Source of the DNA: Candidatus Uabimicrobium amorphum
GTDB taxonomy: Bacteria; Planctomycetota; Uabimicrobiia; Uabimicrobiales; Uabimicrobiaceae
Reading direction: 5' to 3'
Assembly (NCBI RefSeq): GCF_009002475.1
Contig: NZ_AP019860.1
Location: 7,769,547-7,809,546 of the forward strand
Length of the DNA: 40,000 nucleotides
Below are positions 1 to 40,000 of the stretch, piece by piece. The translations under genes and the position numbers were made by a program. The notes under the pieces were generated by a model. It ran no database searches. It was given only the letters and a program-made list of their open reading frames with translations, and had not been told where the DNA came from. Positions within the stretch are counted from its first letter, which is position 1. Every line of letters starts with the position of its first letter.

Positions 1-747
1 CAGCTCAGGCTTGGTAACTCCAATATCAAGTAACAGTTTTAAAGATGCAGATATTTCAAAATTTAATTCTTCTTGACCTATTTCGGCAAGGCGTCGATGG
101 TAGTATCCGTGTCCTCCTACCTCAACACCATCCTTATGCAAGCTAGAAATATCTTCTCGACTGAGATATAAATTCTGTGGTAAATCTATAGGAATCTGAC
201 TATCAAGTACTTGTTTCAAGTTTTGTAGTAGGATAATTTGCTCTTCTGCTGTCGCCATGTGCAATTTTTCTTTAAATTCTCCTTTAATCCACCATTGAAT
301 GTCTGTGTCTATTGCTGGTACTTGCATATCGACGTCAAGGAACTTTAAATGGATAGGGGAACGATTATTAGCGTAATGCAATATCATGTAGTAATGGTCT
401 ACGTATACAGGAAAATCAGCTTCTGCCGTATGTCCTGCTATTGGAAATATACAAATGGGAATTTGGAGATTTTTAGATAATGGCCAAACGACATCTTTAA
501 TCTCTTTGTAGCCATCATCAAATGTTAGCACGCAATATTTACCCTCCTCCTTTTGTTTTGATAGCTCAACAGCTTTTGTTAGCGAAGTAAAGGTATAACC
601 TTCTTTTATCAACCAATTTAGCTGTCTTTCAAAAACTTGAGGTTCAACGGCTGTCCCCCTCGCGAAATAGCATTTATTGTGTTTTGTTTTTTCACAGATT
701 CTGTGATACATTAAGATGGCTATATTTGGCACTTTTTCTCCATTCAC
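1..747 (-). CDS. Polysaccharide deacetylase (NodB/CE4-like), C-terminus cut by window edge
   Basis: Absent from the ORF track because the frame runs off the window start. My own reverse-strand translation gives VNGEKVPNIAILMYHRICEKTKHNKCYFARGTAVEPQVFERQLNWLIKEGYTFTSL...KYCVLTFDDGYKEIKDVVWPL...HGYYHRRL. The ILMYHRI and TFDDGY motifs are typical of NodB-homology deacetylases. Start is ambiguous: GTG 745-747 or ATG 709-711. It lies 8 nt downstream of the stop of the preceding ORF. Confidence 0.6.
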   Translation of the reverse strand, partial: MNGEKVPNIAILMYHRICEKTKHNKCYFARGTAVEPQVFERQLNWLIKEGYTFTSLTKAVELSKQKEEGKYCVLTFDDGYKEIKDVVWPLSKNLQIPICIFPIAGHTAEADFPVYVDHYYMILHYANNRSPIHLKFLDVDMQVPAIDTDIQWWIKGEFKEKLHMATAEEQIILLQNLKQVLDSQIPIDLPQNLYLSREDISSLHKDGVEVGGHGYYHRRLAEIGQEELNFEISASLKLLLDIGVTKPEL

Positions 748-755
748 AAATAAGA

Positions 756-1796
756 TTATGGACTTTCTATAATTGAAAAAATTTTACTATGTCTCTCTTC
801 TGATAGGTCAGCGAAGCCTATAAATTCATCATTTACAATGTCCCAACAGATAATACCCGTTTTTGTTTTACTCCATGGAGATACTTGCCAATCATATTGT
901 GGTTTTCGCCGTATTTCAGTTATGCCTACAAATAAATAGTTATCTTGGATCATAAGACCACGGCACCAACCATGATATGAAGTTTTTTCAAAAATATTTG
1001 TAAAGTACATCACATCATCTGTGACCGCGTTATTTTCTATTCTATAAGCTAAAACTCTCCCATCAACGCAGGTAATCCAGAATTTATCATTATAAATAAA
1101 TCCATCATGTGGTGGGGCAGGAGTGGTTATCATTTTGCTGAAGTCCAATATATTATAAATGCCACAAGCCGATAAACTAGTTACAAGAACTTGAGTTGGC
1201 AATATAGAGACATGGTTAATGTGAACGAAATCTCTAACTGGCTTTTGGCAAAAATTCTCCTTGTCACTTTGGTAGTAGTCTTTAGTAGGAGGAGCATCTA
1301 CTATGGGAGTATCTTGTTTTGTCCATCCTCTTTTTAAGAGTTTTGGCCAATCTTGGCGGGCAGGTGTTATGCCATGTAGCCTTTCTTTATTAAGCCATGA
1401 TGGTTGAAAGCAGTGGTTTCCTACAAAGTTTCCAGGTAAATCAAAGATATCAATACTCTCAACGCCTGTATTTACAACAAATATTTTTCCTTGGTTTACA
1501 GTTATATGATGCAAGTCATTCATACATGGTTGATGTAAAACTCCAGAGAGATCCCAGTGAGGTGGAGAAAAGCGAAATACTGCGCAAAAACCACATACTA
1601 GTAAGTCTGATTGTCCAGGTGTGCCGACCCAGGTGGCACCAGTAAAACCTTTACGAGAGACTAACAAATCTTCAGGTGGTGTAAATCGTATAATTTTTTC
1701 CACGTTGCTTCCGAAAACATCCACCTCATATACAAAACCTTCTCCTGACTCATCAAAGTATCCACCAGTCACCCATATTCTAGATTCTTTGCCCAT
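756..1796 (-). CDS. Conserved hypothetical protein, beta-propeller-like; function unknown
   Basis: 346-aa ORF packed between operon neighbours. Repeated strand-turn segments (KIFVVNTGVESIDIFD, DKFWITCVDGRVLAYRI, NYLFVGITE) suggest a propeller or lactonase-like fold. I suspect a DUF4915/TIGR03032-type family but cannot verify it. Confidence 0.5.
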   Translation of the reverse strand: MGKESRIWVTGGYFDESGEGFVYEVDVFGSNVEKIIRFTPPEDLLVSRKGFTGATWVGTPGQSDLLVCGFCAVFRFSPPHWDLSGVLHQPCMNDLHHITVNQGKIFVVNTGVESIDIFDLPGNFVGNHCFQPSWLNKERLHGITPARQDWPKLLKRGWTKQDTPIVDAPPTKDYYQSDKENFCQKPVRDFVHINHVSILPTQVLVTSLSACGIYNILDFSKMITTPAPPHDGFIYNDKFWITCVDGRVLAYRIENNAVTDDVMYFTNIFEKTSYHGWCRGLMIQDNYLFVGITEIRRKPQYDWQVSPWSKTKTGIICWDIVNDEFIGFADLSEERHSKIFSIIESP

Positions 1797-1832
1797 TTTG
1801 TATTCCTGAAAATTCTATCACTTGGTAGATGT

Positions 1833-2525
1833 TTAAGAAAATTTACTGACCTGGTTTTCTTCAAAAAGAACTCGAACATCGAATTGAAAATGTTTTTTTA
1901 TTATGTCAGAGGCTTTTTCTCTATCGATATTTGTAATGTCTTGTGGCTTATCACATTCACAAAAAAAGAGTAACGTATCATCACGCAAAAAAAGAAATTT
2001 ATCATCTACTACCTGCGAAAATCGCAATCCTGTACTAAAAGGATACTCAACACTTCCATCAAATCTGTTTTTGATATCATCCATTATCTGTTGTTCGTTT
2101 TTTGATTCAAACGGAATTTCTGTTGATAGACGCTCCTCTCCTCTTCTAGTTTGGTAAACTTTCAAAGAGTATGGTTTAATTTCTGATCTATAGGTAATTC
2201 CGTAGCAAGTGTATCTTACTTCATAATGCTTAGGAAACAACTTAATCGATGGCCAACCATTGCCTACATCAGCAAAATAAGTTTGCCCTTCAATGTTAAC
2301 TGCCACTAAGCGATGAATATTTTGGTTGTTTATCAAAGAAGAATGCAGTTTTGCCTCAATCCCTAAACTTTTTAATGTGTTAAGAAAGCTTAATGTTTTA
2401 TCTGAGCAAGTACCACCATAGATTAGTGTTTTTGGTGTTGTTTTTGATAATAGATATAGGTTATGGAAAGGCTCTGTTTTAAATTTGTTTAACATTAAGC
2501 TTTCCACGTAATTTATACTTGTCAT
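1833..2525 (-). CDS. Arylamine N-acetyltransferase (NAT)-like acyl/acetyl-transferase
   Basis: Cys-His-Asp triad contexts match the NAT fold: IYGGTC(40)SD, H(71)RLVAV, YFAD(86)VGNGWP. The His-to-Asp spacing is 15 residues, as in NATs. At 230 aa it is shorter than typical NATs. It overlaps the upstream gene's stop by 4 nt. Confidence 0.55.
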   Translation of the reverse strand: MTSINYVESLMLNKFKTEPFHNLYLLSKTTPKTLIYGGTCSDKTLSFLNTLKSLGIEAKLHSSLINNQNIHRLVAVNIEGQTYFADVGNGWPSIKLFPKHYEVRYTCYGITYRSEIKPYSLKVYQTRRGEERLSTEIPFESKNEQQIMDDIKNRFDGSVEYPFSTGLRFSQVVDDKFLFLRDDTLLFFCECDKPQDITNIDREKASDIIKKHFQFDVRVLFEENQVSKFS

Positions 2526-3970
2526 TTGTGTGTCCTACCACGAGATGCTATTGCATTGTTGAAAACAGGGTAAGAGTGGAAATAAATTGCATCTGAACCT
2601 ATATCAAAAAACCTTTGCCAGATTTCTTTAAGTACCTGCTTCTCTGTATCACTCTCTTTGGTCAGATGGCAAACTGTCAGAGCTCGTATTCCACTGCCAA
2701 CATCAAATGATATTTTTTTGCGACGAGTGATCCTCTTTGGCAGATCAGATTCAAAAGTTTGTCTCAGTATAAACTTGTTTTCCATCGTTCCATTTTCTAT
2801 ATGAAAAAAATCATCATATTTTAAGCTAGAAGCGAAATCATGTATTTTTTTGTCTAAGAATGGGCATCTATTTTCTATAGAATGTGCCATACAACATTGA
2901 TCTATACGACGTAACTCAGTAAAGCACATATCATTAATTAATTGCTGCCGAATATTGATCCAATCATCATCCTTTTTGAACATATGATACCCACAGAAAA
3001 GTTCATCAGCTCCCTCTCCAGACAAAACAACTTTTAGTTGGTCTTTATGGGCAGATTCAGCTAATAAATACGTACAAATACCATTACTTATGATAGATGG
3101 GTTATAGCTTTCGGTGGTGTAGACCACTTTGCAAATCAATTCTCTTAGCGTGTTCTTATGGGGAGGATCGATATATTTGACCTGAATGCCTAAATATTTT
3201 TGTAGCTCTACAATATAACTATAATCAATGGAGTTTTCTTTTGCTAATGCATAGTATATTACATCTTTCCGATGCTTTGAAACTATAGAAGCTACAATCG
3301 AACTATCAAGCCCACCACTTAGAAAGACTCCAAAAGGATCTGCTGGCAAACGTTTTATTACCGCATTTTGTACAAGGTTTTTTAGAGAAGTGGCTTTGTC
3401 TAATACATTGGTTTTATGGTTTACTTCCTGATAAACTGCCCCTGTAGAAAGGTCTATCCGACTTACTCCTTTAGGTAACATCTCAAAGCTATCCACGTTT
3501 GGTATAGCTTTCAATTCACTGGTCACGAAAATTTCAGTGCCTGATCTACCTAAAAATAAAGGTTTTTTACCGATGTAGTCTCGTATACAAAATAGTTTGT
3601 GGTCTTTTCGATTGTATATCAAGCCGGAGTAAAAGCCATCTAAAACAGAAATGATTTCTACTCCAAGTTTATCGAACAAAGGTAAAATAACATTTGTATC
3701 GCATGCTCCTTTAATATCTATTTCATATTCCTCTCTTAAAGACATATGGTTGTATATTTCGCCATTAACAACAGCTATATGATCTTTGTAGTAATATGGC
3801 TGACTCCCTAGAGTACTTTTATCATTGATAGCCAGGCGATTAAAAGCTATAGCCAAATTTTCTTGATGAAAAAATTTTGTGTCGTCAGGTCCGCGGTGCT
3901 TAATCTTATGTGTGCTTTCTGATAAACGAGAGTCTGCATGTGGACCGAAGTATAAAACAATTCCGCACAT
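2522..3970 (-). CDS. Asparagine synthetase B-like glutamine-dependent amidotransferase
   Basis: MCGIV N-terminal nucleophile Cys of class II amidotransferases, HRGPDD, PP-loop FLSGGLDSS, SGEGADELFCGY. AAGGAG lies 8 nt upstream of the ATG at 3968-3970, so I trim 12 codons from the track ORF (2522..4006). Confidence 0.85.
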   Translation of the reverse strand: MCGIVLYFGPHADSRLSESTHKIKHRGPDDTKFFHQENLAIAFNRLAINDKSTLGSQPYYYKDHIAVVNGEIYNHMSLREEYEIDIKGACDTNVILPLFDKLGVEIISVLDGFYSGLIYNRKDHKLFCIRDYIGKKPLFLGRSGTEIFVTSELKAIPNVDSFEMLPKGVSRIDLSTGAVYQEVNHKTNVLDKATSLKNLVQNAVIKRLPADPFGVFLSGGLDSSIVASIVSKHRKDVIYYALAKENSIDYSYIVELQKYLGIQVKYIDPPHKNTLRELICKVVYTTESYNPSIISNGICTYLLAESAHKDQLKVVLSGEGADELFCGYHMFKKDDDWINIRQQLINDMCFTELRRIDQCCMAHSIENRCPFLDKKIHDFASSLKYDDFFHIENGTMENKFILRQTFESDLPKRITRRKKISFDVGSGIRALTVCHLTKESDTEKQVLKEIWQRFFDIGSDAIYFHSYPVFNNAIASRGRTHK

Positions 3971-3974
3971 GGAA

Positions 3975-4391
3975 TTAACTCCTTTCCACAAGGTATGCAT
4001 TAGCACACCATTCTAAAAACATTGCGAGCGCATATATACAAGGTTCCGTATATTGGGAATTAATCCATTTGTTAAACTCTCTGTGATCATGTACACCACA
4101 ATTACCATACTCTTTTATAGTCCATAGATGTGCCATGATTACTTTTGGAATGGTCGACTTTCTTTCGATAATTTTTAATTGGGCATTCAACTTATAATGT
4201 AAAATCTCGTCTTTATTTAACAGTCCTTCATAAATACAAATTTCTCCGCACAAACGTTCAAGGAGTTTTCGGCAAAGAGTAAGGCTATAGTCTGGTTCAG
4301 AATCTTTATGGATTAAAATTTTATAAACATCGTTTTGTAACCACAGAGGTAAAGAATCAAGAGTTACACTTTTGAAAATGTTGTAAATCAT
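3975..4391 (-). CDS. DUF4145-like small helical protein
   Basis: 138-aa ORF. LCRKLLERLCGEI and WTIKEYGNCGVHD resemble the R-x-x-LE and GN-x-x-x-H signatures of DUF4145. ATGA start/stop overlap with the upstream gene at 4388-4391. Confidence 0.45.
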   Translation of the reverse strand: MIYNIFKSVTLDSLPLWLQNDVYKILIHKDSEPDYSLTLCRKLLERLCGEICIYEGLLNKDEILHYKLNAQLKIIERKSTIPKVIMAHLWTIKEYGNCGVHDHREFNKWINSQYTEPCIYALAMFLEWCANAYLVERS

Positions 4392-5590
4392 ATCTTTTCT
4401 CCTTGCTGAAGATTACTACGAACTTCCATCAGAATTTCGCCCAGCATATTCTTGCCTAACCCGTCACCGCCATCTCCCCAATAACTATCATTCTCTGTGT
4501 GTTCGATGATATCTGCTTTACCTGTTGCGATTAGTTTGGCTTTTAGATCTGGATGCTGAGTAAATTTAGCAAAAATGGCTTCGCGCATAACATCATTTTT
4601 TACATTTTCCCAGTCATCTCTTTTCGGATTGTTTTTCTTGCGACCCATTTTTGATGCTTTTACTGGGGATGGAGCCATACGCAACTCCTCTTCGTAAGGA
4701 GTTCCTGCATATTTTTGTGCTTGGTAGTAATGCTCAACTGTCATCCATATTTTGTTTTTGAGATAAACAGGGTGTTTAGAAAAATTAGAGAAGCATCCAT
4801 AAGGCTGTTCTATCTGATAGAATAGTATTCTGCTGGAATGTCTTTCCTTTGGATAAAAATTTTTGCGGATATTGAAACTATTAGCGCGGCTTATACCATC
4901 CAAAAAAAATGTGTTTATGCCCTTTTCTTCAGCAATATTAATCGCGGAACTCAGACTTAGTATAAAATCCTTAGAAGTAAACCCCCTAAGATCATTTTTT
5001 GGCTTGTATCTGGGGTTGTATTTACACAATAAATTCCAAAATTTGCACAGTACGTCGAAGTCAGCATTCAAATTATGTGCAAATTCAAAAAAATCATTTA
5101 GGAAAGTTATTTGCATAGCAGAAGCAATGTTATATACATACATACCTAGCTCTGCTGTTTCAAAAGAAGTTTTCAAAAAGAAATGTTTCAAATCTTTACT
5201 CAAAAGGTTCGTAACTTCTTTTATAGAGTTGCATTCACCCCCAATGAGATAGGTACGGTGTTGATTCTCTGTCTCACAGTATCTAAACAATACAACAATT
5301 TGTTTTTTGTATTTTTCTGCAAAGTAGCGTGCAGTTCCTGGTGGAAGTATAGTCTGAATGATGTTAATTCTTGCTTGTGACGTTTTTATTATGGATTCAA
5401 TAGTAGAAGTGTTTATTTCTCCACCTTCCATTTCGCCAGCAGAAACACATATAAAACAAAAATGTGTTTTGAGCGCCGCATCCATGTTTTGAGAGTATTT
5501 AACGATATTTGAATCGTAAATAATTGCAGAAGGAAACATTTCATGAATAGCTTTTCCTCTGCCATCATATCCAATAATTGAGATACTCAT
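4388..5590 (-). CDS. Two-domain protein: degenerate UDP-sugar dehydrogenase-like N-terminus fused to a NADAR (YbiA/COG3236/DUF1768) N-glycosidase domain
   Basis: aa ~254-400 are NADAR: FYQIEQPYGCFSNFSKHPV, WMTVEHYYQAQKY, DSYWGDGGDGLGKNMLGEILMEVR. aa 1-240 resemble UDP-glucose/GDP-mannose dehydrogenase: ETAELGMYVYNIASAMQITFLNDFFEFAHNLNADFDVL matches the central-domain helix. The glycine loop is degenerate (IIGYDGRGKA) and there is no Cys where the catalytic Cys is expected (RGFTSKD). AGGAGG SD precedes the ATG at 5590. Confidence 0.75.
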   Translation of the reverse strand: MSISIIGYDGRGKAIHEMFPSAIIYDSNIVKYSQNMDAALKTHFCFICVSAGEMEGGEINTSTIESIIKTSQARINIIQTILPPGTARYFAEKYKKQIVVLFRYCETENQHRTYLIGGECNSIKEVTNLLSKDLKHFFLKTSFETAELGMYVYNIASAMQITFLNDFFEFAHNLNADFDVLCKFWNLLCKYNPRYKPKNDLRGFTSKDFILSLSSAINIAEEKGINTFFLDGISRANSFNIRKNFYPKERHSSRILFYQIEQPYGCFSNFSKHPVYLKNKIWMTVEHYYQAQKYAGTPYEEELRMAPSPVKASKMGRKKNNPKRDDWENVKNDVMREAIFAKFTQHPDLKAKLIATGKADIIEHTENDSYWGDGGDGLGKNMLGEILMEVRSNLQQGEKI

Positions 5591-5647
5591 TTTGGCCTCC
5601 TGATTGTGTTGCTAAAATGCTAGCGTATTAGAAAATACGCCAGGCCT

Positions 5648-8446
5648 TTAATCTAAGCAAAAAAAGTGGTTAAGTTTGTCTCTTTTGGTGTACAGATAAT
5701 CGCGATTTTCTTTACGGATTTTAGGTTGAGTATTTACAGGCTCAACTACCAGACCCGCTTCTCTAAGACAAGATATCTTTCGAGGGTTATTGGTTATGAG
5801 TCTGACACTCTTGATGTTTAAATCCAAAAGAATATCTACAACTTTCTGATAGTCTCTAACATCCTGTTTTAGCTGAAGTTTTTCAAAGGCTTCAACTGTG
5901 TCCATTTTTTGCTTTTGCATTAAAGATATTGCTTTGATTTTGTTAGAAAGTCCCTGTCCTCTCCCCTCCTGATGGAGGTGAAAAATAAGTCCTTCCTGTT
6001 GAGAAGCAATGCGTTGCATTGCCTCTTCAAGTTGATCAGCGCAATCACAATCATTTGATTTAAATAGTTCAGAGGCCATGCAAGAGGAATGTATTCGTAC
6101 TAGAGGTATACTACTAAACTGATGTACATCTCCATAACTAACAAGGCGAATCTCTTCATCTCCGGTGTCATACATACGAAATTCTCCATAGTTAGTAGGG
6201 AGATAACACCAGTTGTTTAAATATAGGTCTCTTTTAGGAGTATAGTTTTCTATTTGAGGTTTTAATGAATCTATAAATTTTTTTATTTCATCTTTTGATA
6301 GGGTTTTTACTCTTGATTCTATTGCTTCAAACGTAGTTTCGCTGTACCACTGCGATAACTGTTCTACAAACTCTTCAAGCTCACCTGTTTGGTCGTAGTT
6401 CTTTATATACTTTTGTATACCGCGAGCTCGAAAATAGTTTATCTTTAAAGATAATAGGCGCTTTTTTTGGTATTCCTGCACTTTATCACAGATAACATTC
6501 TTTGTTTCTTCATGAAATTCAAAGTTGTGTACCGCATGTCCTTTTAAAATCTCTTTTAAGGCGGCGTAAAGAGAAGATCCTTGTATTTCCCCAACAACTT
6601 TTTGAATATTAAGCTGTGGCTTTGCTTCAATCTTTCTTTTATGGATAACAGGAAAATGAACATGCTTAATTGTGAGGCCATGGTAGTAACGATTGATAAC
6701 TGCCCAAATCATATCTGAGCGTCTTACTTCTTTTCCAGATACTTCGGCAACTGCATTCGGTGCTTGTAAAGCCAAGGGGTTCAAAATGAAAGTATTACCG
6801 CCTCTATTCACAGACTCTTTTGCTTCGTTTATTGGATCAGTAGGTAAGTCTACCAATATCGGCCTTGTAAGCGGTTCGCCAGCTAAAAGATAAGGAGCAC
6901 GTTCTAGTAAGCGCGTTCTTGCTTCTTTGACCGTTTCTCCCTCGTAGATAGGCGTTAACCAGTACGGTGTTTCCAGATGTCCTGTATGTAGTCGCGATAA
7001 ATCGTAGTAATAATCTGGATATACCAGGCGAGTTTGTCTATTTTCATTACTACGATCAGGTAAAACATCATCAGGTTTTAAATTATCTAGCCATTGTAAA
7101 TTATGGATTAAATCTACAAGTTGTATTCGAGATCCGTTCAATGGAGGATTAGGAGATGCATATTCAAAAGAGCCTAACAAAACATCGACTTTCCATCTGC
7201 GAAAACTTGGCAGCCAGGGAAGATATAGTCTTGCGCGGAAATCAAGCCTCATATCATCATCAAGTATCCAACCAATAGAATTTTGTTTTTTGTCCATAAA
7301 GCGATGAATATATCGCTGTAAAATAGTCCTTGCTTTTCCAATACCTAGCAATGATTTTTCTCTTTGAAAACCTTTGCCAAATATTCCACGTGAATTATCT
7401 CTGATTTGTTGACTAAGGCTGATAAAATGGCAATTTATCCCATCCATTTTTGTAAGTTCCAGTAAGTTTTGTCCATCTCCACCATTTTCCATCACAAGTA
7501 CATCAAGGTCTAACAAGAAAGATTCTTCTCTCAAACAACGCAAATCCTCTAGTAAAGGCTTTAACTGTTGTGCATTGTTACTTATAACAGCAACAATTAA
7601 ATGGAATGGCTCTGGATCTCTGGGAAAATGTATCTTGGCAGTAGGGATTGATGCTATCTGTTTTGGAACAAAACCAAAAAGAGTTTTACTCCTTTCCAGA
7701 AACATTTGCTTTTGCTCATTACTCATTTGGCTTTGATATTTTTGCCAAAATGCCTGGAGCCCTTCTAGCTTTGAAGGACTTCCATATGAAGAAAGGCGTA
7801 ATCTATCAGAACAACAATAGTGATGGACGGTATGTCTCTCCGTTGATACTGTTTTCACACCCATTTGTGCAAGGCGGATATATAGATCTCTATCAGTACA
7901 ACTTGCTAAATTTTCATCGAAGAGCCCTGCTTCAAGGATTGCAGACAAGCGTACAAATGTATTTGATCCTTGAATTCCAGGGTTTGTGACTAATAGTTCA
8001 TCAATATTTAAAACATTGGGAATGCTATCATTGTAGGTTTTACTACTATATCGAGTAATCCCTCCTATTACTACATCGTAGTTTGGAGTGTGTTTTAGAC
8101 ATGTTTCTAAATGGCATGGATGCCATTCATCATCATCATCGAGGATAGCAATAAATGTATTTTCGGGATTTTTAAAATTATCTGTTACAAATACCAGACC
8201 AGTATTCCACGCTCCCGAAGCGCCTTTAGCTCTTTTGTTTTTAAGAAAAATAAATTTTACGCCTGGTGGTATTCTGTCTGTTAGAATCTCTTCCAGTTTG
8301 GAATTATTCTTTGAATCATCAATGACAACGATATAATCAGGTAATCGGTTTTGATTTAGTACTGATGGTAACGAACGATCAAGCAATAAGTCATCCCGAT
8401 CACAAGTTGCAATTAAAACAACAACTTGGGTTGAAGTTGAATTCAT
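5648..8446 (-). CDS. Tri-domain protein: family-2 glycosyltransferase + second DxD (GT-A-like) region + C-terminal GTP cyclohydrolase II (RibA-like) domain
   Basis: aa 8-230 are GT2: VVVLIATCDRDD, SVLNQ, IVVIDDS, AILDDDDEW. aa ~285-470 form a second DxD region: LIVAVISNN, GWILDDDMRLD. aa ~744-932 (nt ~5651-6217) are GCH II: LPTNYGEFRMY, VRIHSSCMASELFKSNDCDCADQL (Zn Cys triad), HQEGRGQGLSNKIKA, DTVEAF, VRLITNNPRK. Confidence 0.8.
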   Translation of the reverse strand: MNSTSTQVVVLIATCDRDDLLLDRSLPSVLNQNRLPDYIVVIDDSKNNSKLEEILTDRIPPGVKFIFLKNKRAKGASGAWNTGLVFVTDNFKNPENTFIAILDDDDEWHPCHLETCLKHTPNYDVVIGGITRYSSKTYNDSIPNVLNIDELLVTNPGIQGSNTFVRLSAILEAGLFDENLASCTDRDLYIRLAQMGVKTVSTERHTVHHYCCSDRLRLSSYGSPSKLEGLQAFWQKYQSQMSNEQKQMFLERSKTLFGFVPKQIASIPTAKIHFPRDPEPFHLIVAVISNNAQQLKPLLEDLRCLREESFLLDLDVLVMENGGDGQNLLELTKMDGINCHFISLSQQIRDNSRGIFGKGFQREKSLLGIGKARTILQRYIHRFMDKKQNSIGWILDDDMRLDFRARLYLPWLPSFRRWKVDVLLGSFEYASPNPPLNGSRIQLVDLIHNLQWLDNLKPDDVLPDRSNENRQTRLVYPDYYYDLSRLHTGHLETPYWLTPIYEGETVKEARTRLLERAPYLLAGEPLTRPILVDLPTDPINEAKESVNRGGNTFILNPLALQAPNAVAEVSGKEVRRSDMIWAVINRYYHGLTIKHVHFPVIHKRKIEAKPQLNIQKVVGEIQGSSLYAALKEILKGHAVHNFEFHEETKNVICDKVQEYQKKRLLSLKINYFRARGIQKYIKNYDQTGELEEFVEQLSQWYSETTFEAIESRVKTLSKDEIKKFIDSLKPQIENYTPKRDLYLNNWCYLPTNYGEFRMYDTGDEEIRLVSYGDVHQFSSIPLVRIHSSCMASELFKSNDCDCADQLEEAMQRIASQQEGLIFHLHQEGRGQGLSNKIKAISLMQKQKMDTVEAFEKLQLKQDVRDYQKVVDILLDLNIKSVRLITNNPRKISCLREAGLVVEPVNTQPKIRKENRDYLYTKRDKLNHFFCLD

Positions 8447-8531
8447 GTGCCCCTCCAGAAATCAATTTTGAACCATGGTAACCCGAATTGCTAACTGGAT
8501 TAGCAACTTAACACGGACCAAGTTTCAGGGG
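8447..8531 (-). promoter_or_regulatory. Structured 5' leader, copy A (riboswitch-like, class not recognised), immediately upstream of the GT2/GCH-II gene
   Basis: RNA sense is the minus strand. Perfect 7-bp hairpin UUGCUAA-UCCAG-UUAGCAA (8488-8506). Loop UCCAG is complementary to CUGGA (8454-8458), which overlaps the SD GGAGG (8452-8456). Upstream CCCCUGAAA (8523-8531) can pair with UUUC..GGGG around the SD. It shares the flanks UUGGUCCGUG and UUCGG with copy B. Confidence 0.45.
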
Positions 8532-8560
8532 TTATATTTTATGGAATTGTAAAGTGAGGA

Positions 8561-8584
8561 TTAGTTTTGCGATTTGCTTTTCAT
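8561..8584 (-). CDS. Possible 7-codon leader mini-ORF (MKSKSQN*) behind copy B
   Basis: ATG at 8582-8584 lies 7 nt after GGAGG. The sequence catgggtgaccctccaga mirrors the real gene start catgtgcccctccaga. It may be only a relic of the duplication. Confidence 0.2.
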   Translation of the reverse strand: MKSKSQN

Positions 8585-8680
8585 GGGTGACCCTCCAGAT
8601 TAAATATGGGTTTATGATGAGCAAATGGAGAACCGAACAGCTAATAATCTGGATTAGCTGCTTATCACGGACCAATTGCT
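8585..8680 (-). promoter_or_regulatory. Structured 5' leader, copy B (tandem duplicate of copy A)
   Basis: Perfect 8-bp hairpin CAGCUAAU-CCAGAUU-AUUAGCUG (8638-8660). Relative to copy A the stem has compensatory changes (UUGC/GCAA versus CAGC/GCUG). The loop segment UCCAGAU is complementary to AUCUGGA (8594-8600), which overlaps a second SD GGAGG (8592-8596). Conserved flanks: UUGGUCCGUG (8666-8675) and UUCGG. Confidence 0.4.
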
Positions 8681-8775
8681 ATGAATTTTTTAGTATTATT
8701 TTATGATGAATAAATCAGAAAGAAATTGCAAGAAGTATTTTTAAAGATCTTAAATTTATTTAAAATAACCATTAT

Positions 8776-9222
8776 ATGTCTTTGAGTACAAAAAATAGCT
8801 TTGGAGAATTAAAAATGGAAGAAAAAAATCTACAAGTTACAAGCAACGTAGGACTTTACTATGTTTGCTACAAGTTGTCATTACAAGGTTGGAATGCTAT
8901 GCCTACAGCAAGAAATGCTAAAGGAGTCGATATCATTGCTTATAACTCTGATTGCTCAAAAATGATAAGCATACAGGTTAAAACCCTTAGCAAACGTAAT
9001 GCTGTCCCCTTGGGAAGAGATCTTGGCAAAGTGATGGGAAATTATTGGATTATTGTAAATGAAATAGATAAAGAACCAAAGACTTTTGTCCTAATTCCTG
9101 AAGAAGTTAAAAAATTAGCAGAAAAAAGGGAGAAAGAGGGGCAAGTATCATACTGGTTACAGGTGAAATCGTACTCTAATGAAGAGTATTTCGAAAAATG
9201 GGATAGAATAGGAGAGATTTAG
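8776..9222 (+). CDS. Small PD-(D/E)XK-like hypothetical protein
   Basis: GVDIIAY...ISIQVKT matches a D...(E/Q)xK nuclease-fold core pattern. The likelier start is ATG 8815, with GGAG at 8803-8806 eight nt upstream. It is the only plus-strand gene between two minus-strand units. Confidence 0.4.
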   Translation: MSLSTKNSFGELKMEEKNLQVTSNVGLYYVCYKLSLQGWNAMPTARNAKGVDIIAYNSDCSKMISIQVKTLSKRNAVPLGRDLGKVMGNYWIIVNEIDKEPKTFVLIPEEVKKLAEKREKEGQVSYWLQVKSYSNEEYFEKWDRIGEI

Positions 9223-9704
9223 TAAACGAACTCTTCCAAGTTTGTCCCAGATTTTGATAACTAAAATTTTCATCCTAAATGTCTCCATGATTTAGCTACT
9301 GTAACCTTTTAAAGGTTTGGCAATTTTGAGTTTTGTCGTAAATAACCATACTCATGAGATATCTCAAAAACAACTGTTAATCCTTTCGATATTAGATACA
9401 GGAAAAAAAATTTAAACATTTTTTTGCAATGCAACCAACTCTTTTTTTGCAACTAATTTTTTTGTACATAAAATTTGTATTGTTTTGGACACCTAAGATA
9501 TTTTTATCACACCAATATGGTATTGTCATTCTTTTTGGTATACTTCTATATCTGAGTTATTTTGGAAAAGTACTTCACATTCTCGCCACTTCTATTGCAA
9601 TAGAGCAATACATCTTTTCTCATAAAAGGTTCACAAAAAGATGCTAATAAATATCTCGACCAAGAACAATACTATTTGAAATCTAAATAAAAAGTTTTGA
9701 TTTC

Positions 9705-10478
9705 TTATCCACTCTCCACCATTGCATATGCTGAATGATTGTGTATGCTTTCAAAATTTTCAGATTCGACCCGATACCAAAGTATACGGGGGTCTTGATT
9801 TAGTAAGACGGCTGCATTTCGGACTAAATCTTCAACAAAAACAGGTTTATCATACGCTTTCTCAGTAACATATTTTTCATCTTCGCGTTTTAGTAATGTG
9901 TAAAGTGGAGAACTTGCTGAACTTTCAGCAATCTCTATTAGTTCCTCAATCCAAACAAAATCGGAATACTTTACTTGAATTGTAACTATCGCCCTTTGGT
10001 TATGTGCGCCATATTTGCTAATTTCTTTTGAGCAAGGGCATAGTGTTGTTACTGGAGTCTTTACTTGCAAGATATTGTTATATTGCTGATCTTGTTTACT
10101 ATAGCTTGCGATAAACGAACAATTGTAATCTAAGAGGCTCTTACGTTTAGAAACAGGAGCGATTTTGCTGATAAAGTAAGCAAAATCTATTTCAACATGC
10201 GCACAATCAGAATTGAGTTGGTCTGTCATTTTTCCTAAAAGTTGGTTTATATTTCTTAAGGTAACCTCTCCACGATATTCATTTAGTATTTCAACAAAGC
10301 GAGACATATGAGTACCTTTGAAATGATGAGGGAGATCTACATACATCGATATATTGGCAATGGTAGATTGGTACTCATTATTTTTGTCTAGCACTTCAAT
10401 AGGATAACGAAGATCTTTTACGCCTACTTTTTTAATAGGAATTTTTCGATTATCATGGCTATTTTGAACATCTCTCAT
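9705..10478 (-). CDS. folE2: GTP cyclohydrolase IB (FolE2 type)
   Basis: DNRKIPIKKVGVKDLRYPI, DLPHHFKGTHMSRF, TTLCPCSKEISKYGAHNQR are diagnostic FolE2/MptA-family motifs. AAGGAG SD precedes the ATG. Confidence 0.85.
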   Translation of the reverse strand: MRDVQNSHDNRKIPIKKVGVKDLRYPIEVLDKNNEYQSTIANISMYVDLPHHFKGTHMSRFVEILNEYRGEVTLRNINQLLGKMTDQLNSDCAHVEIDFAYFISKIAPVSKRKSLLDYNCSFIASYSKQDQQYNNILQVKTPVTTLCPCSKEISKYGAHNQRAIVTIQVKYSDFVWIEELIEIAESSASSPLYTLLKREDEKYVTEKAYDKPVFVEDLVRNAAVLLNQDPRILWYRVESENFESIHNHSAYAMVESG

Positions 10479-10632
10479 TGGTTTCTCCTTAGGTTTTTAA
10501 GTTTTTTATTTACAAAAATTATTGTCAATGGTTTAGCTATGATATTTACTTTGTTTATTAATTGACAAAAGTATTCTAAATAAATTTTCAAATAACTGCA
10601 TTATAAATATATAAACTTATTAAAAATAACTG

Positions 10633-10638
10633 TATAAT
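10633..10638 (+). promoter_or_regulatory. Candidate -10 box (TATAAT) for the dpdB/dpdA operon
   Basis: Perfect TATAAT 65 nt upstream of the dpdB ATG, in the 225-bp divergent AT-rich region. There is no convincing -35. In DNA this AT-rich, chance matches are likely. Confidence 0.2.
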
Positions 10639-10703
10639 ATAATTATATTTGTTTTTCGTAATTATTCCTAAATTAAATTCTTGTATAGATTGTAGAAAAC
10701 TAT

Positions 10704-11816
10704 ATGTCTAAAACACTCAAAGTGCGTACTCTTTGTACAAAACAAGATAAAACAACAATTTATTCTTTTTTTCTGCCAGGAAAACTCATACTTGAGATTG
10801 CTGATATTTCAAGAATAAAGAAAGATCAAAATGAAAAATTGTTAGGATACCAAAGAAATGAAGTTAACAATCATGTAAAAGAAATAGTTGAGTATTTAGA
10901 CTCAAAAAATATTATTTTTCCTAACTCCATCATTTTAGCTATATCTAGTGCTGTTTCTTTCAAGCAAAGTCGAGGACCTCAAGTTGGGGGCAATTATTGT
11001 ACTGCTGGAATTCTTGAAATTCCTAAGACAATTTCTGGCAAAAAACCTGCATGGATTGTAGATGGTCAACAGAGAAGTCTTGCACTTATGAAGTGCAAAA
11101 ATAAAAATTTAGTTGTTCCCATCACAGCATTCATAAGCGATGACTTCGAAGTTCATCGAACACAATTTTTACTAGTTAACAAAGTTAAACCCTTACCAAA
11201 AGGTTTGATCAATGAACTTCTTCCAGAAGTGAATACTCTTTTACCACCAAGTTTAGCAAAAAATAAAATTCCATCGGCAATATGTAATCTTCTCAATAAA
11301 GATCCAGAATCTCCATTCCGAGGTCTCATTATCAGGCAAACAACAGATAGAAAAATTGAAAAAGCAGCAGTCGTTACAGATAACTCCATTATTCAAATGG
11401 TAAGAAGTAGTTTGAACAATCCTCATGGATGTTTGTACCAATATAAAAACGTAGCCAGTGGCGAAATTGATTTTGAAAGTGTTAGGTTAACTCTAAATCT
11501 CTACTGGGGTGTTGTGAAAGATTTATTTCCTAATGCTTGGGGAAAACCAGCGACTCAAAGTCGTTTGATGCATGGTGTTGGGATAAAGTCTATGAGCGTT
11601 TTAATGGATAGAGTTATGGTAAGTCATACAATAAATGAAAAAAATTTACAGCAAACAATAAAACAGAAAATGTCCATCATACCACCTGTATGTGCCTGGA
11701 CAGAGGGAAAGTGGGAGCATTTAGGAGGCATTCAGTGGAATCATCTTCAAAATACATCAAGTCACATCAAATTACTTTCAAATATGCTTATTAGAGTTTA
11801 TATGGGGGTTAACTAA
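10704..11816 (+). CDS. dpdB: DGQHR-domain (DndB/ParB-like) protein, DpdB-like
   Basis: LLGYQRNEV, PAWIVDGQQRSLAL, QFLLVNKVKPLPKGLINELLP, RLMHGVGIKSM. The TAA stop is followed immediately by the GTG start of the DpdA gene. Confidence 0.75.
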   Translation: MSKTLKVRTLCTKQDKTTIYSFFLPGKLILEIADISRIKKDQNEKLLGYQRNEVNNHVKEIVEYLDSKNIIFPNSIILAISSAVSFKQSRGPQVGGNYCTAGILEIPKTISGKKPAWIVDGQQRSLALMKCKNKNLVVPITAFISDDFEVHRTQFLLVNKVKPLPKGLINELLPEVNTLLPPSLAKNKIPSAICNLLNKDPESPFRGLIIRQTTDRKIEKAAVVTDNSIIQMVRSSLNNPHGCLYQYKNVASGEIDFESVRLTLNLYWGVVKDLFPNAWGKPATQSRLMHGVGIKSMSVLMDRVMVSHTINEKNLQQTIKQKMSIIPPVCAWTEGKWEHLGGIQWNHLQNTSSHIKLLSNMLIRVYMGVN

Positions 11817-14111
11817 GTGAAATTTTTTTTTGCTGAAAATATAGATTATATTGATCCCAACTTTAATTTTGATACCGAAACTTGGTCGAAAAATAGAATT
11901 CCTCAAATTGATGATGTATATCCACATGAAGTATTTGAGACATGTCCGTATGATGGACTCTTGGTTTCTCGTAATATTGTAGGGGATTTATTTCATAAAG
12001 GAAAGTTTTCAACTAACCAAAAGTATCGCCTTTTTAGAGAAGGCGTTCATAAATATTTTAGGCTTCCAAAAACAAATTTTCCTGTCATCGGTGATTGTGG
12101 TTCGTTTTCATATATAAACATGGATTTACCTCCTTTTACTAATAATGAAATTATTGAGTACTATCAGATGTGTAATTTTACTCATGGAGTTTCTATAGAT
12201 CATGTTATCGCAAAAATGCAAACTGTTTGGGACAATGAGAAAAGGCGACCATCTGAAATTACTAAAAGAGCAGAGTTCTCTTCTCGAAGTGCTATAGAAT
12301 TTTTAAAAATTTGCCAAGCGAAAAAAGTTGACTTTACACCAATTGGAGCAGTGCAAAGTTGGAGTCCCAAATCTGCTGGTAAGTACGCAAAAACTTTAGT
12401 CGATGCCGGATATAAGTACATAGGGTTAGGAGGAATGGCTTATCAACCAACAGACTTTCTTTATGATGCTATTTCTGAAGTTCGTTCAAAGATCCCAAGT
12501 AATGTAAAATTGCACATTTTTGGTTTTAATAGGTTAGAGAAAATTGAAAAATTTACTGGTTTGGGTATTGATTCTTTTGATAGTACTTCCCCGATACTAA
12601 AAGCATTCAAAGATGAAGATGATAACTACTTCTTTGGTAAATCCAAAAGATATCGAGCTATTAGAATCCCCCAAGTTTACGAAAATATGGACATAAAGAG
12701 AAAAGTTCAGAGAGGTGTTATAAATCAAGACGTTGCATCTCAATTGGAACAAGATGCCTTGATGAAAATAAGAAATTATGCAAAAGAAAAGACTGGTTTA
12801 GAAGAATCATTAGAAGCAATAGTTACTTATGAAAACTATGTTTTTGGAAAAAGTTGCCGTCAAAAATATCGTAATGTACTTTATGAAAGTCCTTGGAAAA
12901 ATTGTACTTGCCCAATATGTAAGCAGTTAGGGATAGAAGTTATAATTTACAGAGGAACAAATAGAAATAAACGTAGAGGATTTCATAACCTTTTCCATTT
13001 CTACCAAGAACTTCAAAGGGTAAGAGAAATGAAACAACAAATTGTGGCACCGTGCATAAAAACAGAGCAGAGTCCAGGCAAGTATATATATTCATTTGTA
13101 GTGAATGGTAAAGACATCTCAAAATTTGCCTCTGTTTCGAGAGTTAAAAGAGGAGATAATGGAGATCTGTTAGGCTATCAGCGACCTGAGGTGATGCAGC
13201 ATATCCAAGAAATAAAGGAGTACATAGAAAGTGACAATTCAATACTTCCAAACTCTTTAGTTATTGCTTTTCAGAAGAACATTGATTTTTGTACTTGCGA
13301 AAAAATAAATGTTTACAGTGAACTGGGTAAGTTGACCATAAGCTATAGTGATAAAAATAAACCTGGATGGATTGTAGATGGTCAGCAAAGAGCAGCAGCT
13401 TTAAGAGTAGCAAATCAACCGAATTTTCCTATTTCGGTTGTTGCTTTCGTATCAAACGGAGAAAATGATGAAAGACAACAATTTGTTCTTGTAAATAATA
13501 CAAAACCTCTTCCAAAAAGTTTAATATATGAGTTACTACCAAGTTTTGAAGAACATGTACCAAGTAAACTAAAGACTAGGCGTGAAGCTTATATTATTCT
13601 TGAAAAACTTAATGTTGATAGAAATTCACCTTTTTATATGCGTATAAAAACAATGACTTATAGAGGAATAGAAACTGCGAATATAAAAGACATGTCTATC
13701 TTAAAAATGCTTGAAAATAGCCTTACCAACGGTATCCTTTTTAAGTATAGACATAATCCACAAAAAGTATCTGACATACTTCTAAATTATTGGAATGCTG
13801 TAAAAACATACTATTCAGATATATGGCATCTCCCTCCGAGAAGAAATCGGTTAACACATGGCGTTGGTATTGTAAGTATGGGATATCTCATGGATACTAT
13901 CTCATGGCGACTTATGAAGCGTGGAAAAGTTCCTTTATCTGAGAGATATTTAGATGAATTAAAAATTCTTGGTAAAGATGTTCCATGGAATAATGGTACT
14001 TGGAAGTTTAGTAAATCAATGATTTTACCATGGAATGAAATTCAAAATACAATAAGGCATATAGACATGGTCACCAATTTTTTATTAAGAAGGTACACTC
14101 ATAAAAATTAA
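11817..14111 (+). CDS. dpdA: DpdA-like DNA (7-deazaguanine) transglycosylase fused to a second DGQHR (DpdB-like) domain
   Basis: aa 1-400 are TGT-like: PVIGDCGSFSY, GVSIDH, GLGGMA, LHIFGFN, DSFDSTSP, and the zinc motif NCTCPIC...RRGFHN. aa ~415-764 are DGQHR: LLGYQRPEV, PGWIVDGQQRAAAL, QFVLVNNTKPLPKSLIYELLP, RLTHGVGIVSM. Confidence 0.8.
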   Translation: MKFFFAENIDYIDPNFNFDTETWSKNRIPQIDDVYPHEVFETCPYDGLLVSRNIVGDLFHKGKFSTNQKYRLFREGVHKYFRLPKTNFPVIGDCGSFSYINMDLPPFTNNEIIEYYQMCNFTHGVSIDHVIAKMQTVWDNEKRRPSEITKRAEFSSRSAIEFLKICQAKKVDFTPIGAVQSWSPKSAGKYAKTLVDAGYKYIGLGGMAYQPTDFLYDAISEVRSKIPSNVKLHIFGFNRLEKIEKFTGLGIDSFDSTSPILKAFKDEDDNYFFGKSKRYRAIRIPQVYENMDIKRKVQRGVINQDVASQLEQDALMKIRNYAKEKTGLEESLEAIVTYENYVFGKSCRQKYRNVLYESPWKNCTCPICKQLGIEVIIYRGTNRNKRRGFHNLFHFYQELQRVREMKQQIVAPCIKTEQSPGKYIYSFVVNGKDISKFASVSRVKRGDNGDLLGYQRPEVMQHIQEIKEYIESDNSILPNSLVIAFQKNIDFCTCEKINVYSELGKLTISYSDKNKPGWIVDGQQRAAALRVANQPNFPISVVAFVSNGENDERQQFVLVNNTKPLPKSLIYELLPSFEEHVPSKLKTRREAYIILEKLNVDRNSPFYMRIKTMTYRGIETANIKDMSILKMLENSLTNGILFKYRHNPQKVSDILLNYWNAVKTYYSDIWHLPPRRNRLTHGVGIVSMGYLMDTISWRLMKRGKVPLSERYLDELKILGKDVPWNNGTWKFSKSMILPWNEIQNTIRHIDMVTNFLLRRYTHKN

Positions 14112-14133
14112 GTAAAATAGTCCACTGTTTTAC

Positions 14134-14703
14134 CTAAAGATCTTTCGCCGACAATTTTCTAGCTCCTTTTAATTTTGCGACTAGTTGTATTTTATTACCA
14201 TTATACTCTGGGTGATCAAATGCAAAATAGTTTGCATTTTGTGACTGCCGATATAAACCACTATGAGTGTAATTCGTTGTCCCAGTTATTATTGCTAAAG
14301 GTGTAACCACTCCTTTAGCATGTAACTCTGGACATTCATATATACTTGCTTGATATCGTAGCGATTTTTTTAAAAAAGTTCGCTCATGCCAATATTTTTC
14401 TTTATCTTTGCTTAATCCTTTTTTTGAGAAACCGTATTTCAATATAGCTATATGAACTTTCCATTTTTGTTTGGAAAAGTGATAAATTAAGTCTAGTAAA
14501 CGTAAACTAGTTTCCCTATAACCAATTGTCAATTGTTGGTGCCAAACTCCTGGGGTTACTGTCAACTCAAAATTGGATATCCATGGAGAAATAATGAAAA
14601 GTTCTTTTTCATTTGGCATTTTTAGATTATTTTGAGCTGTATATAAATTTAGAGCAAGTATGTCCAATAATATTTTGGGTTCTAGCCATGTAACGTTGGG
14701 CAT
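14134..14703 (-). CDS. dpdK: Phospholipase-D-family (single HKD) nuclease, DpdK-like
   Basis: FIISPWIS and LHAKGVV...IITGTTNYTHSG (HxK...GxxN). Last gene of the minus-strand operon. AAGGA SD. Confidence 0.7.
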   Translation of the reverse strand: MPNVTWLEPKILLDILALNLYTAQNNLKMPNEKELFIISPWISNFELTVTPGVWHQQLTIGYRETSLRLLDLIYHFSKQKWKVHIAILKYGFSKKGLSKDKEKYWHERTFLKKSLRYQASIYECPELHAKGVVTPLAIITGTTNYTHSGLYRQSQNANYFAFDHPEYNGNKIQLVAKLKGARKLSAKDL

Positions 14704-14718
14704 TAATAGTCCTTCAAA

Positions 14719-17700
14719 TTAAAAATCCATGTGTGGGCGAATCCAAGGTTTTAGTAAAAATGTTGCATCCCATGATCGTCGAAAAACTCTCTCCCATCCA
14801 GCAGGAACGGAAGTAGGAATAATAACTAAGTGTTGGTTACCATTACAACTCATATCTGGCAAATCCAATTCGATTTGTGGAAAGTTTGGTAAGGTTTGTC
14901 CCATACAAGACGCAACAACTTGACCAAGATCTTCCCATAATATTGTATGAGCCATTTCTGTTCCTGGATAGCGTAGTCTAGTTTCAGGCTCTTCAGATGA
15001 GCAAATTAGGTAACGATATAGGGCATCAAGTACCAGTTTGTTTACAGTTTCCTGTGCGTTTAAACTACCATGGATGTTTTGTTCTGGCGATAAAATGCAT
15101 GAAATACAACCACTGATGCAAAACCCCATAGCTGATTCTAAAGACTGATAAACAGGATAGAACTCGCTCCCCACTAGTCTAGCATTTTGATAACATGAAT
15201 ATTCACTACTTACATAAGCAATAAACTCTGGACAGTACTGGAAAGGTAAAATATGATCAAAAGATTTCATACCAAATTCATTACGAAAAAATTCAAATAT
15301 TTTTCCTGCTATCTGTTTCTCTCCACGAACAGCGGTTTCCAAATCTTTAAACCAATCCTCTATACCTAAGTTATGAAAAGCTATATGTGTTGCGTGACTA
15401 CTTTCACATTCGTGTAAGGCTTCTTCAAAACAATGTGTGAAATCCATTGTTGGAAGTGGGTCTGGAGTGTTTTCTAGTGCACTAAGTTTTGATGTTAAAA
15501 CCCTTTCTATTGCTGTTATTAAAAAATGGTCACGAACAAGTTCAGAAGCACCGTTACCAAAAGCATCAGTATCAAAAAGATATATGTCTACTTTATCTTC
15601 TTCTAAAATACGATAAAAATAGCTTAACTCTTGGGCTTCTGCACCTGTTAAACGTAGAGCTGCAGAATGTATAGTCATTCCCAAAGAATTGATAAGAATA
15701 TCTAACGATTTTTCTTTGAAAAAATCGTTAGTAAGCAGGTTAATATTTGAACAAGCTTGTTCAAAATTACCATATGTGCTCATTAAAGAGTCACAGTGGG
15801 CTTGTACATTATTTGGTTCGTGTATTCTCGCGATTATATTGCAAATCTCTCGAAAAATTCTCCTGTCCAGAAAATTGGGATGTTCTTCAGTAAAACACCC
15901 AACCACTTCATCAAAAATTAGACTAAATGGTTCAGAAGCTTTCTTTTCCTCTGAATCAGAAGGATGCCACCTCACCATTAAGTGAAACAAAATTATAGTT
16001 CTCAAATTACGAACAGTAAACACCGACGGACGACTTTGATTTGCTAGCCATGGAGGTGCATCTGCAGCAGGAGGATCACAAGCATTTTCAGTTAAAAAAG
16101 CGTGTAAAACTTGAATAATGAGGGATTGGTAGACTACAGAGTTAGAATGTTGGTGTATTTCATTAATAAACATTCCAATTTTGGAATTTACTCCTGTATC
16201 TAACTGAAAAACTATGCCAGGTGCTTGATACTCGTGACCAATAGCTATTGGCGGATGACTTCCATCAGATTCTAATCCACGATAAACAAGGCGTGAAGCG
16301 TTAACTGTACGTGACATAAATTGGCGTTCTAATCCCCATGCAAATTCAGTAATTTTTAAATTTGGCTCGAAAGAAATATTATAAAATAATGATGTTGTTA
16401 GTGGTTGAGGAATACTAGGTAATTTTTTACTTGCGTATTTCTGAAAATAAGAAAAACGATCAGGAATAACTGAAGCTTTTTTTCCTTTGTTTATTCTATA
16501 CCATTTCAGTGGGTAACAACGTGGAGGAGTTGGTACGCTAATGATTCCATTATTATCTCCACTAACCCGGTCTCTACTATCCCCATCAGCCAACATGCCA
16601 TCCGAGATCTGTACAAGTGGCTCACTTGATGAAGTAATCACTCCAATTTGACGAGGAGTGTAAACTGTAATCTCGCCTGTACCAACAAAGCCAGGGGGAA
16701 GATCCTGTGGTAGTAAATTTGAACAAACCGTTGGCTCAAAATATTCTGCATTATCTACGCATAAATAAACTCCCTGAACTCTGGGAATAACCGCATTGGG
16801 AAAACCCTGAGCAGCTAATTGACTAACTGGTACCTTACGTGGAGAAGAGGAGTAACGATATGTAATTGTACCTGGAAGAAGTAGAGATATTGCTAATGAA
16901 ACGGTTTCATATCCTAACTCGCGCTGTTGCCCATTGACCATTTCAAACACTCGAACCGTTTCGTTTCCAGATGCTTCAAATAGATTTGGAGGCCATAAAT
17001 AGGGCTGATTGCTAGGAATATTTTTTTCTGGTACCCCTCTTCTAAATATCACTGATGAGAGTAAATTCCACAGATAACTTCGGTGAAGTGAAGCATTGGG
17101 TGTTTGACCCGGCGGAACTTTATCATATGTTTGTAAAAAACGTTCATGTCTACCTAAAGATCCTGGTAAATTACGAGTAGGTGGTTCATACTTAGAAGCG
17201 CAAATTTCAGCTAATGTAGGGTTTCCTTGAATTGGTAAAGGCGTTAGAAAAAAATTAGGTCCAAATTCGTGTTGGAAAACATCAATGACTCCCACTTTCC
17301 TTGCTAGAGGGGCATCGGCTGAAGTTAACTCGCTTACCTCTGTTGGATTAGATATCTCATGAGTTTTTGCACCTAGATCTGTTAAATAGATTTTTAAATT
17401 TTTCAGATTTTCTTCTTTACATGGATGATTTCCAAAAAGAAAATTATAAACGGCTTCCACTTTCTTATCCCACCGAGAAAAAGAACGATCATATTGATGA
17501 TCATTAATCAGGTTTATTCGGTGTCCATCATTTTGAATACGTGAATTGTTTGGCCCATCATTTTGCAAACATAAAAAATCAATAATTGCCATAAAAAAAT
17601 GATGGCATGCAATAATACGGTTATCTTCATGAAAAGGTATTGGTTGCAAATAGTCGGGGTCTAGGGCAATTTGAGGATTTCTAAAATAATACTGATCGCG

Positions 17701-20229
17701 AATGTTTTCAGTTACAATATGTACTAGCATTGTATCTGATAGTAATTCCCGCCCAACACGTCCAACTTTTTGCTGTATACTAGAAGGGTCACTCATTGCT
17801 TTAAAAGTGATTCCTTCTTGGACTAAATCCAAATCTACACCTACTTCAAGGCGTGGGGAACCAATTAGAAAAGCACTATTCTCTATTGCGTTGTGTTCAA
17901 AATGTATATCACGAAATATTACATTAGCTGTTTCTGAAAAGATATCATTAATACTATCTAACGTTAGAGCATTAAAATTTGTGCGCGAGGTGAATGATCG
18001 CAGACGAATAGAATTAATAAAGTTATATAGAGGCTGATGGTTACGTGTAGTTGGTTGCTTTAAACCATTGAGAGGGGAATTATTGTTCAGAGGCTGAGGA
18101 GTGTTGCTTCCAGCATGGTCCATTGACCACCACCAACACAAACCACATTTAAAAAAAGGGCATTTATCAAGATTGGAAAGTGTTTTAGATTGCGCTGATT
18201 CATGGAGAGGTTGAAACCATTGGGCTGTAAGAAACTCATCCCTAACACCTAAACGTGAGAGATAACTATTAGCGTTTTGTGGAGAGAAATCCCACAATTC
18301 TTGAATTTTGCAAAGCTGCCTTTGAGAAACATCATCAGGTTCACGATCAATGGTTGTTTTTATTCCCTGTTTACATTTTTTGCATAGGTCACCATAGTGG
18401 CTTCTTAATTTTTGTTGCCACCGAGAAGGGTTTTGCCGAAAAGAGAGGTGATGTATAACACGCCACAAAGGCTCCTGGAATCGGATAAAATAAGGATAAT
18501 TACCTTGAGGGTTAGCCTGTTGAAACATCTTTATTGACTTACTTTTTTCATTGTCAGCAACTAAATCCGCCCAACGACCAATTCCATCTAAAGAATCACA
18601 AAAACCAAGCGTTTTGTGAATATGAGATGATAAGCGCGCTTTCAAAATATTGGAAGTTTGTACAGGATTACCCAAATCACTTAGAGCAATTGGTTGATCA
18701 GATAATAGTTGGTAATATTCGCGAAATAGACCATTACGTCGATTGTGTATTAAGCAAGAAGTTGCGTTTACTAATGCTGTTATACTACTAACCTCTGGAC
18801 GTTGCTGTAAAAACACATGATGAACCCAGCCGGTTTCCTCCATGTTTTTTGCACTCAGCTCGAGAACGCGATTGGGAGCACATCCTAAAACTCTAGACGT
18901 ATGACGACAAGGTTCAGCAATTGTGGCACTTGCTCCAATGTAATAAGGAAGTTGAATATTTTTTTTATTTTCTAATAAATCCTTAAAACAGCTTTTAGGG
19001 TTCTGCTTTCTAGATTTACATATTGCCCGCATGAGCATTATACGTTTTAGCAACATTTTGGTATGCGAACCATAAATTCCATTGAGAAGATGAATCTCAT
19101 CTAAAATGACTAAATCTAGATCTTGTGCTAATCCTTGACATGCCTCAGGATGAACTAAACGATTGGCCAGTGTATCCATATTGGAAATAAGCATCGGGAA
19201 ATTACCATTGTATGCATCACGAATAGCTCGAAAGTTTGCTCCTTTGGTATCATCATCGTAACTCATTTGCTGTTTTAGCTGCCCTCCGGCATCCAATATT
19301 GGCTGAGGGATTGATGCACCAGATAATTTATTCACTTCTTCTATCAAACTAAACAAATCGCGAAATTGATTAGCAGCAAGGACTACTCTGGGATACAATA
19401 ATAATACCTTAATACCTTTTTCTTTTCTGATAACATTATAGGCTACATGGATAAGTGCTCCAACTTGAAAAGCAAATGTTTTACCTGATCCTACGCCAGC
19501 AGTAATGACATGTGCATCTTGTTTGCTACGATATGAATTACAATATAATCCACATAGTGTTGCTAAAATTGAGTGTACCTGGAAAGTAGCTAAGCAAGTA
19601 TGTTTTCCGCCTAAAAAATTTGCTAACGCGCGGAGGACAAAATTAACAGCTTGGGAAAGAATAGCTTGGTCTATTTCTGAATTAATACGATGTTTATTCA
19701 GTTCTCCTGCTTTGATTTCTGATTGCCATTTTTGCGAAACATCCAGAATTTTAATGTCTCTTTTGGGCCGTAACTGTGCTTGTCTCTTGTAACGCAAAAC
19801 ACCGGTACTTGGGGCCATATCAAATCGTTGATAATTGCTAGATAACAGACGTATAACTTCAGCGACTCGAGAGCGGTAAATTAAAGACACACCTTTTTCA
19901 TAAACAGCGACCTGTTCATATGGAGAATTAGTGCTGTTTCGACAATCATTCTCCTCTTTTTTTAGATTTTTTTCACTTCCATAACAATCTAATCCTTGTA
20001 ACTCAATATCTTCATATTTGAAGTTATTATGACTTGTATGAGGAACTTGTAAAACTTTTCGTGCTTTCCAAAGTTTCTTCAATTGTTCTAATACCCATTC
20101 CTCACCATGATCTTGGAGATCATGTGGTAATCGTTTTGTAATTTCTTCAGCAGTTATCCAAAAATCAAAAACACCTCTTTCTAGAAAATCGCGCTCTATT
20201 TCATATAAGATCTTTAAAATTTCGTCCAT
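14719..20229 (-). CDS. dpdJ: Giant SF2 DExH helicase with Cys-cluster insertions, DpdJ-like
   Basis: TAGVGSGKTFAF (motif I), LVILDEIHLL (II), IGASATI (III), VGRVGRE (VI). Cys clusters CKKCKQ and KCPFFKCGLC sit between the two RecA-like lobes. The C-terminal GFCISGCISC cluster is reminiscent of the DUF1998/MrfA Zn-binding domain. The symbol is assigned from domain content plus its position before the PLD gene. Confidence 0.6.
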   Translation of the reverse strand: MDEILKILYEIERDFLERGVFDFWITAEEITKRLPHDLQDHGEEWVLEQLKKLWKARKVLQVPHTSHNNFKYEDIELQGLDCYGSEKNLKKEENDCRNSTNSPYEQVAVYEKGVSLIYRSRVAEVIRLLSSNYQRFDMAPSTGVLRYKRQAQLRPKRDIKILDVSQKWQSEIKAGELNKHRINSEIDQAILSQAVNFVLRALANFLGGKHTCLATFQVHSILATLCGLYCNSYRSKQDAHVITAGVGSGKTFAFQVGALIHVAYNVIRKEKGIKVLLLYPRVVLAANQFRDLFSLIEEVNKLSGASIPQPILDAGGQLKQQMSYDDDTKGANFRAIRDAYNGNFPMLISNMDTLANRLVHPEACQGLAQDLDLVILDEIHLLNGIYGSHTKMLLKRIMLMRAICKSRKQNPKSCFKDLLENKKNIQLPYYIGASATIAEPCRHTSRVLGCAPNRVLELSAKNMEETGWVHHVFLQQRPEVSSITALVNATSCLIHNRRNGLFREYYQLLSDQPIALSDLGNPVQTSNILKARLSSHIHKTLGFCDSLDGIGRWADLVADNEKSKSIKMFQQANPQGNYPYFIRFQEPLWRVIHHLSFRQNPSRWQQKLRSHYGDLCKKCKQGIKTTIDREPDDVSQRQLCKIQELWDFSPQNANSYLSRLGVRDEFLTAQWFQPLHESAQSKTLSNLDKCPFFKCGLCWWWSMDHAGSNTPQPLNNNSPLNGLKQPTTRNHQPLYNFINSIRLRSFTSRTNFNALTLDSINDIFSETANVIFRDIHFEHNAIENSAFLIGSPRLEVGVDLDLVQEGITFKAMSDPSSIQQKVGRVGRELLSDTMLVHIVTENIRDQYYFRNPQIALDPDYLQPIPFHEDNRIIACHHFFMAIIDFLCLQNDGPNNSRIQNDGHRINLINDHQYDRSFSRWDKKVEAVYNFLFGNHPCKEENLKNLKIYLTDLGAKTHEISNPTEVSELTSADAPLARKVGVIDVFQHEFGPNFFLTPLPIQGNPTLAEICASKYEPPTRNLPGSLGRHERFLQTYDKVPPGQTPNASLHRSYLWNLLSSVIFRRGVPEKNIPSNQPYLWPPNLFEASGNETVRVFEMVNGQQRELGYETVSLAISLLLPGTITYRYSSSPRKVPVSQLAAQGFPNAVIPRVQGVYLCVDNAEYFEPTVCSNLLPQDLPPGFVGTGEITVYTPRQIGVITSSSEPLVQISDGMLADGDSRDRVSGDNNGIISVPTPPRCYPLKWYRINKGKKASVIPDRFSYFQKYASKKLPSIPQPLTTSLFYNISFEPNLKITEFAWGLERQFMSRTVNASRLVYRGLESDGSHPPIAIGHEYQAPGIVFQLDTGVNSKIGMFINEIHQHSNSVVYQSLIIQVLHAFLTENACDPPAADAPPWLANQSRPSVFTVRNLRTIILFHLMVRWHPSDSEEKKASEPFSLIFDEVVGCFTEEHPNFLDRRIFREICNIIARIHEPNNVQAHCDSLMSTYGNFEQACSNINLLTNDFFKEKSLDILINSLGMTIHSAALRLTGAEAQELSYFYRILEEDKVDIYLFDTDAFGNGASELVRDHFLITAIERVLTSKLSALENTPDPLPTMDFTHCFEEALHECESSHATHIAFHNLGIEDWFKDLETAVRGEKQIAGKIFEFFRNEFGMKSFDHILPFQYCPEFIAYVSSEYSCYQNARLVGSEFYPVYQSLESAMGFCISGCISCILSPEQNIHGSLNAQETVNKLVLDALYRYLICSSEEPETRLRYPGTEMAHTILWEDLGQVVASCMGQTLPNFPQIELDLPDMSCNGNQHLVIIPTSVPAGWERVFRRSWDATFLLKPWIRPHMDF

Positions 20230-20238
20230 TTTCGCCCC

Positions 20239-20937
20239 CTATTTTCTAGTGACCAAGTAAGCCTTTGCTCGCTCATCCTTTTGAAGCCAATTGATAATTT
20301 TTGGTTCATTAAGTACCTTGTGTAAGGAAATACCACCTTTACGAATACTTGTTATAAACTTTTGTACTTCTTCGTCTAACTTTTCCCATTTTTCGCAAAT
20401 GTCACTAAGTTCGTTTTTTACTTCTTGCAATGTATTTACATCTTCAATATCAGCAGGTAATTTGTTTACCTGTTCGAGTAAAGTATCATATAATTGCTTT
20501 ACTTTTGGCTGATTTTCTTCTGGATCTTCCAGGACTTCTTCCACTAAAGTTTTTATATTTTTTGGTAAATCTATGTATGAACGCCAATTTTTTTGTAACG
20601 TTGTTTCTATTTCTCCTAGAGTATTTTTGAATTCTTGAGAGTTAAAGCCCTTGTGCTCCAGGATAACACTGGAGATGTTAGCATTTTCTAAAATCTTGCT
20701 AATTTGCTTACGTCTTTGTTTTAGTTTGCGTTTATTGATGTCTAATTCACAATAACTAGATAGAATAGAATAGTGATGTACAAGTTTATGCGCTTGAAGG
20801 TTTATTGCATCTATCTCTTTAAAACGTTTTTTTAATTTTTCTATCTCTTCGCTAACTTCTCTATGATTTTGATACAATTTAACTTTATTTTTAAAATCTT
20901 TAGCAATATCTACTATGTTTGGCCTTGTATCTGACAT
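20239..20937 (-). CDS. dpdI: Coiled-coil hypothetical protein in the DpdI position
   Basis: 232 aa, K/E-rich heptad-like sequence, GGAGGA SD. The symbol comes from gene order only. Confidence 0.35.
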   Translation of the reverse strand: MSDTRPNIVDIAKDFKNKVKLYQNHREVSEEIEKLKKRFKEIDAINLQAHKLVHHYSILSSYCELDINKRKLKQRRKQISKILENANISSVILEHKGFNSQEFKNTLGEIETTLQKNWRSYIDLPKNIKTLVEEVLEDPEENQPKVKQLYDTLLEQVNKLPADIEDVNTLQEVKNELSDICEKWEKLDEEVQKFITSIRKGGISLHKVLNEPKIINWLQKDERAKAYLVTRK

Positions 20938-20940
20938 AAT

Positions 20941-23928
20941 CTATTCCTCCAATTTTTCAAGGTCTTCATCTAGTTCTTGGAGCTTTTGGCTTATCTTTTT
21001 TTTCCATACAATAGGGTCTTCAATTCCCTCATCATCTAAATTTTGTTGTAAGTTTTTTATACCATCCTTTAATATTTGCTCAGAACTATTTAAAATATCT
21101 AAACTTTCTTTCATAATTGTATAGTCTAATGAAACAATTGCTTGTATGCGCTGTATGAGGGAATTACCTCTAATAACTTTGCGAGCTAATTGAATTTGTT
21201 TATCAACTTGTTCCAAAATTTTTAAACGTTTTGATATTTCAATAACTTTTGGATTACTAAAAATATCAGCTTCAATGCCCAGATTTAGAGCTTCACTCAA
21301 CTCTTCGCTAATAGATTTTATAGAAAGTGTTCCAGTATATTCTAATGTTTGATCTAGCCATTTTTGACATCTTTCTACTTCTTCTTCTATAGCTTTATCA
21401 AAATATTTTTCAACTTGTTTAGCGAATGTTATCAAATTACCGTATGTCCTTTTGTACCAGTCTTTAGATTGTTCTGGTAATTTGTAAGGTTGTATTCTTT
21501 GTAATGAAGCATCTAACTCTTGTAGGATAGGAGAAACATCTATCATTTTTGTTTCTTTAGATTTACCTTTACGACAGGTTAAAACATCAAAAATACATTC
21601 CTCAATTATCTTTTCTCCATACTGCTCATATGCTTTAAGAAGACCTTTCCAAGAAGCAGAGCGCAGATCGTCGAATACTATACTTTCTTTAGGCGTTTTT
21701 GAAATGTTTAATAGTAAATCTTGGGAGACAGGTTCTGATGGCCATTTTTGACGAAGTAGGACTCCAAGAGATAGTAATCGGGTCGTTATTTCGAGAGGTT
21801 TGTGTTTTCCAGATGTTTTTGCTAATTTGCGTATTTTGTGATGTACTTCACTTGTACATCTATCCACGAAATCAAAAATAAAGACTAAATTTTTATGATC
21901 TTTTCCGAAACCATTAACCAATCCTCTAATAGCCAGAGCATTTTTTGGGGAAGCATCTATTTCTAGTCTTATATCACCTCCTTTAGTTTTGGTATGCTGT
22001 CCATCAAAGTGGATGTTTGAGCGTTGAAAGAATTGATAAAAAAACCAGCCATAAGTGTCTGAATCCCAATCATATGATGAACATATAGCCTCATATACTG
22101 CTTTTCGCCAAATGTTAATATCTTTATCTTCAACAGATTTTTTATTTACCCAATTATCAAAAATATCAACTGAGGTATTTATATTTATACCAACATTTTC
22201 AGTTATTTTTGGCGTAGTATGAACATCTGGAGTTATTTCAATTTTAGAGAGCTTTGGAAAATCAAAGGCTTGTATTATGCCTGAAGGTAAAGATGGTTTT
22301 GTTGGGTTTTTGGAGTATATTTCTAAAGCAGTTCTTATTTTGTCAGCTGTTTTTTCTCCATATTTTTCATAAAGTTCTTGTTGTATGTTAACCCCCACAG
22401 AACTTAGTTTAAACCACTCTAGCATCCTCGGACTAGGAAAATTTTTATATTCTAAGTTACTTTCGCCATCTTCTAATACTCTATTAATTATACGGCTAAT
22501 GAGTTTACGAGGATTAAACGCTTGAGGCTCATTAGAGGGACTTTTTGTATAGTCAATATATAAACGAACGATGGATTCAGGGGTAAACGGATATAAACCC
22601 CTACCATTTACTTCTCCAAAAGTCTTATGGCATAACGAGATATTAGGACATTTTACTTGATCGCAAAAACTGGGATAATCTCCATAACTTTTTGTTGTTA
22701 GAAAATTCTCCATTTCTTCAATACTGTATCTTGAAGCATTTAAGTAACGTGAAGCAAAATCAACTAATTCATCTTGACCAAAAGAGCCATTTTTGTTTTT
22801 TTCACCGATTGTCAAATCAAAATTTACAGTAATATCTATTCTTCCTTTGATGTTTTCGCGAAGTCTAGCAAAATCGTCATTGGTTAACCCAATTATACTT
22901 CGTAGAATACATAAATCAGCTCCAGCGTCTTCTGTTGAAATGAGTAACGACTCTATTAACTCAGCGTCTACTCCTTGAGTTATCGAAAGGTCCTCAAGGA
23001 AAAGAAGTAATTGTTTGTTTTCGTTTTTTAACGCCCTACGAATTTCAGATAATGCTCTTAGCAAATTACCATGTCTAAGACCTAACAAATTTGCTAATGC
23101 TTTTGATGTCGCTTGATTTAGAATTTGCGCTGACAAAGAAGATAAATCAGAATCTGTGAGCAGTGTGGCTGCAAGTTCTCCAGCTTTTTCCCCAGCTTTT
23201 TCTGCTGTAGATGCATCTACTATTACATCTTCAACTTTCCATTTTAATTCTTCTTCATCATCAGGACGTTTTTCACGTTCAGTTGCCGAAATATGACGTG
23301 CTAGTCGAACAACAATACCGTTATCTTTATCTTCCATTAATTTTTGGCGTATACTATCTGAGCGAAGAAAAGCAGGCATAGATTCTAAGATAATTTCATG
23401 CTCTTCATCGTTTGGAAAAGAGAGGTTAGATGTAGTTATATTTTCGGGTTCAAGTACAAACGCTAATTCATCAAGAATTTTTGTCATAGCACCTCTAATA
23501 CTAATATTATTAGTCCATTGAATTTCTTTTCGAATACGATCGATTTCTTCCCCTTCAAAGTCTCGTAAAATACAGTACAGAACATCTGCCAGATTAGCAC
23601 AATCGCGGGGGATTAGAACAGAGTGATATATTGCTTCTCGGGTGCTATTATACATCCAGCGAATCAAATGGGATTTTCCTGTTCCTGAGTCGCCGACTGC
23701 AGCACAAAATCTATGCTCACAACGTTGATCCAAGAAATCTTTCAGAAGTTGTTGTTCATCATAACGCATCGAGCTGTTTGTTTCGTAATTCAGTATCCTT
23801 ATTGGACTAGGAAAATGCGTAGCCTGAAAGACGGCTTTGTTAACACGTAATGCGACTGTATTCATCACTTTGGGACGATCGTTTGTATTCCAACAGATTA
23901 CATTAGGAAATTTAGGTGGCACTTTCAT
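20941..23928 (-). CDS. dpdH: Large P-loop NTPase in the DpdH position
   Basis: Walker A AVGDSGTGKSHLIRW (nt ~23681-23710). Candidate Walker B LLLFLEDLS. 995 aa. The symbol comes from gene order and size only. Confidence 0.4.
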   Translation of the reverse strand: MKVPPKFPNVICWNTNDRPKVMNTVALRVNKAVFQATHFPSPIRILNYETNSSMRYDEQQLLKDFLDQRCEHRFCAAVGDSGTGKSHLIRWMYNSTREAIYHSVLIPRDCANLADVLYCILRDFEGEEIDRIRKEIQWTNNISIRGAMTKILDELAFVLEPENITTSNLSFPNDEEHEIILESMPAFLRSDSIRQKLMEDKDNGIVVRLARHISATEREKRPDDEEELKWKVEDVIVDASTAEKAGEKAGELAATLLTDSDLSSLSAQILNQATSKALANLLGLRHGNLLRALSEIRRALKNENKQLLLFLEDLSITQGVDAELIESLLISTEDAGADLCILRSIIGLTNDDFARLRENIKGRIDITVNFDLTIGEKNKNGSFGQDELVDFASRYLNASRYSIEEMENFLTTKSYGDYPSFCDQVKCPNISLCHKTFGEVNGRGLYPFTPESIVRLYIDYTKSPSNEPQAFNPRKLISRIINRVLEDGESNLEYKNFPSPRMLEWFKLSSVGVNIQQELYEKYGEKTADKIRTALEIYSKNPTKPSLPSGIIQAFDFPKLSKIEITPDVHTTPKITENVGININTSVDIFDNWVNKKSVEDKDINIWRKAVYEAICSSYDWDSDTYGWFFYQFFQRSNIHFDGQHTKTKGGDIRLEIDASPKNALAIRGLVNGFGKDHKNLVFIFDFVDRCTSEVHHKIRKLAKTSGKHKPLEITTRLLSLGVLLRQKWPSEPVSQDLLLNISKTPKESIVFDDLRSASWKGLLKAYEQYGEKIIEECIFDVLTCRKGKSKETKMIDVSPILQELDASLQRIQPYKLPEQSKDWYKRTYGNLITFAKQVEKYFDKAIEEEVERCQKWLDQTLEYTGTLSIKSISEELSEALNLGIEADIFSNPKVIEISKRLKILEQVDKQIQLARKVIRGNSLIQRIQAIVSLDYTIMKESLDILNSSEQILKDGIKNLQQNLDDEGIEDPIVWKKKISQKLQELDEDLEKLEE

Positions 23929-23930
23929 AG

Positions 23931-24773
23931 TTAGACCTTTCCAAGTTTCACAAAAGCTATTTTTTCTCCAAAACTAGTTCGCAAAAATTTTCTTTGGTCA
24001 TCGGGACACCAATACTCTATTTTTTTCTGCAGTTTCAAACGTTCTAAACCAAAAGAAGTTGCTTCGCAAAGCTTGTCATCTGGCCACTCATTTTCCATAT
24101 TATTCAATACCGTTTTTCGAACTTCCCCACCATCAAGGACGGGACATAATTTTCCCAAGCGTTTACGAAATTTATGAGCGGTTACTTCTTCATCTCTATT
24201 TACTAGTTTATCTATGTGTCTTGTAAAAAAAAGAGTTGGGTCTAGAAATACACCTTTTATTCCCTCATCTTTTATCTTTTTTATAAGTCCAAGATATTTC
24301 ATCCAGTAAATGATCATATCCCATCGTTGATCGTTACGAAGACCAAAATCGGAGATATCAAAGCCTTGTTTATTAAAAGTGTTTTTAAATTCGTCATAAC
24401 TTTGTGGTAGTTCTAAAACAGGTTGTGCCAGTATCCACGCGCAAATTTGAGCAAACAAATTAGTTGTTCCTCCAACCTCTGGAGATAAAGCTCTGGAAGC
24501 CATTGTAATTGGAAATGTTTTGTCGATATTATCTGTATCCTGACACAATTCATCAGATAATTTATATAGAATTCCATCTTTTTCTACCAAGCCGCATTCC
24601 TCGCAAGCTGATAAAGTCCGAGTAACTTGTATAGGGGTTTTATCTTGGGTTTGAGCAGTGGGATAGAGCAGTGCCACTATTTCGTTTTTTGGCAGAGGAC
24701 TCGATATTTTTAATAGCTTTATCACCGCTAGCATACGGCTAGGAACAGGTTCCGGTTGTTTGTATATTTTCAT
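23931..24773 (-). CDS. dpdG: Winged-helix-containing hypothetical protein in the DpdG position
   Basis: ATGA start/stop overlap with the upstream helicase gene (24770-24773), so I start at Met16 of the track ORF (MKIYKQPEP). The N-terminal segment NEIVALL...VTRTLSACEECGLVEKDGILYKLSDEL looks like a wHTH. The symbol comes from order only. Confidence 0.4.
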   Translation of the reverse strand: MKIYKQPEPVPSRMLAVIKLLKISSPLPKNEIVALLYPTAQTQDKTPIQVTRTLSACEECGLVEKDGILYKLSDELCQDTDNIDKTFPITMASRALSPEVGGTTNLFAQICAWILAQPVLELPQSYDEFKNTFNKQGFDISDFGLRNDQRWDMIIYWMKYLGLIKKIKDEGIKGVFLDPTLFFTRHIDKLVNRDEEVTAHKFRKRLGKLCPVLDGGEVRKTVLNNMENEWPDDKLCEATSFGLERLKLQKKIEYWCPDDQRKFLRTSFGEKIAFVKLGKV

Positions 24774-27271
24774 TCTAGATACTCTTCCTCCCAAGATTGA
24801 AGTTGAATAGACGGGCATGGTAGTACATCGTAAACATATCGATTAGGATGATCTGGTGCTTGTGTGTTTATCGGAATAATTAAAATGGTTGTAGTTGGTA
24901 AAGAGTCCTGTATTATTTCCCATGTTTTTGGCCACCATGTTGTTGGTGATTGATCAAGAACAAAAACTGTTGGTTGATTTTTTGTAATATCACAAGGGAC
25001 ATCTTGGTGTAGAAAAAATAATCGAGAGCGGTCGTTATAAGGAGTTTTCCACAAACGTTTTTCTAAATTCTCAAACGATACTATATTTTTTACCCCTTGA
25101 TCAATTAACCACAACACTAAATCTTGTATTGCGTTTAGAAGTTTATCACCTTTGATGGTTGAAGGATAATACACACATCCAAGCTTGTCTGTTTTCAATA
25201 GTTTTTGTAAGTCTTTCCCTACTGTTTTTTGAGAAAATGTTATTTTTGGGGTACGACGAGGTAGTATTTTCCCACAAAAAGGCCGTTGGGATTTTTCTCT
25301 ACAGTGAAAACAGCCTCCACAGGCTCGTACAATGGGAATTTGATATCGATTACTTTTATAACATTCTTCAAAAAGACTCGAAATGCAACAAGACATATCG
25401 AAATTCAACATTTTTGCTAAAAGCTCTTTTTGTTTCGCATAGTGTTGATTTAGATCATTTCTAAAAGGAACAATTCTCTCGTCCCATAATTTGAGCTGAG
25501 TATGACCAAGTGTTGATAATCGAACATTCGCAAAATTTCTAGTGTTTTCTTTTGTTGGATGTTCAATGTTTATTATTTCTGCCCGGTCCATTAGAAGTAA
25601 GGTTCGCAAATTCCAAAGTCTATTTTGTTCGCTTTTCATATCTAGTTCTGGAGCAGAGTTTAAAGAGACGCAATAAATGGATTCTGCTTTATCAACTACT
25701 TTTTTGCTATTGAACATAGCATTCCATCTCTTTCTTCCCTTTTCTCCGCCAATAAACGTTGGTGCTGAGAGAGAATCAACAATTTCCCAATCGTCAAGTG
25801 TCCAAATAAGTAAAGACAAACATGGATTACCGTTTCGACCACCACGACCTACATCTTGATAAAAACGATCTAATGATTCTGGCAACTCAGCATGAATAAC
25901 AACCCTAACATCTGCTTTGTCAACCCCTAAGCCAAAAGCAGATGTAGCAATTATGATATCAACATCATTTTCTTTCCATCTTTGTAGCTGCTTCTGGTAT
26001 TCTCGCGGTGTTATATCACCATGTATCATTGAAACTCGCTGGAATCCGTTATTTATAATTATGTTGTTCCACTCAATACAAGAACTTTTTAAAGTGGTAT
26101 ATAAGATTAGAGGACGTGGTAAATGGTGAATAGCTTCTAATATCCAATCTATTCGTTGTTTTTTTGTTGGTGCTTGAGCCTGCCAGTATATTGGTTCTGG
26201 CCTTAATCGCGTCGCATGTACAATGGTTAGGTTTTCATTTTCTGAAAACATTTTTTCTAACGACTCTAAATGATACTGTGTTAAAGTCGCAGACATCAAA
26301 ACTGTAACAAAGGGGGTCTTTGTTTGACTTAGTAACTTTCGTCTAGCTGAAGACATTTGTTGAAAAGATGGACGAAATTCATCTCCCCAGTTTAAAATCA
26401 TATGAGCCTCATCAACTACAACATGACGAATATGACCATTTTTGGCACTTTTAAGTAAAGTAGAAAATAGAGAACCTACAAAAACTTCTGGAGAAACAAT
26501 TAAAGGACCCTGTGTACCGCTTTCACATCTCATTCGAATTCCTAAAGCATTCTCTCTTTCTTCTGGGCGATAAGCGACCCTATGACCAACAATATTCTCA
26601 ATCTTAGCTGCCAAATCCAAAGCAAGAGAAATTGTTGGTACAACAATAGGGGTGACACCCATTAACTCGGATTCTACAGACGGATATAGTATTGCCGGGA
26701 TAAATGCACATACGCTTTTTCCACTACCTGTTGGAAGAATTAATACGAGCGTTTGGCCAGGTGGTGCGCAAAGTACAGAGCGCACGGCTTCTCTTTGGGC
26801 ATTAGACCGATACCTTTGAAAATTTAAAAATTTTAAAAACGGATCCCCTGCACATTCAGTTTTTGAATGACAATTTTCATCTATAAATAATCTACTTTCT
26901 AATGATTCTTTGTTTGCATGTGGTAACCATTGAGGATACCATTCAAAAGATCTTATACAAGTATTTGCAGAAGAGGTTTGTCTAACATCTAAAGACGCCA
27001 ATTTATACTCTTCTTGCAAAATAGAAGTACAAAGATTTTTGGGGATTTTTAAACTTGCTAATTTTGAATTATTAATTTTTTCGTATTGGATAACAGAGCG
27101 AAACAAAACCATTAAGTCTTTTCCTCTGTAATTATTATCATTCAAGGCTTTTAATAAACGCCAATGAGGTGTGTTTTGCCAGTCAGAGGAGGTATTTGCC
27201 AAGCCTTTTATCGGACATGACCATGAATTTTGAAGTTCTTGTAAATAATTTATCACTATATTTTTTTCCAA
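24770..27271 (-). CDS. dpdF: RecQ-like DEAH helicase, DpdF-like
   Basis: LPTGSGKSVCAF, VVVDEAHMILNWGDEFRPSF, LMSATLT, ATSAFGLGVDKADVRVVIHAELPESLDRFYQDVGRGGRNG, later CGGCFHC. The track start is TTG (27269-27271). GTG at 27254-27256, overlapping the upstream TAG, is an alternative. Confidence 0.65.
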   Translation of the reverse strand: MEKNIVINYLQELQNSWSCPIKGLANTSSDWQNTPHWRLLKALNDNNYRGKDLMVLFRSVIQYEKINNSKLASLKIPKNLCTSILQEEYKLASLDVRQTSSANTCIRSFEWYPQWLPHANKESLESRLFIDENCHSKTECAGDPFLKFLNFQRYRSNAQREAVRSVLCAPPGQTLVLILPTGSGKSVCAFIPAILYPSVESELMGVTPIVVPTISLALDLAAKIENIVGHRVAYRPEERENALGIRMRCESGTQGPLIVSPEVFVGSLFSTLLKSAKNGHIRHVVVDEAHMILNWGDEFRPSFQQMSSARRKLLSQTKTPFVTVLMSATLTQYHLESLEKMFSENENLTIVHATRLRPEPIYWQAQAPTKKQRIDWILEAIHHLPRPLILYTTLKSSCIEWNNIIINNGFQRVSMIHGDITPREYQKQLQRWKENDVDIIIATSAFGLGVDKADVRVVIHAELPESLDRFYQDVGRGGRNGNPCLSLLIWTLDDWEIVDSLSAPTFIGGEKGRKRWNAMFNSKKVVDKAESIYCVSLNSAPELDMKSEQNRLWNLRTLLLMDRAEIINIEHPTKENTRNFANVRLSTLGHTQLKLWDERIVPFRNDLNQHYAKQKELLAKMLNFDMSCCISSLFEECYKSNRYQIPIVRACGGCFHCREKSQRPFCGKILPRRTPKITFSQKTVGKDLQKLLKTDKLGCVYYPSTIKGDKLLNAIQDLVLWLIDQGVKNIVSFENLEKRLWKTPYNDRSRLFFLHQDVPCDITKNQPTVFVLDQSPTTWWPKTWEIIQDSLPTTTILIIPINTQAPDHPNRYVYDVLPCPSIQLQSWEEEYLE

Positions 27272-30200
27272 AAAAACTTTTCAGATAAAACATATACCCC
27301 GATTGCATCAACTGATATATTTGGATTTTTTAATACTTGAGATACTAAACTATGCAATGAATAAAGTTTACATATATCAGAGTCGATGGCTAAATTACTA
27401 TCTATACCACTTTGAGATCGTGCAATTAGACGTGCCTTGTTGATGGTAAAGTATTCTTCGGCTGAAAGCAAAGCTTTGCTACTAGTTGTTTTTAATTTAT
27501 CACTAGTGGAAGTTTTTTTAAGAGCTTTTTCCGTAATTTCCTGGCATAATAACTTCCATCTTTCTTCCCCAAACCAGTTTTTAAGATATGTAGCTTTTTC
27601 TTTTCCCATGTTTATATCAGGGGGAGCTTTGTAAGGTTTTTTACAAATTTCGATTAAATCCAATTTCGCAATTTCTCCCTCTACGTCTAAGAATAATTCA
27701 TAAAGATATTCGTTAAACCACCCCTTTATCATTCGTAATAATCCGCCGCGAGCAATATCATCCCAATCATGTTCATTTAAAAATTTAATTATTGGATCTA
27801 AGTTTGGATATACATTAAGGATTATTCTGAAAATAATACAAGGATCTATTCTTCCATAACACTTGCGCCATAATACAAAGCAACGCCCTCGATCATCTTT
27901 CTTTAGAAGTTCATGACATATATCGAGACCTCTATGTCCAGGTCGAAAAAATTGAAGCCCTGAATTTCTTATAGTTGCAACATTTCGAATAGAGGTTCCT
28001 TCTTGAAACAAACTTTGCATTTCATCTAGATAATTGAATGGGATTAGAGGTTCTTTACGTTTAGGCAATGTAAACTTAAATGTGTCACGATTTACTTTAA
28101 TAGGCCGCAAACCAACATTATCTTTTAAGTAACTAATTAATGCTTTTGATAAAGTTTTGTTTTTAACCTCTTCGTTATCCCCCATGTCTAAGTTTTTAAA
28201 CATTTCGTTTACCTTGCGTAACGTATACATTCCATCAACAACATCTTGCTCTACTATTCGCAGTCGTTCTTCCTCGATTTTAGATTTAAGCTCACCTATT
28301 GCAGAGACTAATGCACTGGGACCACCTTCAAAAGTACGCTGTTTTAAATAGGGCATCTGTTCGTCTATTAAAAACTGTATATCAGAAACAGAGTCGTTAA
28401 AAATTCCGTACCCCTCAACTAGTAGTCTACGCCAAGCATCATCGACAGCAAGTTCTTCATTGTCTAGAGTAACAATAACTTTACACGGTATGTTTTCTGT
28501 ACGACTGATACGGTCTAAACGTCCTAAACGTTGCTCTATACGCATCGGTGACCAAGGGATATCAAATAGAATTATACCAGTAGCAAAATGTAAATTTACT
28601 CCCTCTTCTAATGAGGAATCTACAATCAGAAAGCTATTTCGGTTGCTCTTTTTAAAGCCTTGAATGATTTTTTGACTGTACTCCGCCGACATTTGTTCAT
28701 GGAGTACATACAAATGATTTTTGAAAGTTTTTTTCAAACGTTCCTCAATTTTATTGCACAATTCTACAGTCGAACAAAACACTACATATTTTTGTAAAGT
28801 TTTCTTAGAATTAAGTTGTTTGAGAATTTCTTGTATTAGAAAGATTCTATCTTCAGGCCATTTTTTTTCAACGGCATCACACATTTTTTGTAGAATATAT
28901 GCCCCTTCTTGCTTTGGATTATCGACTAATAGTTTCTTGATTTTTTTAGACAGTAACATTGTATCGCTAGCTATAATCTCTGAGATTTCAAAATAAAGAT
29001 CTATGTTTTTTTGTAAATCGATTTGTTGACTAATGTTACTTGCTACTTCTATACGCCAATTTTCAAGATTTTCCCAAAGAAATTCAAGAAGTTCATCGTT
29101 AAGTTCAAACTCATAACTTAATGCTACTTTACGCGAACATAAACCGTGATCTTCTGTCATCCATGCTCGACGTGTTCTTAACATCCGACGATGAATACGA
29201 TAAGTTTCGCTTATGTGGATTTGTAAAGATTTTACTACTTTTATGATGTCATCTTTTTTAGCTTCGTATACTTGATTTACTAAACTAGAAATGGTCTTAT
29301 CTCTTGGCAAAATCACAGACAACTTCTTCGCATGCCTTTTAAGTAAAAGAGGGTTTTTTGCTTTAGATAAAGCTAGAAGTACACGTCCTATTTCCTGTCG
29401 TTTTGCAAGGCGTTCTCTAAATACCTCAATGTGTTCCAATTGATATGTTTCTGGAGTGAGTAAATGAAGTAGAGCTAAAAGTTGCGATTCGCAGTGCAAA
29501 ACTGGAGTAGCAGAAAGTAATAAAATATGCCTTGTTTTCTTAGCTAGTTTACAAAATGCTTCATACAGAGGCGCTTTCTCCGAACTAGACTTTTTAGCGG
29601 TAACTATTCGGTGCGCTTCATCTACTACAACTAAATCTAACTGGCTGTTAGAGTTAGTTAATAAATCATTGTGTTCAACAACTGATATATTTGTAATAGA
29701 AAAACGTCTTTTTAATTCCTCTTTCCATTGCCAAACCAATGCTGTGGGAACATAAATCTTTATCATCGTTTGTGGAGAATCCAGAAGCACTTGTTTTAAA
29801 ATTATCCCTGTTTCGATTGTTTTTCCTAAACCGACTTCATCAGCAAGTAGATAGCGTATATTAGGATCTCGTAAGATACGAGATGCTATTTCTATCTGAT
29901 GAGAAAATAATTCCACTTTGCTGGATGTGAAGCTAGTAATTCCTTCACACAGTTGACGATGGTATATCAGTTGTTCTAAAAGTTTATATCTTTGATGGAA
30001 AAAAAAAGGTGTTCCTTGAACAAGTTCTTCTAACATTTTTTCTGGACTAGATGGCCAGCAAGATCGGACTTGAAAATCATCTTCGCGAAATTCGATTGGG
30101 GCTTTTTGATTATCAAATGTGATCTGGTAACTTCTAAAGTTTTTATCTTCATTACTACATAATAAAATGCGTCCGTATGACACATTTTCATTTGTTTGAA

Positions 30201-30405
30201 AGCAGCATGTTTGGCGGGGGATCATCTGGTAAATTAGCTGTGATTTGTGAATTTGTATAGATTCAAAATGAGTTGGACTAATAAAGAAATGTACCTCTAC
30301 TATTCCATCCACACCTGGGTAACAATAAATATTTCCAAAACCAAGTTTTTCTTGCCCTTTAATTAGAACTTTTTTTCCTGGGATGGGTTCCACACTAAAC
30401 TCCAA
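27256..30405 (-). CDS. dpdE: SNF2-family helicase/translocase, DpdE-like
   Basis: LLADEVGLGKTIETG, LVVVDEAHRI, LLLSATPV, EGVNLHFATGIILFDIPWSPMRIEQRLGRLDRI. The track start is TTG. GTG at 30391-30393, six nt after GGAG, is a plausible alternative start. Confidence 0.65.
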   Translation of the reverse strand: MEFSVEPIPGKKVLIKGQEKLGFGNIYCYPGVDGIVEVHFFISPTHFESIQIHKSQLIYQMIPRQTCCFQTNENVSYGRILLCSNEDKNFRSYQITFDNQKAPIEFREDDFQVRSCWPSSPEKMLEELVQGTPFFFHQRYKLLEQLIYHRQLCEGITSFTSSKVELFSHQIEIASRILRDPNIRYLLADEVGLGKTIETGIILKQVLLDSPQTMIKIYVPTALVWQWKEELKRRFSITNISVVEHNDLLTNSNSQLDLVVVDEAHRIVTAKKSSSEKAPLYEAFCKLAKKTRHILLLSATPVLHCESQLLALLHLLTPETYQLEHIEVFRERLAKRQEIGRVLLALSKAKNPLLLKRHAKKLSVILPRDKTISSLVNQVYEAKKDDIIKVVKSLQIHISETYRIHRRMLRTRRAWMTEDHGLCSRKVALSYEFELNDELLEFLWENLENWRIEVASNISQQIDLQKNIDLYFEISEIIASDTMLLSKKIKKLLVDNPKQEGAYILQKMCDAVEKKWPEDRIFLIQEILKQLNSKKTLQKYVVFCSTVELCNKIEERLKKTFKNHLYVLHEQMSAEYSQKIIQGFKKSNRNSFLIVDSSLEEGVNLHFATGIILFDIPWSPMRIEQRLGRLDRISRTENIPCKVIVTLDNEELAVDDAWRRLLVEGYGIFNDSVSDIQFLIDEQMPYLKQRTFEGGPSALVSAIGELKSKIEEERLRIVEQDVVDGMYTLRKVNEMFKNLDMGDNEEVKNKTLSKALISYLKDNVGLRPIKVNRDTFKFTLPKRKEPLIPFNYLDEMQSLFQEGTSIRNVATIRNSGLQFFRPGHRGLDICHELLKKDDRGRCFVLWRKCYGRIDPCIIFRIILNVYPNLDPIIKFLNEHDWDDIARGGLLRMIKGWFNEYLYELFLDVEGEIAKLDLIEICKKPYKAPPDINMGKEKATYLKNWFGEERWKLLCQEITEKALKKTSTSDKLKTTSSKALLSAEEYFTINKARLIARSQSGIDSNLAIDSDICKLYSLHSLVSQVLKNPNISVDAIGVYVLSEKFFWKKI

Positions 30406-30407
30406 TT

Positions 30408-32621
30408 TTATTGCGTTGCTTGCTTAAATTCCTGGAAAAATACATGGGTATTGTGGAATCCTCTACGACGGTTGCGGTTATTTCCACGGAAAATGGCAAC
30501 TTCTATACCATTTTTTTCGCATATCGAATTATTTGTCGTTTTCCATGGGCAGTCCCTTAATAGTTCCTCATATAAACGCTCGTGCTTTTCTCTGTTGTCT
30601 CCGACAAATTGATCATACTCCAGAACATACTTTAATGTCTCTTCGAGAGATAGTGATCCTTGGTCAAAATTCCTCAATGCTTTCAGTGCTGCTTTTTCTA
30701 ATTTAACAAATTCTTGTAAACACCCACGTTCTTGTTCTAACATCTTTTTTATTCTAGGATTACCGATCTTTGCTTGAGGTACTCTAATCGCACTATATCT
30801 TTTATCGTAAGTAGACCAAAAGTTGTCACGTGCACTTAACCAAGCGCGCCTTAACTGCGATGCGCTATCACAACTGTAAACTCCAAGGTTGATAAAATTT
30901 GAAATAGCGTCCAGGCGTCCTATCCCAAATAAATGTATTCGAGTTTCTGGCTTTCTTATTTTATCAATAGAGGTTAATATTTCAATAATTGTTTCTGTTT
31001 GACTACGGACTAAACTACCCAGAGCAATATAACTATAGCCTAGTTGTTGATATTCCTCGAACATCTTAGTGTAGGAATCAGCATCCCATCCTTGACAAGC
31101 AGCAATAGGTTTAAAGTTGTATTTTTTTTGTTTGTATAAATTTATAAACTCTTTGCCATGGTCAAGTGTAATTTGCCACCTTCTCTTTGCTTCTGAAAAA
31201 TCAAACTCTGTTTTTTGATAAGTACAAAGTCGATTATCGAACAAATCAGAAGATTTTGGAGGAGATTTTACTACACGATACTTTTTATCTTTTGAAATAG
31301 ATTCGAATTTATCTTTTGAGATAGGTTCATAATTACCATTTTTATTCTCAACCCAATATGTTTTTCTTTGGCATACGCTTGGAACAATCAAATGATCAAT
31401 GGTAACTCCATAATTAAAATCTAATCTTTCATAATAATCAATAATTTCCTCTGTTGTATAAGGTGGATTATACTCATTTAGGTAACCAAAAGCGCCACAA
31501 TCTCCCATCACTGGAACTTCTTTTGGACATCGAAGATATGCATGAATACCTAAAGATTCAACCAGTTGTTTCTTTTTTTTACTTTCTTCAATAGTCACTT
31601 TTGAAACTAATATGCCATCGTAATTGTATTGTTTCATCAATTCATGTGAATAATAGTCATCACGATAAGAATCATGTTGCAGGCCAAAAAGTTCTGAGTA
31701 GTGAAAATCATTAATGAAATCATAACGTGGATCTACACGATCATCCCATTCTGGTATAAAATAGAGCATTTTTGCGTCTTTTCTTGGAGTGTAAGCAATT
31801 TCTACTCGTTTTGGTGGTTTGTAATCCGTAGGTAACCCTAAACGTAACTCAAATGGGCATTTTTCAGACAATTTATATCCTTTTGGCAAGTTACCCAAGT
31901 CTTTATCCTTCTTATGTTGAGAATTGTTTGCTTTTCTCATCGTATTTAAAATAGTGACTATTTCTTTGGGTTGTTTTTTCAATGTATTTAAAATGTTTGT
32001 TTTTTGACATACATGCTGGGCAAATCTTTTAAAGATTTCTCCTTTTAAGCCAACCAAACCACAATGAAAATCTTTAGCCTCTTGAATACTTGTTGGATAA
32101 ATTGTTCCATTGGAGCCGTTAAGCTGTTTTTCTTGTGAACAGAAAAAAATTAATGGTATAGAAAACTGTTCATTTTTTTCAATTTGTAAAGACCTTAAAT
32201 ATTTTTTCCCCAGTAATACAATACCTAAATCGTATTTTCCTAACACAGAACGAAAATCTTTTGGTATTTTTAGTAATTTTGACCACTCATCAATTTCTTT
32301 GGCTTTCATAGTATCGAAAGTACATTCATAGGGTACAATTTCTTTATTACTTCCTATAAAACCATAGCCAGCTGAAACAATCCATAGATCTACATTAGCT
32401 TGTTTTTCCCTTAATTTTTTTATCCCCTTCATTAATCGTATGTGCTGCTCTCCTGTATACATATTCTCAGCAGTACATTTATAATTATCTAGCTTTTCAG
32501 TTTTTGATTTTAGCAGTTCTGGTTGTTTAAAATCTTCTTGCACGAGCTGGTTATCGGGTTTCGATGCTTTTTTTCCTGTGCACGAAGTAATCACTAGTAA
32601 TTTGGGTAAGTCTTTTTGCAT
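30408..32621 (-). CDS. Second DpdA-like transglycosylase paralogue with an N-terminal YaaA(DUF328)/DUF6884-like domain
   Basis: aa ~285-737 are collinear with the other DpdA: PVMGDCGAFGY, GVTIDH, IHLFGIG, SCDSAS, RYSAIRVPQ, GIEVAIFRGNNRNRRRGFHN. aa 1-250 carry LLVITSCTGKK and IVSAGYGFIGSNKEIVPYE. It sits directly upstream of dpdE. Confidence 0.7.
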   Translation of the reverse strand: MQKDLPKLLVITSCTGKKASKPDNQLVQEDFKQPELLKSKTEKLDNYKCTAENMYTGEQHIRLMKGIKKLREKQANVDLWIVSAGYGFIGSNKEIVPYECTFDTMKAKEIDEWSKLLKIPKDFRSVLGKYDLGIVLLGKKYLRSLQIEKNEQFSIPLIFFCSQEKQLNGSNGTIYPTSIQEAKDFHCGLVGLKGEIFKRFAQHVCQKTNILNTLKKQPKEIVTILNTMRKANNSQHKKDKDLGNLPKGYKLSEKCPFELRLGLPTDYKPPKRVEIAYTPRKDAKMLYFIPEWDDRVDPRYDFINDFHYSELFGLQHDSYRDDYYSHELMKQYNYDGILVSKVTIEESKKKKQLVESLGIHAYLRCPKEVPVMGDCGAFGYLNEYNPPYTTEEIIDYYERLDFNYGVTIDHLIVPSVCQRKTYWVENKNGNYEPISKDKFESISKDKKYRVVKSPPKSSDLFDNRLCTYQKTEFDFSEAKRRWQITLDHGKEFINLYKQKKYNFKPIAACQGWDADSYTKMFEEYQQLGYSYIALGSLVRSQTETIIEILTSIDKIRKPETRIHLFGIGRLDAISNFINLGVYSCDSASQLRRAWLSARDNFWSTYDKRYSAIRVPQAKIGNPRIKKMLEQERGCLQEFVKLEKAALKALRNFDQGSLSLEETLKYVLEYDQFVGDNREKHERLYEELLRDCPWKTTNNSICEKNGIEVAIFRGNNRNRRRGFHNTHVFFQEFKQATQ

Positions 32622-32643
32622 ATCAATCGCTTTCGTGAGTAAC

Positions 32644-33351
32644 TTATTTTATCGATATCTTAAAAGGGTTATAGTTTACTTTAGAGTCGTATTGGTCAAC
32701 GCCTTCTTTTCTTTTTAGAAAGTTTACTGCCATGTATGTAAAAGGCGTTACGATAATTTCATATAAACACTTAAATATCCAGGCCGAAATCATAGCACTT
32801 ATTAAGATGTTTTTAGGCAGAATACCAATGTATGCAATGCTTATGAAACAGATTGTATCAACACCTTCTCCAAACAATGTCGAGATTACAGTTCTGAGCC
32901 ATAAGTGTCTACCATCACTCCATACTTTCATTTTTGACATAATAGTACTATTAACTATTTCTCCTAACCAATAACCAACCAAAGATCCAAGCACTATCCG
33001 AGGTATAAATCCATGGATTATGGCAAATTGATCTTGGTAAGACCAATTATGAGCTGGCGGTAAAATAACTGCTATAGTAAGAAATGAAACCATAAACACA
33101 TTAGACAGCAAACCTAACCAAATTAATCTTCTAGTTCGTTTATAACCATATACTTCAGTGAGTACATCTCCAATAACATAGGAGATCGGAAAAATTAAAA
33201 TGCCAGCGCTAAAAATAGCACTTCCAAGACTAAATAATTTTACAGCAGCAATATTTGAAACTAAGAGGGTAACTATAAAAGCTATACCAACTATGTCCAA
33301 ATGCTTTGGATGCCATTCGTCTTCGGAAGTTATTTTTTTTACCTCGTTCAT
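32644..33351 (-). CDS. yhhQ: YhhQ/DUF165 (VUT family) 7-deazaguanine (queuosine precursor) transporter
   Basis: Polytopic membrane protein with VSNIAAVKLF, IFPISYVIGDVLTEVYGYKRTRRLIWLG, RIVLGSLVGYWLGEIVNS, STLFGEGVDTICFISIAY. AGGAG SD. Confidence 0.85.
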   Translation of the reverse strand: MNEVKKITSEDEWHPKHLDIVGIAFIVTLLVSNIAAVKLFSLGSAIFSAGILIFPISYVIGDVLTEVYGYKRTRRLIWLGLLSNVFMVSFLTIAVILPPAHNWSYQDQFAIIHGFIPRIVLGSLVGYWLGEIVNSTIMSKMKVWSDGRHLWLRTVISTLFGEGVDTICFISIAYIGILPKNILISAMISAWIFKCLYEIIVTPFTYMAVNFLKRKEGVDQYDSKVNYNPFKISIK

Positions 33352-33360
33352 TGTTCTCCT

Positions 33361-34371
33361 TTAGTAGGCAGTCGTTGGGGTAATATGATGAGGAAAATCT
33401 ACACTTTGTGCTCCAAACCATTCATGAGCGTCAAGGTTGGCAATGCTCCAGTAGCGACTATCATCAGCCTTTAATCCGCTGTTTAGCTTTTCTAAAATTA
33501 AACTATTGGCAACTGTTGTTGCAGCTCTGATTTCTATTTCCATTTGTTGATGTGGAAGTATTATTTGTTGCTTTTCAATAATTTTTTTGAGGTCATCTTG
33601 ATAATTTAAAACACCTACACTATTGAGGTATTGTGGAACTCTATAGTCTTCTACAGCTATAATTTCATTAAAGTTTGATAGCGGCTTTAATTGACTATTA
33701 GTTTTAGATGACCGCCCTTGATATAGAAGAATTGCTAATTTTGCTTTCTTAAAAAATGGGAACTGTAAAGTTTTTTGTGTTGTATATATATGTGAAATAT
33801 CCTGAAAAGACATAGGGAAATATTGAATTAGCTTATCTAATAGTAACAGAGCATCCCAGTTAGAATCTTCATATAAGTTGATTGGGTCGCCATTAAATTT
33901 TTCATCTAAAACAGTTATTAACTCCTGGATTATCCAATGTCTATACTCTAGCATGGGAATCTGGACTACCCCCGTAAAGAATTCTTTAGTCGCATCTTGG
34001 CTACAAAATACTTTTTTTAAATTTTTGCTTGTGATATTTTTCTCACCAAATGTACGGAAAAAACAGCGAAACATGGCCATTGCACCTTTGTAGCTCGTTT
34101 CACTCTCTTTTATAGTAAAAGCTTGCTCTGGTTTTTGAAGATCCATATAACAAAAATTAATAGCTGATGTTATAATTGCAAATCTTGCAAATGCAAAATC
34201 ATCTTTAGGATGAATATTTTCAAAATCCCAATATACTTGTTTTTTGGGTAACGTTTTTAGTGTGTCAACATACTTATCAATACATGTTGGATTGACGTCT
34301 ACGAATTTTACAATTTCTTTTTTCTTCAACCATTTCCAGTTTTCGATAATTTTTTCAGCGTAAATTTCCAT
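33361..34371 (-). CDS. qng1: Queuosine salvage protein (DUF2419/Qng1 family, queuosine-5'-phosphate N-glycosylase)
   Basis: AINFCY, FPFFKKAKLAILLYQ, IIAVEDYRVPQYLNSVGVLNYQDDLKKII...MEIEIRAATTVANSLILEKL and C-terminal FPHHITPTTAY. These are collinear with human QNG1/C9orf64 as I recall it: [22 protein letters not shown]...EVEIRGCS...IPFHRIRCIYY. The track start is TTG at 34380. I prefer ATG at 34371. Confidence 0.8.
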   Translation of the reverse strand: MEIYAEKIIENWKWLKKKEIVKFVDVNPTCIDKYVDTLKTLPKKQVYWDFENIHPKDDFAFARFAIITSAINFCYMDLQKPEQAFTIKESETSYKGAMAMFRCFFRTFGEKNITSKNLKKVFCSQDATKEFFTGVVQIPMLEYRHWIIQELITVLDEKFNGDPINLYEDSNWDALLLLDKLIQYFPMSFQDISHIYTTQKTLQFPFFKKAKLAILLYQGRSSKTNSQLKPLSNFNEIIAVEDYRVPQYLNSVGVLNYQDDLKKIIEKQQIILPHQQMEIEIRAATTVANSLILEKLNSGLKADDSRYWSIANLDAHEWFGAQSVDFPHHITPTTAY

Positions 34372-34547
34372 TTTTACCAACCAGTTTTAAAATTAAAAAA
34401 TAAACATTCTATTCTATCCCGAATGTAACTAAAAAGCAAATTGCACTGTTAGTCAGTTTAAAATTTTCAACAGTAGTGGAACCAAATATAGCGTTTTGTC
34501 AAGACAAAGTAGTTGTTAATCTATAGCTTTTGTGCAACAGTAGTAAT

Positions 34548-35042
34548 ATGGAAAAACAACAAGTAATAGATAGTATCGGCAGTACAAGATTAGAAGAATA
34601 CAAGAATAAGGCCTTCTTGGCATACCAACGTGGCCAAGATGAACTTGGGCACGGTTGGTTAAACTTGGCCGTAGAAACGGCCAGTTACTATGAATTAGAT
34701 TTTGATGTGAGAAACTTCACTTCTGCTATAGAAAATAAATCCAACGAAAATCAATTTGAACACAGAAAGTCCGATTTACAAAATTATATACGTAGTCGGA
34801 TCTTCAATATTTCTGAAAATTGTTCGTATACACCTCCAAAAGAAACTTCCAAAGATTTCGGTTTTTCTAATGAGATTGAGCAGTCTGTACAAGAGTTTGT
34901 TGTAAAATGGCACATTCATATGCAAATGGTAAACTCACAATTGCAGATACAAAGAGCTTTTGATCGTATGAATCAGCAAATTTTGCAAAACTCTTTTATG
35001 GAGAAAACTTTAAATCAGGCATGGGCATCCGTTGCAGCATGA
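34548..35042 (+). CDS. Hypothetical protein
   Basis: The track ORF starts at TTG 34530. ATG 34548 (MEKQQV) is more likely. No motif recognised. Its 3' end overlaps the convergent gene by 28 nt. Confidence 0.35.
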   Translation: MEKQQVIDSIGSTRLEEYKNKAFLAYQRGQDELGHGWLNLAVETASYYELDFDVRNFTSAIENKSNENQFEHRKSDLQNYIRSRIFNISENCSYTPPKETSKDFGFSNEIEQSVQEFVVKWHIHMQMVNSQLQIQRAFDRMNQQILQNSFMEKTLNQAWASVAA

Positions 35043-36592
35043 TGCTTAAAAAAGGTACGCATTGTGCCTGAGAAAGTCATCCATACTGGTTTAGAAAAAA
35101 CAGAGTCTACATGGCAGTCATCCTGCAAAATGATAATTGTCCTATTTGCCATTTGGTAGCTCCTAAGAGCAGTACAGATGTAATTACGGGTATTAGTATC
35201 CCTGACGATGATAATGCATCCGTAATACGTGGGATCTGATGTAATCTTTTGAATATGCTTTTCATTTAAAAATTCATCGTAAAATGATAGCTCCTGAATA
35301 ACGTGATCTTCGAATTGCTGGCAAACAAAAATAGCCGAGAATAATAGAGTTTGTACTTCTTGTTTATTGCGTTTTTCGAGTTTGAAGCTTCCGTGAGGAC
35401 TCCATAGTTTACTTTTATTGTTTACATGTATGCGTGTAGGAAAATTTGCATTTTTATGTGGCGTCGAAAATTGTGTATGTACTCTACATTGATAATTTGC
35501 TTCGGAAACAATACTTTTTTCTACCGAATTTTTAAAAGCTAAGATAGGCTCACGTTCACACAGCATATCTTTTAAACAGTGAGAGTAATTTTTAGCATCA
35601 TAGAGAACTTTACAATTTAAAAAATCTTTTTCTTCTGCTACAGTAATGTAGTTATTATCAAACCGTGCCAGGTACTCTACTTGGTATTCATTATCAATAA
35701 TCTTCCATCTTTTACTTTTTTTTAAAGTAGTAACCTCTTCTGATCCGGCAGAAATTTTGCGCTTATTCTTGCGAATCTGTTTACGCATTTCACTGATGAT
35801 TTTGTGTTGGTCGAGTTCTTCTTGCCATTTTTTATCAATGCGGAAACTTTGTATTCTTTCGAGAGGCATAAATAAAATAAATGGCATTACTTCATGGTTA
35901 CCCAGTTTGGTAATAATTGTTTTGATACGTTCTTGGGGAGTCACAAACAGTACATACACGGGGTAGGTCTGGTATTCCTGATTGATGTAGTTACTGCGTA
36001 GATAGATGTTGTAGTTATCAAATTTATTTTTGATTTGTCCTTTTGGACCACTGATAGATTCTGTTCCTGTATCTATTTCCACGCGGCAAACAAGCAGTTC
36101 ATAGTTGTTGAATGATATTTTTACTTCACCATCGGAGCGCAGGGTGCATGTTTCCCAACGATCTTCTACTTTGACCTGAAGATGACCATCGTGATTAAAT
36201 TCATTGCAAGTCTCTAATAAGTATTGTGAGTTTTTAAAACTCCGATGAAGTATCTTTTCTAATCTACGCATCAAAAAGTAGTGGTATAGATGTATAGCAC
36301 GAATACCTTTTATGCGTTTTTCGTGATGTTGTATCTCGTCTTTGGTTTTTTCGAGTAGTTCTAAACCATATTTTGTTAAGTAGCGCGCTAGCTCTTTTTT
36401 ATCATACGTGTGTTTATCGGTGATAATTTTGCGTTGTTCGAGTTCTTTTACAATTCGTTGAACATTTTGCTGCGATACGCCGCTTTCACCAGAGAAGAAT
36501 AAGTAGTCACTGATATCTTTCGTTGTAGCATATCCTTCTTCATAAAGGAATTGTAGTATAAGTAGTTCTTTTGTAGATATTGCTATGGGCAT
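35015..36592 (-). CDS. Hypothetical protein with N-terminal winged-helix (possibly replication-relaxation-like)
   Basis: The N-terminus ELLILQFLYEEGYATTKDISDYLF...VQRIVKELEQRKII looks like a wHTH. It lies directly downstream of the coupling-ATPase-like gene (3-nt gap). The family assignment is tentative. Confidence 0.3.
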   Translation of the reverse strand: MPIAISTKELLILQFLYEEGYATTKDISDYLFFSGESGVSQQNVQRIVKELEQRKIITDKHTYDKKELARYLTKYGLELLEKTKDEIQHHEKRIKGIRAIHLYHYFLMRRLEKILHRSFKNSQYLLETCNEFNHDGHLQVKVEDRWETCTLRSDGEVKISFNNYELLVCRVEIDTGTESISGPKGQIKNKFDNYNIYLRSNYINQEYQTYPVYVLFVTPQERIKTIITKLGNHEVMPFILFMPLERIQSFRIDKKWQEELDQHKIISEMRKQIRKNKRKISAGSEEVTTLKKSKRWKIIDNEYQVEYLARFDNNYITVAEEKDFLNCKVLYDAKNYSHCLKDMLCEREPILAFKNSVEKSIVSEANYQCRVHTQFSTPHKNANFPTRIHVNNKSKLWSPHGSFKLEKRNKQEVQTLLFSAIFVCQQFEDHVIQELSFYDEFLNEKHIQKITSDPTYYGCIIIVRDTNTRNYICTALRSYQMANRTIIILQDDCHVDSVFSKPVWMTFSGTMRTFFKHHAATDAHA

Positions 36593-36595
36593 AAT

Positions 36596-39049
36596 TTAAT
36601 CCTTTGGAAATAAATGATCTAAATCGTCTGGCAGAGATTGGAATACCTCGATGGACTGATTTTTTATTGGGATAGTTGCGGGACTTGAGAGAATTTCATC
36701 TATGTTGTTATCAGGATCTTCATTTAAAAGAATAACGGCATCCCAATAGTCTGTATTGCTGTTACGATATGGCAACTCAAAACAAGTAGCTGTTTTTACA
36801 AATACTGGTTCATTATTTTTGTTGCATTGTAGGTGTATGCGAAGGTCCTGATTGATTATCTTTTTGATATACACTTTTTCTTCTTCGCTATCACTGTGGT
36901 AAACATCGCGATGAGAGGCTGTAGCAGATTCCCCAATGGATTGCGTGAATGCATCACTATCTGTTGTACCTTGGCCGGTATTAAAGCCTTGGGAAGTGTT
37001 TTCGCCATGTGTTTGAGCTAAGGAATCTGTTTTACTTTGTGAATGAGCATTGGCATGTGCTGTTGTTTTGGTTTGTGACTTGTTTTGTGCTTTTGTTTTT
37101 GCAACCGACTCATTAAAACTTTGCGAAGTGCTAAAATTTTCTGCTATTCCTTCAGCAAAGTTTTGTATCACAGAAATACTATCAGACATTTGTTTTGACA
37201 TACCAAAGCTCTCATTTTCATTCCAGCCGCGATTATCGCTGTATGAATATCCTTCTGTTTCATTTCTTCCTGTTGCGTAACTTGAGCTAATTGATTTTGC
37301 CTTTTGAAAAGCATCAGAAATGCTTTGTCCAACGCCTTCGTTAGATGATACGAGCCTACGGCCATTTACATCTACAGTGTAGTTGTATCCTGAATTTGAC
37401 GAGCTACCTTGAGTATGAGTATTGCCTGTAGAGTCAGATTCTCCCTGTGTTTGGGTTTCTGTGATTGTAACGCTACCGCTTTTGGTCTTTATTTCAGCAA
37501 TCGAAATTCCTTTTGTCATTGTAAAGTTAAATCCATCTGCTGAAACACGCCCAATGGTGTTTCCTTCCGTCCAGGTTATTGTAAAGCTTTGTCCGTGCAT
37601 GTAGGTTACAGCTTTACCTTTGTTAATGGCTTTAGATAGACTTTGACTCAAGCCTTTGGCAATAGATTCTGTTTCAGTAGCAGAATATGTTTCAGCTAAA
37701 CTTTTTGTTGACGTTTGTTGCGCACTTTGGCCATACATTAAAGACTTCATCCATGACATCATTTTAGAAAAAGTTTTGCTGTATGAATCGGTAATACTTT
37801 TCGTTAGAGATCTTGTAATCTCAGTGTATTTGTAGAGAGTCCCAGTAGGAGTTATCTTTTCTCGTACGATTCTTTCTGCATCGTCATAACCTACGCGAAA
37901 ATAAACACAAAATTCAGATTGATCTTCACAATTTTCGACAAGGCGTATACCTTCTTGAGAGCCCATTTGTTTCCGGGTTTGCATCGCAGATATGAAAAAT
38001 ACCTTACGATTACGCGACCTGGTAATTACATCAGCGTATACCTTATCGATTATGGTGCCTGATTCGTCACTACCAAGAAAGAAATTATCAGTGTATTGAT
38101 TGACCTTCCGTCTCGATATTAGCGAAAAAAACACGCCGGAGTATAAGTAATTCATTAGGATGCTGCGGTCAGCAAGACTATCGATAGGAAAACGTACAAA
38201 AACAGTTTTGTTATTAAAAATATCGAGCCAGTCAATATTACATTCTTCACGAAATAGAAAATTGTATACGGAATTTGACTCTTTGAAAGGCGCTAAAGCG
38301 GTAAGAAGAGAAGAAACTCTATCGGCATAAGATGAGCCTTTGTAACTTCTATCAACAAAACGCCAGTACTCTACGGCATCGACAACAAGAGGTAAGTTTG
38401 AAATTTCTTCGGCCTTGCTGATGATGCTCTCACGGACTTCTTTGTGATAAATAAAGTTGTCAGCCTCGGTCATTGGCGTTTTTGTAGTAATAAACAATGT
38501 TGCGAGTGTGACGATCCCACGCCTTCTTAACCTTTGTGTATCTAAATCTTCGCCTTGTTTATCTTTTGGGGAGAACTCCGCATTGAGAAACTTGATTACG
38601 CGAGCAATAGTTTGATTTAGACTTTCGCCTTCAAATGCGTGTAGCATATTTGAACGATACTTGTGGTTTTCATTCGACAAATCGAGAAAAACAATTTTGT
38701 CGAGAACCTCTTCCTTAAACCACTTCCATCGCTTCCCTCCCATCGTGTGGTACTGCATGGTCATATACGCCACATAACGCTGCACGAGTTGATATAGAGT
38801 ACCCAGAGGGTCAAAAAACGCCATTCTTTGCCCTCTTGCAATCATGTTGGCAATAAAAAGATAGAGGTAGTACGTTTTTCCTGCTCCAGTTTTGCCTAGA
38901 AGGAAATGATGGACAAAGAGGTCTTTGAGTTTGTTTTTGATGATTTTACCGTTTGACTCCCCGAAGATGACTTCATGGGGAGTCGTAGTGGTTTCAAAGT
39001 AAAGTTCGAAGGGGAAGGCAGGAGGGTTATTCTGAGGCCTGACGATCAT
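36596..39049 (-). CDS. TraD/VirD4/TraG-like (type IV coupling protein-like) P-loop ATPase with a long S/T/Q/N/G-rich region
   Basis: Walker A LLGKTGAGKTYY, FFDPLG, Walker B NFFLGSDESG, FFISAMQTRKQMGS (the Q-x-x-x-Q motif of coupling proteins). No obvious N-terminal TM helices. aa ~410-715 are low complexity. Confidence 0.5.
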   Translation of the reverse strand: MIVRPQNNPPAFPFELYFETTTTPHEVIFGESNGKIIKNKLKDLFVHHFLLGKTGAGKTYYLYLFIANMIARGQRMAFFDPLGTLYQLVQRYVAYMTMQYHTMGGKRWKWFKEEVLDKIVFLDLSNENHKYRSNMLHAFEGESLNQTIARVIKFLNAEFSPKDKQGEDLDTQRLRRRGIVTLATLFITTKTPMTEADNFIYHKEVRESIISKAEEISNLPLVVDAVEYWRFVDRSYKGSSYADRVSSLLTALAPFKESNSVYNFLFREECNIDWLDIFNNKTVFVRFPIDSLADRSILMNYLYSGVFFSLISRRKVNQYTDNFFLGSDESGTIIDKVYADVITRSRNRKVFFISAMQTRKQMGSQEGIRLVENCEDQSEFCVYFRVGYDDAERIVREKITPTGTLYKYTEITRSLTKSITDSYSKTFSKMMSWMKSLMYGQSAQQTSTKSLAETYSATETESIAKGLSQSLSKAINKGKAVTYMHGQSFTITWTEGNTIGRVSADGFNFTMTKGISIAEIKTKSGSVTITETQTQGESDSTGNTHTQGSSSNSGYNYTVDVNGRRLVSSNEGVGQSISDAFQKAKSISSSYATGRNETEGYSYSDNRGWNENESFGMSKQMSDSISVIQNFAEGIAENFSTSQSFNESVAKTKAQNKSQTKTTAHANAHSQSKTDSLAQTHGENTSQGFNTGQGTTDSDAFTQSIGESATASHRDVYHSDSEEEKVYIKKIINQDLRIHLQCNKNNEPVFVKTATCFELPYRNSNTDYWDAVILLNEDPDNNIDEILSSPATIPIKNQSIEVFQSLPDDLDHLFPKD

Positions 39050-39485
39050 CGATGAGCCTTTTTATGCTTTGTATGTCTTGCTTTGCCTTTTGATAGTTTT
39101 GTTGGAACTGTTGTTTGAAATTTTGCATCTGTTCAAAATCGCCAGTAAAGTGATTGTTATTTTGTTGTGGGTTCGAAAACTTAAATTGCGCTGGAGTCAT
39201 ATCTATGTCGCCAGAGCTTTTATCTTCTTCATATGAGCGTTGCAGTGCGTTTACATTATCTACCATATTTTGCGTAGCTATTTGTTTTTGTTGCTGTAGA
39301 TTCATTTTATTTGGAATGGCAACGGGGGTTATTCTGGGCCTTGGTTTTAAATTTGCAGCAGTGTTAAGAAGATAGGTGTTTTTTTCTAATTGAGTTAGCC
39401 TGGTTCTTTCAGGATTTAGAATTTCAACCACATCATCTTCAATTTCTTGTGCTAGCTTGTGTTTATCTGGTTTTTCGTTTGTCAT
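39027..39485 (-). CDS. Q/N-rich hypothetical protein
   Basis: I start at ATG 39483-39485 (MTNEKPDKHK), preceded by GGAGGA, and drop 12 codons from the track ORF. No motif recognised. Confidence 0.4.
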   Translation of the reverse strand: MTNEKPDKHKLAQEIEDDVVEILNPERTRLTQLEKNTYLLNTAANLKPRPRITPVAIPNKMNLQQQKQIATQNMVDNVNALQRSYEEDKSSGDIDMTPAQFKFSNPQQNNNHFTGDFEQMQNFKQQFQQNYQKAKQDIQSIKRLIDDRQASE

Positions 39486-40000
39486 TGTAGTCCTCCATAA
39501 TCTGTTGGTACGGCTGAACAATGCTATGGTAATTTGCCAGTACCAAATCCACTATATTGTCTAAATAGCCATCGTTTAAACGCGATGATTTCTTAAATTG
39601 TTTCATGAAAAATTCAATCATTTCACATACCTCGGGTAAAACAGCGGTTTTCTCATGGTTAAAAGAGTGTGAGATTACTACTGCGGTCAGCGTATTTGCT
39701 TCTTTTGTTGTGGTAAGTTCTTGTCGTAGGGATGTAATCTGAGTCTGTAAATTCTCATTATTTTCTTGTGCATGTTGTAGCTCAGCTTTGAGGTTCTGTA
39801 TTTCACTAATGTACTCTTGGGTTTTGCTCAAGTCTTTAATATCACTATGTAGAACGTCGTTTGCCTTTTGTGGAGAAGGCTGCTGCTCCGTTTGTGATTT
39901 CATTTCATCAAATTTTTGCCACAAGTTTTGGAAGTAATTTAACTCTTCACGCTCAAACTGGTTTGTATAGCTGTGTATGTTTGCAAAAAGTTGAGATACT
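39463..40000 (-). CDS. Coiled-coil hypothetical protein, probably N-terminally truncated by the window edge
   Basis: The track start (39924) is a TTG. My translation shows the frame stays open to position 40000 (…FANIHSYTNQFEREELNYFQNLWQKF…). Heptad-like, Q/E/L-rich. Confidence 0.4.
   Translation of the reverse strand, partial: VSQLFANIHSYTNQFEREELNYFQNLWQKFDEMKSQTEQQPSPQKANDVLHSDIKDLSKTQEYISEIQNLKAELQHAQENNENLQTQITSLRQELTTTKEANTLTAVVISHSFNHEKTAVLPEVCEMIEFFMKQFKKSSRLNDGYLDNIVDLVLANYHSIVQPYQQIMEDYNDKRKTR

Follow-up and report, generated by a model that had tools for sequence, protein, structure and literature searches.

What does a NADAR domain, fused to what looks like a worn-down nucleotide-sugar dehydrogenase, contribute to a bacterium when its gene lies beside a GTP cyclohydrolase II (GCH II) fusion and close to a dpd island, a set of genes for guanine-replacement DNA modification? 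The window (the whole 40,000-nucleotide stretch of the Candidatus Uabimicrobium amorphum genome analysed here) poses this question through a single 400-residue protein. We lean towards the view that this protein serves as base-releasing enzyme in a biosynthetic cassette, soluble and self-contained, that is independent of the adjacent dpd island. The cassette probably turns GTP into a sugar-linked aminopyrimidine, a chemistry that we infer throughout.

An earlier, sequence-only reading of the locus missed that the target gene is one part of a 5–7-gene operon that also holds AsnB-like, NAT-like, DUF4915 and CE4 genes (Table 1). In the window, the genes of this operon overlap or lie less than 60 nt apart. 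The NCBI gene call for the AsnB-like gene is also 482 residues long and begins Met-Cys. In the NAT-like protein, the triad Cys40-His71-Asp86 is invariant, as are the motifs GGTCSDK, HR and YFADVGNGWPS, and the triad segments align to the NAT structure 2bsz. The DUF4145 gene occurs in the window and in one other locus only, L004, where its homologue has the same position and is 55% identical. The CE4 gene, whose full length on the source contig is 308 aa, is 60% identical to the L004 gene in the same position, and DUF4915 homologues adjoin the cassette in L004, L006, L026, L033 and L035.

Table 1. The operon around the target gene and the domains of its two fusion proteins, numbered by position in the window.
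Feature	Position	Strand	Evidence
CE4 polysaccharide-deacetylase family gene, last of the operon; 3′ end beyond the window	1..732	(-)	PF01522, E 2.6e-10
DUF4915/TIGR03032-like protein, 346 aa, accessory	756..1796	(-)	Weak PF16261 and TIGR03032 matches
NAT-like (arylamine N-acetyltransferase fold) protein, 230 aa	1833..2525	(-)	PF00797, 31.4 bits vs GA 22.8
AsnB-like glutamine amidotransferase, 482 aa from MCGIV start (Cys2 nucleophile)	2522..3970	(-)	TIGR01536, 295 bits; GATase_6/7 and Asn_synthase
DUF4145 protein, 138 aa; overlaps the target's stop codon	3975..4391	(-)	PF13643, E 1.3e-6
Target: pseudo-UGDH::NADAR fusion protein, 400 aa	4388..5590	(-)	ORF and domain matches
NADAR domain of target, YbiA subfamily, predicted N-glycosidase; residues 253-396	4403..4834	(-)	PF08719, TIGR02464, PDB 2b3w
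N-terminal domain of target, residues 1-245: UDP-glucose-dehydrogenase fold (Rossmann-like and central helical), catalytically degenerate	4856..5590	(-)	Foldseek, alignment
Dual GT-A glycosyltransferase fused to GCH II, 932 aa	5648..8446	(-)	Pfam GT2 and GTP_cyclohydro2
GCH II domain, residues 747-929	5660..6208	(-)	PF00925, E 3.4e-43
Second GT-A domain and helical region, residues 281-735, invariant LDDDM	6242..7606	(-)	AF2 model, Foldseek
First GT-A (GT2) domain, residues 7-260, invariant DDDD	7667..8428	(-)	PF00535, E 2e-16; D103-D106 invariant

Searches with the NAT-like protein recovered the same cassette in 29 genome loci and in four independent metagenome cassettes, two of which lie on long contigs with housekeeping flanks. 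Its core comprises a dual GT-A glycosyltransferase, GCH II, NADAR, an AsnB-like amidotransferase and a NAT-like acyltransferase, all soluble; DUF4915, CE4 deacetylase and SDR epimerase genes are optional. The five core genes stay linked, in three gene orders, across Gammaproteobacteria, Campylobacterota, Bacteroidota, Myxococcota and a euryarchaeote MAG, and the carriers include Photobacterium, Psychrobacter, Vibrio furnissii, Shewanella and Arcobacteraceae. The NAT-like gene was found in 33 loci and the AsnB-like gene in 31. Among recurring neighbours, one apparent 10-locus cluster and one 4-locus cluster are antisense ORFs inside cassette genes, and another 4-locus cluster consists of SDR epimerase/dehydratase genes. 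The NAT-like alignment found no relative in viral contigs, and megablast of window positions 1-12000 against plasmids gave no match. The cassette is widespread and patchy in its taxonomy. It is also undescribed: a literature search on clusters of NADAR, GCH II, glycosyltransferase and asparagine synthetase genes returned no account of it.

Within this arrangement, NADAR is tied most closely to GCH II. It always lies directly downstream, and the two are fused or adjacent in every cassette that has both. In 21 of the 29 genome loci they form one polypeptide of about 352 aa, and one protein (P0286) unites glycosyltransferase, GCH II and NADAR in a triple fusion. These fusions strongly support a coupling of GCH II to NADAR, and they lend support to the earlier proposal that GCH II and NADAR together would release a free aminopyrimidine base from GTP.

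The C-terminal part of the target is a YbiA-type NADAR. PF08719 spans residues 257-394 of the 400 at E 2.9e-39 and, with 135.4 bits, clears its cutoff of 35.1; TIGR02464, titled 'riboflavin biosynthesis intermediates N-glycosidase', has a cutoff of 73.7 and is matched at 139.9 bits. E. coli YbiA (PDB 2b3w) matches the domain at E 1.4e-46, with 74 of 141 residues identical (52%). The active site agrees with this assignment. The YbiA subfamily is marked by a Glu in the last β-strand (PMC11125620), where DarT1-linked NADARs have Asp and phage NADARs His (PMC11125620, PMC11543638). This Glu is E363 of the target, within IIEHTEND, and is invariant in the alignment of homologues; so are the ribose- and phosphate-contacting positions E286, W327, D368 and W371, with K293 nearly so. 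N-glycosidase activity on the products of GCH II or RibD is predicted, the tie to GCH II being a genetic one only. The physiological substrates of common YbiA-type NADARs are themselves disputed, between control of riboflavin overflow and removal of ADP-ribose from guanine.

The N-terminal half retains the fold of UDP-glucose/GDP-mannose dehydrogenases without their catalytic motifs. On its approximately 245 residues all dehydrogenase-family models stay under their cutoffs (PF00984, 20.7 bits against 25.4; TIGR03026, 34.4 against 189.8), and a Pfam search of the target protein gave no match to PF03721 or PF03720. Its AlphaFold model, mostly confident, finds UDP-glucose dehydrogenases as best PDB matches in Foldseek (3gg2, 3vtf, 2y0c and 7kws, E 5e-10 to 1e-8; top 3gg2, E 4.8e-10). 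The same architecture occurs in five full-length homologues (P0001, P0003, P0009, P0121 and the L014 protein). A profile built on five N-domains gathered 2508 relatives, and the nearest of these outside the fusion are short UGDH-like proteins of about 260 aa, the active ones adjoining GT2 genes. The short proteins retain GYGHVG, VPTP, PEF/PEY, AExxKYxxN and GFGGKCLPKD, whereas the window protein has GYDGRG and RGFTSKD at the corresponding sites, with Asp at the Cys position; against these relatives it has lost GxGxxG, PTP, PEF, the catalytic Lys and the catalytic Cys. The catalytic Cys is absent from all five fusion proteins and GxGxxG from four, being intact in one; the Bacteroidota copy of the domain is more degenerate still. 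In place of the C-terminal UDP-binding domain stands NADAR. On all of these points (the NADAR C-terminus, the degenerate dehydrogenase-like N-terminus, the missing glycine loop, Cys and UDP-binding domain) the sequence-only reading was right.

Its motifs mark this half of the protein as the relic of a short UDP-sugar dehydrogenase, now catalytically dead. From the same loss of motifs we argue that its most likely role is that of a scaffold, or of a dimerisation or docking module, that would hold NADAR beside GCH II. It stands where, in most other cassettes, GCH II is fused directly to NADAR. This form of the protein is rare, since a profile scan of genome contigs with one N-domain alignment (A2) gave no match and a metagenome scan with another (A5) recovered only an already known 167-kb contig.

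A Rossmann-like domain joined to NADAR also invites a reading as defence or antitoxin, in which NADAR would strip ADP-ribose from DNA guanine (DarT1/YarT-type) while the N-domain binds NAD or ADP-ribose. We give this hardly any credence, even though every NADAR tested to date, E. coli YbiA included, hydrolyses ADP-ribosyl-guanine in vitro (PMC11125620) and the target gene lies in a defence-rich island. Neither an ADP-ribosyltransferase gene nor an ART domain occurs in any version of the cassette or among its neighbours. Homologues do not share a conserved glycine-rich loop in the N-domain, which makes dinucleotide binding unlikely. The active-site residue is the YbiA-type Glu and not the Asp of DarT1-associated (BC4488-type) NADARs, and the NCBIfam anti-phage NADAR model NF053876 reaches 85 bits against a cutoff of 240, so that the target belongs with neither the DarT1-NADAR (DarTG1) nor the anti-phage group. 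The PADLOC match, to the candidate PDC-M42C, is weak and generic (46 bits).

The gene next to the target is, as had been read from the sequence, a GT2 and GCH II fusion; at other loci the glycosyltransferase and GCH II parts are separate genes or differently fused. Both of its GT-A domains carry an invariant Asp-rich motif. For the second, the fold search alone was informative: it has no Pfam or PDB family by sequence (nor do the approximately 370-aa insert of long glycosyltransferases and the short N-extensions of L029 and L035), and its AF2 model (pLDDT 88.5, pTM 0.89) best matches two-domain glycosaminoglycan polymerases, K4CP (2z86, E 1.7e-13) and PmHS2 (8vh8). The enzyme thus resembles polymerases of GlcUA and HexNAc. 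Its family numbers at least 508 clusters at E<=1e-10, which their sources name just 'glycosyltransferase family 2' or similar. The insert of the long glycosyltransferases was considered as a replacement for the pseudo-UGDH domain and rejected, the A5 profile giving no match to it.

This likeness raises an alternative that we regard as unlikely, yet with a case of its own: that the cassette decorates a glycan. Its closest structural relatives being polymerases, K4CP for chondroitin and PmHS2 for heparosan, the glycosyltransferase could have a polysaccharide product. It would then extend a glycosaminoglycan-like chain of uronic acid and HexNAc, which the AsnB-like, CE4 and NAT-like enzymes would tailor, and the aminopyrimidine from GCH II and NADAR would be attached to this glycan or to some other macromolecule of the cytoplasm. 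Such a scheme fits the CE4 deacetylase and SDR epimerase genes beside some copies, and likewise an N-domain descended from a UDP-sugar dehydrogenase; uronic acids in surface glycans are known to be amidated by AsnB-type enzymes. However, no version of the cassette has a membrane segment, signal peptide, flippase, polymer exporter or lipid-carrier priming transferase, and in its proteins no 19-residue window exceeds 1.6 in hydrophobicity. In the loci examined the cassette does not lie inside O-antigen or capsule loci. Further, the tight fusion of the glycosyltransferase to GCH II and NADAR suggests that the pyrimidine itself is the acceptor.

The GCH II domain is not a canonical riboflavin GCH II (RibA). 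It falls short of the equivalog model TIGR00505 (159 bits against 205.85) and passes only the looser subfamily model NF001591 (163.8 against 148). In a residue-level alignment with E. coli RibA (2bz0), the window domain keeps the Zn ligands and Arg128 and has Ile in place of Tyr105, a substitution that the sequence-only reading had missed. Val or Ile stands at this position in all 28 cassette GCH II copies, with C54, C65, C67 and R128 kept. The substitution defines a recognisable GCH II subfamily, which present annotation would mislabel as RibA. Spoonamore and Bandarian are said to have found in 2008 that the formamide is what a naturally occurring GCH II with Met for Tyr produces; without Tyr105, the product of the cassette enzyme may therefore be the 5-formamido rather than the 2,5-diamino form. 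Ren and colleagues, in 2005, reportedly tied Tyr105 to ring opening itself, in which case the cassette domains might be poor cyclohydrolases. Our literature searches found nothing relevant supporting a Tyr105 rule. The formamide intermediate of GCH II is known as AFRPP (PMC9478397).

These features also bear on whether the pair simply belongs to vitamin B2 metabolism, with NADAR destroying excess reactive GCH II products, a damage-control role that reportedly goes back to Frelin and colleagues in 2015. TIGR02464, which the target passes, is named for just this role, and RibA-COG3236 fusions are documented within Vibrio rib operons (PMC5312566). We think the explanation improbable here. Apart from the failure of TIGR00505 and the absence of Tyr105, the cassette order, GCH II N-terminal and NADAR C-terminal, is the opposite of that reported for the Vibrio fusion. 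No ribD/E/H/B-type family recurs among the cassette neighbours, and no FMN riboswitch was found where scanned. Instead, the pair stays bound to AsnB-like, NAT-like and glycosyltransferase genes, with a patchy taxonomy. The sequence-only reading had named, as something that would count against it, a general occurrence of the pair in riboflavin contexts unrelated to dpd islands. The pair is indeed general and unrelated to dpd, which goes against that reading, but its contexts are not those of riboflavin.

Does the neighbouring dpd island then explain the target? The suggestion was that the cassette makes or removes a guanine-derived base or a guanine-linked sugar that feeds, or leaves, DpdA-mediated DNA base exchange. 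In the source genome the two are close, with the cassette starting at 8446, FolE2 at 9705-10478 (a gap of 1.3 kb) and dpdB from 10704, and the island is itself unusual: it has two DpdA paralogues but lacks queC/D/E, dpdC and dpdD. Elsewhere, the link finds no support. A survey of co-occurrence across the 29 genome loci and the two long metagenome contigs found no DpdA/B/E/F/H, FolE2, YhhQ or Q-salvage homologue within 10 kb of the other copies, a comparison that leaves aside the flanks of the closest relatives, L004 and L006, which are on short contigs. No NCBIfam Dpd model matches any cassette protein, and a divergent ORF (8776-9222, plus strand) separates cassette and FolE2. The cassette is also missing from the viral contigs searched. 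Moreover, the island is a mosaic of unrelated cargo, since it also carries genes for a relaxase and a coupling protein and, past the edge of the window, a HORMA gene. We therefore consider a dpd-linked function very improbable, and this removes a tempting, unsupported link of the target gene to deazaguanine DNA modification.

We return to the base-releasing role in a biosynthetic cassette. The partner GCH II would open the imidazole ring of GTP and remove pyrophosphate and, lacking Tyr105, would probably stop at or favour the 5-formamido over the 2,5-diamino nucleotide. The YbiA-type NADAR would then hydrolyse the N-glycosidic bond, giving ribose 5-phosphate and free 2,6-diamino-5-(formyl)amino-pyrimidin-4-one, an arylamine base that would be handed on to the other cassette enzymes. 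The two-domain GT-A glycosyltransferase may add one or two sugars, the Cys-His-Asp NAT-like enzyme may acylate or trans-acylate the aromatic amine, and the glutamine-dependent AsnB-like enzyme may amidate a carboxylate, most simply that of a uronic acid. Some versions could contribute further sugar chemistry through CE4 deacetylase, SDR epimerase/dehydratase and DUF4915 proteins. The end product would be a glycosylated aminopyrimidine, whose identity as a metabolite is a guess. It speaks against this scheme that the cassette has no transporter.

The embedding of NADAR among glycosyltransferase, AsnB-like and NAT-like genes makes the released base look like a pathway intermediate and not waste. 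In many genera, gene order and fusions that arose repeatedly and independently bind NADAR to a distinctive GCH II and to enzymes that transfer glycosyl, acyl and amido groups. We speculate, as a tentative proposal that may well fail, that the Tyr105-less GCH II and its dedicated NADAR divert GTP to free formamido- or triaminopyrimidine, which is then re-glycosylated, acylated and amidated to yield a new class of aminopyrimidine (or 8-substituted purine-like) glycosides. If true, this would be the first physiological role of a YbiA-type NADAR in biosynthesis rather than damage control. The cassette offers a testable instance in which 'waste' base release would be a committed biosynthetic step, and it points to a GTP-derived metabolite in bacteria that can be cultivated, among them Vibrio furnissii, Photobacterium, Psychrobacter and Shewanella.

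Among known systems, E. coli YbiA and COG3236 offer the closest match to the target NADAR: the domain is the same, as are the tie to GCH II and the expected hydrolysis of a ribosylamino bond in a GTP product with opened ring. The target differs from the COG3236 riboflavin systems in lying outside a rib operon, without an FMN riboswitch and with a partner GCH II that lacks Tyr105. It also differs from YbiA and from the RibA-COG3236 and RibD-COG3236 fusions in being joined to a dead UGDH-like domain, instead of or besides GCH II. That domain, in turn, is set apart from UDP-glucose/GDP-mannose dehydrogenases by the loss of catalytic motifs, by scores under every family cutoff and by its fusion to NADAR. 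The short UGDH-like proteins of about 260 aa come nearer, being collinear with it, likewise without the UDP-binding domain, and encoded beside GT2 genes. For the GCH II, the nearest parallel is the Streptomyces coelicolor SCO6655-type variant, which reportedly makes a formamidopyrimidine nucleotide; in both, the zinc site is kept and the active-site Tyr is swapped for an aliphatic or hydrophobic residue, Met in the SCO6655 type and Val or Ile in the cassette.

At the level of the whole pathway, the cassette recalls the vicine/convicine route of faba bean, in which the GCH II VC1 is followed by a proposed COG3236-type hydrolysis, deamination and glucosylation (bioRxiv 10.1101/2020.02.26.966523). 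The shared logic runs from GTP through GCH II and removal of ribose phosphate to glycosylation of a free aminopyrimidine, and the cassette has candidate enzymes for these three steps. The vicine route is a dispersed plant pathway, with later enzymes unidentified in that preprint, whereas the cassette is a prokaryotic operon, and the sequence relationship is limited to GCH II and NADAR. A dual GT-A enzyme together with an amidotransferase and an acyltransferase leads us to expect a product more elaborate than vicine. If our tentative scheme holds, the cassette would be a prokaryotic counterpart of vicine.

A second likeness is to the nucleosides blasticidin S, mildiomycin and gougerotin, where a nucleotide N-glycosidase frees a base, a glycosyltransferase attaches a hexuronic acid from a UDP-sugar, and the sugar is then tailored. 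The gougerotin pathway includes an amidation step, and the AsnB-like amidotransferase of the cassette would fit uronamide formation. The cytosylglucuronic-acid core of such nucleosides is made from free cytosine and UDP-glucuronate (PMC5572114). The cassette would differ in its base, a GTP-derived aminopyrimidine and not cytosine, and it draws on an unrelated glycosidase family and on different glycosyltransferases.

The target, a fusion of a UDP-glucose dehydrogenase (UGDH)-like domain to a NADAR domain, is a protein of 400 aa and shows a domain arrangement that is new for an established enzyme family. Residues 257-394 form the NADAR domain: PF08719 matches at E 2.9e-39 with 135 bits (cutoff 35), and TIGR02464 is also passed (139.9 bits against 73.7). 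The nearest solved structure to this half is E. coli YbiA (2b3w, E 1.4e-46; 74 of 141 residues identical). By published criteria (PMC11125620, PMC11543638), it retains the diagnostic glutamate of the YbiA subfamily (E363, within IIEHTEND) and the ribose- and phosphate-contacting positions of solved NADARs (E286, K293, W327, D368 and W371). NADAR might also be read as an antitoxin or defence protein, but no toxin gene accompanies it and it does not carry the sequence signature that such a role demands. Many database NADAR proteins are tandem NADAR-NADAR or NADAR-Macro fusions of unrelated architecture, and these make up most of the matches (P0002, P0004-P0008, P0010; P0015 and others).

Dehydrogenase matches of the N-terminal ~245 residues are sub-threshold (PF00984, 20.7 bits against 25.4; TIGR03026, 34 bits against 189.8). 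Four sequences were used to build an AlphaFold model, which is mostly confident in this half (blocks of pLDDT 85-96) and has UGDHs as its best PDB matches (3gg2, E 4.8e-10). Among 1.84 billion representatives, a profile search recovered 2508 relatives, the closest non-fusion ones being 'short UGDH' proteins of ~250-275 aa that pass PF03721 and PF00984 and adjoin GT2 and other glycosyltransferase genes. When aligned, these retain GYGHVG, VPTP, PEF/PEY, AExxKYxxN and GFGGKCLPKD; the corresponding stretches of the window protein read GYDGRG and RGFTSKD, Asp standing in for Cys, and across five fusion proteins the catalytic Cys is never present and GxGxxG is kept once. Because the relatives keep motifs that the fusions have lost, the sequence-only reading, which had described a degraded loop and the loss of both the Cys and the UDP-binding domain, proves right in every detail. 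The N-domain is a dead offshoot of a sugar dehydrogenase from which the UDP-binding domain had already gone.

The N-domain of the Prolixibacteraceae copy can hardly be recognised any more (223 columns aligned by hhalign at E 2e-4), which fits relaxed, structure-only constraint. The domain takes up the place held by GCH II in the commoner NADAR fusion, and its probable role is docking or dimerisation of the glycosidase beside the source of the substrate. The descent of the domain hints at uronic-acid chemistry in the pathway. The short UGDH-like family, whose proteins have no UDP-binding domain, is itself large (483 matches at E<=1e-10, P0122-P0267); in the members aligned, GxGxxG and the catalytic Cys are intact. 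Fusions to GT2, a methyltransferase or an intein occur in some, and one lies inside a glycosyltransferase cluster (locus L041, 6001-6819).

The target gene sits within a tight minus-strand operon, and the gene calls were confirmed on the source contig, JAZFBD010000044.1 (441 kb) of GCA_040907725.1, where the deacetylase gene is full length. Upstream lies a 1.3-kb gap holding an opposite-strand ORF; beyond it come FolE2, DpdB, a DpdA::DpdB fusion, DpdK-E, a second DpdA, YhhQ, a queuosine-salvage protein, and relaxase and coupling-protein genes. This dpd (7-deazaguanine DNA modification) island is atypical. DpdC, DpdD and QueC/D/E were not detected within the window, and the presence of FolE2, YhhQ and queuosine salvage without queD/E/C suggests dependence on salvaged deazaguanine precursors. 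Past the left window end (L040, 19183-21203), the source contig encodes a pentapeptide-repeat protein and a Bro-N protein and gives a weak match to bacterial HORMA; the region has the look of an island devoted to mobility or defence.

Features of the window, with operon genes in order of transcription
Feature	Position	Strand	Remark
GT2::GCH II fusion	5648-8446	-	1st
Target (pseudo-UGDH::NADAR)	4388-5590	-	2nd
DUF4145	3975-4391	-	3rd
AsnB-like amidotransferase	2522-3970	-	4th; Met-Cys start
NAT-like protein	1833-2525	-	5th
DUF4915-like protein	756-1796	-	6th
CE4 deacetylase	1-732	-	7th; extends past window edge
ORF between cassette and FolE2	8776-9222	+	148 aa (135 in NCBI call); opposite to both neighbours; weak Mrr_cat_2 restriction-endonuclease match, E 0.0055
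FolE2 (GTP cyclohydrolase IB)	9705-10478		
Atypical dpd genes	10704-14111, 30408-32621		Stand-alone DpdB, DpdA::DpdB (764 aa); second DpdA (737 aa, N-terminal DUF6884)
YhhQ-type preQ0/preQ1 transporter	32644-33351		
Queuosine salvage (PF10343)	33361-34380		
Replic_Relax-type relaxase-like protein; weak TrwB/AAA_10 coupling-protein-like ORF	35015-39049		Flanking dpd genes

Few proteins match the fusion over its full length (P0001, P0003, P0009 and P0121; ~27-50% identity), and every one lies inside the same cassette. For two of the four the contig is long (167 kb and 38 kb), and there the cassette is flanked by housekeeping genes and dpd genes are absent. With the NAT-like protein as query, GTDB species genomes yielded 29 loci, from taxa that include Photobacterium, Psychrobacter, Vibrio furnissii, Shewanella, Oceanobacter, Paraglaciecola, Psychromonas, Methylomonas, Arcobacteraceae, a Myxococcales MAG, Prolixibacteraceae and a euryarchaeote MAG. 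Window proteins mapped onto these loci define three architectures. Type A, the commonest, comprises a glycosyltransferase (GT, 780-1140 aa), GCH II::NADAR (~352 aa), AsnB-like and NAT-like genes; type B runs GCH II, pseudo-UGDH::NADAR, AsnB-like, NAT-like, GT; and type C (the window, L004 and L006) has GT::GCH II and pseudo-UGDH::NADAR before the remaining genes. A triple GT::GCH II::NADAR fusion of 1155 aa is on record, and the GT family spans at least 508 clusters at E<=1e-10, named, where at all, 'glycosyltransferase family 2' or similar. DUF4915, SDR epimerase/dehydratase and CE4 deacetylase genes are the only further neighbours recurring across genera. The cassette is widespread; a literature search found no description of it, and a search of viral contigs did not find it.

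The sequence-only reading had hinted at a tie between the fusion and the dpd system. Surveyed in other loci, the cassette recurs without dpd genes, and the 10 kb around each related locus contain no homologue of DpdA/B/E/F/H, FolE2, YhhQ or the Q-salvage protein; the link rests on adjacency within a single mosaic island and is not borne out. FMN and preQ1 riboswitches are absent from the window and seven other loci scanned. In the loci surveyed, the cassette is independent of dpd and of rib operons. Domain identities, loss of UGDH catalytic motifs and conservation of the cassette and its fusions stand as observed, and the earlier interpretation stands in part, its dpd component excepted.

In the Psychromonas sp. 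KJ10-10 chromosome (L033, 6791-10004) the GCH II, NADAR and AsnB-like genes are each split over two reading frames, and this copy appears to be decaying to pseudogenes. About 770 nt downstream of the Vibrio furnissii cassette (L017, 11460-12725) is a 421-aa protein with three RidA/L-PSP domains that other genera do not share. Since enzymes of the RidA type neutralise reactive enamines and imines, it could have a bearing on an aminopyrimidine that is itself reactive. An uncultured euryarchaeote MAG (L036) carries a complete type-A cassette, ~39-56% identical to the window proteins, and GT homologue P0394 is annotated as Candidatus Poseidoniaceae (Marine Group II) archaeon, so that the two point to movement between domains in seawater communities.

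All 28 cassette GCH II copies retain the zinc ligands (C54, C65 and C67) and Arg128. In each, the position of E. coli RibA Tyr105, a Tyr in the three canonical PDB GCH II enzymes, is Val or Ile with a one-residue insertion adjacent. That GCH II and NADAR together control riboflavin overflow is contradicted by this missing Tyr105, by failure of the RibA equivalog model and by genomic context. Spoonamore and Bandarian are said to have found in 2008 that a Streptomyces GCH II in which this Tyr is naturally Met halts at the 5-formamido nucleotide. From this precedent, and since AFRPP is the accepted intermediate of GCH II (PMC9478397), we infer that the cassette enzyme would give a formamide-type product.

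The GT part models very well (pLDDT 88.5, pTM 0.89) as a pair of GT-A domains, both of which carry an Asp-rich motif that never varies, plus a helical tail; its closest resemblance is to K4CP and PmHS2, GlcUA/HexNAc polymerases that likewise have two domains. Since the GT looks like a polymerase and CE4 and SDR genes occur, the cassette is possibly a glycan-decorating system, but it contains no export or lipid-carrier gene. Cassette proteins have no membrane segments. The NAT-like protein retains a Cys-His-Asp triad aligning with arylamine N-acetyltransferases. Most type-A GTs (L011-L020, L023-L025 and L030-L032) carry an extra ~370-aa insert between the GT-A domains (about 5000-6100 in L017), with no Pfam match and no similarity to the pseudo-UGDH profile.

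We propose that GCH II would open GTP and that NADAR would strip ribose 5-phosphate to leave a free aminopyrimidine, possibly N5-formylated, from which the GT, NAT-like and AsnB-like enzymes might build a glycosylated, acylated and amidated derivative. This putative product is readily testable in cultivable bacteria. The scheme shares its logic with the proposed vicine route, in which GCH II is followed by COG3236-type hydrolysis and glucosylation, and with cytosylglucuronic-acid nucleosides, in which a free base meets UDP-glucuronate.

Follow-up and report, generated by a model that had tools for sequence, protein, structure and literature searches.

Several described systems resemble parts of the locus presented here. 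The pyrimidine nucleoside antibiotics blasticidin, gougerotin and amicetin arise through a CMP hydrolase and a glycosyltransferase, with a uronamide and an NAT-type amide synthase as further elements of their pathways. Spoonamore and Bandarian reportedly found that the GTP cyclohydrolase II of Streptomyces coelicolor SCO6655 type yields a product that retains its formyl group; their Tyr/Met switch is said (2008) to sit at the position of Tyr105 in E. coli RibA, which we take to be the product-determining tyrosine, needed for formyl removal to give DARPP. In the tandem enzymes K4CP (PDB code: 2z86), PmHS2 (PDB code: 8vh8) and LARGE1, a single soluble chain contains a pair of GT-A domains, both of which carry a DXD motif. 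For vicine in faba bean, the route runs from the GTP cyclohydrolase II VC1, via a proposed COG3236 hydrolysis, to glucosylation (bioRxiv 10.1101/2020.02.26.966523). YbiA/COG3236 (NADAR) proteins are described, in the part of the literature cited here, as N-glycosidases for riboflavin intermediates, and RibA-COG3236 fusions are also on record there (Frelin et al. 2015, cited in PMC5312566 and bioRxiv 10.1101/2020.02.26.966523); the Vibrio fusion that has been studied so far belongs to a rib operon and was interpreted as a means of damage control or overflow (PMC5312566).

The window analysed here, a stretch of 40,000 nucleotides from Candidatus Uabimicrobium amorphum, contains an intact ORF of 932 aa that runs from ATG to stop on the minus strand (Table 1). 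The encoded enzyme has three modules, a pair of GT-A glycosyltransferase domains and, after them, a non-canonical GTP cyclohydrolase II, hereafter RibA*. Pfam recognizes the two ends of the chain, as Glycos_transf_2 (aa 10-142) and GTP_cyclohydro2 (aa 747-901), with the E values given in Table 1. An initial annotation, made from the letters of the sequence, had already proposed a fusion of this length at this place, albeit without a strand; the plus-strand reading was rejected, as it has stops only. All of the motifs quoted in that annotation are present, namely, GWILDDDMRLD (aa 392-402), HSSCMASELFKSNDCDC, HQEGRGQGLSNKIKA, DTVEAF and LITNNPRK, and the three zinc cysteines that it named were recovered as Cys789, Cys800 and Cys802 in an HMMER alignment to E. 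coli RibA (PDB code: 2bz0). A sequencing or assembly artefact as the origin of the fusion is ruled out by its recurrence: the identical 932-aa protein is found on two assemblies, one of which is a 9.5-Mb chromosome, an independent metagenomic homologue that is 63% identical (P0001) shares the GT2-GT-A-RibA arrangement, and in others (P0002-P0004, P0006; L001) a NADAR domain is added to the same chain.

Table 1. Positions of the 932-aa ORF, its domains and key residues, and the other operon genes (numbering of the window)
Feature	Position	Strand	Basis or remark
Whole 932-aa ORF	5648..8446	-	GT2, second GT-A, helical bundle, RibA*; operon gene 1; AlphaFold2 mean pLDDT 84.3
GT-A domain 1, classic GT2, aa ~7-258	7673..8428	-	PF00535 E=2e-16; DDS motif; DDDDEW (DXD) aa 103-108
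GT-A domain 2 ('mid', aa 281-~612) and helical bundle (aa 614-735)	6242..7606	-	Structure prediction, fold search
DDD, aa 396-398, DXD-type metal and nucleotide-sugar motif of GT-A domain 2	7253..7261	-	Homologue conservation
RibA* domain, aa 745-932, non-canonical GTP cyclohydrolase II	5651..6214	-	PF00925 E=3.4e-43; PDB alignment
Zinc-ligand Cys789, Cys800, Cys802 (E. coli Cys54, Cys65, Cys67)	6041..6082	-	Kept in 54/54 cassette domains
His823 codon (E. coli Tyr88 position; flagged in the initial annotation)	5978..5980	-	Alignment to LLYHRQEGR
Ile840 codon (E. coli RibA Tyr105 position)	5927..5929	-	Alignment NKIRAY (E. coli) vs NKIKAI
NADAR/YbiA-type protein, 400 aa	4388..5590	-	C-terminal N-glycosidase domain aa 255-394; PF08719 E=2.9e-39
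Small DUF4145 protein inserted in operon	3975..4391	-	Only in this sub-lineage; 127-aa ORF at equivalent position in L082
AsnB-like glutamine-dependent amidotransferase	2522..3970	-	TIGR01536 295 bits (cutoff 267)
Arylamine-N-acetyltransferase-like (NAT, PF00797) acyltransferase	1833..2525	-	Pfam; triad alignment
DUF4915/TIGR03032-like protein, occasional cassette member	756..1796	-	Adjoins cassette also in L056, L058, L060, L082
NodB-type polysaccharide deacetylase, frequent accessory	1..732	-	Window edge cuts gene; 308 aa on full contig

The N-terminal domain has both marks of family GT2, the PF00535 match and the DXD motif, and its family profile matches several GT2 structures, among them K4CP, which is hit in its C-terminal GT-A region (chain residues 386-584). 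The Pfam search gave no match for aa ~260-740, so that the second GT-A domain is invisible to it. Nevertheless, the predicted structure of this domain (AlphaFold2; pLDDT 91.8) identifies the middle region as a GT-A fold with a DXD motif: every match of the model in a Foldseek search of the PDB is a GT-A glycosyltransferase (E~1e-6), although the identities are 8-13% and the relationship is recognizable by structure only. Structure prediction and fold search therefore bore out the earlier guess of a second glycosyltransferase-like unit in the middle region. Its homologues share the invariant motifs DDD, SPNPP, PDYYYDLSR-H--H-E, NRGG and RRSDM-WA; within the first of these, D396 is invariant and D397 and D398 are nearly so (20-66 homologues). 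When the whole protein was submitted to the fold search, the best matches were the tandem GT-A enzymes PmHS2, K4CP and LARGE1, with COLGALT1 also matched. The protein described here resembles K4CP, PmHS2 and LARGE1 in being one soluble chain with a pair of GT-A domains, both with a DXD motif, but differs from them in its unique conserved motifs PDYYYDLSR and RRSDM-WA, in its fusion to RibA* and in having no capsule export genes nearby.

RibA* has the fold and belongs to the sequence family of E. coli RibA, and all residue equivalences given here derive from the HMMER alignment to that enzyme (E=4e-32). It scores 163.8 bits against the RibA subfamily model NF001591, above the cutoff of 148, and 159.2 bits against the ribA equivalog model TIGR00505, below the cutoff of 205.85. 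The zinc cysteines, Arg128 (Arg864 here), Lys154 and the QEGR motif are conserved in all 54 RibA domains from cassettes of this type, whereas Tyr105, Tyr88, Glu53 and Thr56 of the E. coli enzyme are replaced in RibA* by Ile, His, Ser and Ala, respectively. Column 105 is never Tyr in the cassette domains (45 Val, seven Ile, one Leu and one Cys); in a broader set of 134 RibA representatives, this column holds Tyr in 106 and Met in six. Column 88 is occupied by His in 40 cassette domains and by Tyr in the other 14, and in the broader set it is Tyr in 131 of the 134 and Met in none. The position of Glu53 is Ser throughout the cassette domains (54/54), and across the same 134 representatives a non-Tyr residue at 105 co-varies with Ser or Ala at 53.

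The change from Tyr to His immediately before the QEGR motif, pointed out in the initial annotation, is real (E. coli Tyr88 is His823 in the alignment to 2bz0), but the residue was misidentified as the product-determining tyrosine: the switch reported for Streptomyces lies at Tyr105, and in the broader set of 134 representatives Met is found at column 105 and never at column 88. The conclusion of an altered product survives on other grounds, because RibA* has Ile at position 105, where no domain of the cassette clade has Tyr. Replacement of Tyr105 by Ile or Val suggests that RibA* probably stops at a 5-formamido product that keeps the formyl group, an extrapolation from the Tyr/Met switch reported for Streptomyces. 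As in the SCO6655-type enzymes, the residue at the E. coli 105 position is non-aromatic, and it is accompanied by Ser at 53, in line with the co-variation across the wider family; unlike the SCO6655-type enzymes, RibA* has Val or Ile rather than Met, a clade-specific replacement of Tyr88 by His and another genomic context. On sequence grounds, the combination of Ser53, His/Tyr88 and Val/Ile105 points to a distinct RibA subfamily, the members of which are labelled riboflavin RibA by annotation pipelines; the name "RibA" given by NCBI to the 932-aa protein is probably an over-annotation.

The 932-aa ORF heads an operon with intergenic gaps of -4 to 57 nt, and the closest homologous operon, at locus L082, has the same seven genes. 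The NADAR domain encoded by the second gene scores 139.9 bits against TIGR02464 ('riboflavin biosynthesis intermediates N-glycosidase'; cutoff 73.7), and 51 homologues share its core motif. The ~250 aa at the N-terminal end of this protein show weak similarity to NDP-sugar dehydrogenases, with insignificant PDB matches; that they might be a degenerate RibA was considered and rejected on comparison. The AsnB-like protein has its true start at Met13, giving MCGIV, and 49 cassette homologues retain both its N-terminal Cys and its SGGLDS PP-loop. The Cys40-His71-Asp86 triad of the NAT-like protein aligns with that of NAT (PDB code: 2bsz) and is kept in 47 homologues. Homologues of the NodB-type deacetylase adjoin the cassette in at least 12 loci. 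An Rfam search of the whole window found no RNA element or riboswitch, and a scan for promoters and terminators upstream of the 932-aa gene gave a signal below the shuffle expectation.

This operon is a variant of a biosynthetic cassette that is self-contained, moves horizontally and has five parts: the tandem GT-A unit, RibA*, the NADAR N-glycosidase, the AsnB-like amidotransferase and the NAT-like acyltransferase. In the set of related loci, all five domains lie adjacent and in conserved order in 43, drawn from the Pseudomonadota, Myxococcota, Planctomycetota, Bacteroidota, Campylobacterota and Poseidoniales archaea. Moreover, the parts are repeatedly joined into single chains: a RibA*-NADAR fusion, the commonest form of the cassette, is present in 44 other loci, and further fusions comprise AsnB-NAT (two cases), AsnB-NAT-GT2-mid, mid-RibA*-NADAR, mid-RibA*-NADAR-NAT, GT2-mid-RibA*-NADAR and GT2-mid-RibA*. 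Cassettes of Bacteroidota have a LOG-like/SLOG protein in place of RibA*-NADAR. LOG proteins are nucleotide phosphoribohydrolases, and this substitution suggests that base release would be the step that is needed. No other gene family, transporters and regulators included, stands beside the cassette in more than four of 51 loci, and no conserved exporter or resistance gene accompanies it in that set. A phage origin was rejected, no relative having been found on IMG/VR viral contigs.

Each of the cassette parts belongs to a known enzyme family, but the combination was not found described: a full-text literature search returned no account of the cassette and no described pathway that matches it. 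RibA* is partnered with NADAR instead of the RibD/RibH of riboflavin RibA. The cassette NADAR resembles YbiA/COG3236 in scoring above the TIGR02464 cutoff and occurs mostly as a RibA-NADAR fusion; unlike the Vibrio rib-operon fusion, however, its RibA partner is non-Tyr at 105 and is set among glycosyltransferase, amidotransferase and acyltransferase genes, which implies that the released base is used. The resemblance to the pathways for vicine and the pyrimidine nucleoside antibiotics lies in the order of events, in which an N-glycosidase frees a base from a nucleotide and glycosyl transfer, amidation and N-acylation follow. It differs from those pathways in that the cassette enzymes are not orthologous and the base would be a ring-opened guanine, and from the actinomycete clusters in its distribution over phyla and archaea.

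From the domains, their catalytic residues and their linkage, we infer the substrates, the product and each chemical step of a route in which the cassette opens GTP, frees a pyrimidine, and glycosylates and tailors the base; we give this reading an even chance. RibA* would open the imidazole ring of GTP with release of pyrophosphate, and the reaction would probably end at a 5-formamido compound (the FAPy ribotide) rather than at a riboflavin precursor. The labile ribosylamine bond may then be cut by NADAR, to leave ribose 5-phosphate and a free pyrimidine base, which would be FapyGua or, if deformylated, 2,5,6-triaminopyrimidin-4-one. Onto this base the second GT-A domain would place a sugar derived from an NDP-sugar, and the first GT-A domain may add a further one. 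Tailoring would involve the AsnB-like enzyme, as amidator of a hypothetical carboxylate (e.g. of a uronic acid) or of an activated carbonyl, the NAT-like enzyme, which could acylate an aromatic amine, and NodB, which could take off a formyl or acetyl group. The idea put forward in the initial annotation, that GTP may be turned into a non-riboflavin pyrimidine in a process linked to glycosyl transfer, gains strong support from the 43 co-linear loci and the fusions, whereas the residue argument offered for it does not hold. It is possible, if distinctly tentative, that the product, a glycoside of FapyGua or of triaminopyrimidinone, belongs to a previously unknown metabolite class in which a pyrimidine derived from ring-opened guanine is glycosylated, amidated and acylated, that the second GT-A domain is a new nucleobase-glycosylating enzyme, and that such compounds are made by many marine bacteria and Poseidoniales archaea.

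Polysaccharide polymerases head the fold matches of the whole protein, which suits a glycan product as well as a small molecule. The tandem GT-A protein might polymerize a glycosaminoglycan-like glycan, the uronic acids of which are amidated by AsnB and the amino sugars de-acetylated and re-acylated by NodB and NAT, with RibA*-NADAR supplying a pyrimidine substituent or playing a side role. The matches to the heparosan synthase PmHS2, the chondroitin polymerase K4CP and LARGE1, and that of the N-terminal domain profile to the C-terminal GT-A region of K4CP, speak for such a glycan, as do the NodB deacetylases and NDP-sugar epimerases/dehydratases that recur beside the cassette. Additionally, there are GT2-mid relatives that lack RibA*-NADAR, such as the Dehalococcoidia giants with a methyltransferase and extra GT2 domains, from which it follows that a GTP-derived base is not strictly needed by the glycosyltransferase core. 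We nevertheless judge a glycan polymerase rather unlikely: neither the conserved neighbours nor the flanks offer the capsule-locus setting, with its export genes, of K4CP and PmHS2 (export genes of the Wzx/Wzy, ABC/Kps or synthase type are not among the conserved neighbours, and none of the flanks examined is a polysaccharide locus), an irrelevant pyrimidine would hardly account for the close and recurrent fusion of the second GT-A domain to RibA*-NADAR, and the LOG-like substitute in Bacteroidota points to a nucleobase. As for the protein being simply the organism's own riboflavin RibA, which happens to be fused to glycosyltransferases, as the NCBI name 'GTP cyclohydrolase II RibA' implies, the intact zinc site and Arg128 and the score above the NF001591 cutoff are what would be expected; yet the replacements of Tyr105, Tyr88 and Glu53, the score under the TIGR00505 equivalog cutoff, the lack of rib genes in the 40-kb window and an obligatory partner, usually fused to RibA*, whose expected N-glycosidase activity would destroy the riboflavin intermediate make this scarcely credible.

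The surroundings of the cassette raise two other readings. It directly adjoins FolE2, DpdB, a DpdA-DpdB fusion and DpdE-K-like genes, and might thus serve this neighbouring 7-deazaguanine DNA-modification system, for instance by making or glycosylating a base that DpdA inserts into DNA; GTP is the start of both pathways, and DpdA is a base-exchange enzyme. A role of this kind is highly improbable, and the link was rejected because Dpd and FolE2 genes are absent from the other cassette loci compared: 80 fetched loci, 51 of them with RibA*, contain no homologue of DpdA, DpdB, DpdE, DpdF, DpdH or FolE2 (L082 is silent on this point, as its contig begins 142 nt upstream of the first gene), and transcription of the cassette and of the nearest Dpd genes diverges. 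An anti-phage or conflict system, in which RibA*-NADAR destroys GTP or a toxic nucleoside-like molecule is made upon infection, is suggested by the position of the cassette between the Dpd restriction system and, farther along the contig, a bacterial HORMA gene, by the AbiEii, reverse transcriptase, type I R subunit, McrBC and integrase genes near other loci, and by weak matches of the NADAR domain to the PADLOC candidate PDC-M42C and an NCBIfam anti-phage NADAR model. We consider it improbable. The NADAR domain does far better on the riboflavin-intermediate glycosidase model, where it exceeds the cutoff, than on the anti-phage NADAR model, where it obtains 85 bits (cutoff 240), PADLOC has no match for four of the five core proteins (GT2-RibA*, AsnB and NAT are all negative), and no sensor or effector domain was seen. 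Moreover, ~7 of 123 flanking genes are defence-like, as in any variable island, and the cassette is missing from IMG/VR viral contigs.

The proposed synthesis of a glycosylated pyrimidine would give the RibA-NADAR fusions a purpose; they otherwise look futile, because a riboflavin intermediate is made and then destroyed. Given the spread of the cassette over phyla and abundant marine archaea, its product could be a marine metabolite that is widespread yet has escaped notice. It should be findable by ordinary genetics and metabolomics, since the cassette, in forms of four to seven genes, occurs in the culturable genera Vibrio, Photobacterium, Psychrobacter, Shewanella and Alteromonas.

Optionally, the cassette includes the NodB deacetylase, an NDP-sugar epimerase/dehydratase, whose family is the most frequent one in the flanks (five of 22 loci), and a kinase-like segment or further tailoring enzymes. 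The GT2-mid proteins of Bacteroidota carry a C-terminal extension that is not RibA and has no Pfam match; its motifs resemble those of kinases.

The 932-residue protein is encoded by a single intact ORF, and each of the motifs quoted in the initial annotation is present in its translation. Pfam assigns residues 10-142 to a GT2 glycosyltransferase domain (E = 2e-16) and residues 747-901 to a GTP cyclohydrolase II domain (E = 3.4e-43), and returns no match for residues ~260-740 (the middle region). An identical protein occurs in two Candidatus Uabimicrobium amorphum (Planctomycetota) assemblies, one of them a 9.5-Mb chromosome, where NCBI/PGAP labels it "GTP cyclohydrolase II RibA". An artefactual fusion, a possibility that had been raised, is ruled out: the layout recurs in P0001, a 63%-identical protein of an unrelated metagenome, and in P0002-P0004 and P0006 a single chain comprises GT2, the middle region, RibA and NADAR. 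Direct GT2-RibA fusions are rare (6 proteins among the best 120 matches in a collection of 5.8 billion proteins), whereas the association of the two glycosyltransferase regions with this type of RibA domain is common at the operon level.

By structure prediction, the middle region forms a second GT-A domain. The AlphaFold2 model of the whole protein has a mean pLDDT of 84.3 (38-sequence alignment), and that of residues 275-740 reaches 91.8 (66 sequences). The best PDB fold matches to the whole protein are tandem GT-A enzymes, namely, the heparosan synthase PmHS2, the chondroitin polymerase K4CP, LARGE1 and COLGALT1. For the middle region alone, all significant PDB matches are GT-A glycosyltransferases (E ~1e-6, identity 8-13%), including hyaluronan synthase, MtdL, PcManGT, AvpGT and GlfT2; sequence profiles, by contrast, detect solved relatives of the N-terminal GT2 domain only. 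Because the fold matches GT-A enzymes and a DDD motif (aa 396-398) is conserved, the description of this part as a second DxD glycosyltransferase-like region was correct. The region also contains unusual conserved motifs: SPNPP, PDYYYDLSR-H--H-E, NRGG and RRSDM-WA.

In a HMMER alignment of the C-terminus with E. coli RibA (PDB code: 2bz0; E = 4e-32), Tyr88 (in LLYHRQEGR) corresponds to His823 and Tyr105 (in NKIRAY) to Ile840. The replacement by His of the Tyr preceding QEGR, as initially annotated, is therefore real, but it does not affect the product-determining residue: the switch between DARPP and a formyl-retaining product in Streptomyces paralogues is reported to lie at the Tyr105 position. 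In an alignment of 54 RibA domains that belong to related proteins and loci (E. coli numbering), Cys54, Cys65, Cys67, Arg128, Lys154, His51 and QEGR are conserved, as is Arg49 in 53 of the 54. Column 105 is occupied by Val (45), Ile (7), Leu (1) or Cys (1), and never by Tyr; Ser replaces Glu53 in all 54 and Ala replaces Thr56 in 52. At column 88, His occurs in 40 of the domains and Tyr in 14. Searching 1.84 billion representatives yielded 7755 RibA relatives. Among the best 150 of these, ordinary RibA proteins carry Tyr at positions 88 and 105 alike and a variable residue, most commonly Glu, at 53; a residue other than Tyr at 105 (Leu, Met, Val, Ile or Cys) accompanies Ser or Ala at 53, and Met occurs at column 105 but never at 88. 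The pattern at columns 88 and 105 agrees with Tyr105 being the switch and the combination of non-Tyr105 with Ser/Ala53 appears to mark a non-canonical RibA subfamily, here termed RibA*, that includes the domain of the 932-residue protein. Also among the RibA representatives, P0132, P0136, P0138, P0142, P0175, P0180, P0185 and P0209 (545-992 aa) contain two to three tandem RibA-like domains, some with a residue other than Tyr at the 105 position.

Further genes of the operon follow downstream in the same orientation, separated by -4 to 57 nt, in the order NADAR-domain protein, small DUF4145 protein, AsnB-like amidotransferase (beginning MCGIV after start-codon correction), arylamine-N-acetyltransferase-like (NAT-like) protein, DUF4915-like protein and NodB-type deacetylase; the P0001 contig (L082) has the same seven genes in unchanged order. 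The N-terminal ~250 residues of the NADAR protein showed no likeness to RibA and weak similarity to NDP-sugar dehydrogenases; this domain is common to loci L002, L003 and L004 (by BLAST) and apparently to L082, where the NADAR protein has 398 residues. In UniProt, the NADAR neighbour bears the name 'Swarming motility protein'; this name and 'GTP cyclohydrolase II RibA' are both probably misleading for the cassette.

A profile of residues 1-740 retrieved 77 loci from species-representative genomes, which were searched, with three further contigs, using the window proteins. The tandem GT-A protein (GT2-mid), RibA*, NADAR, AsnB-like and NAT-like components are adjacent in 43 loci, nearly always in that order; a further 8 loci are truncated by contig ends. 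The hosts include Vibrio, Photobacterium, Psychrobacter, Shewanella, Alteromonas and Oceanobacter, together with Myxococcota, Planctomycetota, Bacteroidota, Arcobacteraceae and Poseidoniales archaea. RibA* and NADAR are fused in 44 loci; other fusions are AsnB-NAT, AsnB-NAT-GT2-mid, mid-RibA*-NADAR, mid-RibA*-NADAR-NAT, GT2-mid-RibA*-NADAR and, as in the window, GT2-mid-RibA*. Fusions of RibA*-NADAR to a single GT-A domain involve the second of the two. The AsnB N-terminal Cys and SGGLDS motif, the NAT Cys-His-Asp triad and the NADAR catalytic residues are conserved throughout. No gene family other than the cassette's own recurs beside it in more than four of 51 loci; of 123 genes flanking it at 22 diverse loci, NDP-sugar epimerase/dehydratases are the commonest (5), followed by NodB deacetylases (3), with scattered restriction, Abi-like and integrase genes.

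The cassette also exists in other forms. A Bacteroidota version is without RibA*-NADAR and has instead a LOG-like/SLOG cluster-4 protein with a GGGxGTxxE motif, alongside NodB, an M20 hydrolase, AsnB and NAT, with a carbamoyltransferase added in one locus (L078). LOG proteins are nucleotide phosphoribohydrolases; by analogy, the step common to both versions would be the conversion of a nucleotide to base and ribose 5-phosphate. A ~180-residue segment with kinase-like motifs (G-x-G...K, HPKN and DYG), for which Pfam gave no match, makes up the insert that lengthens GT2 forms to ~1150 residues and also occurs joined to RibA*-NADAR; the window operon lacks it. Giant GT2-mid-methyltransferase-GT2 proteins (~1700 aa) without RibA* are encoded in Dehalococcoidia and in one Planctomycetota genome; the glycosyltransferase core is therefore not tied to RibA* and can function with other partners. 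The giant gene of L052 adjoins a type I restriction R subunit and a Mu-type transposase.

Locations of the principal features, in the window unless a locus or protein is named
Feature	Location	Remark
932-residue ORF	8446 to 5648	minus strand
N-terminal domain of NADAR protein	4841-5590 (aa 1-250)	stands at the site at which RibA* is fused in most relatives
148-residue ORF	8776-9222	plus strand
Dpd island	9705-34380	unusual
Separate DpdB	10704-11816	Dpd island
DpdA-DpdB fusion	11817-14111	Dpd island
Second DpdA	30408-32621	N-terminal DUF6884 domain
Replic_Relax and 817-residue proteins	35015-39924	
HORMA-domain gene	L081 22039-22590	same contig, outside the window
Bacteroidota version	L063 8660-15705; also L064, L067, L073, L075, L076, L078	GT2-mid with extra C-terminal segment
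Kinase-like segment	P0078 aa ~446-620; L063 9998-12769; L016 4678-6306	~180 aa; C-terminus in L063 and L016
Giant GT2-mid-methyltransferase-GT2 proteins	L052 10010-18258; L014 9721-14802	

The most economical reading of the cassette, to which we give an even chance and in which we infer every chemical step, is a small biosynthetic pathway. RibA* would open the ring of GTP, probably retaining the 5-formamido group; on our own chemical reasoning, this would shield the oxidation-prone triaminopyrimidine until a later deformylation. NADAR would then remove ribose 5-phosphate, the family being annotated, in its family model and in PMC5312566, as an N-glycosidase for this type of ribosylaminopyrimidine. 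The second GT-A domain would glycosylate the free pyrimidine and the first extend the sugar, after which the AsnB-, NAT- and NodB-type enzymes would tailor the product. In the pathways to cytosine nucleoside antibiotics, a nucleotide hydrolase frees the base, which is then re-glycosylated, a logic that the cassette may share. Likewise, in the pathway proposed for vicine in faba bean, glucosylation comes after the same two opening steps (bioRxiv 10.1101/2020.02.26.966523). All of the enzyme families are known; the pathway and its product appear to be undescribed, the cassette and its architecture being absent from the full-text literature searched, which left many subscription papers out of reach.

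A glycan polymerase would fit the fold matches as well as the accessory genes for sugar modification, yet we regard this reading as unlikely: the tight fusion with RibA*-NADAR would be left unexplained, and export genes are neither conserved nor seen in the cassette flanks examined. A role in defence, despite the island-like neighbourhoods, finds no support from defence models or from the neighbour statistics, and we consider it quite improbable. The cassette adjoins a 7-deazaguanine DNA modification/restriction (Dpd) system in the window, but Dpd genes are absent from every other locus fetched, making it very improbable that the two form one system. It is scarcely credible that RibA* is a plain riboflavin enzyme, given its residue changes, its obligatory glycosidase partner and its score, which lies above the NF001591 subfamily cutoff but below the TIGR00505 equivalog cutoff.

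The Dpd island also holds FolE2, a YhhQ transporter and a Q_salvage protein; no match to DpdC or DpdD was found anywhere in the window. Next to the island lie a Replic_Relax protein and an 817-residue protein weakly similar to TrwB/AAA_10, which suggest the remnant of a mobile element. The 148-residue ORF located between FolE2 and the cassette has a weak match to Mrr-like restriction endonucleases (E = 0.0055); the full contig annotation has a 135-residue gene here, read from the opposite strand. About 9 kb beyond the cassette there is also a gene for a bacterial HORMA-domain protein; in this genome the cassette therefore lies between two conflict-type systems.

Follow-up and report, generated by a model that had tools for sequence, protein, structure and literature searches.

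A tandemly duplicated structured leader with complementarity to its ribosome-binding sites precedes a GT2 glycosyltransferase-GTP cyclohydrolase II operon in Candidatus Uabimicrobium amorphum

A six-gene operon of Candidatus Uabimicrobium amorphum opens with a gene that is preceded by a ~154-nt unit duplicated in tandem. Both copies lie on the minus strand of the 40,000-nt stretch of DNA that we analyzed (hereafter, the window), and they share a repeated sequence, a conserved pattern of pairing, and hairpin segments complementary to the ribosome-binding region. What might such an arrangement do? We judge the chances to be about even that it is a lineage-specific, tandemly duplicated, cis-acting leader that controls translation. 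A structured leader that occludes the Shine-Dalgarno (SD) sequence is of a kind already known; as a candidate from a single genome, this one opens or settles no general question.

The two units, whose start points are 154 nt apart, lie between a divergent 135-aa gene (8815-9222, plus strand) and the 932-aa ORF (5648-8446, minus strand), in a gap of 368 nt. We refer to the upstream unit as copy B and to the one next to the operon as copy A. On the minus strand, the 40 kb contains the 15-mer TTGGTCCGTGWTAAG at exactly two places, 8675-8661 and 8521-8507. The cores (8675-8625 and 8521-8475), when aligned locally, agree at 39 of 47 positions with a score of 43; shuffled sequences scored 17.2 +/- 2.2 with a maximum of 26, and the repeat thus exceeds chance. 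Both copies present the loop AAUCCAG, then UUCGG, and then, behind the stem-loop, the ribosome-binding block UCUGGAGGGNCAC (8599-8587 in copy B and 8459-8447 in copy A, minus strand), which is identical at 12 of 13 positions. The linkers between hairpin and block, 25 nt in copy B and 15 nt in copy A, could not be aligned. The first-pass annotation of this DNA had reported a tandem structured element, read in the same sense as the GT2/GTP cyclohydrolase II gene; the two copies are indeed there, and all of the sequences that it cited are present on the minus strand. The 40-kb window has no other copy, and the same is true of the source-genome locus taken from the NCBI assembly (L008), which is identical to the window across the leader.

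The copies differ in what they precede. In copy A, the block and its start codon (UCUGGAGGGGCAC, 8444-8459, minus strand) are contiguous, and the AUG at 8446-8444 opens the 932-aa ORF. In copy B, the block (UCUGGAGGGUCAC, 8587-8599, minus strand) is directly preceded by UAA, which lengthens its complementarity to the loop to 9 nt, and an AUG at 8584-8582, three bases past the block, opens a 7-codon ORF, MKSKSQN*, that ends at 8561 (8561-8584, minus strand). The duplication probably left this short ORF behind as a relic. Pairing is possible between its codons 3-4, AGCAAAU, and AUUUGCU, a segment that also contains the 3' strand of the P0 helix described below; this inverted repeat appears in the minimum free energy (MFE) fold. 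We considered whether the duplication reached into the coding sequence and rejected the idea: MKSKSQN was compared with MNSTSTQ, and there is no significant DNA similarity past the AUG.

At the upstream edge of the repeat unit stands an 8-mer, CATAAAAT, found at 8698-8705 in copy B and again at 8536-8543 in copy A (minus strand). It lies 9-17 nt from the hairpin in both copies and is, judged by its sequence, a possible -10 promoter element. A promoter scan returned weak candidates only, none of them inside 8447-8700. A sigma-54 promoter reading of TTGGTCCGTG.TAAGC was discarded on inspection, as the GG-N10-GC spacing fits copy B and not copy A. No intrinsic terminator-like site (a GC-rich hairpin followed by a U-run) was detected in 8300-9800, which makes control of translation likelier than transcription attenuation.

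Folded alone, each copy is predicted to form the same interrupted stem-loop of ~60 nt, with a 3' bulge between P1a and P1b and a P2 of 9-10 bp. The copy B stem-loop (8620-8680, minus strand) comprises P0 (AGCAA/UUGCU), a U.U mismatch, P1a (UGG/CCA), P1b (CCG/CGG), a 5' bulge (UGAUA), P2 (AGCAGCUAA(U)/(A)UUAGCUGUU), and a loop that includes UCCAGAUUA. In copy A (8470-8526, minus strand), the corresponding parts are P0 (GAAAC/GGUUC, in which four of five positions pair and one is an A.G mismatch), a U.U mismatch, P1a (UGGU/ACCA), P1b (CCG/CGG), the 5' bulge UGUUA, P2 (AGUUGCUAA/UUAGCAAUU), and the loop UCCAG. Compared with shuffled sequences, the stability of copy B is clear (MFE -19.7 kcal/mol, z = -3.5; 0 of 500 shuffles fold as well), while that of copy A is modest (-15.5 kcal/mol, z = -1.8). 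The z-scores for folding the whole leader are unremarkable (-0.5 to -2.4).

The earlier annotation had also proposed compensatory changes between the stems, which read UUGCUAA/UUAGCAA in copy A and CAGCUAAU/AUUAGCUG in copy B. Two such pairs in P2 are real, and the outer 5-bp P0, which extends the helix past the structure first described, adds four more. Thus, of 21 pairs on the two-sequence alignment (A7), six changed on both sides yet still pair. In this alignment, 95% of cells are paired, a level reached by 9 of 500 shuffles; when the partner columns were slid, the figure fell to 21-51%. Unguided RNAalifold returned the same consensus structure. In a simulation that placed four random substitutions in P2, all nine pairs survived in 0.8% of trials; a shuffle test restricted to P2, with only two sequences, was uninformative (106 of 500). 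These statistics, which come from two paralogous sequences of one genome, speak for a conserved hairpin and not for an aptamer. Moreover, a single template-switch mutation can yield adjacent compensatory changes in an inverted repeat without selection (PMC8794818).

Divergence between the copies is markedly uneven. P0 differs at 9 of its 10 positions, the remainder of the hairpin at 8 of 47, and the ribosome-binding block at 1 of 13. Near-invariant are P1a, P1b, the bulge (one change, giving UGWUA), upper P2, the loop core, UUCGG, CCAU, and the ribosome-binding block. This unevenness points to sequence-specific constraint on the core and the block, beyond what recent duplication would leave. 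A G.U pair (columns 20/44) is kept in both copies; together with the indels in loop and bulge, it fits a hairpin in sense-strand RNA better than a DNA operator. Resemblances to the K-turn, sarcin-ricin, T-loop, and SRP domain IV motifs were rejected by inspection, and Rfam likewise returned no match to them.

How might the hairpin communicate with the ribosome-binding site? The loop of copy A can pair with the SD flank as the first-pass annotation had it (UCCAG:CUGGA, 5 nt, -6.8 kcal/mol), a match equaled by ~10% of random loops. The match in copy B had been described as 7 nt and is longer, at 9 nt (UCCAGAUUA:UAAUCUGGA, -12.1 kcal/mol); matches of at least 7 nt occur in ~1% of random loops, and the last bases of the copy B match lie in the P2 stem. 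Copy B also has a potential anti-SD in the 3' strand of P1: GGUUCUCCA:UGGAGGGUC is a 9-bp duplex that includes UCUCCA:UGGAGG (-10.0 kcal/mol). Hence UCUCCA has alternative partners, the 5' UGG of P1a or the UGGAGG of the SD, and UUGCU likewise has two, AGCAA in P0 and AGCAAAU in the short ORF. In copy A, the strand equivalent to this anti-SD is weak (-5.5 kcal/mol), and a C-run just 5' of the hairpin (CCCCU, 8527-8531, minus strand) is predicted to pair with the AGGGG of the SD instead (-9.7 kcal/mol; pairing probability 0.83). The alternatives claimed earlier for UCUCCA, and for the upstream C-run of copy A across the SD, are consequently real as complementarities.

In partition-function folds of both copies, the SD is paired through its GGG (unpaired probability 0.01-0.14), and CUGGA stays largely available to the loop. 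In addition, the variable bulge base and the variable base after the SD can pair in each copy (GUGA:UCAC in B, GUGU:GCAC in A), which amounts to a single event. The leader thus holds a conserved structure with segments complementary to the SD and start region, as does an SD-sequestering leader. Two considerations temper this picture. The anti-SD partners occupy non-equivalent positions in the two copies, so that some of the pairings may be over-read or incidental, and in an AU-rich leader many complementarities of 4-5 nt are expected by chance. The H-type pseudoknot that the first-pass annotation had drawn over the ribosome-binding site fares unequally: the complementarity exists in both copies, but on geometric grounds the copy A version would have zero linker bases unless the top pairs of P2 opened.

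We wished to know whether this element belongs to a recognized family or recurs elsewhere. A cmscan of the whole window against Rfam 15 (4227 families) at gathering thresholds gave no match, and a search of 8350-8800 at E <= 10 gave only four noise matches to unrelated families. The models for preQ1-I, -II, and -III, ZTP, THF-I, THF-II (folE), purine, NMT1, and other curated riboswitches were among those without a match, which bears out the earlier statement that the element does not fit the preQ1, purine, ZTP, or THF consensus sequences. Five homologous loci were also without Rfam matches. A strict pattern, GGTCCGTGNTAAGN{5,12}TCCAGN{5,14}TTCGG, found two chance matches, in Bacteroidales and lacking the hairpin, among 185,579 species genomes; that scan did not recover the source locus and is hence uninformative on other copies within the U. 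amorphum genome. The strict pattern had 0 matches in IMG/VR viral contigs, and its TTGG-extended version had 0 in JGI metagenomes. Relaxing the pattern to TTGGTCCGTGNTAAGN{15,31}TTCGG, with no constraint on P2 or the loop, gave 14 metagenome matches and one viral match, mostly in stop-free frames; all scored <=25 bits with covariance model R1, and none had P2.

Searches directed at related loci were equally negative. The leader matched only AT-rich noise in BLASTN against plasmids and phages, and plasmids yielded no megablast match to window bases 1-25000. Protein searches with the full-length 932-aa protein and with its N-terminal 200 aa found no relative closer than 63% identity. The cluster representatives P0123 (47 aa) and P0125 (42 aa) did not, by eye, prove to be fragments of window proteins. 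None of the homologous operons fetched (7-8 loci) carries the motif upstream. R1, run on L001-L007 and L024-L026, scored nothing above 14.4 bits, compared with 71-79 bits for the true copies. The covariance model built from the two copies therefore gained no further covarying members among related loci, and covariation is seen solely between the two paralogs. Full-text literature searches found no paper linking Uabimicrobium, the GT2/GTP cyclohydrolase II operon, or Dpd systems to a riboswitch.

The nearest ortholog (L001) is instructive. Its operon has the same six-gene order, with 63% aa identity, on a contig that ends 142 nt upstream of the gene; the true start is probably the GTG at position 155, before which stands GGAGAG. 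The L001 leader has TATAAAAT. It shares with the window an ATAAAAT(T)ATAACC box and a C/U-rich run, as well as the series UGGACC...GUCCAUUUG...AACCCA...UGGAG. Its UGGAC/GUCCA corresponds to P1a with one swapped pair, and in the centroid structure its UCCAUUU is complementary to AAAUGGA at the SD. The leader is no more stable than its shuffles (z = -0.1 to +0.6), and it has the outer helix and the anti-SD/SD logic only, being devoid of the bulge, a stable P2, and the UCCAG loop. Because L001 keeps the outer logic and not the core, the anti-SD logic predates the hairpin core, and conservation is lowest in the putative aptamer. Across the operon family, the leaders fall into at least four unrelated sequences, indicative of fast turnover. 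As a separate observation, in several lineages the sequences upstream of the operon are better conserved than its proteins.

The gene that copy A precedes encodes a fusion of a GT2 glycosyltransferase and GTP cyclohydrolase II. The remainder of the operon encodes a NADAR N-glycosidase ("riboflavin intermediates N-glycosidase"), a DUF4145 protein, an AsnB-like amidotransferase, an N-acetyltransferase_2-like protein, and a DUF4915-like protein. On the opposite side of the leader are FolE2, here in a transcription unit separate from the GT2/GTP cyclohydrolase II operon, and a Dpd-type 7-deazaguanine DNA-modification cluster that comprises DpdB, a TGT/DndB fusion, DpdK, helicases, a second TGT-like protein, and a YhhQ-type transporter. 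The divergent 135-aa neighbor is a weak Mrr_cat-like nuclease and not a DNA-binding regulator. The retrieved flanks of homologous operons at five other loci contain no Dpd, TGT, or FolE2 genes, and the link to 7-deazaguanine is weak for this reason; the 7-deazaguanine ligand suggested in the first-pass annotation had only the adjoining Dpd genes in its favor.

Comparison with known systems shows partial likenesses. Like the translational riboswitches whose pseudoknot masks the SD (preQ1-II, preQ1-III, SAM-II/SAM-V, and the NAD+-II/pnuC motif), the Uabimicrobium element is small, is located in the 5' leader, has a loop complementary to the SD flank, and offers the 3' strand of P1 as a potential anti-SD. 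Unlike them, it has no Rfam match and no phylogenetic distribution, its core is absent from the nearest ortholog, and any ligand is hypothetical; furthermore, its pseudoknot partner is 35-45 nt away, whereas theirs adjoins the hairpin. With the rod-like hairpin riboswitches (THF-II/folE motif, nhaA-I, and NMT1/xanthine), it shares a single interrupted hairpin, invariant bulge bases, and a nearby ribosome-binding site, and the GTP cyclohydrolase context loosely recalls the folE motif. The sequences are nonetheless unrelated, and there was no Rfam match to these families at E <= 10. Protein-bound operators, such as ribosomal-protein leaders, the MS2 coat-protein/replicase operator, and the T4 RegA and gene 32 sites, also use a sequence-specific hairpin whose bulge and loop lie near, or pair with, the ribosome-binding site. 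As a class they are lineage-restricted and fast-evolving, as is the Uabimicrobium element, although the binding protein is hypothetical here and the small neighboring gene is nuclease-like. Finally, tandem riboswitches (glycine, and tandem TPP or preQ1 aptamers) similarly place two homologous elements in series before one operon, here 154 nt apart. In contrast to those, each Uabimicrobium copy comes with a separate SD and AUG and possibly a separate -10 box, and the upstream copy fronts the 7-codon ORF, features that suggest a duplicated promoter-leader unit rather than cooperating aptamers. The earlier description of a "tandem riboswitch" was accordingly right about two homologous units and too generous otherwise, since the upstream copy controls only the 7-codon ORF.

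These features bear on several other explanations. The least improbable of them, though unlikely, is passive tandem duplication of a promoter-proximal region, in which the hairpin would be a 5'-terminal stabilizer or an RNase processing site and the complementarities would be incidental. The -10-like CATAAAAT box before each hairpin, from which each copy could begin its own transcript, agrees with this idea, as do an upstream copy that fronts only a 7-codon ORF, a weak loop match in copy A (p about 0.1), and a family of operons with at least four unrelated leaders. It sits poorly, however, with a block conserved beyond the SD (UCU, CAC) while the linkers have diverged to saturation, with the 9-nt loop match and the 9-bp anti-SD match of copy B, and with an invariance of bulge and loop sequence that exceeds the need of a stabilizing hairpin. 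The reading offered by the first-pass annotation was that of a metabolite riboswitch: a GTP-derived pyrimidine or a 7-deazapurine would be bound by an aptamer made of the bulge, P2, the loop, and the loop:SD pseudoknot, and this ligand would open or close the ribosome-binding site. The invariance of the unpaired bases (UGWUA and the loop) alongside a covarying outer helix, the P1/anti-SD/SD logic of copy B, the covarying position that joins the bulge to the sequence after the SD, and a biosynthetic operon adjoining FolE2 and Dpd genes all speak for it. Yet the comparative test that the first-pass annotation had set for such an element ran against it: there was no Rfam match even at E <= 10, no homolog by strict or relaxed patterns in 185,579 species genomes, JGI metagenomes, or IMG/VR, nothing detected by R1 upstream of seven homologous operons, and no putative aptamer core in the 63%-identity ortholog. 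Aptamers of riboswitches are usually retained for longer than the proteins under their control. The single rod-like hairpin, which lacks a multi-helix junction, and the lack of linkage between the operon and Dpd genes elsewhere weigh further against this reading, which we consider improbable. We would rate slightly lower the narrower proposal of an orphan riboswitch class confined to the Uabimicrobium lineage, which would sense, through the bulge and the loop:SD pseudoknot, a product or intermediate of the GT2/GTP cyclohydrolase II/NADAR enzymes; its ligand might be a diaminopyrimidinone, free or glycosylated, or else a 7-deazapurine of the neighboring Dpd system. If that proposal were correct, the unrelated, highly conserved leaders of the homologous operons would be further classes for the same signal.

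A function at the level of DNA appears quite remote to us. In that case, the inverted repeat GCTAA...TTAGC would serve a transcription factor as its operator, or the element would belong to a REP/MITE-like family of palindromic repeats in the Uabimicrobium genome. An imperfect palindrome would likewise display "compensatory" changes, and copy number was judged from the window and L008, given that the genome scan missed the source locus. Against this, the spacing of the half-sites differs by 4 bp, and the bulges by 1 nt, between the copies; the conserved G.U would be an A.C mismatch on the opposite strand; the copies are co-oriented and each is tied to the same type of ribosome-binding block; the divergent neighbor is nuclease-like rather than a regulator; and neither the 40-kb window nor L008 holds extra copies. 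More remote still, by a small step, is an RNA thermometer, in which a change of temperature would melt the imperfect anti-SD:SD and loop:SD pairings and neither ligand nor protein would take part. Masking of the SD by short imperfect helices with G.U pairs (-5 to -12 kcal/mol), the rod-like architecture, and the lack of deep conservation would suit a thermometer, and thermometers typically lack deep conservation. Invariant bulge and loop sequences would be superfluous in one, however; there is no heat-shock or virulence context, and neither a ROSE or fourU signature nor an Rfam match was found.

We return, then, to a leader that controls translation, which would have to be transcribed within the mRNA to act. 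The proposed unit would run from the CATAAAAT box through the stem-loop, the linker, and the ribosome-binding block to the AUG. The invariant apical loop UCCAG would pair with the invariant block UCUGGAGGGNCAC, as in copy B would the P1 3' strand UCUCCA, and C-runs (CCCCU in copy A and ACCC in copy B) would mask the GGG of the SD. The leader would thereby keep the ribosome-binding site shut, opening it when the full hairpin (P0 and P1) occupies the anti-SD strand. The bulge UGWUA, upper P2, and the loop are nearly invariant, whereas P0 and the linker have diverged fully, and this contrast suggests recognition of the core bases by a trans factor. As to its nature, we favor an RNA-binding protein, or else simple kinetic or thermal control, over a metabolite, because fast turnover of the core, a single rod-like hairpin, the absence of a family, and an island-like operon make a protein or structural mechanism likelier than a metabolite aptamer.

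The operon downstream is uncharacterized and horizontally mobile, and its chemistry plausibly yields modified aminopyrimidines. Our literature searches found no regulatory RNA for Candidatus Uabimicrobium amorphum. If the leader does control translation, it would provide a first handle on post-transcriptional regulation in this prey-engulfing planctomycete.

A third short repeat of the leader region, AUUUNNUCAUCAUAAA, occurs twice on the minus strand, once in the linker between the copy B hairpin and its ribosome-binding block (window positions 8600-8626) and once upstream of copy B (8689-8715). The two occurrences are 27 nt long and 74% identical, and a CAUCAUAAA/-10-like motif lies within the repeat. 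Copy B is also crossed, in the TTGGTCCGTG frame, by a mechanically called 47-aa ORF with a TTG start (8532-8675, minus strand). Conservation in this region follows the pattern of a hairpin, so the ORF is unlikely to be a gene.

The divergently oriented gene on the plus strand (8815-9222) encodes a 135-aa protein that, judged by its sequence, resembles a PD-(D/E)XK (Mrr_cat-like) nuclease: it carries GVDIIA...IQVKT and matches the Pfam family Mrr_cat_2 with E = 0.004, which falls short of the family cut-off. A 148-aa version of the ORF, starting at 8776, was absent from the protein collection. A Dpd-type 7-deazaguanine DNA-modification cluster occupies 9705-34380; its members are FolE2, DpdB, a 764-aa TGT+DndB fusion, DpdK, several DEAD/SNF2 helicases and an AAA ATPase, together with a second TGT-like protein that is fused to DUF6884 (30408-32621) and a queuosine-precursor transporter of the YhhQ type (32644-33351). 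Searching the entire window turned up no preQ1 riboswitch.

At L001 (143-160), the locus of the nearest ortholog, the annotated start codon (ATG at 143) is probably wrong, with the GTG at 155 the likelier true start. This GTG is preceded by GGAGAG, and the N-terminus that it yields, MNTSQIIALIATCDR, aligns to that of the window protein, MNSTSTQVVVLIATCDR.

On other metagenomic contigs, homologs of the GT2-GCHII-NADAR genes have long leaders of their own, unrelated to the window motif. One type is shared by L006 (285-420) and L007 (2865-3000), another by L002 (180-270) and L005 (140-230). In both pairs the leader is better conserved than the protein: about 190 nt at 91% identity, of which some 60 nt are unchanged, vs. 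77% amino-acid identity for L006/L007, and 83% vs. 75% for L002/L005. One hairpin of the L006/L007 leader contains a compensatory change (C-G to U-A). Neither type had a match in Rfam; we regard both as candidate structured RNAs. Upstream of the homologous operon in L026, the sequence GCCATAAATTTTCGGG.TCG.ATTT.CT.AAAA, roughly 45 nt long, is directly repeated (2375-2425 and 2595-2645), and three TTTTGTGCAA units stand in tandem (2672-2702); from their sequence, both look like protein-binding repeats.

What recurs among these loci is a gene set comprising a GT2, a GTP cyclohydrolase II, a NADAR N-glycosidase, an AsnB-like amidotransferase and an N-acetyltransferase_2-like protein (window 756-8446, minus strand; L001, L002, L007, L024 and L026). 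The set recurs as a unit, although its fusions and gene orders vary between loci, and its neighbors include an HNH nuclease, a toxin-antitoxin gene, a transposase or a sigma-54 activator. A literature search found no paper naming NADAR, GTP cyclohydrolase II and glycosyltransferase together. That GTP cyclohydrolase II occurs together with an N-glycosidase and a glycosyltransferase suggests a modified aminopyrimidine as the operon's product, which, we speculate, might be vicine-like.

Follow-up and report, generated by a model that had tools for sequence, protein, structure and literature searches.

Dpd islands mark the DNA of their own cell with 7-deazaguanine and restrict DNA that does not carry the mark. 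Thiaville and colleagues are said to have described in 2016 the Dpd system of Salmonella enterica serovar Montevideo, comprising dpdA-K. Biochemical work on this system (PMC10164549) addresses the roles of D95, F99, D130 and D256 in its DpdA, and many dpd islands have preQ0-pathway and YhhQ genes close by (PMC12235509).

The window analysed here is a stretch of 40,000 nt from Candidatus Uabimicrobium amorphum, a planctomycete that engulfs prey cells (PMC11032199). Positions 9705-34380, bounded precisely by the folE2 stop codon and the Q_salvage start codon, hold 13 intact genes. Judged by its sequence, this interval is an intact Dpd 7-deazaguanine island and a fused-gene variant of the known system. 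NCBIfam cut-offs are exceeded by two DpdA and two DpdB domains, DpdE, DpdF, DpdG, DpdH, FolE2 and YhhQ, and the NCBIfam and Pfam family matches above cut-off have E-values of 1e-31 to 1e-236, indicating that they cannot be chance. Together with the PADLOC scores, they bear out the first-pass annotation, which had proposed a Dpd-type island with a rearranged, fusion-rich layout, duplicated DpdA and DpdB domains, the genes for FolE2, YhhQ and Qng1, and salvage genes heading the restriction operon.

The folE2 module and the restriction operon

On the left side of the island, folE2 (9705..10478, minus strand) encodes GTP cyclohydrolase IB, the first step toward preQ0 (NCBIfam NF010200 300 bits, cut-off 215; Pfam GCHY-1 334 bits). 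Between it and the divergent dpdB1 lie 225 intergenic nt, and folE2 adjoins the modification module also in the relatives' loci L005, L008 and L091. The dpdB1 gene (10704..11816, plus strand) encodes a stand-alone DGQHR/ParB-like ATPase partner of DpdA with 370 aa (NCBIfam DpdB 430 bits, cut-off 300; PADLOC DpdB 455 bits), carrying an IVDGQQR motif common to Enterobacter DpdB. Directly after its stop codon begins the dpdA1-dpdB2 fusion (11817..14111, plus strand), a 764-aa protein matched by NCBIfam DpdA over aa 1-401 (478 bits, cut-off 200) and by DpdB over aa 411-756 (400 bits, cut-off 300). The DpdA1 domain (aa 1-405, nt 11817-13031, plus strand), a canonical-lineage DNA-guanine transglycosylase, can be aligned over its full length to 7ui4, the structure of S. 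Montevideo DpdA (E = 1e-96), and in this alignment retains D95, F99, D130 and D256 along with the CxCxxC..H zinc motif, while the DpdB2 domain (aa 406-764) is 37% identical to DpdB1. About 60 full-length DpdA-DpdB fusion clusters were found, the named sources being Planctomycetes and Verrucomicrobia and the others unassigned metagenomic contigs. We identify dpdB1 plus dpdA1-dpdB2 by sequence comparison as the canonical DpdA/DpdB pair in its PVC-clade form.

The remaining ten genes, beginning with the Qng1-like gene and ending in dpdK, form one tightly packed operon on the minus strand, with successive gaps of -49 to +22 nt. Four of its restriction genes are assigned by their NCBIfam models: dpdE, an SNF2-family helicase of 1049 aa (27256..30405; 715 bits, cut-off 500; motifs GLGKT and DEAH); dpdF, a RecQ-like DEAD/DEAH helicase of 833 aa (24770..27271; 788 bits, cut-off 550; motifs GSGKS and DEAH); dpdG, encoding 295 aa (23931..24818; 110 bits, cut-off 80; PADLOC DpdG 35 bits); and dpdH, a large P-loop NTPase of 995 aa (20941..23928; 478 bits over aa 11-967, cut-off 450; Walker A GDSGTGKS).

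The last three genes are more diverged. The dpdI-like gene (20239..20937), which encodes a coiled-coil protein of 232 aa, is named from its position between dpdH and dpdJ; NCBIfam and PADLOC gave no HMM match for it and Pfam spurious coiled-coil matches only. Likeness to the Enterobacter pPOL9A protein located between dpdH and dpdJ is confined to the last 44 aa at the C-terminus (E = 4e-5), and in Leptolyngbya a 233-aa gene comes after dpdH. The dpdJ-like gene (14719..20229) encodes a giant DExH, YprA-family-like helicase of 1836 aa, which reaches 92 bits against an NCBIfam cut-off of 800, in its N-terminal part only, and 103 bits with PADLOC DpdJ. It shares three collinear matching segments with Enterobacter DpdJ (best E = 4e-10), its motif II reads DEIH, and similar helicases lie near the DpdC-DpdA fusion discussed below in 18 loci. 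The final gene, dpdK-like (14134..14703), encodes a single-HKD phospholipase-D nuclease of 189 aa and converges on dpdA1-dpdB2 across a 22-nt spacer (NCBIfam 42 bits, cut-off 100; PADLOC DpdK 42.7 bits; 22% identity to Enterobacter DpdK over the HxK region, E = 4e-5; motif LHAKG). The proposed dpdE-K order holds, and in the HMM scoring that had been named as a check, DpdA, B, E, F, G and H pass while the DpdI/J/K-like proteins stay below cut-off. For DpdD, NF041061, which we take to be its NCBIfam model, matched none of the window ORFs of at least 100 aa, and these ORFs likewise include no stand-alone dpdC, both as first proposed.

A DpdC-DpdA2 fusion upstream of dpdE

The family of dpdC is nevertheless not lost, since the further domain that the first-pass annotation had noted on the second DpdA, in a 737-aa protein, is a DUF6884 domain with the CxxxK and LSAxxG motifs. 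The DpdC-like domain (aa 1 to ~235; 31917..32621, minus strand) scores 38.2 bits with Pfam DUF6884 (cut-off 30) and 52.5 bits with the PADLOC DpdC models (E = 1e-14). Its two motifs, SCTGKK and VSAGYG, are invariant within the family and common to the stand-alone DpdC of L089 and Enterobacter. Likeness to enterobacterial DpdC is distant (pairwise E = 2e-7 across 52 aa), and its nearest relatives include many function-unassigned stand-alone proteins of ~230 aa. The domain is modelled with a pLDDT of 90.4; a Foldseek search with this model gave no significant solved homologue (YaaA, 5caj, E = 0.013, TM 0.40). A low-confidence linker (aa 237-283) leads to the DpdA2 domain.

DpdA2 (aa 284-737; 30408..31772, minus strand) reaches 420 bits with NCBIfam DpdA (cut-off 200) and is 31% identical to DpdA1. 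Aligned to 7ui4 (E = 3e-73) it conserves D95, F99, D130 and D256, and its AlphaFold2 model (pLDDT 92.8) matches the same structure in Foldseek (E = 9e-37, TM 0.89), with a beta-rich insertion of 61 aa at aa 413-474. Its zinc motif is degenerate (TTNNSIC), whereas CxCxxC is kept in 44 of 46 family members; only the closest relative shares with the window protein the loss of two of the three cysteines, and the window DpdA2 may be impaired by this loss. An inactive or merely DNA-binding DpdA2, with all insertions made by DpdA1/DpdB and only the DpdC domain working, would make the fusion simply the island's DpdC with a targeting module. Both islands with the degenerate motif have DpdA1-DpdB2, and plain DpdC fills the fusion's slot in the PVC relatives L089 and L091, as such a relic would predict. 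We nonetheless consider it unlikely, as DpdA2 keeps all of its three catalytic aspartates as well as the stacking Phe, the predicted structure is confident also over the former zinc region, and DpdA2 is conserved between the window and L005 like every other domain (73% identity, against 73% for DpdC, 75% for DpdA1 and 76% for DpdB2). Moreover, both DpdAs are also present in L007 and L097, where CxCxxC is retained (P0004 in L007), and L090 and L091 keep stand-alone second DpdAs.

Neighbour-joining puts DpdA1 together with canonical DpdA, and DpdA2 with the remaining fusions and with the second DpdAs that stand alone in L090 and L091, which places the two DpdA domains of the island in two separate lineages. 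The architecture is not unique, as the DpdC-DpdA fusion is shared by 259 species-level genomes, adding to the DpdA-DpdB fusion clusters above. Neighbourhoods were counted in the best 80 fusion loci, with stored flanks of up to 10 kb that are full in 47 of them. A DpdB/DndB-like ORF lies near the fusion in 14 of the 80, in no case fused to DpdA; the absence of DpdB from the other flanks, many of the 80 loci being truncated, suggests that the DpdA2 lineage may act independently of DpdB. The closest relative, L005/L006, is 73-82% identical in its DpdA, DpdB and DpdC domains and carries a Qng1-like gene, both DpdAs, both DpdBs, FolE2, QueC and QueE; no dpdE-K was found there. No description of the DUF6884-DpdA fusion was found in the searchable literature; PGAP labels it simply 'DpdA'.

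It had been suggested that the second DpdA and its extra domain occupy a dpdD slot. The fusion is real, while neither DpdD replacement nor a fixed slot holds, dpdD being the final gene, past dpdK, in the canonical Enterobacter island. A restriction-side fusion, replacing DpdD as a sensor or base-excising effector on incoming unmodified guanines, would fit its place in front of the dpdE-K genes, with 2 nt between it and dpdE, and the absence of DpdD. The same position recurs in 12 of the 80 best loci, where dpdE and dpdF lie within the flank of up to 10 kb, mostly downstream, and in Leptolyngbya, where dpdE, F, G, H and I follow the fusion. However, L007/L008 has both fusion and DpdD, and in most fusion-bearing loci the fusion is the sole full-length DpdA and so must be the modifying enzyme there. 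It is also contiguous with dpdB and dpdA-dpdB, adjacent on one strand of contig L097, and occurs in islands without restriction genes, while L089 and L091 have a stand-alone DpdC at its position; this synteny identifies DpdC-DpdA2 as a modification enzyme and not a DpdD substitute. A role in restriction therefore seems extremely improbable to us.

Salvage genes and the predicted mark

The operon opens with a putative 7-deazaguanine nucleotide N-glycosylase, the Qng1-like gene (33361..34380, minus strand; Q_salvage/DUF2419, Pfam Q_salvage 114.7 bits, cut-off 25), whose product is similar to Qng1 structures from S. thermophilus (E = 8e-17) and keeps their catalytic Asp231 (PMC9881137) in EDYRVPQ. 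It is followed by yhhQ (32644..33351, minus strand), a VUT-family 7-deazaguanine precursor transporter of 235 aa (NCBIfam TIGR00697 113 bits, cut-off 51; Pfam Vut_1 171 bits); on the Paenibacillus plasmid pART37 the fusion likewise comes after a VUT gene. The genes queC, queD and queE are absent from the 40,000-nt window.

Salvage genes directly upstream of the fusion (gaps of 9 and 22 nt) could mean that DpdA2 inserts a different 7-deazaguanine, for example preQ1 or queuine, imported by YhhQ and released by the Qng1-like enzyme, so that the island writes two marks. The conserved catalytic Asp, the Qng1-like gene directly before the fusion in L005 as well, and engulfed prey cells as a queuosine source for the host (PMC11032199) would be in line with this. 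We regard it as very unlikely all the same: the partner domain of DpdA2 is DpdC-like, and the known DpdC substrate is the preQ0 nitrile in DNA (PMC10164549); folE2 is present in the island, as are QueC and QueE in the closest relative. Furthermore, the Qng1-like gene occurs in 0 of the best 80 other fusion loci, and a 48%-identical homologue sits among tRNA-modification genes rather than dpd genes. Since the extra domain of the second DpdA is DpdC-like, the amido-form (ADG) chemistry appears to be encoded. With this, the chief argument for the different base that the first-pass annotation had considered falls away; nothing found here suggests a base other than preQ0/ADG.

The island would probably combine two different modification machineries with one restriction operon, the fusion being a self-contained 'insert and convert' enzyme. 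In the first module, formed by the divergent folE2, dpdB1 and dpdA1-dpdB2, DpdA1 would swap DNA guanine for preQ0, the ATPase of both DpdB units driving the exchange by analogy with the S. Montevideo enzymes. In the second, DpdA2 would insert preQ0 and the fused DpdC-family domain would hydrate its nitrile to the amide, probably acting also in trans on preQ0 laid by DpdA1, because there is no other DpdC in the island. YhhQ is predicted to import 7-deazaguanine bases and the Qng1-like glycosylase to free bases from nucleotides; their place in the restriction operon would tie mark supply to restriction-gene expression. The fusion stands at the head of dpdE-F-G-H-I-J-K, as in many cyanobacteria, and DpdE-K would attack DNA without the mark.

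Comparison with described and related systems

Phage DpdA systems (PMC6884629, PMC10516641), haloarchaeal BRIGADE (bioRxiv 10.1101/2025.09.15.676423) and BREX-related capture systems with TGT (PMC12839542) likewise use a TGT-family DNA transglycosylase without DpdB, but differ in their restriction or effector sets and have no dpdE-H operon. On haloarchaeal plasmids, DUF6884 and TGT matches are adjacent or fused.

In Cyanobacteria, Bacillota, Chloroflexota, Desulfobacterota and others, DUF6884-DpdA fusion islands show full-length collinear homology at 38-45% identity, with the fusion often directly upstream of dpdE-H, YhhQ upstream on pART37, and DpdJ/DpdK-like pairs nearby. They differ in that the zinc cysteines are kept, the DpdA-DpdB fusion occurs in 0/80 of the best loci and DpdB is mostly missing; in its stead, some encode a 400-aa protein together with an ATPase of DUF87/HerA-like type, and others a small second TGT.

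PVC-clade modules, seen in two MAGs (Planctomycetes and Akkermansiaceae) and in metagenomic contigs, consist of DpdC, DpdB and DpdA-DpdB, to which some add a stand-alone second DpdA. They share DpdB1 plus DpdA1-DpdB2 (41-65% identity in three loci), and two DpdA lineages are present in L090 and L091 and likewise in the related fusion-bearing L097 and L007/L008. There, DpdC is stand-alone or the trio contiguous, whereas here the fusion lies ~16 kb away and heads the restriction operon.

With S. Montevideo the island shares DpdA, B, E, F, G and H above NCBIfam cut-offs, the DpdA catalytic residues, a DpdC-family domain, the gene order dpdE-F-G-H-I-J-K and the proximity of preQ0-pathway and YhhQ genes. 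In contrast to the single DpdA there, two DpdA lineages are present here, DpdA1 being fused to a second DpdB and DpdC existing only fused to DpdA2, which has lost two zinc ligands. DpdD is absent, the DpdI/J/K-like genes are strongly diverged, and the restriction genes share their operon with yhhQ and the Qng1-like gene.

Gene content and surroundings of the island

The island comprises 13 intact ORFs at positions 9705-34380 of the window, arranged as two units. In the first unit, folE2 (9705-10478, minus strand) is divergent from the stand-alone DpdB gene dpdB1 (10704-11816, plus strand) across an intergenic gap of 225 nt, and dpdB1 directly abuts, with zero bases between, a gene for a 764-aa DpdA-DpdB fusion (11817-14111, plus strand), whose domains we call DpdA1 and DpdB2. 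The second unit runs on the minus strand from 34380 down to 14134 as ten genes in a row with junctions of -49 to +22 nt, in the order Qng1-like gene, yhhQ, a gene for a 737-aa fusion that contains the second DpdA (DpdA2), dpdE, dpdF, dpdG, dpdH and genes for a 232-aa coiled-coil protein, a 1836-aa DExH helicase and a 189-aa PLD nuclease. The units are convergent, with a spacer of 22 nt. It is gene spacing alone that suggests operons, the promoter and terminator scans giving no support: a sigma-70 scan at the module boundaries returned fewer promoter-like sites than in shuffled sequence, and a terminator scan found none at the convergent junction.

Ten Dpd-related domains exceed the curated NCBIfam cut-offs, namely FolE2 (300 bits vs a cut-off of 215), DpdB1 (430 vs 300), DpdA1 (478 vs 200), DpdB2 (400 vs 300), DpdH (478 vs 450), DpdG (110 vs 80), DpdF (788 vs 550), DpdE (715 vs 500), DpdA2 (420 vs 200) and the YhhQ family (113 vs 51). 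The Qng1-like protein matches Pfam Q_salvage (114.7 vs 25), and the IVDGQQR motif of Enterobacter DpdB is found in both DpdB domains. The last three genes of the second unit were compared with the canonical island on Enterobacter cloacae plasmid pPOL9A and owe their labels, DpdI-, DpdJ- and DpdK-like, to position, size and weak homology. The coiled-coil protein in the DpdI position has no HMM match and shares a 44-aa C-terminal similarity with a pPOL9A protein. The DpdJ-like protein (NCBIfam 92 vs 800) retains the DExH motif and has three collinear segments in common with its pPOL9A counterpart, and the DpdK-like protein (42 vs 100) retains the HxK motif, across whose region it is 22% identical to the Enterobacter protein. 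The gene content listed in the first-pass annotation is thus borne out, by NCBIfam and Pfam scores for most of the island, including both DpdAs, both DpdBs and DpdE-H, and by weak homology for the DpdI/J/K-like part. Together, DpdE-K would presumably restrict unmarked DNA.

The absence of dpdD, noted on first inspection, is confirmed for the whole window: NCBIfam, which has a DpdD model, gave no match among the 24 window proteins scanned, and none was found in any window ORF of at least 100 aa, including an 817-aa ORF (36596-39049) outside the island. Many published dpd islands likewise lack DpdD (PMC12235509). Two of the related loci discussed below (L008 and L090) carry it.

The 817-aa ORF, with only a weak TraD-like coupling-protein match, lies together with a 525-aa Replic_Relax/MarR-like protein directly beside the island (35015-39049, minus strand). 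This neighbourhood suggests that the island lies in or next to a mobile-element remnant. No tRNA genes that might serve as integration sites were found in the window.

On the other side, a six-gene cluster with unusual fusions (756-8446, minus strand) encodes a 932-aa protein in which a glycosyltransferase-2 is fused to GTP cyclohydrolase II (RibA, 164 bits), and a 400-aa protein whose NDP-sugar-dehydrogenase-like N-terminus is joined to a NADAR domain; this second protein matches a riboflavin-intermediate N-glycosidase (140 bits) and weakly a 'NADAR anti-phage' model (85 bits vs 240). The other products of the cluster are an AsnB-type amidotransferase, a DUF4145 protein, an arylamine-type N-acetyltransferase and a DUF4915/TIGR03032-like protein. 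We considered this cluster as a part of the island and treat it as separate, because an ORF on the opposite strand intervenes and the cluster is not found beside dpd genes in relatives.

The DpdC-like domain and the two DpdA domains

The N-terminal part of the 737-aa protein matches Pfam DUF6884 at residues 43-157 (38.2 vs a cut-off of 30) and the PADLOC DpdC models at residues 7-112 (E = 1e-14). DpdC belongs to DUF6884 (PMC12235509), a family related to YaaA/DUF328, to which DpdC was first assigned (PMC5699537). The hallmark motifs of DUF6884, CxxxK and LSAxxG (PMC11701544), take the forms SCTGKK and VSAGYG in this protein and are conserved throughout the fusion family. They recur in a planctomycete MAG, in its stand-alone DpdC (STCSNKK, ILSAGWG), and in Enterobacter DpdC (TTCTNGK, ILSAGLG), provided that the ORF is extended beyond its annotated start. 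The latter gene, upstream of dpdA in the pPOL9A island (L096 18980-19954), is annotated as a 283-aa 'hypothetical protein' and is DpdC-like; as its CxxxK motif precedes the annotated start codon, that start is probably called too far downstream.

An AlphaFold2 model of the 737-aa protein (pLDDT 92.8) shows two confidently predicted domains with a disordered linker (aa 237-283) between them. Modelled alone, the N-terminal domain (pLDDT 90.4) has no significant solved homologue; among its top-ranked structural matches, YaaA has the best TM-score (0.40), although the match is weak (E 0.013). Judged by its family matches and motifs, dpdC is present, as an N-terminal fusion to the second DpdA. Hence, the first-pass annotation was right that there is no stand-alone dpdC, whereas the gene had not been lost.

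In S. Montevideo DpdA, Asp95 acts as general acid/base and Asp256 as nucleophile, Asp130 and His181 recognise the base and Phe99 provides stacking (PMC10164549). Alignments to the crystal structure of that enzyme (7ui4) place Asp95 (in GDCG), Phe99, Asp130 (in IDH) and Asp256 in both DpdA1 and DpdA2, and a Gln at the position of His181 in both. The DpdA2 model superposes on 7ui4 with a Foldseek E of 9e-37 and a TM-score of 0.89. DpdA2 additionally contains an insertion of ~61 aa after the Asp130 strand (window 31200-31385, aa 413-474), predicted with high confidence by AlphaFold2 as a small beta-rich subdomain. About half of the fusion proteins have such an insertion, the remainder having 4-7 residues instead; it is absent from DpdA1 and S. 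Montevideo DpdA.

The two domains differ at the zinc site. The CxCxxC...H motif is intact in DpdA1 and reads TTNNSIC...H in DpdA2 (window 30408-30560, aa 688-737) and ESISPIC in P0002, the fusion protein of the closest relative. The first two cysteines are lost only in these two proteins, while CxCxxC is found in the other 44 of 46 aligned fusions, a feature of the lineage that the window protein therefore does not share. Loss of the structural zinc site might hint at a DpdA2 that has become an inactive appendage of DpdC. We regard this as unlikely, as DpdA2 has been conserved with respect to the closest relative, L005, to the same extent as the other domains: identities are 73% for DpdA2 and for the DpdC domain, 75% for DpdA1, 76% for DpdB2 and 82% for DpdB1. 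Despite the missing ligands, DpdA2 is thus probably functional rather than decaying.

Relatives and genomic neighbourhoods of the fusion

The DpdC-DpdA architecture is widespread. Among the matches listed, more than 110 of 120 protein clusters cover at least 97% of the query, mostly at ~38-45% identity and up to 74% in the closest, and the proteins are collinear over their full length as a single polypeptide with N-terminal DUF6884 and a complete C-terminal DpdA. The fusion is encoded in 259 of 185,579 species-representative genomes, with hosts among Cyanobacteria, Paenibacillus, Bacillus, Chloroflexota, Desulfobacterota, Bacteroidota, Planctomycetota, Verrucomicrobiota, Deinococcota and an Asgard MAG, among others, and PGAP labels its members plainly as 'DpdA'. 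The DpdA-DpdB fusion is rarer (~60 clusters); its named sources are Planctomycetes and Verrucomicrobia, the others being unassigned metagenomic contigs. A single neighbour-joining tree without support values separates canonical DpdA and DpdA1 domains from the fusion DpdA2 domains, which group with two stand-alone second DpdAs.

Neighbours were counted at the best 80 fusion loci, with a stored flank of up to 10 kb that was complete in 47. Both dpdE and dpdF are found in the flanks of 12 of the 80 loci, downstream in most, and all of dpdE, F, G and H in 10. Any DpdB/DndB-like ORF is present in 14 of the 80 (10 among the 47 with full flanks); an earlier tblastn-based impression that DpdB is nearly absent beside fusions was overstated, the DpdB/DndB HMM having raised the count to this level. 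A second TGT-like region occurs in 17 loci, FolE2 in nine and YhhQ in three, and neither a DpdA-DpdB fusion nor a Qng1-like gene in any of the 80. A DpdJ/DpdK-like pair lies near the fusion in some loci.

Other fusion loci (L001 14772-17766, L002 12120-15096, L093 and L094; Desulfosporosinus, Paenibacillus, Picosynechococcus and Nostoc) contain no DpdB. Their neighbours include an unannotated 400-aa protein, a DUF87/HerA-like ATPase, UvrD and PD-(D/E)xK genes and, in some, a small (~310 aa) second TGT between two DEAD-box helicases, which by gene content appears to be a different, undescribed set of restriction partners. In archaea, DUF6884 and DpdA matches occur in a Candidatus Hodarchaeota MAG (L073), with FolE2 upstream, and adjacent or fused on many haloarchaeal plasmids (H6-H14). 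These loci may be the BRIGADE systems of bioRxiv 10.1101/2025.09.15.676423.

The arrangements in closer relatives offer more insight into the role of the fusion. A Planctomycetes MAG (L089) has the order DpdC, DpdB, DpdA-DpdB, and contig L091 the same order with a second DpdA ahead; this second DpdA is stand-alone and lies just upstream of DpdC, as it does in L090 (Akkermansiaceae). In contig L097, the DpdC-DpdA fusion, DpdB and DpdA-DpdB are contiguous on one strand, with the fusion in the exact position that DpdC has in L089. The closest relative of the island (L005/L006), 73-82% identical over the DpdA, DpdB and DpdC domains, encodes a Qng1-like protein, DpdC-DpdA, DpdA-DpdB, DpdB, FolE2, QueC and QueE in the neighbourhood of an integrase and a D5-type primase, and lacks dpdE-K genes altogether. 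L007/L008 carries the fusion, three DpdB domains, DpdA-DpdB and a genuine DpdD along with dpdE-K.

These arrangements indicate that the fusion is part of the modification machinery and not an alternative to DpdD. The first-pass annotation had placed the second DpdA in the dpdD slot, and the position of the fusion ahead of dpdE would fit a restriction-side component. We consider such a role extremely unlikely: it is opposed most by the modification-only island L005 and by the contiguous trio of L097, and in L007/L008 the fusion and DpdD occur together.

Two DpdAs, two DpdBs and one DpdC recur in several related contigs, most of them from PVC bacteria or unassigned, whereas the placement of the fusion ahead of dpdE mirrors the cyanobacterial arrangement. 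From these two resemblances, the island seems to combine two Dpd lineages. In L005, the place of dpdE-K, between the fusion and dpdA-dpdB, is taken by two genes without annotation (13135-14869; products of 298 and 277 aa), the second with a faint Endonuclease VII match; they might form a minimal alternative effector.

Precursor supply and a possible second writer

Within the 40 kb of the window there is no queC, queD or queE. FolE2 would supply the first step of the preQ0 pathway, YhhQ could import a 7-deazaguanine base and the Qng1-like enzyme could release the base from nucleotides. In alignments to 7uk3/7u07, the latter conserves the catalytic Asp of the HhH-like glycosylase (D231 of StQng1); its substrate may be Q-5'-phosphate or another 7-deazaguanine nucleotide. 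It has only five close homologues, at 46-65% identity (L098-L100), and the next matches, at 25-29%, include two named ones, both insect QNG1. One homologue (48% identity) lies beside MiaA-like and MnmA genes for tRNA modification, which suggests ordinary tRNA-queuosine salvage for this clade outside the dpd context. With this placement and its absence from the 80 other fusion loci, the gene does not qualify as a general dpd component; on its distribution, it is a lineage-specific recruit.

By analogy with the S. Montevideo biochemistry, DpdA1 and the DpdB ATPase units would exchange guanine in DNA for preQ0, and the DpdC domain would hydrate preQ0-DNA to ADG-DNA. As a separate protein, DpdC works without DpdA/B (PMC10164549), so that the DpdC domain can plausibly serve both writers. 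As the fusion lineage mostly occurs without DpdB nearby, DpdA2 would insert preQ0 without DpdB. We tentatively propose, as a possible reading, that the fusion is a second, self-sufficient and DpdB-independent kind of Dpd writer, which combines preQ0 insertion and ADG conversion in one polypeptide and operates beside the canonical ATP-driven DpdA/DpdB writer to give two layers of marks. If so, the layers would differ in target motif and/or in preQ0 vs ADG, and a single dpdE-K machine would need to read both.

The planctomycete Candidatus Uabimicrobium amorphum engulfs prey cells (PMC11032199), and we speculate that the co-operonic Qng1-like glycosylase and YhhQ feed the fusion with 7-deazaguanine bases from that prey. 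Given these salvage genes, DpdA2 might instead insert a different, salvaged base; the DpdC-type domain and folE2 both speak against this, and we deem it very unlikely. As Rosetta-stone evidence, the natural fusions point to a physical coupling of DpdA to DpdB and of DpdA to DpdC. They are also compact constructs with which to ask if 7-deazaguanine can enter DNA without the DpdB ATPase and if each of two writers has a target motif of its own. How DpdE-K restrict DNA is a question that this island does not make easier to address.

Every component of the island falls into a known family, and most already bear a name in public annotation. The island is useful to the field of 7-deazaguanine DNA modification and no surprise in kind. 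In the literature searched, which did not include the 2016 discovery paper, we found no description of the DpdC-DpdA lineage with its settings mostly free of DpdB, of the PVC module of two DpdAs and two DpdBs or of the zinc-ligand loss in DpdA2. To our knowledge, the Salmonella dpdA-K island is the sole dpd island studied biochemically. Planctomycetota were absent from the most recent census, of 2,335 islands, and Verrucomicrobiota were represented once, without restriction genes (PMC12235509). The census required dpdA plus dpdB (PMC12235509), and therefore missed the diversity described here, in which PVC bacteria combine both DpdA lineages in one module. In the Salmonella island, DpdA requires DpdB and DpdC acts separately (PMC10164549). 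In contrast, the lineage represented here, found in at least 259 species, combines DpdA and a DpdC-type domain in a permanent fusion and in most cases lacks a DpdB in its neighbourhood.

Follow-up and report, generated by a model that had tools for sequence, protein, structure and literature searches.

Dpd systems mark bacterial DNA with 7-deazaguanine bases. To our knowledge, no restriction-modification system yet described is more complex, and among Dpd systems we know of only the Salmonella DpdA, DpdB, and DpdC enzymes as having been reconstituted. In S. Montevideo, DpdC converts dPreQ0-DNA to dADG-DNA. The S. Montevideo DpdA uses Asp95 as general acid/base, Asp130 for base recognition, and Asp256 as nucleophile, with guanine exchange lost in the D95A and Asp256 alanine mutants; its zinc ligands are Cys368, Cys370, Cys373, and His395, a site that is reported to be conserved in the DpdA family and that pins insertion Ins8 to the barrel (PMC10164549). 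DpdC carries DUF6884 (GATOR-GC preprint), a domain with CxxxK and LSAxxG signatures and a stated relation to YaaA, and DNA binding and base flipping have been proposed for these DUF6884/YaaA "cantaloupe-fold" proteins (PMC11701544).

The window analyzed here, a 40,000-nt stretch of the Candidatus Uabimicrobium amorphum genome (NZ_AP019860.1:7769547-7809546), contains a complete ATG-start ORF of 737 aa on the minus strand (30408-32621), and the encoded protein is 100% identical to P0001, named by NCBI [quoted passage not shown] By homology, this ORF is a fusion of two known Dpd-system enzymes, being DpdC-like in its N-terminal part and a base-exchange enzyme of the DpdA type in its C-terminal part. 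The first-pass annotation, made from the sequence alone, had offered such a fusion as the third of three readings, and this is the one that the comparisons below bear out. The parts of the ORF, all on the minus strand, are the following:

30408..32621, minus: DpdC-like (DUF6884)::DpdA fusion, 737 aa, whole ORF
31917..32621, minus: N-terminal DUF6884/DpdC-like domain, aa 1-235 (Pfam PF21818, PADLOC DpdC, hhalign, AlphaFold model)
32568..32582, minus: CxxxK motif (Cys14...Lys18, SCTGKK), putative DUF6884 active-site motif (family near-invariance, PMC11701544)
32361..32375, minus: SAGYG motif, aa 83-87, the LSAxxG signature of DUF6884 (family-invariant)
31770..31916, minus: linker, aa 236-284 (low confidence, pLDDT 56-79; length and sequence vary across the family)
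30411..31769, minus: DpdA (DNA-guanine transglycosylase) domain, aa 285-737 (NCBIfam NF041059, PDB 7ui4, Foldseek)
31500..31502, minus: Asp374 in GDCGAF, equivalent to S. Montevideo DpdA Asp95, general acid/base (invariant in both family alignments)
31395..31397, minus: Asp409 in TIDH, equivalent to Asp130, base recognition (invariant in alignments)
31212..31382, minus: subfamily insertion of ~55 aa, aa ~414-470, predicted beta-rich subdomain (BLASTP gap, family spacing, model)
30867..30869, minus: Asp585 in SCDSAS, equivalent to Asp256, catalytic nucleophile (invariant in alignments)
30519..30536, minus: degenerate structural zinc motif, aa 696-701, T-N-N-S-I-C where the family has C-x-C-x-x-C (alignments)
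30453..30455, minus: His723, equivalent to the fourth zinc ligand His395, kept (invariant in family)

[quoted passage not shown] In keeping with the fold presumed in the first-pass annotation, the AlphaFold model of this domain (pLDDT 95.2) forms a TGT-type TIM barrel with DpdA-specific insertions and matched 7ui4 in Foldseek at E 2.8e-38 and TM 0.82/0.90, whereas tRNA TGTs reached TM values of only ~0.43. Pfam TGT (PF01702) gave a partial match over aa 473-593 at 26.2 bits, just under the gathering threshold of 26.3. By these comparisons, the relation of the fusion to tRNA-guanine transglycosylase is at the superfamily level only. The end-to-end alignment of aa ~285-737 with the DpdA on the plus strand of the same window, already read by eye, was recovered by BLASTP (31% identity, E 7e-68, against aa 1-404 of the protein encoded at 11817..14111), and all motif pairs quoted in the first-pass annotation (among them GDCGAFGY/GDCGSFSY, VTIDH/VSIDH, IHLFGIG/LHIFGFN, SCDSAS/SFDSTS, and RYSAIRVPQ/RYRAIRIPQ) lie within it; the plus-strand protein does have a DpdA domain, but it is itself a DpdA::DpdB fusion of 764 aa.

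Asp374, Phe378, Asp409, and Asp585 align with Asp95, Phe99, Asp130, and Asp256 of the S. Montevideo enzyme and are invariant across the family; of the crystallized enzyme's zinc ligands, only the equivalents of Cys373 (Cys701) and His395 are retained. The fusion shares the fold and the DpdA-specific architecture of 7ui4, but the two are only ~32-37% identical, and it differs in its N-terminal DUF6884 domain, in the ~55-aa insertion after the Asp130-equivalent strand, in Thr and Asn in place of Cys368 and Cys370, in falling into a clade separate from canonical DpdA, and in a Gln in place of His181, the latter being found likewise in every non-enterobacterial DpdA aligned. At positions ≥95% conserved in the family, the DpdA domain differs at 6 of 89, and four of the six changes are conservative. 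All six deviations at invariant positions fall in this domain, compared with 0 of 34 in the N-terminal domain, and with a family median of one they place the window protein among the more deviant members. Because these changes are few and mostly conservative, and because the fusion is ~74% identical to its closest relative (P0002) across both domains, the DpdA domain does not appear to be decaying.

The N-terminal domain matched Pfam DUF6884 (PF21818) over aa 43-157 at 38.2 bits (curated cut-off 30) and the PADLOC DpdC models over aa 7-113 at E 7e-16, and hhalign aligned aa 7-206 with residues 3-235 of the 318-residue canonical DpdC of E. cloacae pPOL9A (97.3% probability, E 1.7e-11, 195 columns). 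The motifs on which a YaaA/DUF6884-like domain had first been proposed, ITSCTGKK and VSAGYG...PYE, are present, and the link to YaaA is the published one (PMC11701544). Pairwise identity to canonical DpdC is only ~30-31% over ~100 aa; CxxxK, YxG, SAGxG, and PYxxTF motifs are nevertheless common to both. The first of these, Cys14-Thr-Gly-Lys-Lys18, is near-invariant in the fusion family and corresponds to TCTNGK in canonical DpdC (TCTxGK in common), and Val82-Ser-Ala-Gly-Tyr-Gly87, carrying the LSAxxG signature, is invariant in the fusion family, with SAGLG at the SAGYG site of canonical DpdC. Unlike canonical DpdC, the domain lacks a counterpart of the C-terminal ~80 aa and is covalently joined to DpdA. 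In related islands, both occur at the same site upstream of the dpdB and dpdA genes: the fusion precedes DndB and DpdA::DpdB in one island (L097), and a canonical stand-alone DpdC does so in another (L098). The AlphaFold model of the domain is folded over aa 1-235 (pLDDT 90.2), and its best meaningful PDB fold match was E. coli YaaA (5caj; probability 0.99, with a weak TM of 0.40 and E 7e-3); a sequence search against the PDB gave no significant match, and no NCBIfam family matched beyond a chance-level YaaA hit. Pfam DUF6884 membership and the CxxxK and LSAxxG signatures are shared with proteins such as B. subtilis YfjM and E. coli YaaA (DUF328), but the structural match to YaaA is weak, and neither YaaA nor YfjM is linked to 7-deazaguanine.

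At the zinc site, the window protein has Thr and Asn where the family has Cys696 and Cys698, so that WKNCTCPIC of the plus-strand DpdA reads WKTTNNSIC, as first noted, whereas Cys701 and His723 are kept. The first-pass annotation had taken this degeneracy for a trait of its second DpdA paralogue, an impression that the wider family corrects: CxCxxC is kept in 180 of 185 fusion-family members, and among these 185 fusions, Cys696 and Cys698 are both missing only from the window protein and from the relative that is 74% identical to it. Judged from the alignments, the loss belongs to the Uabimicrobium-type lineage and not to the fusion paralogue. The change is recent and lineage-specific; it could destabilize the DpdA domain but probably leaves it active. 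A cysteine does lie ten residues before Cys701, as had been pointed out, but this Cys691 is not conserved, since P0002 has Lys at that position, and it is unlikely to be a compensating zinc ligand. The presence of a second DpdA was ruled out as the cause of the loss; CxCxxC is intact in two relatives (P0004 and P0030) that have a DpdA::DpdB on the same contig. A comparable case is E. coli phage 9g, whose DpdA-like protein has only two of the four zinc ligands and whose DNA nonetheless contains 25% dG+ (PMC5699537). Because 9g DNA is modified all the same, the zinc ligands may, by analogy, not be strictly required in the wider DpdA family. The catalytic residues are likewise kept in the phage enzyme, which, compared here by its published description, differs in being single-domain, in belonging to another clade, and in its modification levels. 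Because its zinc site departs from that of the family, we class the window protein as a DpdA homolog whose zinc site is atypical rather than as a canonical DpdA.

The insertion, first described as ~60 aa and specific to the second paralogue, is real, measures ~55 aa, and appears as a gap in the BLASTP alignment to the first paralogue, which lacks it; across the family, however, spacing is bimodal and 48 of 182 members carry it, and it would thus mark a subfamily. It was modeled at high pLDDT as strands and one helix, forming a small beta-rich subdomain.

A genome scan returned 390 relatives, and the 80 loci kept, from many phyla, contained nearly exclusively full-length fusions. Public genomes commonly contain the DpdC-like::DpdA fusion; what is peculiar to this lineage is only the loss of two zinc cysteines. 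The published "DpdA" of Microcoleus (Allocoleopsis) PCC 7113 (WP_015211588), cited for the published dpd neighborhood figure, is such a fusion. This and other DUF6884::TGT fusions, which PGAP names DpdA, share with the window protein the two-domain architecture, the DpdA clade, and ~37-45% identity; they differ in keeping CxCxxC, in lacking the insertion, and in being the only DpdA in the cyanobacterial plasmids checked (complete plasmids of Allocoleopsis and Scytonema), whereas the window fusion coexists with DpdA::DpdB. In a neighbor-joining tree of both paralogues, the fused DpdA domains formed their own clade, sister to canonical DpdA, and the DpdA::DpdB protein, which has about 60 full-length relatives, grouped with E. 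cloacae DpdA. Two loci, L064 and L073, suggest that such a fusion also arose independently a second time. Four islands have retained DpdC-like::DpdA, DpdB, and DpdA::DpdB together as a trio, and among the dual-DpdA relatives, P0004 and P0030 retain both the zinc motif and the catalytic residues. A large and phylogenetically broad share of Dpd-like islands uses a fused DpdC-like::DpdA enzyme that databases label simply DpdA, and a subset keeps two catalytically intact DpdA types, raising the questions of whether the fusion couples insertion to maturation, why two DpdA paralogues are kept, and whether the structural zinc site is dispensable. The BREX-related TGT system (PMC12839542) is a different system.

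The fusion lies in an island with the following other genes:

33361..34380, minus: DUF2419/Qng1-type queuosine-salvage homolog, first gene of the operon (Pfam Q_salvage E 7.8e-33; PDB DUF2419 entries E ~8e-17)
32644..33351, minus: YhhQ-type queuosine-precursor transporter, same operon, 22 nt upstream of the fusion (Pfam Vut_1 E 2.4e-50, TIGR00697 113 bits)
27256..30405, minus: DpdE (SNF2 helicase), starts 2 nt after the fusion stop (NCBIfam DpdE 714.8 bits)
14134..27271, minus: rest of the restriction block, namely DpdF, DpdG, DpdH, DpdI-slot ORF, DpdJ-like helicase, and DpdK (NCBIfam, PADLOC)
11817..14111, plus: canonical-type DpdA::DpdB fusion, 764 aa, zinc motif intact (NCBIfam DpdA 478 bits over aa 1-401, DpdB 400 bits over aa 411-756)
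10704..11816, plus: stand-alone DpdB, DGQHR/ParB-like ATPase (NCBIfam DpdB 430 bits)
9705..10478, minus: FolE2 (GTP cyclohydrolase IB), first step of preQ0 synthesis (NCBIfam NF010200, 300 bits)

DpdJ and DpdK scored under their curated cut-offs, and no NCBIfam or PADLOC model matched the ORF in the DpdI slot. The gene was initially placed first in the restriction block, and among the dpd genes on the minus strand it does come first, since its stop lies 2 nt before the dpdE start; however, the DUF2419 (Q_salvage) and yhhQ genes precede it on the same strand, with gaps of 9 and 22 nt, and a restriction role does not follow from the position. No dpdE-K genes were found within the 22 kb read around the fusion of the closest relative (L084), the fusion is the only DpdA on the Allocoleopsis plasmid, and DpdD is unrelated to it. 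Among the 80 genome loci, the fusion lies ≤~2 kb upstream of dpdE-F-G-H in 11, and also in L082, so its place before dpdE recurs but is not obligatory. Genes for queD-queE-queC, FolE2, or YhhQ are found directly upstream of fusions, and FolE2 also adjoins the fusion in several other loci. DUF2419 is likewise directly upstream of the fusion in L084, and it has this position only in the two zinc-less members. The stand-alone DpdB is 82% identical to its L084 counterpart. A DndB/DpdB gene adjoins the fusions in L088, L090, and L097, and DpdB lies within 10 kb of the fusion in 14 of the 80 loci, a count for contexts read to 10 kb in which phmmer with the window DpdB missed divergent DndB-type partners, some of which were regained with a small HMM; pairwise identities give no indication of which DpdB would pair with the fusion. 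An Rfam search turned up neither a riboswitch nor any other RNA, promoter-like sites did not exceed background, and a search for terminator-like sites gave none.

From these data, we favor with moderate confidence the reading that the fusion is a bifunctional modification enzyme of the Dpd island, inserting preQ0 and then converting it to ADG; the two catalytic activities, the substrate, and the way labor is shared with the second DpdA are our inference. By homology, the C-terminal DpdA domain would swap a target guanine in DNA for preQ0. Asp585 would be the nucleophile and Asp374 the general acid/base, and a DpdB ATPase would probably assist. The N-terminal DUF6884 domain would be the island's DpdC equivalent, acting on the inserted base and most likely hydrating the dPreQ0 nitrile to the amide dADG, so that one polypeptide would couple base insertion and maturation. 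The fusion would sit in a modification module with the free DpdB and DpdA::DpdB, with precursor supplied by FolE2, YhhQ, and DUF2419, and would be co-transcribed with dpdE-K, which would restrict unmarked DNA. A role in modification rather than restriction is most likely, because preQ0-precursor genes lie upstream, the closest relative lacks dpdE-K in the 22 kb read, and the fusion is the sole DpdA on the Allocoleopsis and Scytonema plasmids. Besides the lost zinc ligands, the deviations at invariant positions, the shorter and divergent DpdC-like domain, and its weak fold match to YaaA, two further points qualify this assignment. Insertion by the fused DpdA domain may be redundant, since a complete DpdA::DpdB and DpdB are already in the island. 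Moreover, because QueF is encoded in one fusion island, a nitrile need not be the substrate of the DUF6884 domain in all systems.

In an alternative that we consider fairly unlikely, the fused DpdA domain no longer exchanges bases in this lineage and serves as a sequence-specific DNA-binding, base-flipping scaffold that brings the DpdC-like domain to sites modified by DpdA::DpdB and DpdB, making the fusion functionally just the island's DpdC. The loss of two of four zinc ligands in this lineage only, the complete canonical pair in the same island, and the confinement of all six invariant-position deviations to the DpdA domain would fit this, as would the fusion's occupying the slot held by canonical DpdC in L098, and the DpdA domain could stand in as the DNA-binding part for the C-terminal ~80 aa of DpdC that the N-terminal domain lacks. 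However, nothing has changed at the three catalytic Asp residues, Phe378, or the pocket residues, the deviations other than those at Cys are conservative, and P0002 matches the window protein as well in the DpdA domain as in the N-terminal domain. P0004 and P0030 also keep the zinc motif and catalytic residues, which argues against a general relaxation of selection by a second DpdA. Also unlikely is the idea that the fusion is a second base-exchange enzyme for another DNA motif or another, possibly salvaged, 7-deazaguanine, with the island writing two marks. In its favor, two catalytically intact DpdA types persist side by side in four independent islands, a sign that their roles are not redundant, and the two DpdA domains are 31% identical and in different clades. 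Gly568 of the window protein and P0002 occupies the position of E. cloacae Ala239, the ~55-aa insertion next to an active-site strand could alter DNA recognition, and the position of DUF2419 directly upstream of the two zinc-less fusions points the same way, but that link comes from two genomes. The fused DpdC-like domain suggests instead a nitrile (preQ0) substrate, the pocket residues match those of fusions that are the sole DpdA beside preQ0 synthesis genes, and the observations do not discriminate between bases. More speculatively, and in our view quite improbably, the trio as such could constitute a Dpd system with two writers of different motifs or chemistry, in which the zinc-less fusion of the Uabimicrobium lineage may use, with DUF2419 and YhhQ, 7-deazaguanine salvaged from engulfed prey.

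A role as a reader of modified DNA, licensing or restraining DpdE-K in place of the missing DpdD, is highly improbable. The gene does lie 2 nt upstream of dpdE, its proximity to dpdE-F-G-H recurs in the 11 loci and L082, and neither models nor phmmer found a DpdD anywhere in the window. Against this, BLASTP of the fusion with E. cloacae DpdD gave nothing better than E 6.7, DpdD coexists with the fusion in the P0004 island, and dpdD is transcribed last, not first, in a canonical cluster; replacement of DpdD by the fusion was ruled out on these three grounds. Furthermore, the closest relative lacks dpdE-K in the region read, the fusion is the sole DpdA in compact islands, and full conservation of catalytic residues is unexpected of a pure reader and makes such a role unlikely.

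Stand-alone homologs of the N-terminal domain (~230 aa) were also considered as split forms beside dpdA, which their contexts in Richelia and Pelobacter did not support. The Pelobacter homolog lies outside any dpd context, and the Richelia homolog is an apparent remnant of a disrupted fusion among transposases.

In the second DpdA paralogue of the window, two known enzymes of bacterial 7-deazaguanine DNA marking (Dpd) are combined, a DpdC-like domain followed by DpdA; the fusion family to which it belongs is widespread and uncharacterised, and the window protein is one of its derived representatives. The features concerned are as follows:

10704-14111, plus strand, separate DpdB, then DpdA::DpdB with a canonical-type DpdA, 764 aa (NCBIfam)
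30408..32621, minus strand, DpdC-like::DpdA fusion ORF, 737 aa (ORF call in the window)
32644-33351, minus strand, YhhQ precursor transporter (Pfam/NCBIfam)
33361-34380, minus strand, DUF2419/Q_salvage protein, Qng1-type (Pfam)
35015-39049, minus strand, Replic_Relax/MarR-like protein and an 817-aa protein with weak HerA/TraD-like matches (similarity)

The ORF described in the first-pass annotation was present, and all the motif pairs quoted there were recovered by BLASTP of aa 285-737 against aa 1-404 of the protein at 11817..14111 (paralogue 1; 31% identity, E 7e-68), an alignment with a gap of ~50 aa in which WKTTNNSIC faces WKNCTCPIC. The partner does align as a DpdA, but the plain DpdA that had been described is, by NCBIfam, a 764-aa DpdA::DpdB fusion with a separate DpdB ahead of it. 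A protein search returned a 100% identical Candidatus Uabimicrobium amorphum entry, named “tRNA-guanine transglycosylase DpdA” at NCBI and “DUF6884 domain-containing protein” in UniRef. Pfam placed DUF6884 at aa 43-157 (38.2 bits, cut-off 30) with a TGT match below threshold, and the NCBIfam DpdA equivalog scored 420 bits against a cut-off of 200. Together with the PADLOC and profile matches to DpdC, these results bear out the third of the three readings originally offered, a DpdC-like::DpdA fusion.

The N-terminal domain is DpdC-like. DpdC, called “DUF328” in older papers, is assigned to Pfam DUF6884 in the GATOR-GC preprint, and PADLOC DpdC models matched aa 7-113 of the fusion (E 7e-16). 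A canonical DpdC was recovered from an annotated Enterobacter cloacae plasmid (PADLOC score, 470 bits), and the fusion-family profile (aa 7-206) aligned with its residues 3-235 of 318 at 97.3% probability (E 1.7e-11), with four motifs in register (fusion/E. cloacae): SCTGKK/TCTNGK, YTGEQH/YKGGHW, SAGYG/SAGLG, and PYECTF/PYKATF. SCTGKK and SAGYG correspond to the DUF6884 signatures CxxxK and LSAxxG, respectively, which have been proposed to form an active site; the family is described as having a YaaA-related fold that probably binds DNA and flips bases (PMC11701544). Nothing in the fusion corresponds to the final ~80 aa of canonical DpdC. AlphaFold (pLDDT 90.2) predicted a folded aa 1-235 and then a floppy linker; the structural match to E. 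coli YaaA was weak (probability 0.99, TM 0.40). On the E. cloacae plasmid, pPOL9A, dpdC (18962-19918, plus strand) is annotated as a “hypothetical protein” and is missing ~35 codons at its annotated start; extending the frame regains TCTNGK and covers the full 319-position PADLOC profile.

The C-terminal part was modeled with AlphaFold from 54 sequences (pLDDT 95.2, pTM 0.89) and superposed on the crystal structure of Salmonella Montevideo DpdA, 7ui4 (E 2.8e-38, TM 0.82/0.90), with tRNA TGTs reaching only TM ~0.43. In 7ui4, Asp95 is the general acid/base, Asp256 the nucleophile, and Asp130, His181, Phe99, and Leu236 bind the base (PMC10164549). In the alignments, the equivalents Asp374, Asp585, Asp409, and Phe378 are all present and family-invariant in the window protein, and that of His181 is Gln in all aligned non-enterobacterial DpdAs, paralogue 1 included. 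The structural zinc site of 7ui4, CxCx2Cx22H, is formed by Cys368, Cys370, Cys373, and His395 (PMC10164549); the window protein retains Cys701 and His723, and has Thr696 and Asn698 for the other two ligands.

The degenerate zinc motif had been read as a mark of the second paralogue, but it is a trait of one lineage: among 185 non-redundant fusions, 180 retain CxCxxC, three are truncated, and loss of the first two cysteines is confined to the window protein (TTNNSIC) and a metagenomic relative 74% identical to it, P0002 (ESISPIC). Three further relatives at 54-57% identity (P0003, P0004, P0005) have both, and where the window protein has the “new” Cys691, P0002 has Lys. The ~60-aa insertion, likewise taken as specific to paralogue 2, belongs to a subfamily; it is bimodal over the family (~55 extra residues in 48 of 182 members) and confidently predicted by AlphaFold as a beta-rich subdomain. 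At positions with at least 95% conservation among the other family members, the window protein differs at none of 34 in the N-terminal domain and at six of 89 in the DpdA domain (P332Y, S407T, G536S, Y601F, C696T, and C698N; family median, one), which points to a somewhat derived rather than a decaying DpdA domain. Loss of two zinc ligands need not abolish activity, to judge from phage 9g, whose DpdA-like protein lacks two and whose DNA is heavily modified (PMC5699537). The presence of a second DpdA was ruled out as an explanation of the loss, because P0004 and P0030, each from a contig that also encodes a DpdA::DpdB, keep the motif.

The protein search yielded 965 relatives; of the best 120, nearly all had the full-length DUF6884+TGT architecture, with lengths of 660-770 aa and identities of 38-74%. 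In a scan limited to one genome per species, 390 relatives turned up, from which 80 loci were kept, again nearly all full-length fusions. They span Cyanobacteriota, Bacillota, Chloroflexota, Desulfobacterota, Bacteroidota, Planctomycetota, Pseudomonadota, Deinococcota, and other phyla. WP_015211588, cited as the “DpdA” of Microcoleus (now Allocoleopsis) PCC 7113 for a published dpd neighborhood figure (PMC5699537), is a 698-aa fusion and the sole DpdA on its complete 26-kb plasmid. No paper describing the fusion as such was found in the accessible literature, which did not extend to two primary Dpd genetics papers. In a neighbor-joining tree, the fused DpdA domains grouped in a single clade, in which the window protein nests next to P0002, P0003, and P0004, and canonical DpdAs (E. 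cloacae, paralogue 1, and the locus of the closest relative, L084) formed its sister; the two window paralogues are thus old lineages, not recent duplicates. Three IMG/VR viral contigs (L092, L093, and L094) carry full-length or near-full-length fusions at 32-39% identity, so the architecture extends to DNA predicted to be viral or prophage. Proteins of ~800 aa from a Hodarchaeota MAG (L064, 1573-3966) and a Clostridiaceae MAG (L073, 2660-5068) have DpdA behind an N-terminus of the canonical DpdC type (match to E. cloacae DpdC, E 1e-15 to 1e-18), apparently a second kind of DpdC::DpdA fusion that may be independent of the first.

The minus strand of the window holds, tightly spaced, DUF2419/Q_salvage, YhhQ, the fusion, DpdE, DpdF, DpdG, DpdH, an ORF in the DpdI slot, a DpdJ-like helicase, and DpdK. 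The salvage genes (32644-34380) head this operon, with gaps of 9 nt (DUF2419-YhhQ), 22 nt (YhhQ-fusion), and 2 nt (fusion-DpdE) and no terminator-like site within 30000-35200. The plus-strand DpdB and DpdA::DpdB are convergent with this block, FolE2 adjoins, and neither a stand-alone DpdC nor DpdD was found in the window by NCBIfam, PADLOC, or phmmer. The restriction block (14134-24818, minus strand) is a divergent Dpd variant: no model matched the DpdI-slot ORF (20239-20937, minus strand, 232 aa), the divergent 1836-aa helicase scored only 92 bits against an NCBIfam cut-off of 800, and DpdK fell under its cut-off. DUF2419 also lies directly upstream of the fusion in L084 and was not detected in 80 other fusion loci; the presence of salvage genes in a Dpd island of this prey-engulfing planctomycete may mean that the base is scavenged. 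The Replic_Relax and HerA/TraD-like genes at 35-39 kb suggest that the island abuts or belongs to a mobile element.

The first position in the restriction block noted for the fusion proved recurrent but not diagnostic: 11 of the 80 loci have the fusion within ~2 kb upstream of dpdE-F-G-H, as in Leptolyngbya (queD-queE-queC, fusion, dpdE-F-G-H), but dpdE-K is absent from the 22 kb read at L084, where the order is DUF2419, fusion, DpdB with DpdA::DpdB, and FolE2-QueC-QueE. In compact cyanobacterial islands the fusion is the sole DpdA, accompanied by a DndB-like protein, a DpdJ-like helicase, and a PLD nuclease, and the surroundings of other fusions differ considerably, some having HerA and UvrD and others a short TGT flanked by two DEAD helicases. 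In a canonical cluster, transcription runs from dpdE to dpdK and reaches dpdD last; DpdD has no relationship to the fusion, and the P0004 island contains both. These contexts argue for a role in modification, not restriction. About 20 short TGTs occur near fusions, outside both DpdA clades, including ~315-aa proteins between two DEAD/DEAH helicases in Paenibacillus (L081, 16994-17950) and on a Nostoc plasmid (L089, 15167-16114). On a complete chromosome from a metagenome assembly (L099, OW818681.1, 4337-21082), QueF-QueC-QueE-QueD-FolE2 and three small ORFs precede the fusion, and HerA-like, UvrD-like, and PD-(D/E)xK genes follow; the QueF gene is a hint that preQ1, not preQ0, may be the base handled by some fusions.

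DpdA::DpdB fusions are also recurrent (~60 full-length cluster representatives, mainly from the Planctomycetes/Verrucomicrobia group), with a free DndB/DpdB gene directly upstream in every context read (L084, L096, L097, and L098). Both fusion types share a contig in four cases: the window, L084, a JGI contig with P0004 and P0232, and L097, in which DpdC-like::DpdA, DndB, and DpdA::DpdB are contiguous on one strand. In L098, a related Planctomycetes island, a stand-alone canonical-type DpdC of 333 aa (28% identity to E. cloacae DpdC over 322 aa) occupies the first slot in place of the fusion, and of all the context data this positional equivalence most favors the view that the fusion provides the island’s DpdC function.

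By analogy with the Salmonella reconstitution (PMC10164549), we lean toward the fusion being a bifunctional writer. Its DpdA domain would exchange G for preQ0 with the help of DpdB, the tethered DpdC-like domain would convert the inserted nitrile to an amide, FolE2, YhhQ, and DUF2419 would supply or recycle the base, and DpdE-K would restrict unmarked DNA. It is unlikely that the DpdA domain, with its catalytic equivalents all present and two zinc ligands replaced, is now only a scaffold that brings the DpdC-like domain to DNA. The alternative of a second writer that uses another motif or base would be consistent with the two intact DpdA types retained in four islands and with the DUF2419 link, and we consider it rather improbable. 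The earlier suggestion of a reader that licenses restriction finds little support and is very improbable. The features that merit an experiment are the two-DpdA module and the natural zinc-less variant.

Adjoining FolE2, a cluster at 756-8446 (minus strand), for which no Dpd link is established, might make a nucleotide-derived compound; it encodes a glycosyltransferase-2::GTP cyclohydrolase II fusion (932 aa), a UDP-glucose-dehydrogenase-like::NADAR protein, and DUF4145, AsnB-type glutamine amidotransferase, arylamine-N-acetyltransferase-like, and DUF4915-like proteins.

What the first reader, a model, noticed from the sequence alone, without database searches (positions are those of the whole stretch)
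32644..34380. Queuosine/queuine salvage pair (Qng1 + YhhQ) co-operonic with DNA transglycosylase and restriction genes
Seen: a DUF2419/Qng1 homologue and a YhhQ transporter are the first two genes of the minus-strand unit. Gaps are 9 nt (Qng1 to YhhQ) and 22 nt (YhhQ to the DpdA paralogue).

Established:
- Qng1 releases the queuine base from queuosine-5'-phosphate.
- YhhQ imports preQ0/preQ1, and in some pathogens it imports queuine (bacterial queuine-salvage work by Yuan et al. 2019).

Inference: the adjacent DpdA paralogue may be fed by salvaged 7-deazaguanine bases rather than by de novo preQ0. That raises the possibility of queuine or another salvaged derivative being installed in DNA. It would also make immunity depend on an externally acquired micronutrient.
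Basis: partly seen in the sequence, partly recalled or inferred. Interest (0 to 1): 0.75.

Follow-up and report, generated by a model that had tools for sequence, protein, structure and literature searches.

The report
Deazaguanine salvage genes heading a Dpd operon
A mobile anti-phage island in the prey-engulfing bacterium Candidatus Uabimicrobium amorphum marks its own DNA with 7-deazaguanine bases, and its restriction operon starts with a base importer (an association already known) and a Qng1-type base-releasing enzyme (an association I could not find reported), which probably supply the marking base.

Summary
A Q_salvage/DUF2419 (Qng1-family) gene lies at 33361-34371 and a YhhQ/QPTR gene at 32644-33351. 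They are the first two genes of a tightly packed 10-gene minus-strand operon, with gaps of 9 and 22 nt.

One correction: the "DpdA paralogue" is a DpdC-DpdA fusion. It is followed by DpdE, F, G, H, an ORF in the DpdI position, a DpdJ-like and a DpdK-like gene. DpdB, a DpdA-DpdB fusion and FolE2 lie alongside. The host is Ca. Uabimicrobium amorphum, and the island is mobile.

YhhQ inside dpd islands is already published (about 9% of islands). The Qng1-like gene is the new element. I found it next to DpdC-DpdA in only one other island. That island lacks yhhQ and dpdE-K but carries QueC and QueE, so the Qng1-like enzyme is not simply a substitute for de novo synthesis.

The enzyme keeps every catalytic, 7-deazaguanine-binding and C-terminal-tail residue of Qng1. 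It lacks three of the five queuine side-chain pocket residues and one phosphate-contacting arginine.

Best reading: a precursor supply and recycling module that delivers preQ0-type bases for dPreQ0/dADG marking. Queuine in DNA is unlikely. Whether the genome makes preQ0 de novo could not be determined.

The parts
33361..34371 (-). Qng1-family (DUF2419/Q_salvage) N-glycosidase, 336 aa. It is the first gene of the operon.
   Evidence: Pfam PF10343 E 7.8e-33. PDB Qng1 hits E ~1e-16. AF2 model pLDDT 93.6 with TM ~0.8 to 7uk3/7u1o/7ugk. 100% identical to the NCBI 'queuosine salvage family protein' of Ca. Uabimicrobium amorphum. Catalytic residues are conserved; the queuine pocket is only partly conserved.
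32644..33351 (-). YhhQ/QPTR (COG1738) 7-deazaguanine precursor importer, 235 aa
   Evidence: Pfam Vut_1 E 2.4e-50. TIGR00697 scores 113 bits, above its cut-off of 51. The E. coli-type equivalog NF008406 scores 51 bits, below its cut-off of 252. Several hydrophobic segments; 9-nt SD-like spacer after the Qng1-like gene.
30408..32621 (-). DpdC(DUF6884)-DpdA fusion, 737 aa: DNA-guanine transglycosylase fused to the preQ0-to-ADG hydratase domain
   Evidence: NF041059 DpdA 420 bits (cut-off 200). DUF6884 38 bits (cut-off 30). PADLOC DpdA E 3e-114 and DpdC E 1e-14. 7ui4 E 3e-73. Equivalents of D95, F99, D130 and D256 and the DpdC motifs CTGKK and VSAGYG are present.
27256..30405 (-). DpdE (SNF2-type helicase)
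   Evidence: NF041062 715 bits, above cut-off 500
24770..27271 (-). DpdF (RecQ-like DEAD/DEAH helicase)
   Evidence: NF041063 788 bits, above cut-off 550
23931..24818 (-). DpdG
   Evidence: NF041064 110 bits, above cut-off 80
20941..23928 (-). DpdH (AAA ATPase)
   Evidence: NF041065 478 bits, above cut-off 450
20239..20937 (-). ORF in the DpdI position (coiled-coil protein, no DpdI model hit)
   Evidence: Assigned by position only. No significant family match.
14719..20229 (-). DpdJ-like giant helicase, 1836 aa
   Evidence: Best hit is NF041067 DpdJ, but 92 bits is far below the cut-off of 800 and covers the N-terminus only. PADLOC DpdJ E 2.5e-30.
14134..14703 (-). DpdK-like PLD-family protein
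   Evidence: NF041068 42 bits, below cut-off 100. PADLOC DpdK E 1e-11.
11817..14111 (+). DpdA-DpdB fusion, 764 aa (second transglycosylase plus DGQHR ATPase)
   Evidence: NF041059 478 bits and NF041060 400 bits, both above cut-off. Catalytic Asp residues present.
10704..11816 (+). DpdB (stand-alone)
   Evidence: NF041060 430 bits, above cut-off 300
9705..10478 (-). FolE2 (GTP cyclohydrolase IB), the only preQ0-pathway gene in the island
   Evidence: PF02649 E 8e-100; NF010200 300 bits, above cut-off 215. Syntenic with FolE2-QueC-QueE in L001.
34372..34529 (.). Intergenic region upstream of the operon (putative promoter). No riboswitch was detected.
   Evidence: Sequence read. No Rfam hit at gathering threshold in the window, and no credible hit at E <= 5 in 32500-35100.

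Best explanation
The window carries a Dpd-type 7-deazaguanine DNA modification-restriction system on a mobile island of Ca. Uabimicrobium amorphum. The first two genes of its restriction operon form a precursor supply module.

Proposed mechanism:
- YhhQ/QPTR imports a free 7-deazaguanine base, most likely preQ0 (possibly also preQ1).
- The Qng1-family enzyme cleaves the otherwise very stable N-glycosidic bond of 7-deazaguanine nucleosides or 5'-mononucleotides. These arise from turnover of the cell's own modified DNA and tRNA, and from digested prey or phage nucleic acid. Cleavage releases a base that can be used again.
- The base is inserted into DNA by the DpdC-DpdA fusion and by DpdA-DpdB/DpdB. 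The DpdC domain converts it to dADG.
- The resulting mark protects self DNA from DpdE-K.
- Co-transcribing supply, modification and restriction genes ties precursor availability to restriction activity.

Shown: family memberships, intact catalytic residues, operon structure, absence of queC/D/E within about 60 kb, and a conserved Qng1-like/DpdC-DpdA pairing in one related island.

Inferred: the substrates, the direction of flux, and the identity of the DNA mark.
For: - Families and operon packing.
- The Qng1-like protein keeps the equivalents of N72, K199, D231, Y232, I203 (as L), D298, W302, K233 (as R), Q306, E267 and H316, plus the C-terminal Tyr whose carboxylate binds the ribose (residue roles from PMC9881137).
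- Its model has the Qng1-specific elements beta1, beta6 and alpha12 that block the DNA cleft. It matches only Qng1 structures; the next hit is a MutY homologue at E 0.3.
- DpdC-DpdA and DpdA-DpdB both retain the equivalents of D95, D130 and D256 (PMC10164549).
- No queC/D/E in the window or in the flanks out to 10 kb.
- In island L001 the same Qng1-like gene (65% identity) sits directly upstream of DpdC-DpdA (74% identity). The genes upstream of it and the restriction module both differ, so the pairing survived rearrangement and travels with the modification cassette.
- yhhQ is present where QueC/QueE are absent, and absent where they are present.
- yhhQ inside dpd islands is documented: 213 of 2335 windows (PMC5699537; PMC5372724).
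- A bacterial qng1 neighbour gene was shown to transport preQ0/preQ1 rather than Q (PMC11130926).
- Background knowledge, not tested here: 7-deazapurine glycosidic bonds resist ordinary N7-dependent cleavage, so a dedicated hydrolase is needed for recycling.
Against: - Only two islands show the pairing and they are homologous, so this is in effect one evolutionary event.
- The two closest other DpdC-DpdA loci (54% and 57% identity) have neither a Qng1-like gene nor yhhQ. The module is accessory, not core.
- The nearest non-Dpd relatives of the enzyme (40-52% identity) have the same pocket residues. They sit in housekeeping or tRNA-modification neighbourhoods. The ancestral and perhaps current role could therefore be tRNA queuosine salvage.
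- FolE2 is retained, and the genome may make preQ0 de novo elsewhere (undetermined).
- No activity of any Qng1 on preQ0, ADG or deoxy substrates has been reported.
- The equivalent of the phosphate-contacting R80 is lost (A84), so even the nucleotide-versus-nucleoside preference is uncertain.
Confidence: 0.55

Rival explanations
1. Passenger tRNA-queuosine salvage genes. The Qng1-like enzyme releases queuine (or preQ1) from Q nucleotides and YhhQ imports Q precursors, all for tRNA modification by the host TGT. The pair merely rides on the mobile island and has no functional link to Dpd.
For: - The only demonstrated Qng1 function is Q-5'MP hydrolysis (PMC9881137).
- The closest non-Dpd relatives lie next to tRNA-modification or housekeeping genes (miaA-like and mnmA in L003; RelA/SpoT in L014; RNR in L012) and share the same pocket residues.
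- A prey-engulfing host would have plentiful Q nucleotides (organism identified).
Against: - The pair is tightly packed into the Dpd operon, with 9-nt and 22-nt gaps and no terminator.
- The Qng1-like/DpdC-DpdA adjacency is kept in L001 even though the flanking genes and the restriction module were replaced.
- No tgt, queA, queG/H or queL lies nearby.
- The queuine pocket residues Y93, W94 and W299 are not conserved.
- No Qng1 homologue was found in 50,697 phage records or 72,556 plasmid records, so it is not a common mobile passenger.
Confidence: 0.2
2. The DpdA paralogue installs queuine, or another salvaged derivative other than preQ0, into DNA, supplied by Qng1 and YhhQ. This would create a new DNA mark that depends on an external micronutrient.
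For: - A Qng1-family enzyme and a YhhQ are co-operonic with a second, divergent DpdA that is about 32% identical to the DpdA-DpdB copy.
- Some YhhQ proteins transport queuine (PMC11130926).
- No queC/D/E lies within about 60 kb.
Against: - This DpdA is fused to DpdC, whose known substrate is the nitrile of DNA-borne preQ0 (PMC10164549). The DpdC motifs are intact.
- The same fusion architecture is common (965 hits) and occurs beside QueC, QueD and QueE in phage-like contigs.
- Three of the five queuine side-chain pocket residues are missing from the Qng1-like enzyme.
- The sister island carries QueC and QueE.
Confidence: 0.08
3. Defence glycosylase. The Qng1-like protein, which has an HhH glycosylase fold and a 7-deazaguanine pocket, excises foreign 7-deazaguanine bases from phage DNA, as Dag1 and Dag2 do. 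This would close the gap left by phages that mimic the Dpd mark.
For: - Qng1 shares the HhH fold and the catalytic Asp/Lys with DNA glycosylases (PMC9881137).
- HhH glycosylases that defend against dPreQ0- and 7-deazaguanine-modified phages have recently been described (bioRxiv 10.1101/2025.10.29.685425).
- The gene sits at the head of a restriction operon.
Against: - All Qng1-specific elements that fill the DNA-binding cleft are retained: beta1, beta6, alpha12, and the C-terminal tail ending in an invariant Tyr.
- Structural matches to DNA glycosylases are insignificant (E 0.3, TM 0.28).
- The gene is present in L001, which lacks DpdE-K.
- The host's own DNA would be a substrate.
- No PADLOC defence model matches it.
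Confidence: 0.07
4. Nucleotide-pool sanitation. The enzyme destroys dPreQ0/dADG (or ribo) mononucleotides released by DNA turnover or restriction. This stops them being re-phosphorylated and mis-incorporated, and base recycling is only a by-product.
For: The structural evidence is the same as for the best explanation. The enzyme is present in L001, which has de novo genes and so does not need salvage for supply.
Against: The tight coupling to the importer YhhQ in this window (9-nt gap) fits supply better than detoxification. No evidence exists that 7-deazaguanine dNMPs are toxic or re-used.
Confidence: 0.1

Closest known systems
Dpd system of Salmonella enterica serovar Montevideo (dpdA-K; dPreQ0/dADG modification-restriction)
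   Same: DpdA, DpdB, DpdC, DpdE, DpdF, DpdG and DpdH homologues score above the curated cut-offs. The catalytic Asp residues of DpdA are conserved. The restriction genes form one operon, and the system sits on a genomic island.
   Different: - DpdC is fused to a second DpdA, and this fusion sits at the head of the restriction operon where dpdD would be. dpdD is absent.
- There are two DpdA and two DpdB copies, one pair fused as DpdA-DpdB.
- The DpdI, DpdJ and DpdK positions are divergent.
- Of the preQ0 genes only FolE2 is linked.
- A Qng1-like gene and yhhQ are built into the operon.
dpd islands with embedded yhhQ (Hutinet et al. 2017, PMC5699537; GATOR-GC survey, PMC11888242)
   Same: A COG1738/YhhQ transporter lies inside a dpd island. 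This has been interpreted as salvage of preQ0 for DNA modification. About 9% of surveyed islands have it.
   Different: Here yhhQ is preceded by a Qng1-family hydrolase. PF10343 does not appear in the held (truncated) part of that survey's domain table, nor in the literature I searched.
Qng1/QNG1 (DUF2419), the queuosine-5'-monophosphate N-glycosylase of Sphaerobacter thermophilus, human and S. pombe (PMC9881137)
   Same: Full-length fold (TM ~0.8). Catalytic Asp, Lys and Asn. 7-deazaguanine clamp (Asp, Trp, aliphatic residue). Ribose-stacking aromatics. C-terminal Tyr-carboxylate tail.
   Different: - About 23% identity.
- Y93 to A, W94 to M and W299 to A in the pocket for the cyclopentenediol and aminomethyl group.
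- R80 (phosphate contact) to A.
- The genomic context is DNA modification and restriction, not tRNA salvage.
Dag1/Dag2 defence-associated HhH DNA glycosylases (bioRxiv 10.1101/2025.10.29.685425)
   Same: HhH-superfamily enzymes with 7-deazaguanine-binding pockets, encoded in defence contexts.
   Different: Dag proteins act on duplex phage DNA. The protein here keeps the Qng1 elements that occlude the DNA cleft and has no significant structural match to DNA glycosylases.
Phage DpdA/preQ0 modules (Hutinet et al. 2019, PMC6884629; Cui et al. 2023, PMC10516641)
   Same: DpdC-DpdA-type fusions occur beside QueC, QueD and QueE in phage-like contigs L016 and L017. The insertion chemistry is the same.
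   Different: Those rely on de novo genes. No Qng1 homologue was found in the phage or viral collections.

Membership tests
Qng1 / DUF2419 (PF10343) | Sequence match to the family model above the curated threshold | tested here: met
   114.7 bits against a cut-off of 25, E 7.8e-33. PDB Qng1 chains at E 8e-17 to 2e-15.
Qng1 / DUF2419 (PF10343) | Two-lobe HhH fold with the Qng1-specific elements that occlude the DNA cleft (beta1, beta6, alpha12, C-terminal tail) | tested here: met
   AF2 pLDDT 93.6. Strands at 24-26 and 255-257, helix at 259-266. TM 0.77-0.84 to 7uk3, 7u1o and 7ugk; DNA glycosylases at E >= 0.3.
Qng1 / DUF2419 (PF10343) | Catalytic residues D231 and K199 and the general-acid network residue N72 (StQng1 numbering) | tested here: met
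   D242, K208 and N72 in the 336-aa protein. K is invariant and D nearly invariant in 154 relatives.
Qng1 / DUF2419 (PF10343) | 7-deazaguanine and ribose recognition: D298, W302, I203, F75, Y232; C-terminal Tyr with H316 and E267 | tested here: met
   D314, W318, L212, Y75, Y243, terminal Y336, H329 and E278.
Qng1 / DUF2419 (PF10343) | 5'-phosphate pocket: R80, K233, Q306 | tested here: inconclusive
   K233 to R244 and Q306 to Q322 are kept. R80 becomes A84 (T in P0002), whereas 114 of the 152 other aligned relatives (all except P0001 and P0002) have K or R at this position. The alignment has an indel nearby.
Qng1 / DUF2419 (PF10343) | Queuine side-chain specificity pocket: P46, W48, H53, Y93, W94, W299 | tested here: not met
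   W48 and H53 are kept. Y93 to A97, W94 to M98, W299 to A315, P46 to V. Most of the 154 nearest relatives also lack Y93 (S in 89, A in 47, Y in 5).
Qng1 / DUF2419 (PF10343) | Hydrolysis of queuosine-5'-monophosphate to queuine | not testable with these tools
   Needs an enzyme assay.
YhhQ / QPTR (COG1738, PF02592) | Family model above the curated threshold; polytopic membrane protein | tested here: met
   Vut_1 171 bits against cut-off 27. TIGR00697 113 bits against cut-off 51. Multiple hydrophobic 19-mers.
YhhQ / QPTR (COG1738, PF02592) | E. coli-type preQ0/preQ1 transporter equivalog (NF008406) | tested here: not met
   50.9 bits against a cut-off of 252. Substrate (preQ0, preQ1 or queuine) cannot be read from the sequence.
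Dpd modification-restriction system | DpdA DNA-guanine transglycosylase with catalytic D95, D130 and D256 | tested here: met
   Two copies, both above the NF041059 cut-off. All three Asp and F99 are present. H181 to Q and L236 to F in both copies.
Dpd modification-restriction system | DpdB (DGQHR ATPase) and DpdC (DUF6884) modification partners | tested here: met
   DpdB twice (430 and 400 bits, cut-off 300). DpdC as the N-terminal domain of the fusion (Pfam 38 bits against cut-off 30; PADLOC E 1e-14; motifs CTGKK and VSAGYG).
Dpd modification-restriction system | Restriction genes dpdD-dpdK | tested here: inconclusive
   DpdE, F, G and H are above cut-off. DpdJ and DpdK are best hits but below cut-off. 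Nothing matches the DpdD or DpdI models.
Dpd modification-restriction system | Linked preQ0 synthesis genes (folE, queD, queE, queC) | tested here: not met
   Only FolE2 is present. tblastn with QueC, QueD and QueE found nothing in the window or in the 10-kb flanks.
Dpd modification-restriction system | dPreQ0/dADG present in genomic DNA; restriction of unmodified DNA | not testable with these tools
   Needs LC-MS/MS and transformation or phage assays.
Defence-associated HhH DNA glycosylases (Dag) | Open DNA-binding cleft and structural kinship with DNA glycosylases acting on duplex DNA | tested here: not met
   The best DNA-glycosylase match is a MutY homologue at E 0.31, TM 0.28. The cleft-blocking Qng1 elements are conserved.

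The most novel reading that the evidence does not exclude
The Dpd-linked Qng1-like enzyme is a new specificity class of the DUF2419 family. It would be a hydrolase for 7-deazaguanine 2'-deoxynucleosides or nucleotides (dPreQ0/dADG), or for preQ0 ribonucleotides, and would close a DNA-to-base-to-DNA recycling loop. This would let a prey-engulfing bacterium arm its own restriction-modification immunity with modified bases harvested from digested prey or phage nucleic acid. A variant of this reading is that the two DpdA enzymes write two different 7-deazaguanine marks, one of them from a salvaged base that is not preQ0.
Probability: 0.2. Interest if true: 0.75.

Novelty: new variant of a known kind. 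Interest (0 to 1): 0.5.

Why it matters
Dpd systems are the most complex restriction-modification systems described, and how they secure their costly 7-deazaguanine precursor is only partly understood.

A Qng1-family hydrolase built into a Dpd operon would be the first link between DUF2419 enzymes and DNA modification rather than tRNA modification. It would suggest that 7-deazaguanine bases are recycled from nucleotides. It would also predict a substrate range for bacterial Qng1 homologues beyond queuosine, which could explain the published puzzle of a qng1 neighbour that transports preQ0/preQ1.

Placing supply, marking and restriction genes in one transcript is a simple safeguard against self-restriction when precursor is scarce.

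The host, the phagocytosis-like planctomycete Ca. Uabimicrobium amorphum, makes nutrient-dependent immunity an attractive but untested idea.

Tried and rejected
- **Whole-genome check for queC/queD/queE/tgt.** Not possible with these tools. The genome-contig scan did not return the U. amorphum genome and found only one Sungbacteria MAG. A QueC homologue search listed the best 120 of 6552 hits and none was from U. amorphum, so it is inconclusive.
- **More Qng1-like/Dpd islands.**
  - An exhaustive HMMER search found 1110 family representatives, but only P0002 is both close and Dpd-linked.
  - Relatives P0003-P0005, P0014 and P0015 sit in unrelated contexts.
  - The metagenome scan with DpdC-DpdA gave 4 loci, none with a Qng1-like gene.
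  - Viral scans gave nothing for the Qng1-like protein and one distant DpdC-DpdA locus that I did not examine further.
  - The phage and plasmid collections had no Qng1 homologue.
  - The closest QueC relatives of L001 led to an ordinary phage module and a housekeeping locus.
- **Riboswitch.** I looked for a preQ1 riboswitch upstream of the operon and found none.
- **Promoter scan.** Not informative: 17 sites found against 20 expected.
- **Divergent upstream ORFs.** The ones in the window and in L001 are not homologous.
- **Gene-by-gene GC and GC3.** No sign that yhhQ is a recent insertion.
- **GATOR-GC Pfam table.** It confirms Vut_1 in 9.1% of dpd windows. PF10343 is absent from the stored part, but the file is truncated.
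- **Thiaville 2016 (PNAS).** Not held.


Full report
**What is in the sequence.**

The reported coordinates hold two genes on the minus strand.
- ORF 33361-34380 matches Pfam Q_salvage/DUF2419 at E 7.8e-33. Its likely start is the ATG at 34371, which gives 336 aa.
- ORF 32644-33351 matches Vut_1 at E 2.4e-50 and the NCBIfam 'queuosine precursor transporter' model above its cut-off.
- The gaps are exactly 9 nt (TAA-AGGAGAACA-ATG) and 22 nt.

The pair opens a 20-kb, 10-gene operon whose junctions range from a 49-nt overlap to a 22-nt gap. No terminator-like site occurs in 30300-35100. Upstream lie a 158-nt intergenic region and a divergent ORF.

**Context.**

The third gene (30408-32621) is more than a DpdA paralogue.
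- Its N-terminus is a DUF6884 domain, which is the DpdC family (PMC11888242). PADLOC scores it as DpdC at E 1e-14, and the motifs CTGKK and VSAGYG are present.
- Its C-terminus is a DpdA domain (NF041059, 420 bits; PDB 7ui4, E 3e-73) with the equivalents of D95, F99, D130 and D256 intact.

The rest of the system is as follows.
- DpdE, F, G and H follow, all above the curated cut-offs.
- Next come an ORF in the DpdI position, a DpdJ-like giant helicase and a DpdK-like PLD protein.
- On the plus strand lie DpdB and a DpdA-DpdB fusion.
- FolE2 lies beside them.
- DpdD is missing.

The Qng1-like protein is 100% identical to a protein annotated in Candidatus Uabimicrobium amorphum. This organism is the planctomycete known for phagocytosis-like engulfment of prey.

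The island is mobile. It is bounded by a relaxase and a T4CP-like gene on one side, and by Bro-N and integrase genes about 10 kb beyond the other window end.

**Is de novo preQ0 synthesis linked?**

FolE2 is the only preQ0-pathway gene present. tblastn with QueC, QueD and QueE sequences found nothing in the window or in the 10-kb flanks. Whether these genes exist elsewhere in the 9.5-Mb genome could not be determined.

**Related loci.**

An exhaustive HMMER search found 1110 representatives of the family, but the query's own clade is tiny.

The closest relative (P0002, 65% identity) lies on a 31.8-kb metagenomic contig, L001. There it sits directly upstream of a DpdC-DpdA fusion that is 74% identical to the window's. 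That contig also carries DpdA-DpdB (76%), DpdB (82%) and FolE2 (77%).

L001 differs from the window in four ways.
- It has no yhhQ.
- It has no dpdE-K. Two unknown ORFs take their place.
- QueC and a radical-SAM QueE follow FolE2.
- The genes upstream of the Qng1-like gene are unrelated.

The Qng1-like gene therefore travels with the modification cassette, not with the restriction module. It also coexists with de novo genes. The presence of yhhQ alternates with that of QueC/QueE, but that rests on only two islands.

The next relatives (40-52% identity) sit in housekeeping or tRNA-modification neighbourhoods of CPR-like genomes.

DpdC-DpdA fusions are themselves common, with 965 hits at E <= 1e-30.
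- The two closest other fusions have no Qng1-like gene or yhhQ nearby.
- Phage-like contigs place the fusion beside QueC, QueD and QueE.

No Qng1 homologue exists in the phage, plasmid or viral collections searched.

**The enzyme.**

I compared the protein with the Sphaerobacter thermophilus Qng1 structures. Residue roles come from PMC9881137.

Conserved features:
- catalytic Asp and Lys, and the general-acid Asn;
- the 7-deazaguanine clamp (Asp, Trp and an aliphatic residue);
- the ribose-stacking aromatics;
- K233 (as Arg) and Q306;
- E267 and H316;
- the strictly C-terminal Tyr.

The AlphaFold model is confident (pLDDT 93.6) and contains the Qng1-specific beta1, beta6 and alpha12 elements that fill the DNA cleft. 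It matches only Qng1 structures (TM ~0.8). The best DNA glycosylase match has E 0.3. This is a mononucleotide or nucleoside N-glycosidase, not a DNA glycosylase.

The side-chain pocket differs from the characterised enzymes.
- Y93, W94 and W299 become A, M and A.
- Y93 makes the cation-pi contact to the aminomethyl group of Q.
- Most of the 154 nearest relatives also lack Y93. The query therefore belongs to a large uncharacterised subfamily rather than to the characterised Q-5'MP enzymes.

The two Dpd-linked proteins alone also lack the basic residue equivalent to the phosphate-binding R80 (A or T, against K or R in 114 of the 152 other aligned relatives).

These points argue against strict queuosine specificity, but they do not identify the substrate.

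**Mechanism proposed.**

DpdA exchanges guanine for preQ0 in DNA, and DpdC then hydrates the nitrile to give dADG (PMC10164549). A DpdC domain fused to this DpdA makes preQ0 the expected inserted base.

YhhQ would import free preQ0 or preQ1. The Qng1-like enzyme would release the base from 7-deazaguanine nucleosides or nucleotides that come from three sources:
- turnover of the cell's own modified DNA;
- tRNA turnover;
- digested prey or phage nucleic acid.

Such glycosidic bonds lack N7, so they need a dedicated hydrolase. This is background knowledge supported by the mechanistic discussion in PMC9881137.

One transcript for supply, marking and restriction would protect against self-restriction. 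All substrate assignments are inferences.

**Rivals.**
- **Passenger tRNA-Q salvage genes.** This is favoured by the contexts of the non-Dpd relatives. It is disfavoured by the operon packing and by the adjacency that survived rearrangement.
It is disfavoured by the DpdC fusion, the degraded pocket, and QueC/QueE in the sister island.
- **A Dag-like defence DNA glycosylase.** The precedent is bioRxiv 10.1101/2025.10.29.685425. It is disfavoured by the occluded cleft and by the gene's presence in an island without DpdE-K.
- **Nucleotide-pool sanitation.**

**Comparison with what is known.**

YhhQ embedded in dpd islands, and the idea that salvaged preQ0 feeds DNA modification, are already published (PMC5699537; PMC5372724; about 9% of islands).

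I found no report of a DUF2419/Qng1 gene in a dpd island. A published oddity fits the proposal: a qng1-adjacent transporter carries preQ0/preQ1 rather than Q (PMC11130926).

**Verdict.**

The finding is a real Dpd system in an unusual arrangement, and it is a new variant of a known kind. It is moderately interesting, mainly for the unreported Qng1-Dpd link and its host. The evidential base is narrow: two homologous islands and no biochemistry.

Noticed in passing
window 756-8446 (-), continuing into L009 11065-11991: Next to FolE2 lies an unexplained co-directional cluster. It comprises a GT2 glycosyltransferase fused to GTP cyclohydrolase II (932 aa), an NDP-sugar-dehydrogenase-like domain fused to a NADAR N-glycosidase domain, DUF4145, an AsnB-like glutamine amidotransferase, an arylamine-N-acetyltransferase-like protein, a DUF4915-like protein and a polysaccharide deacetylase. 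The NADAR domain hits PADLOC candidate PDC-M42C at E 1e-12, and the NCBIfam NADAR anti-phage model below its cut-off. This may be a second GTP-derived pathway or a defence module.
   Followed up: partly
window 30408-32621 and 11817-14111: The island carries two DpdA copies (a DpdC-DpdA fusion and a DpdA-DpdB fusion, about 32% identical) and two DpdB copies. Both DpdAs have Gln at the position of Salmonella H181 and Phe at L236. Whether they mark different motifs or insert different bases is open.
   Followed up: partly
window 14134-20937: The distal restriction genes are divergent. The 1836-aa DpdJ-like protein matches the DpdJ model only at its N-terminus (92 bits against a cut-off of 800). 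The ORF in the DpdI position has no family hit. DpdK is below its cut-off. No DpdD is present.
   Followed up: partly
L001 13320-15946: In the sister island the whole DpdE-K block is replaced by two or three unknown ORFs. One has a weak Endonuclease_7-like hit (E 0.005). This may be an alternative, much smaller effector for the same modification cassette.
   Followed up: partly
P0001/P0002 position 84 and 322 (window 33361-34371): Only the two Dpd-linked Qng1-like proteins lack the basic residue at the position of the phosphate-binding R80 (A or T, against K or R in most relatives). They also have Gln where most relatives have Arg or Lys at position 322. This leaves one basic residue in the phosphate pocket instead of two.
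   Followed up: yes
L016 43-2900; L017 278-3515: Phage-like metagenomic contigs (PD-(D/E)XK nuclease, AAA_24, DUF669) carry QueE-QueD or QueC-QueE directly upstream of DpdC-DpdA fusions. The fusion is therefore also a phage DNA-modification enzyme.
   Followed up: partly
L009 15389-20690; L010 3545-6163; window 35015-39049: The surroundings look like an integrative conjugative or defence island. They include a relaxase (Replic_Relax), a T4CP-like ATPase, a CHAT protease, a bacterial HORMA-like gene, a Bro-N protein and a phage-type integrase.
   Followed up: no
L003 2912-6903: A 48%-identical Qng1-like gene sits beside a miaA-like isopentenyltransferase, an NAD-binding oxidoreductase and mnmA. 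This is a tRNA-modification neighbourhood and hints at the ancestral role of the clade.
   Followed up: partly
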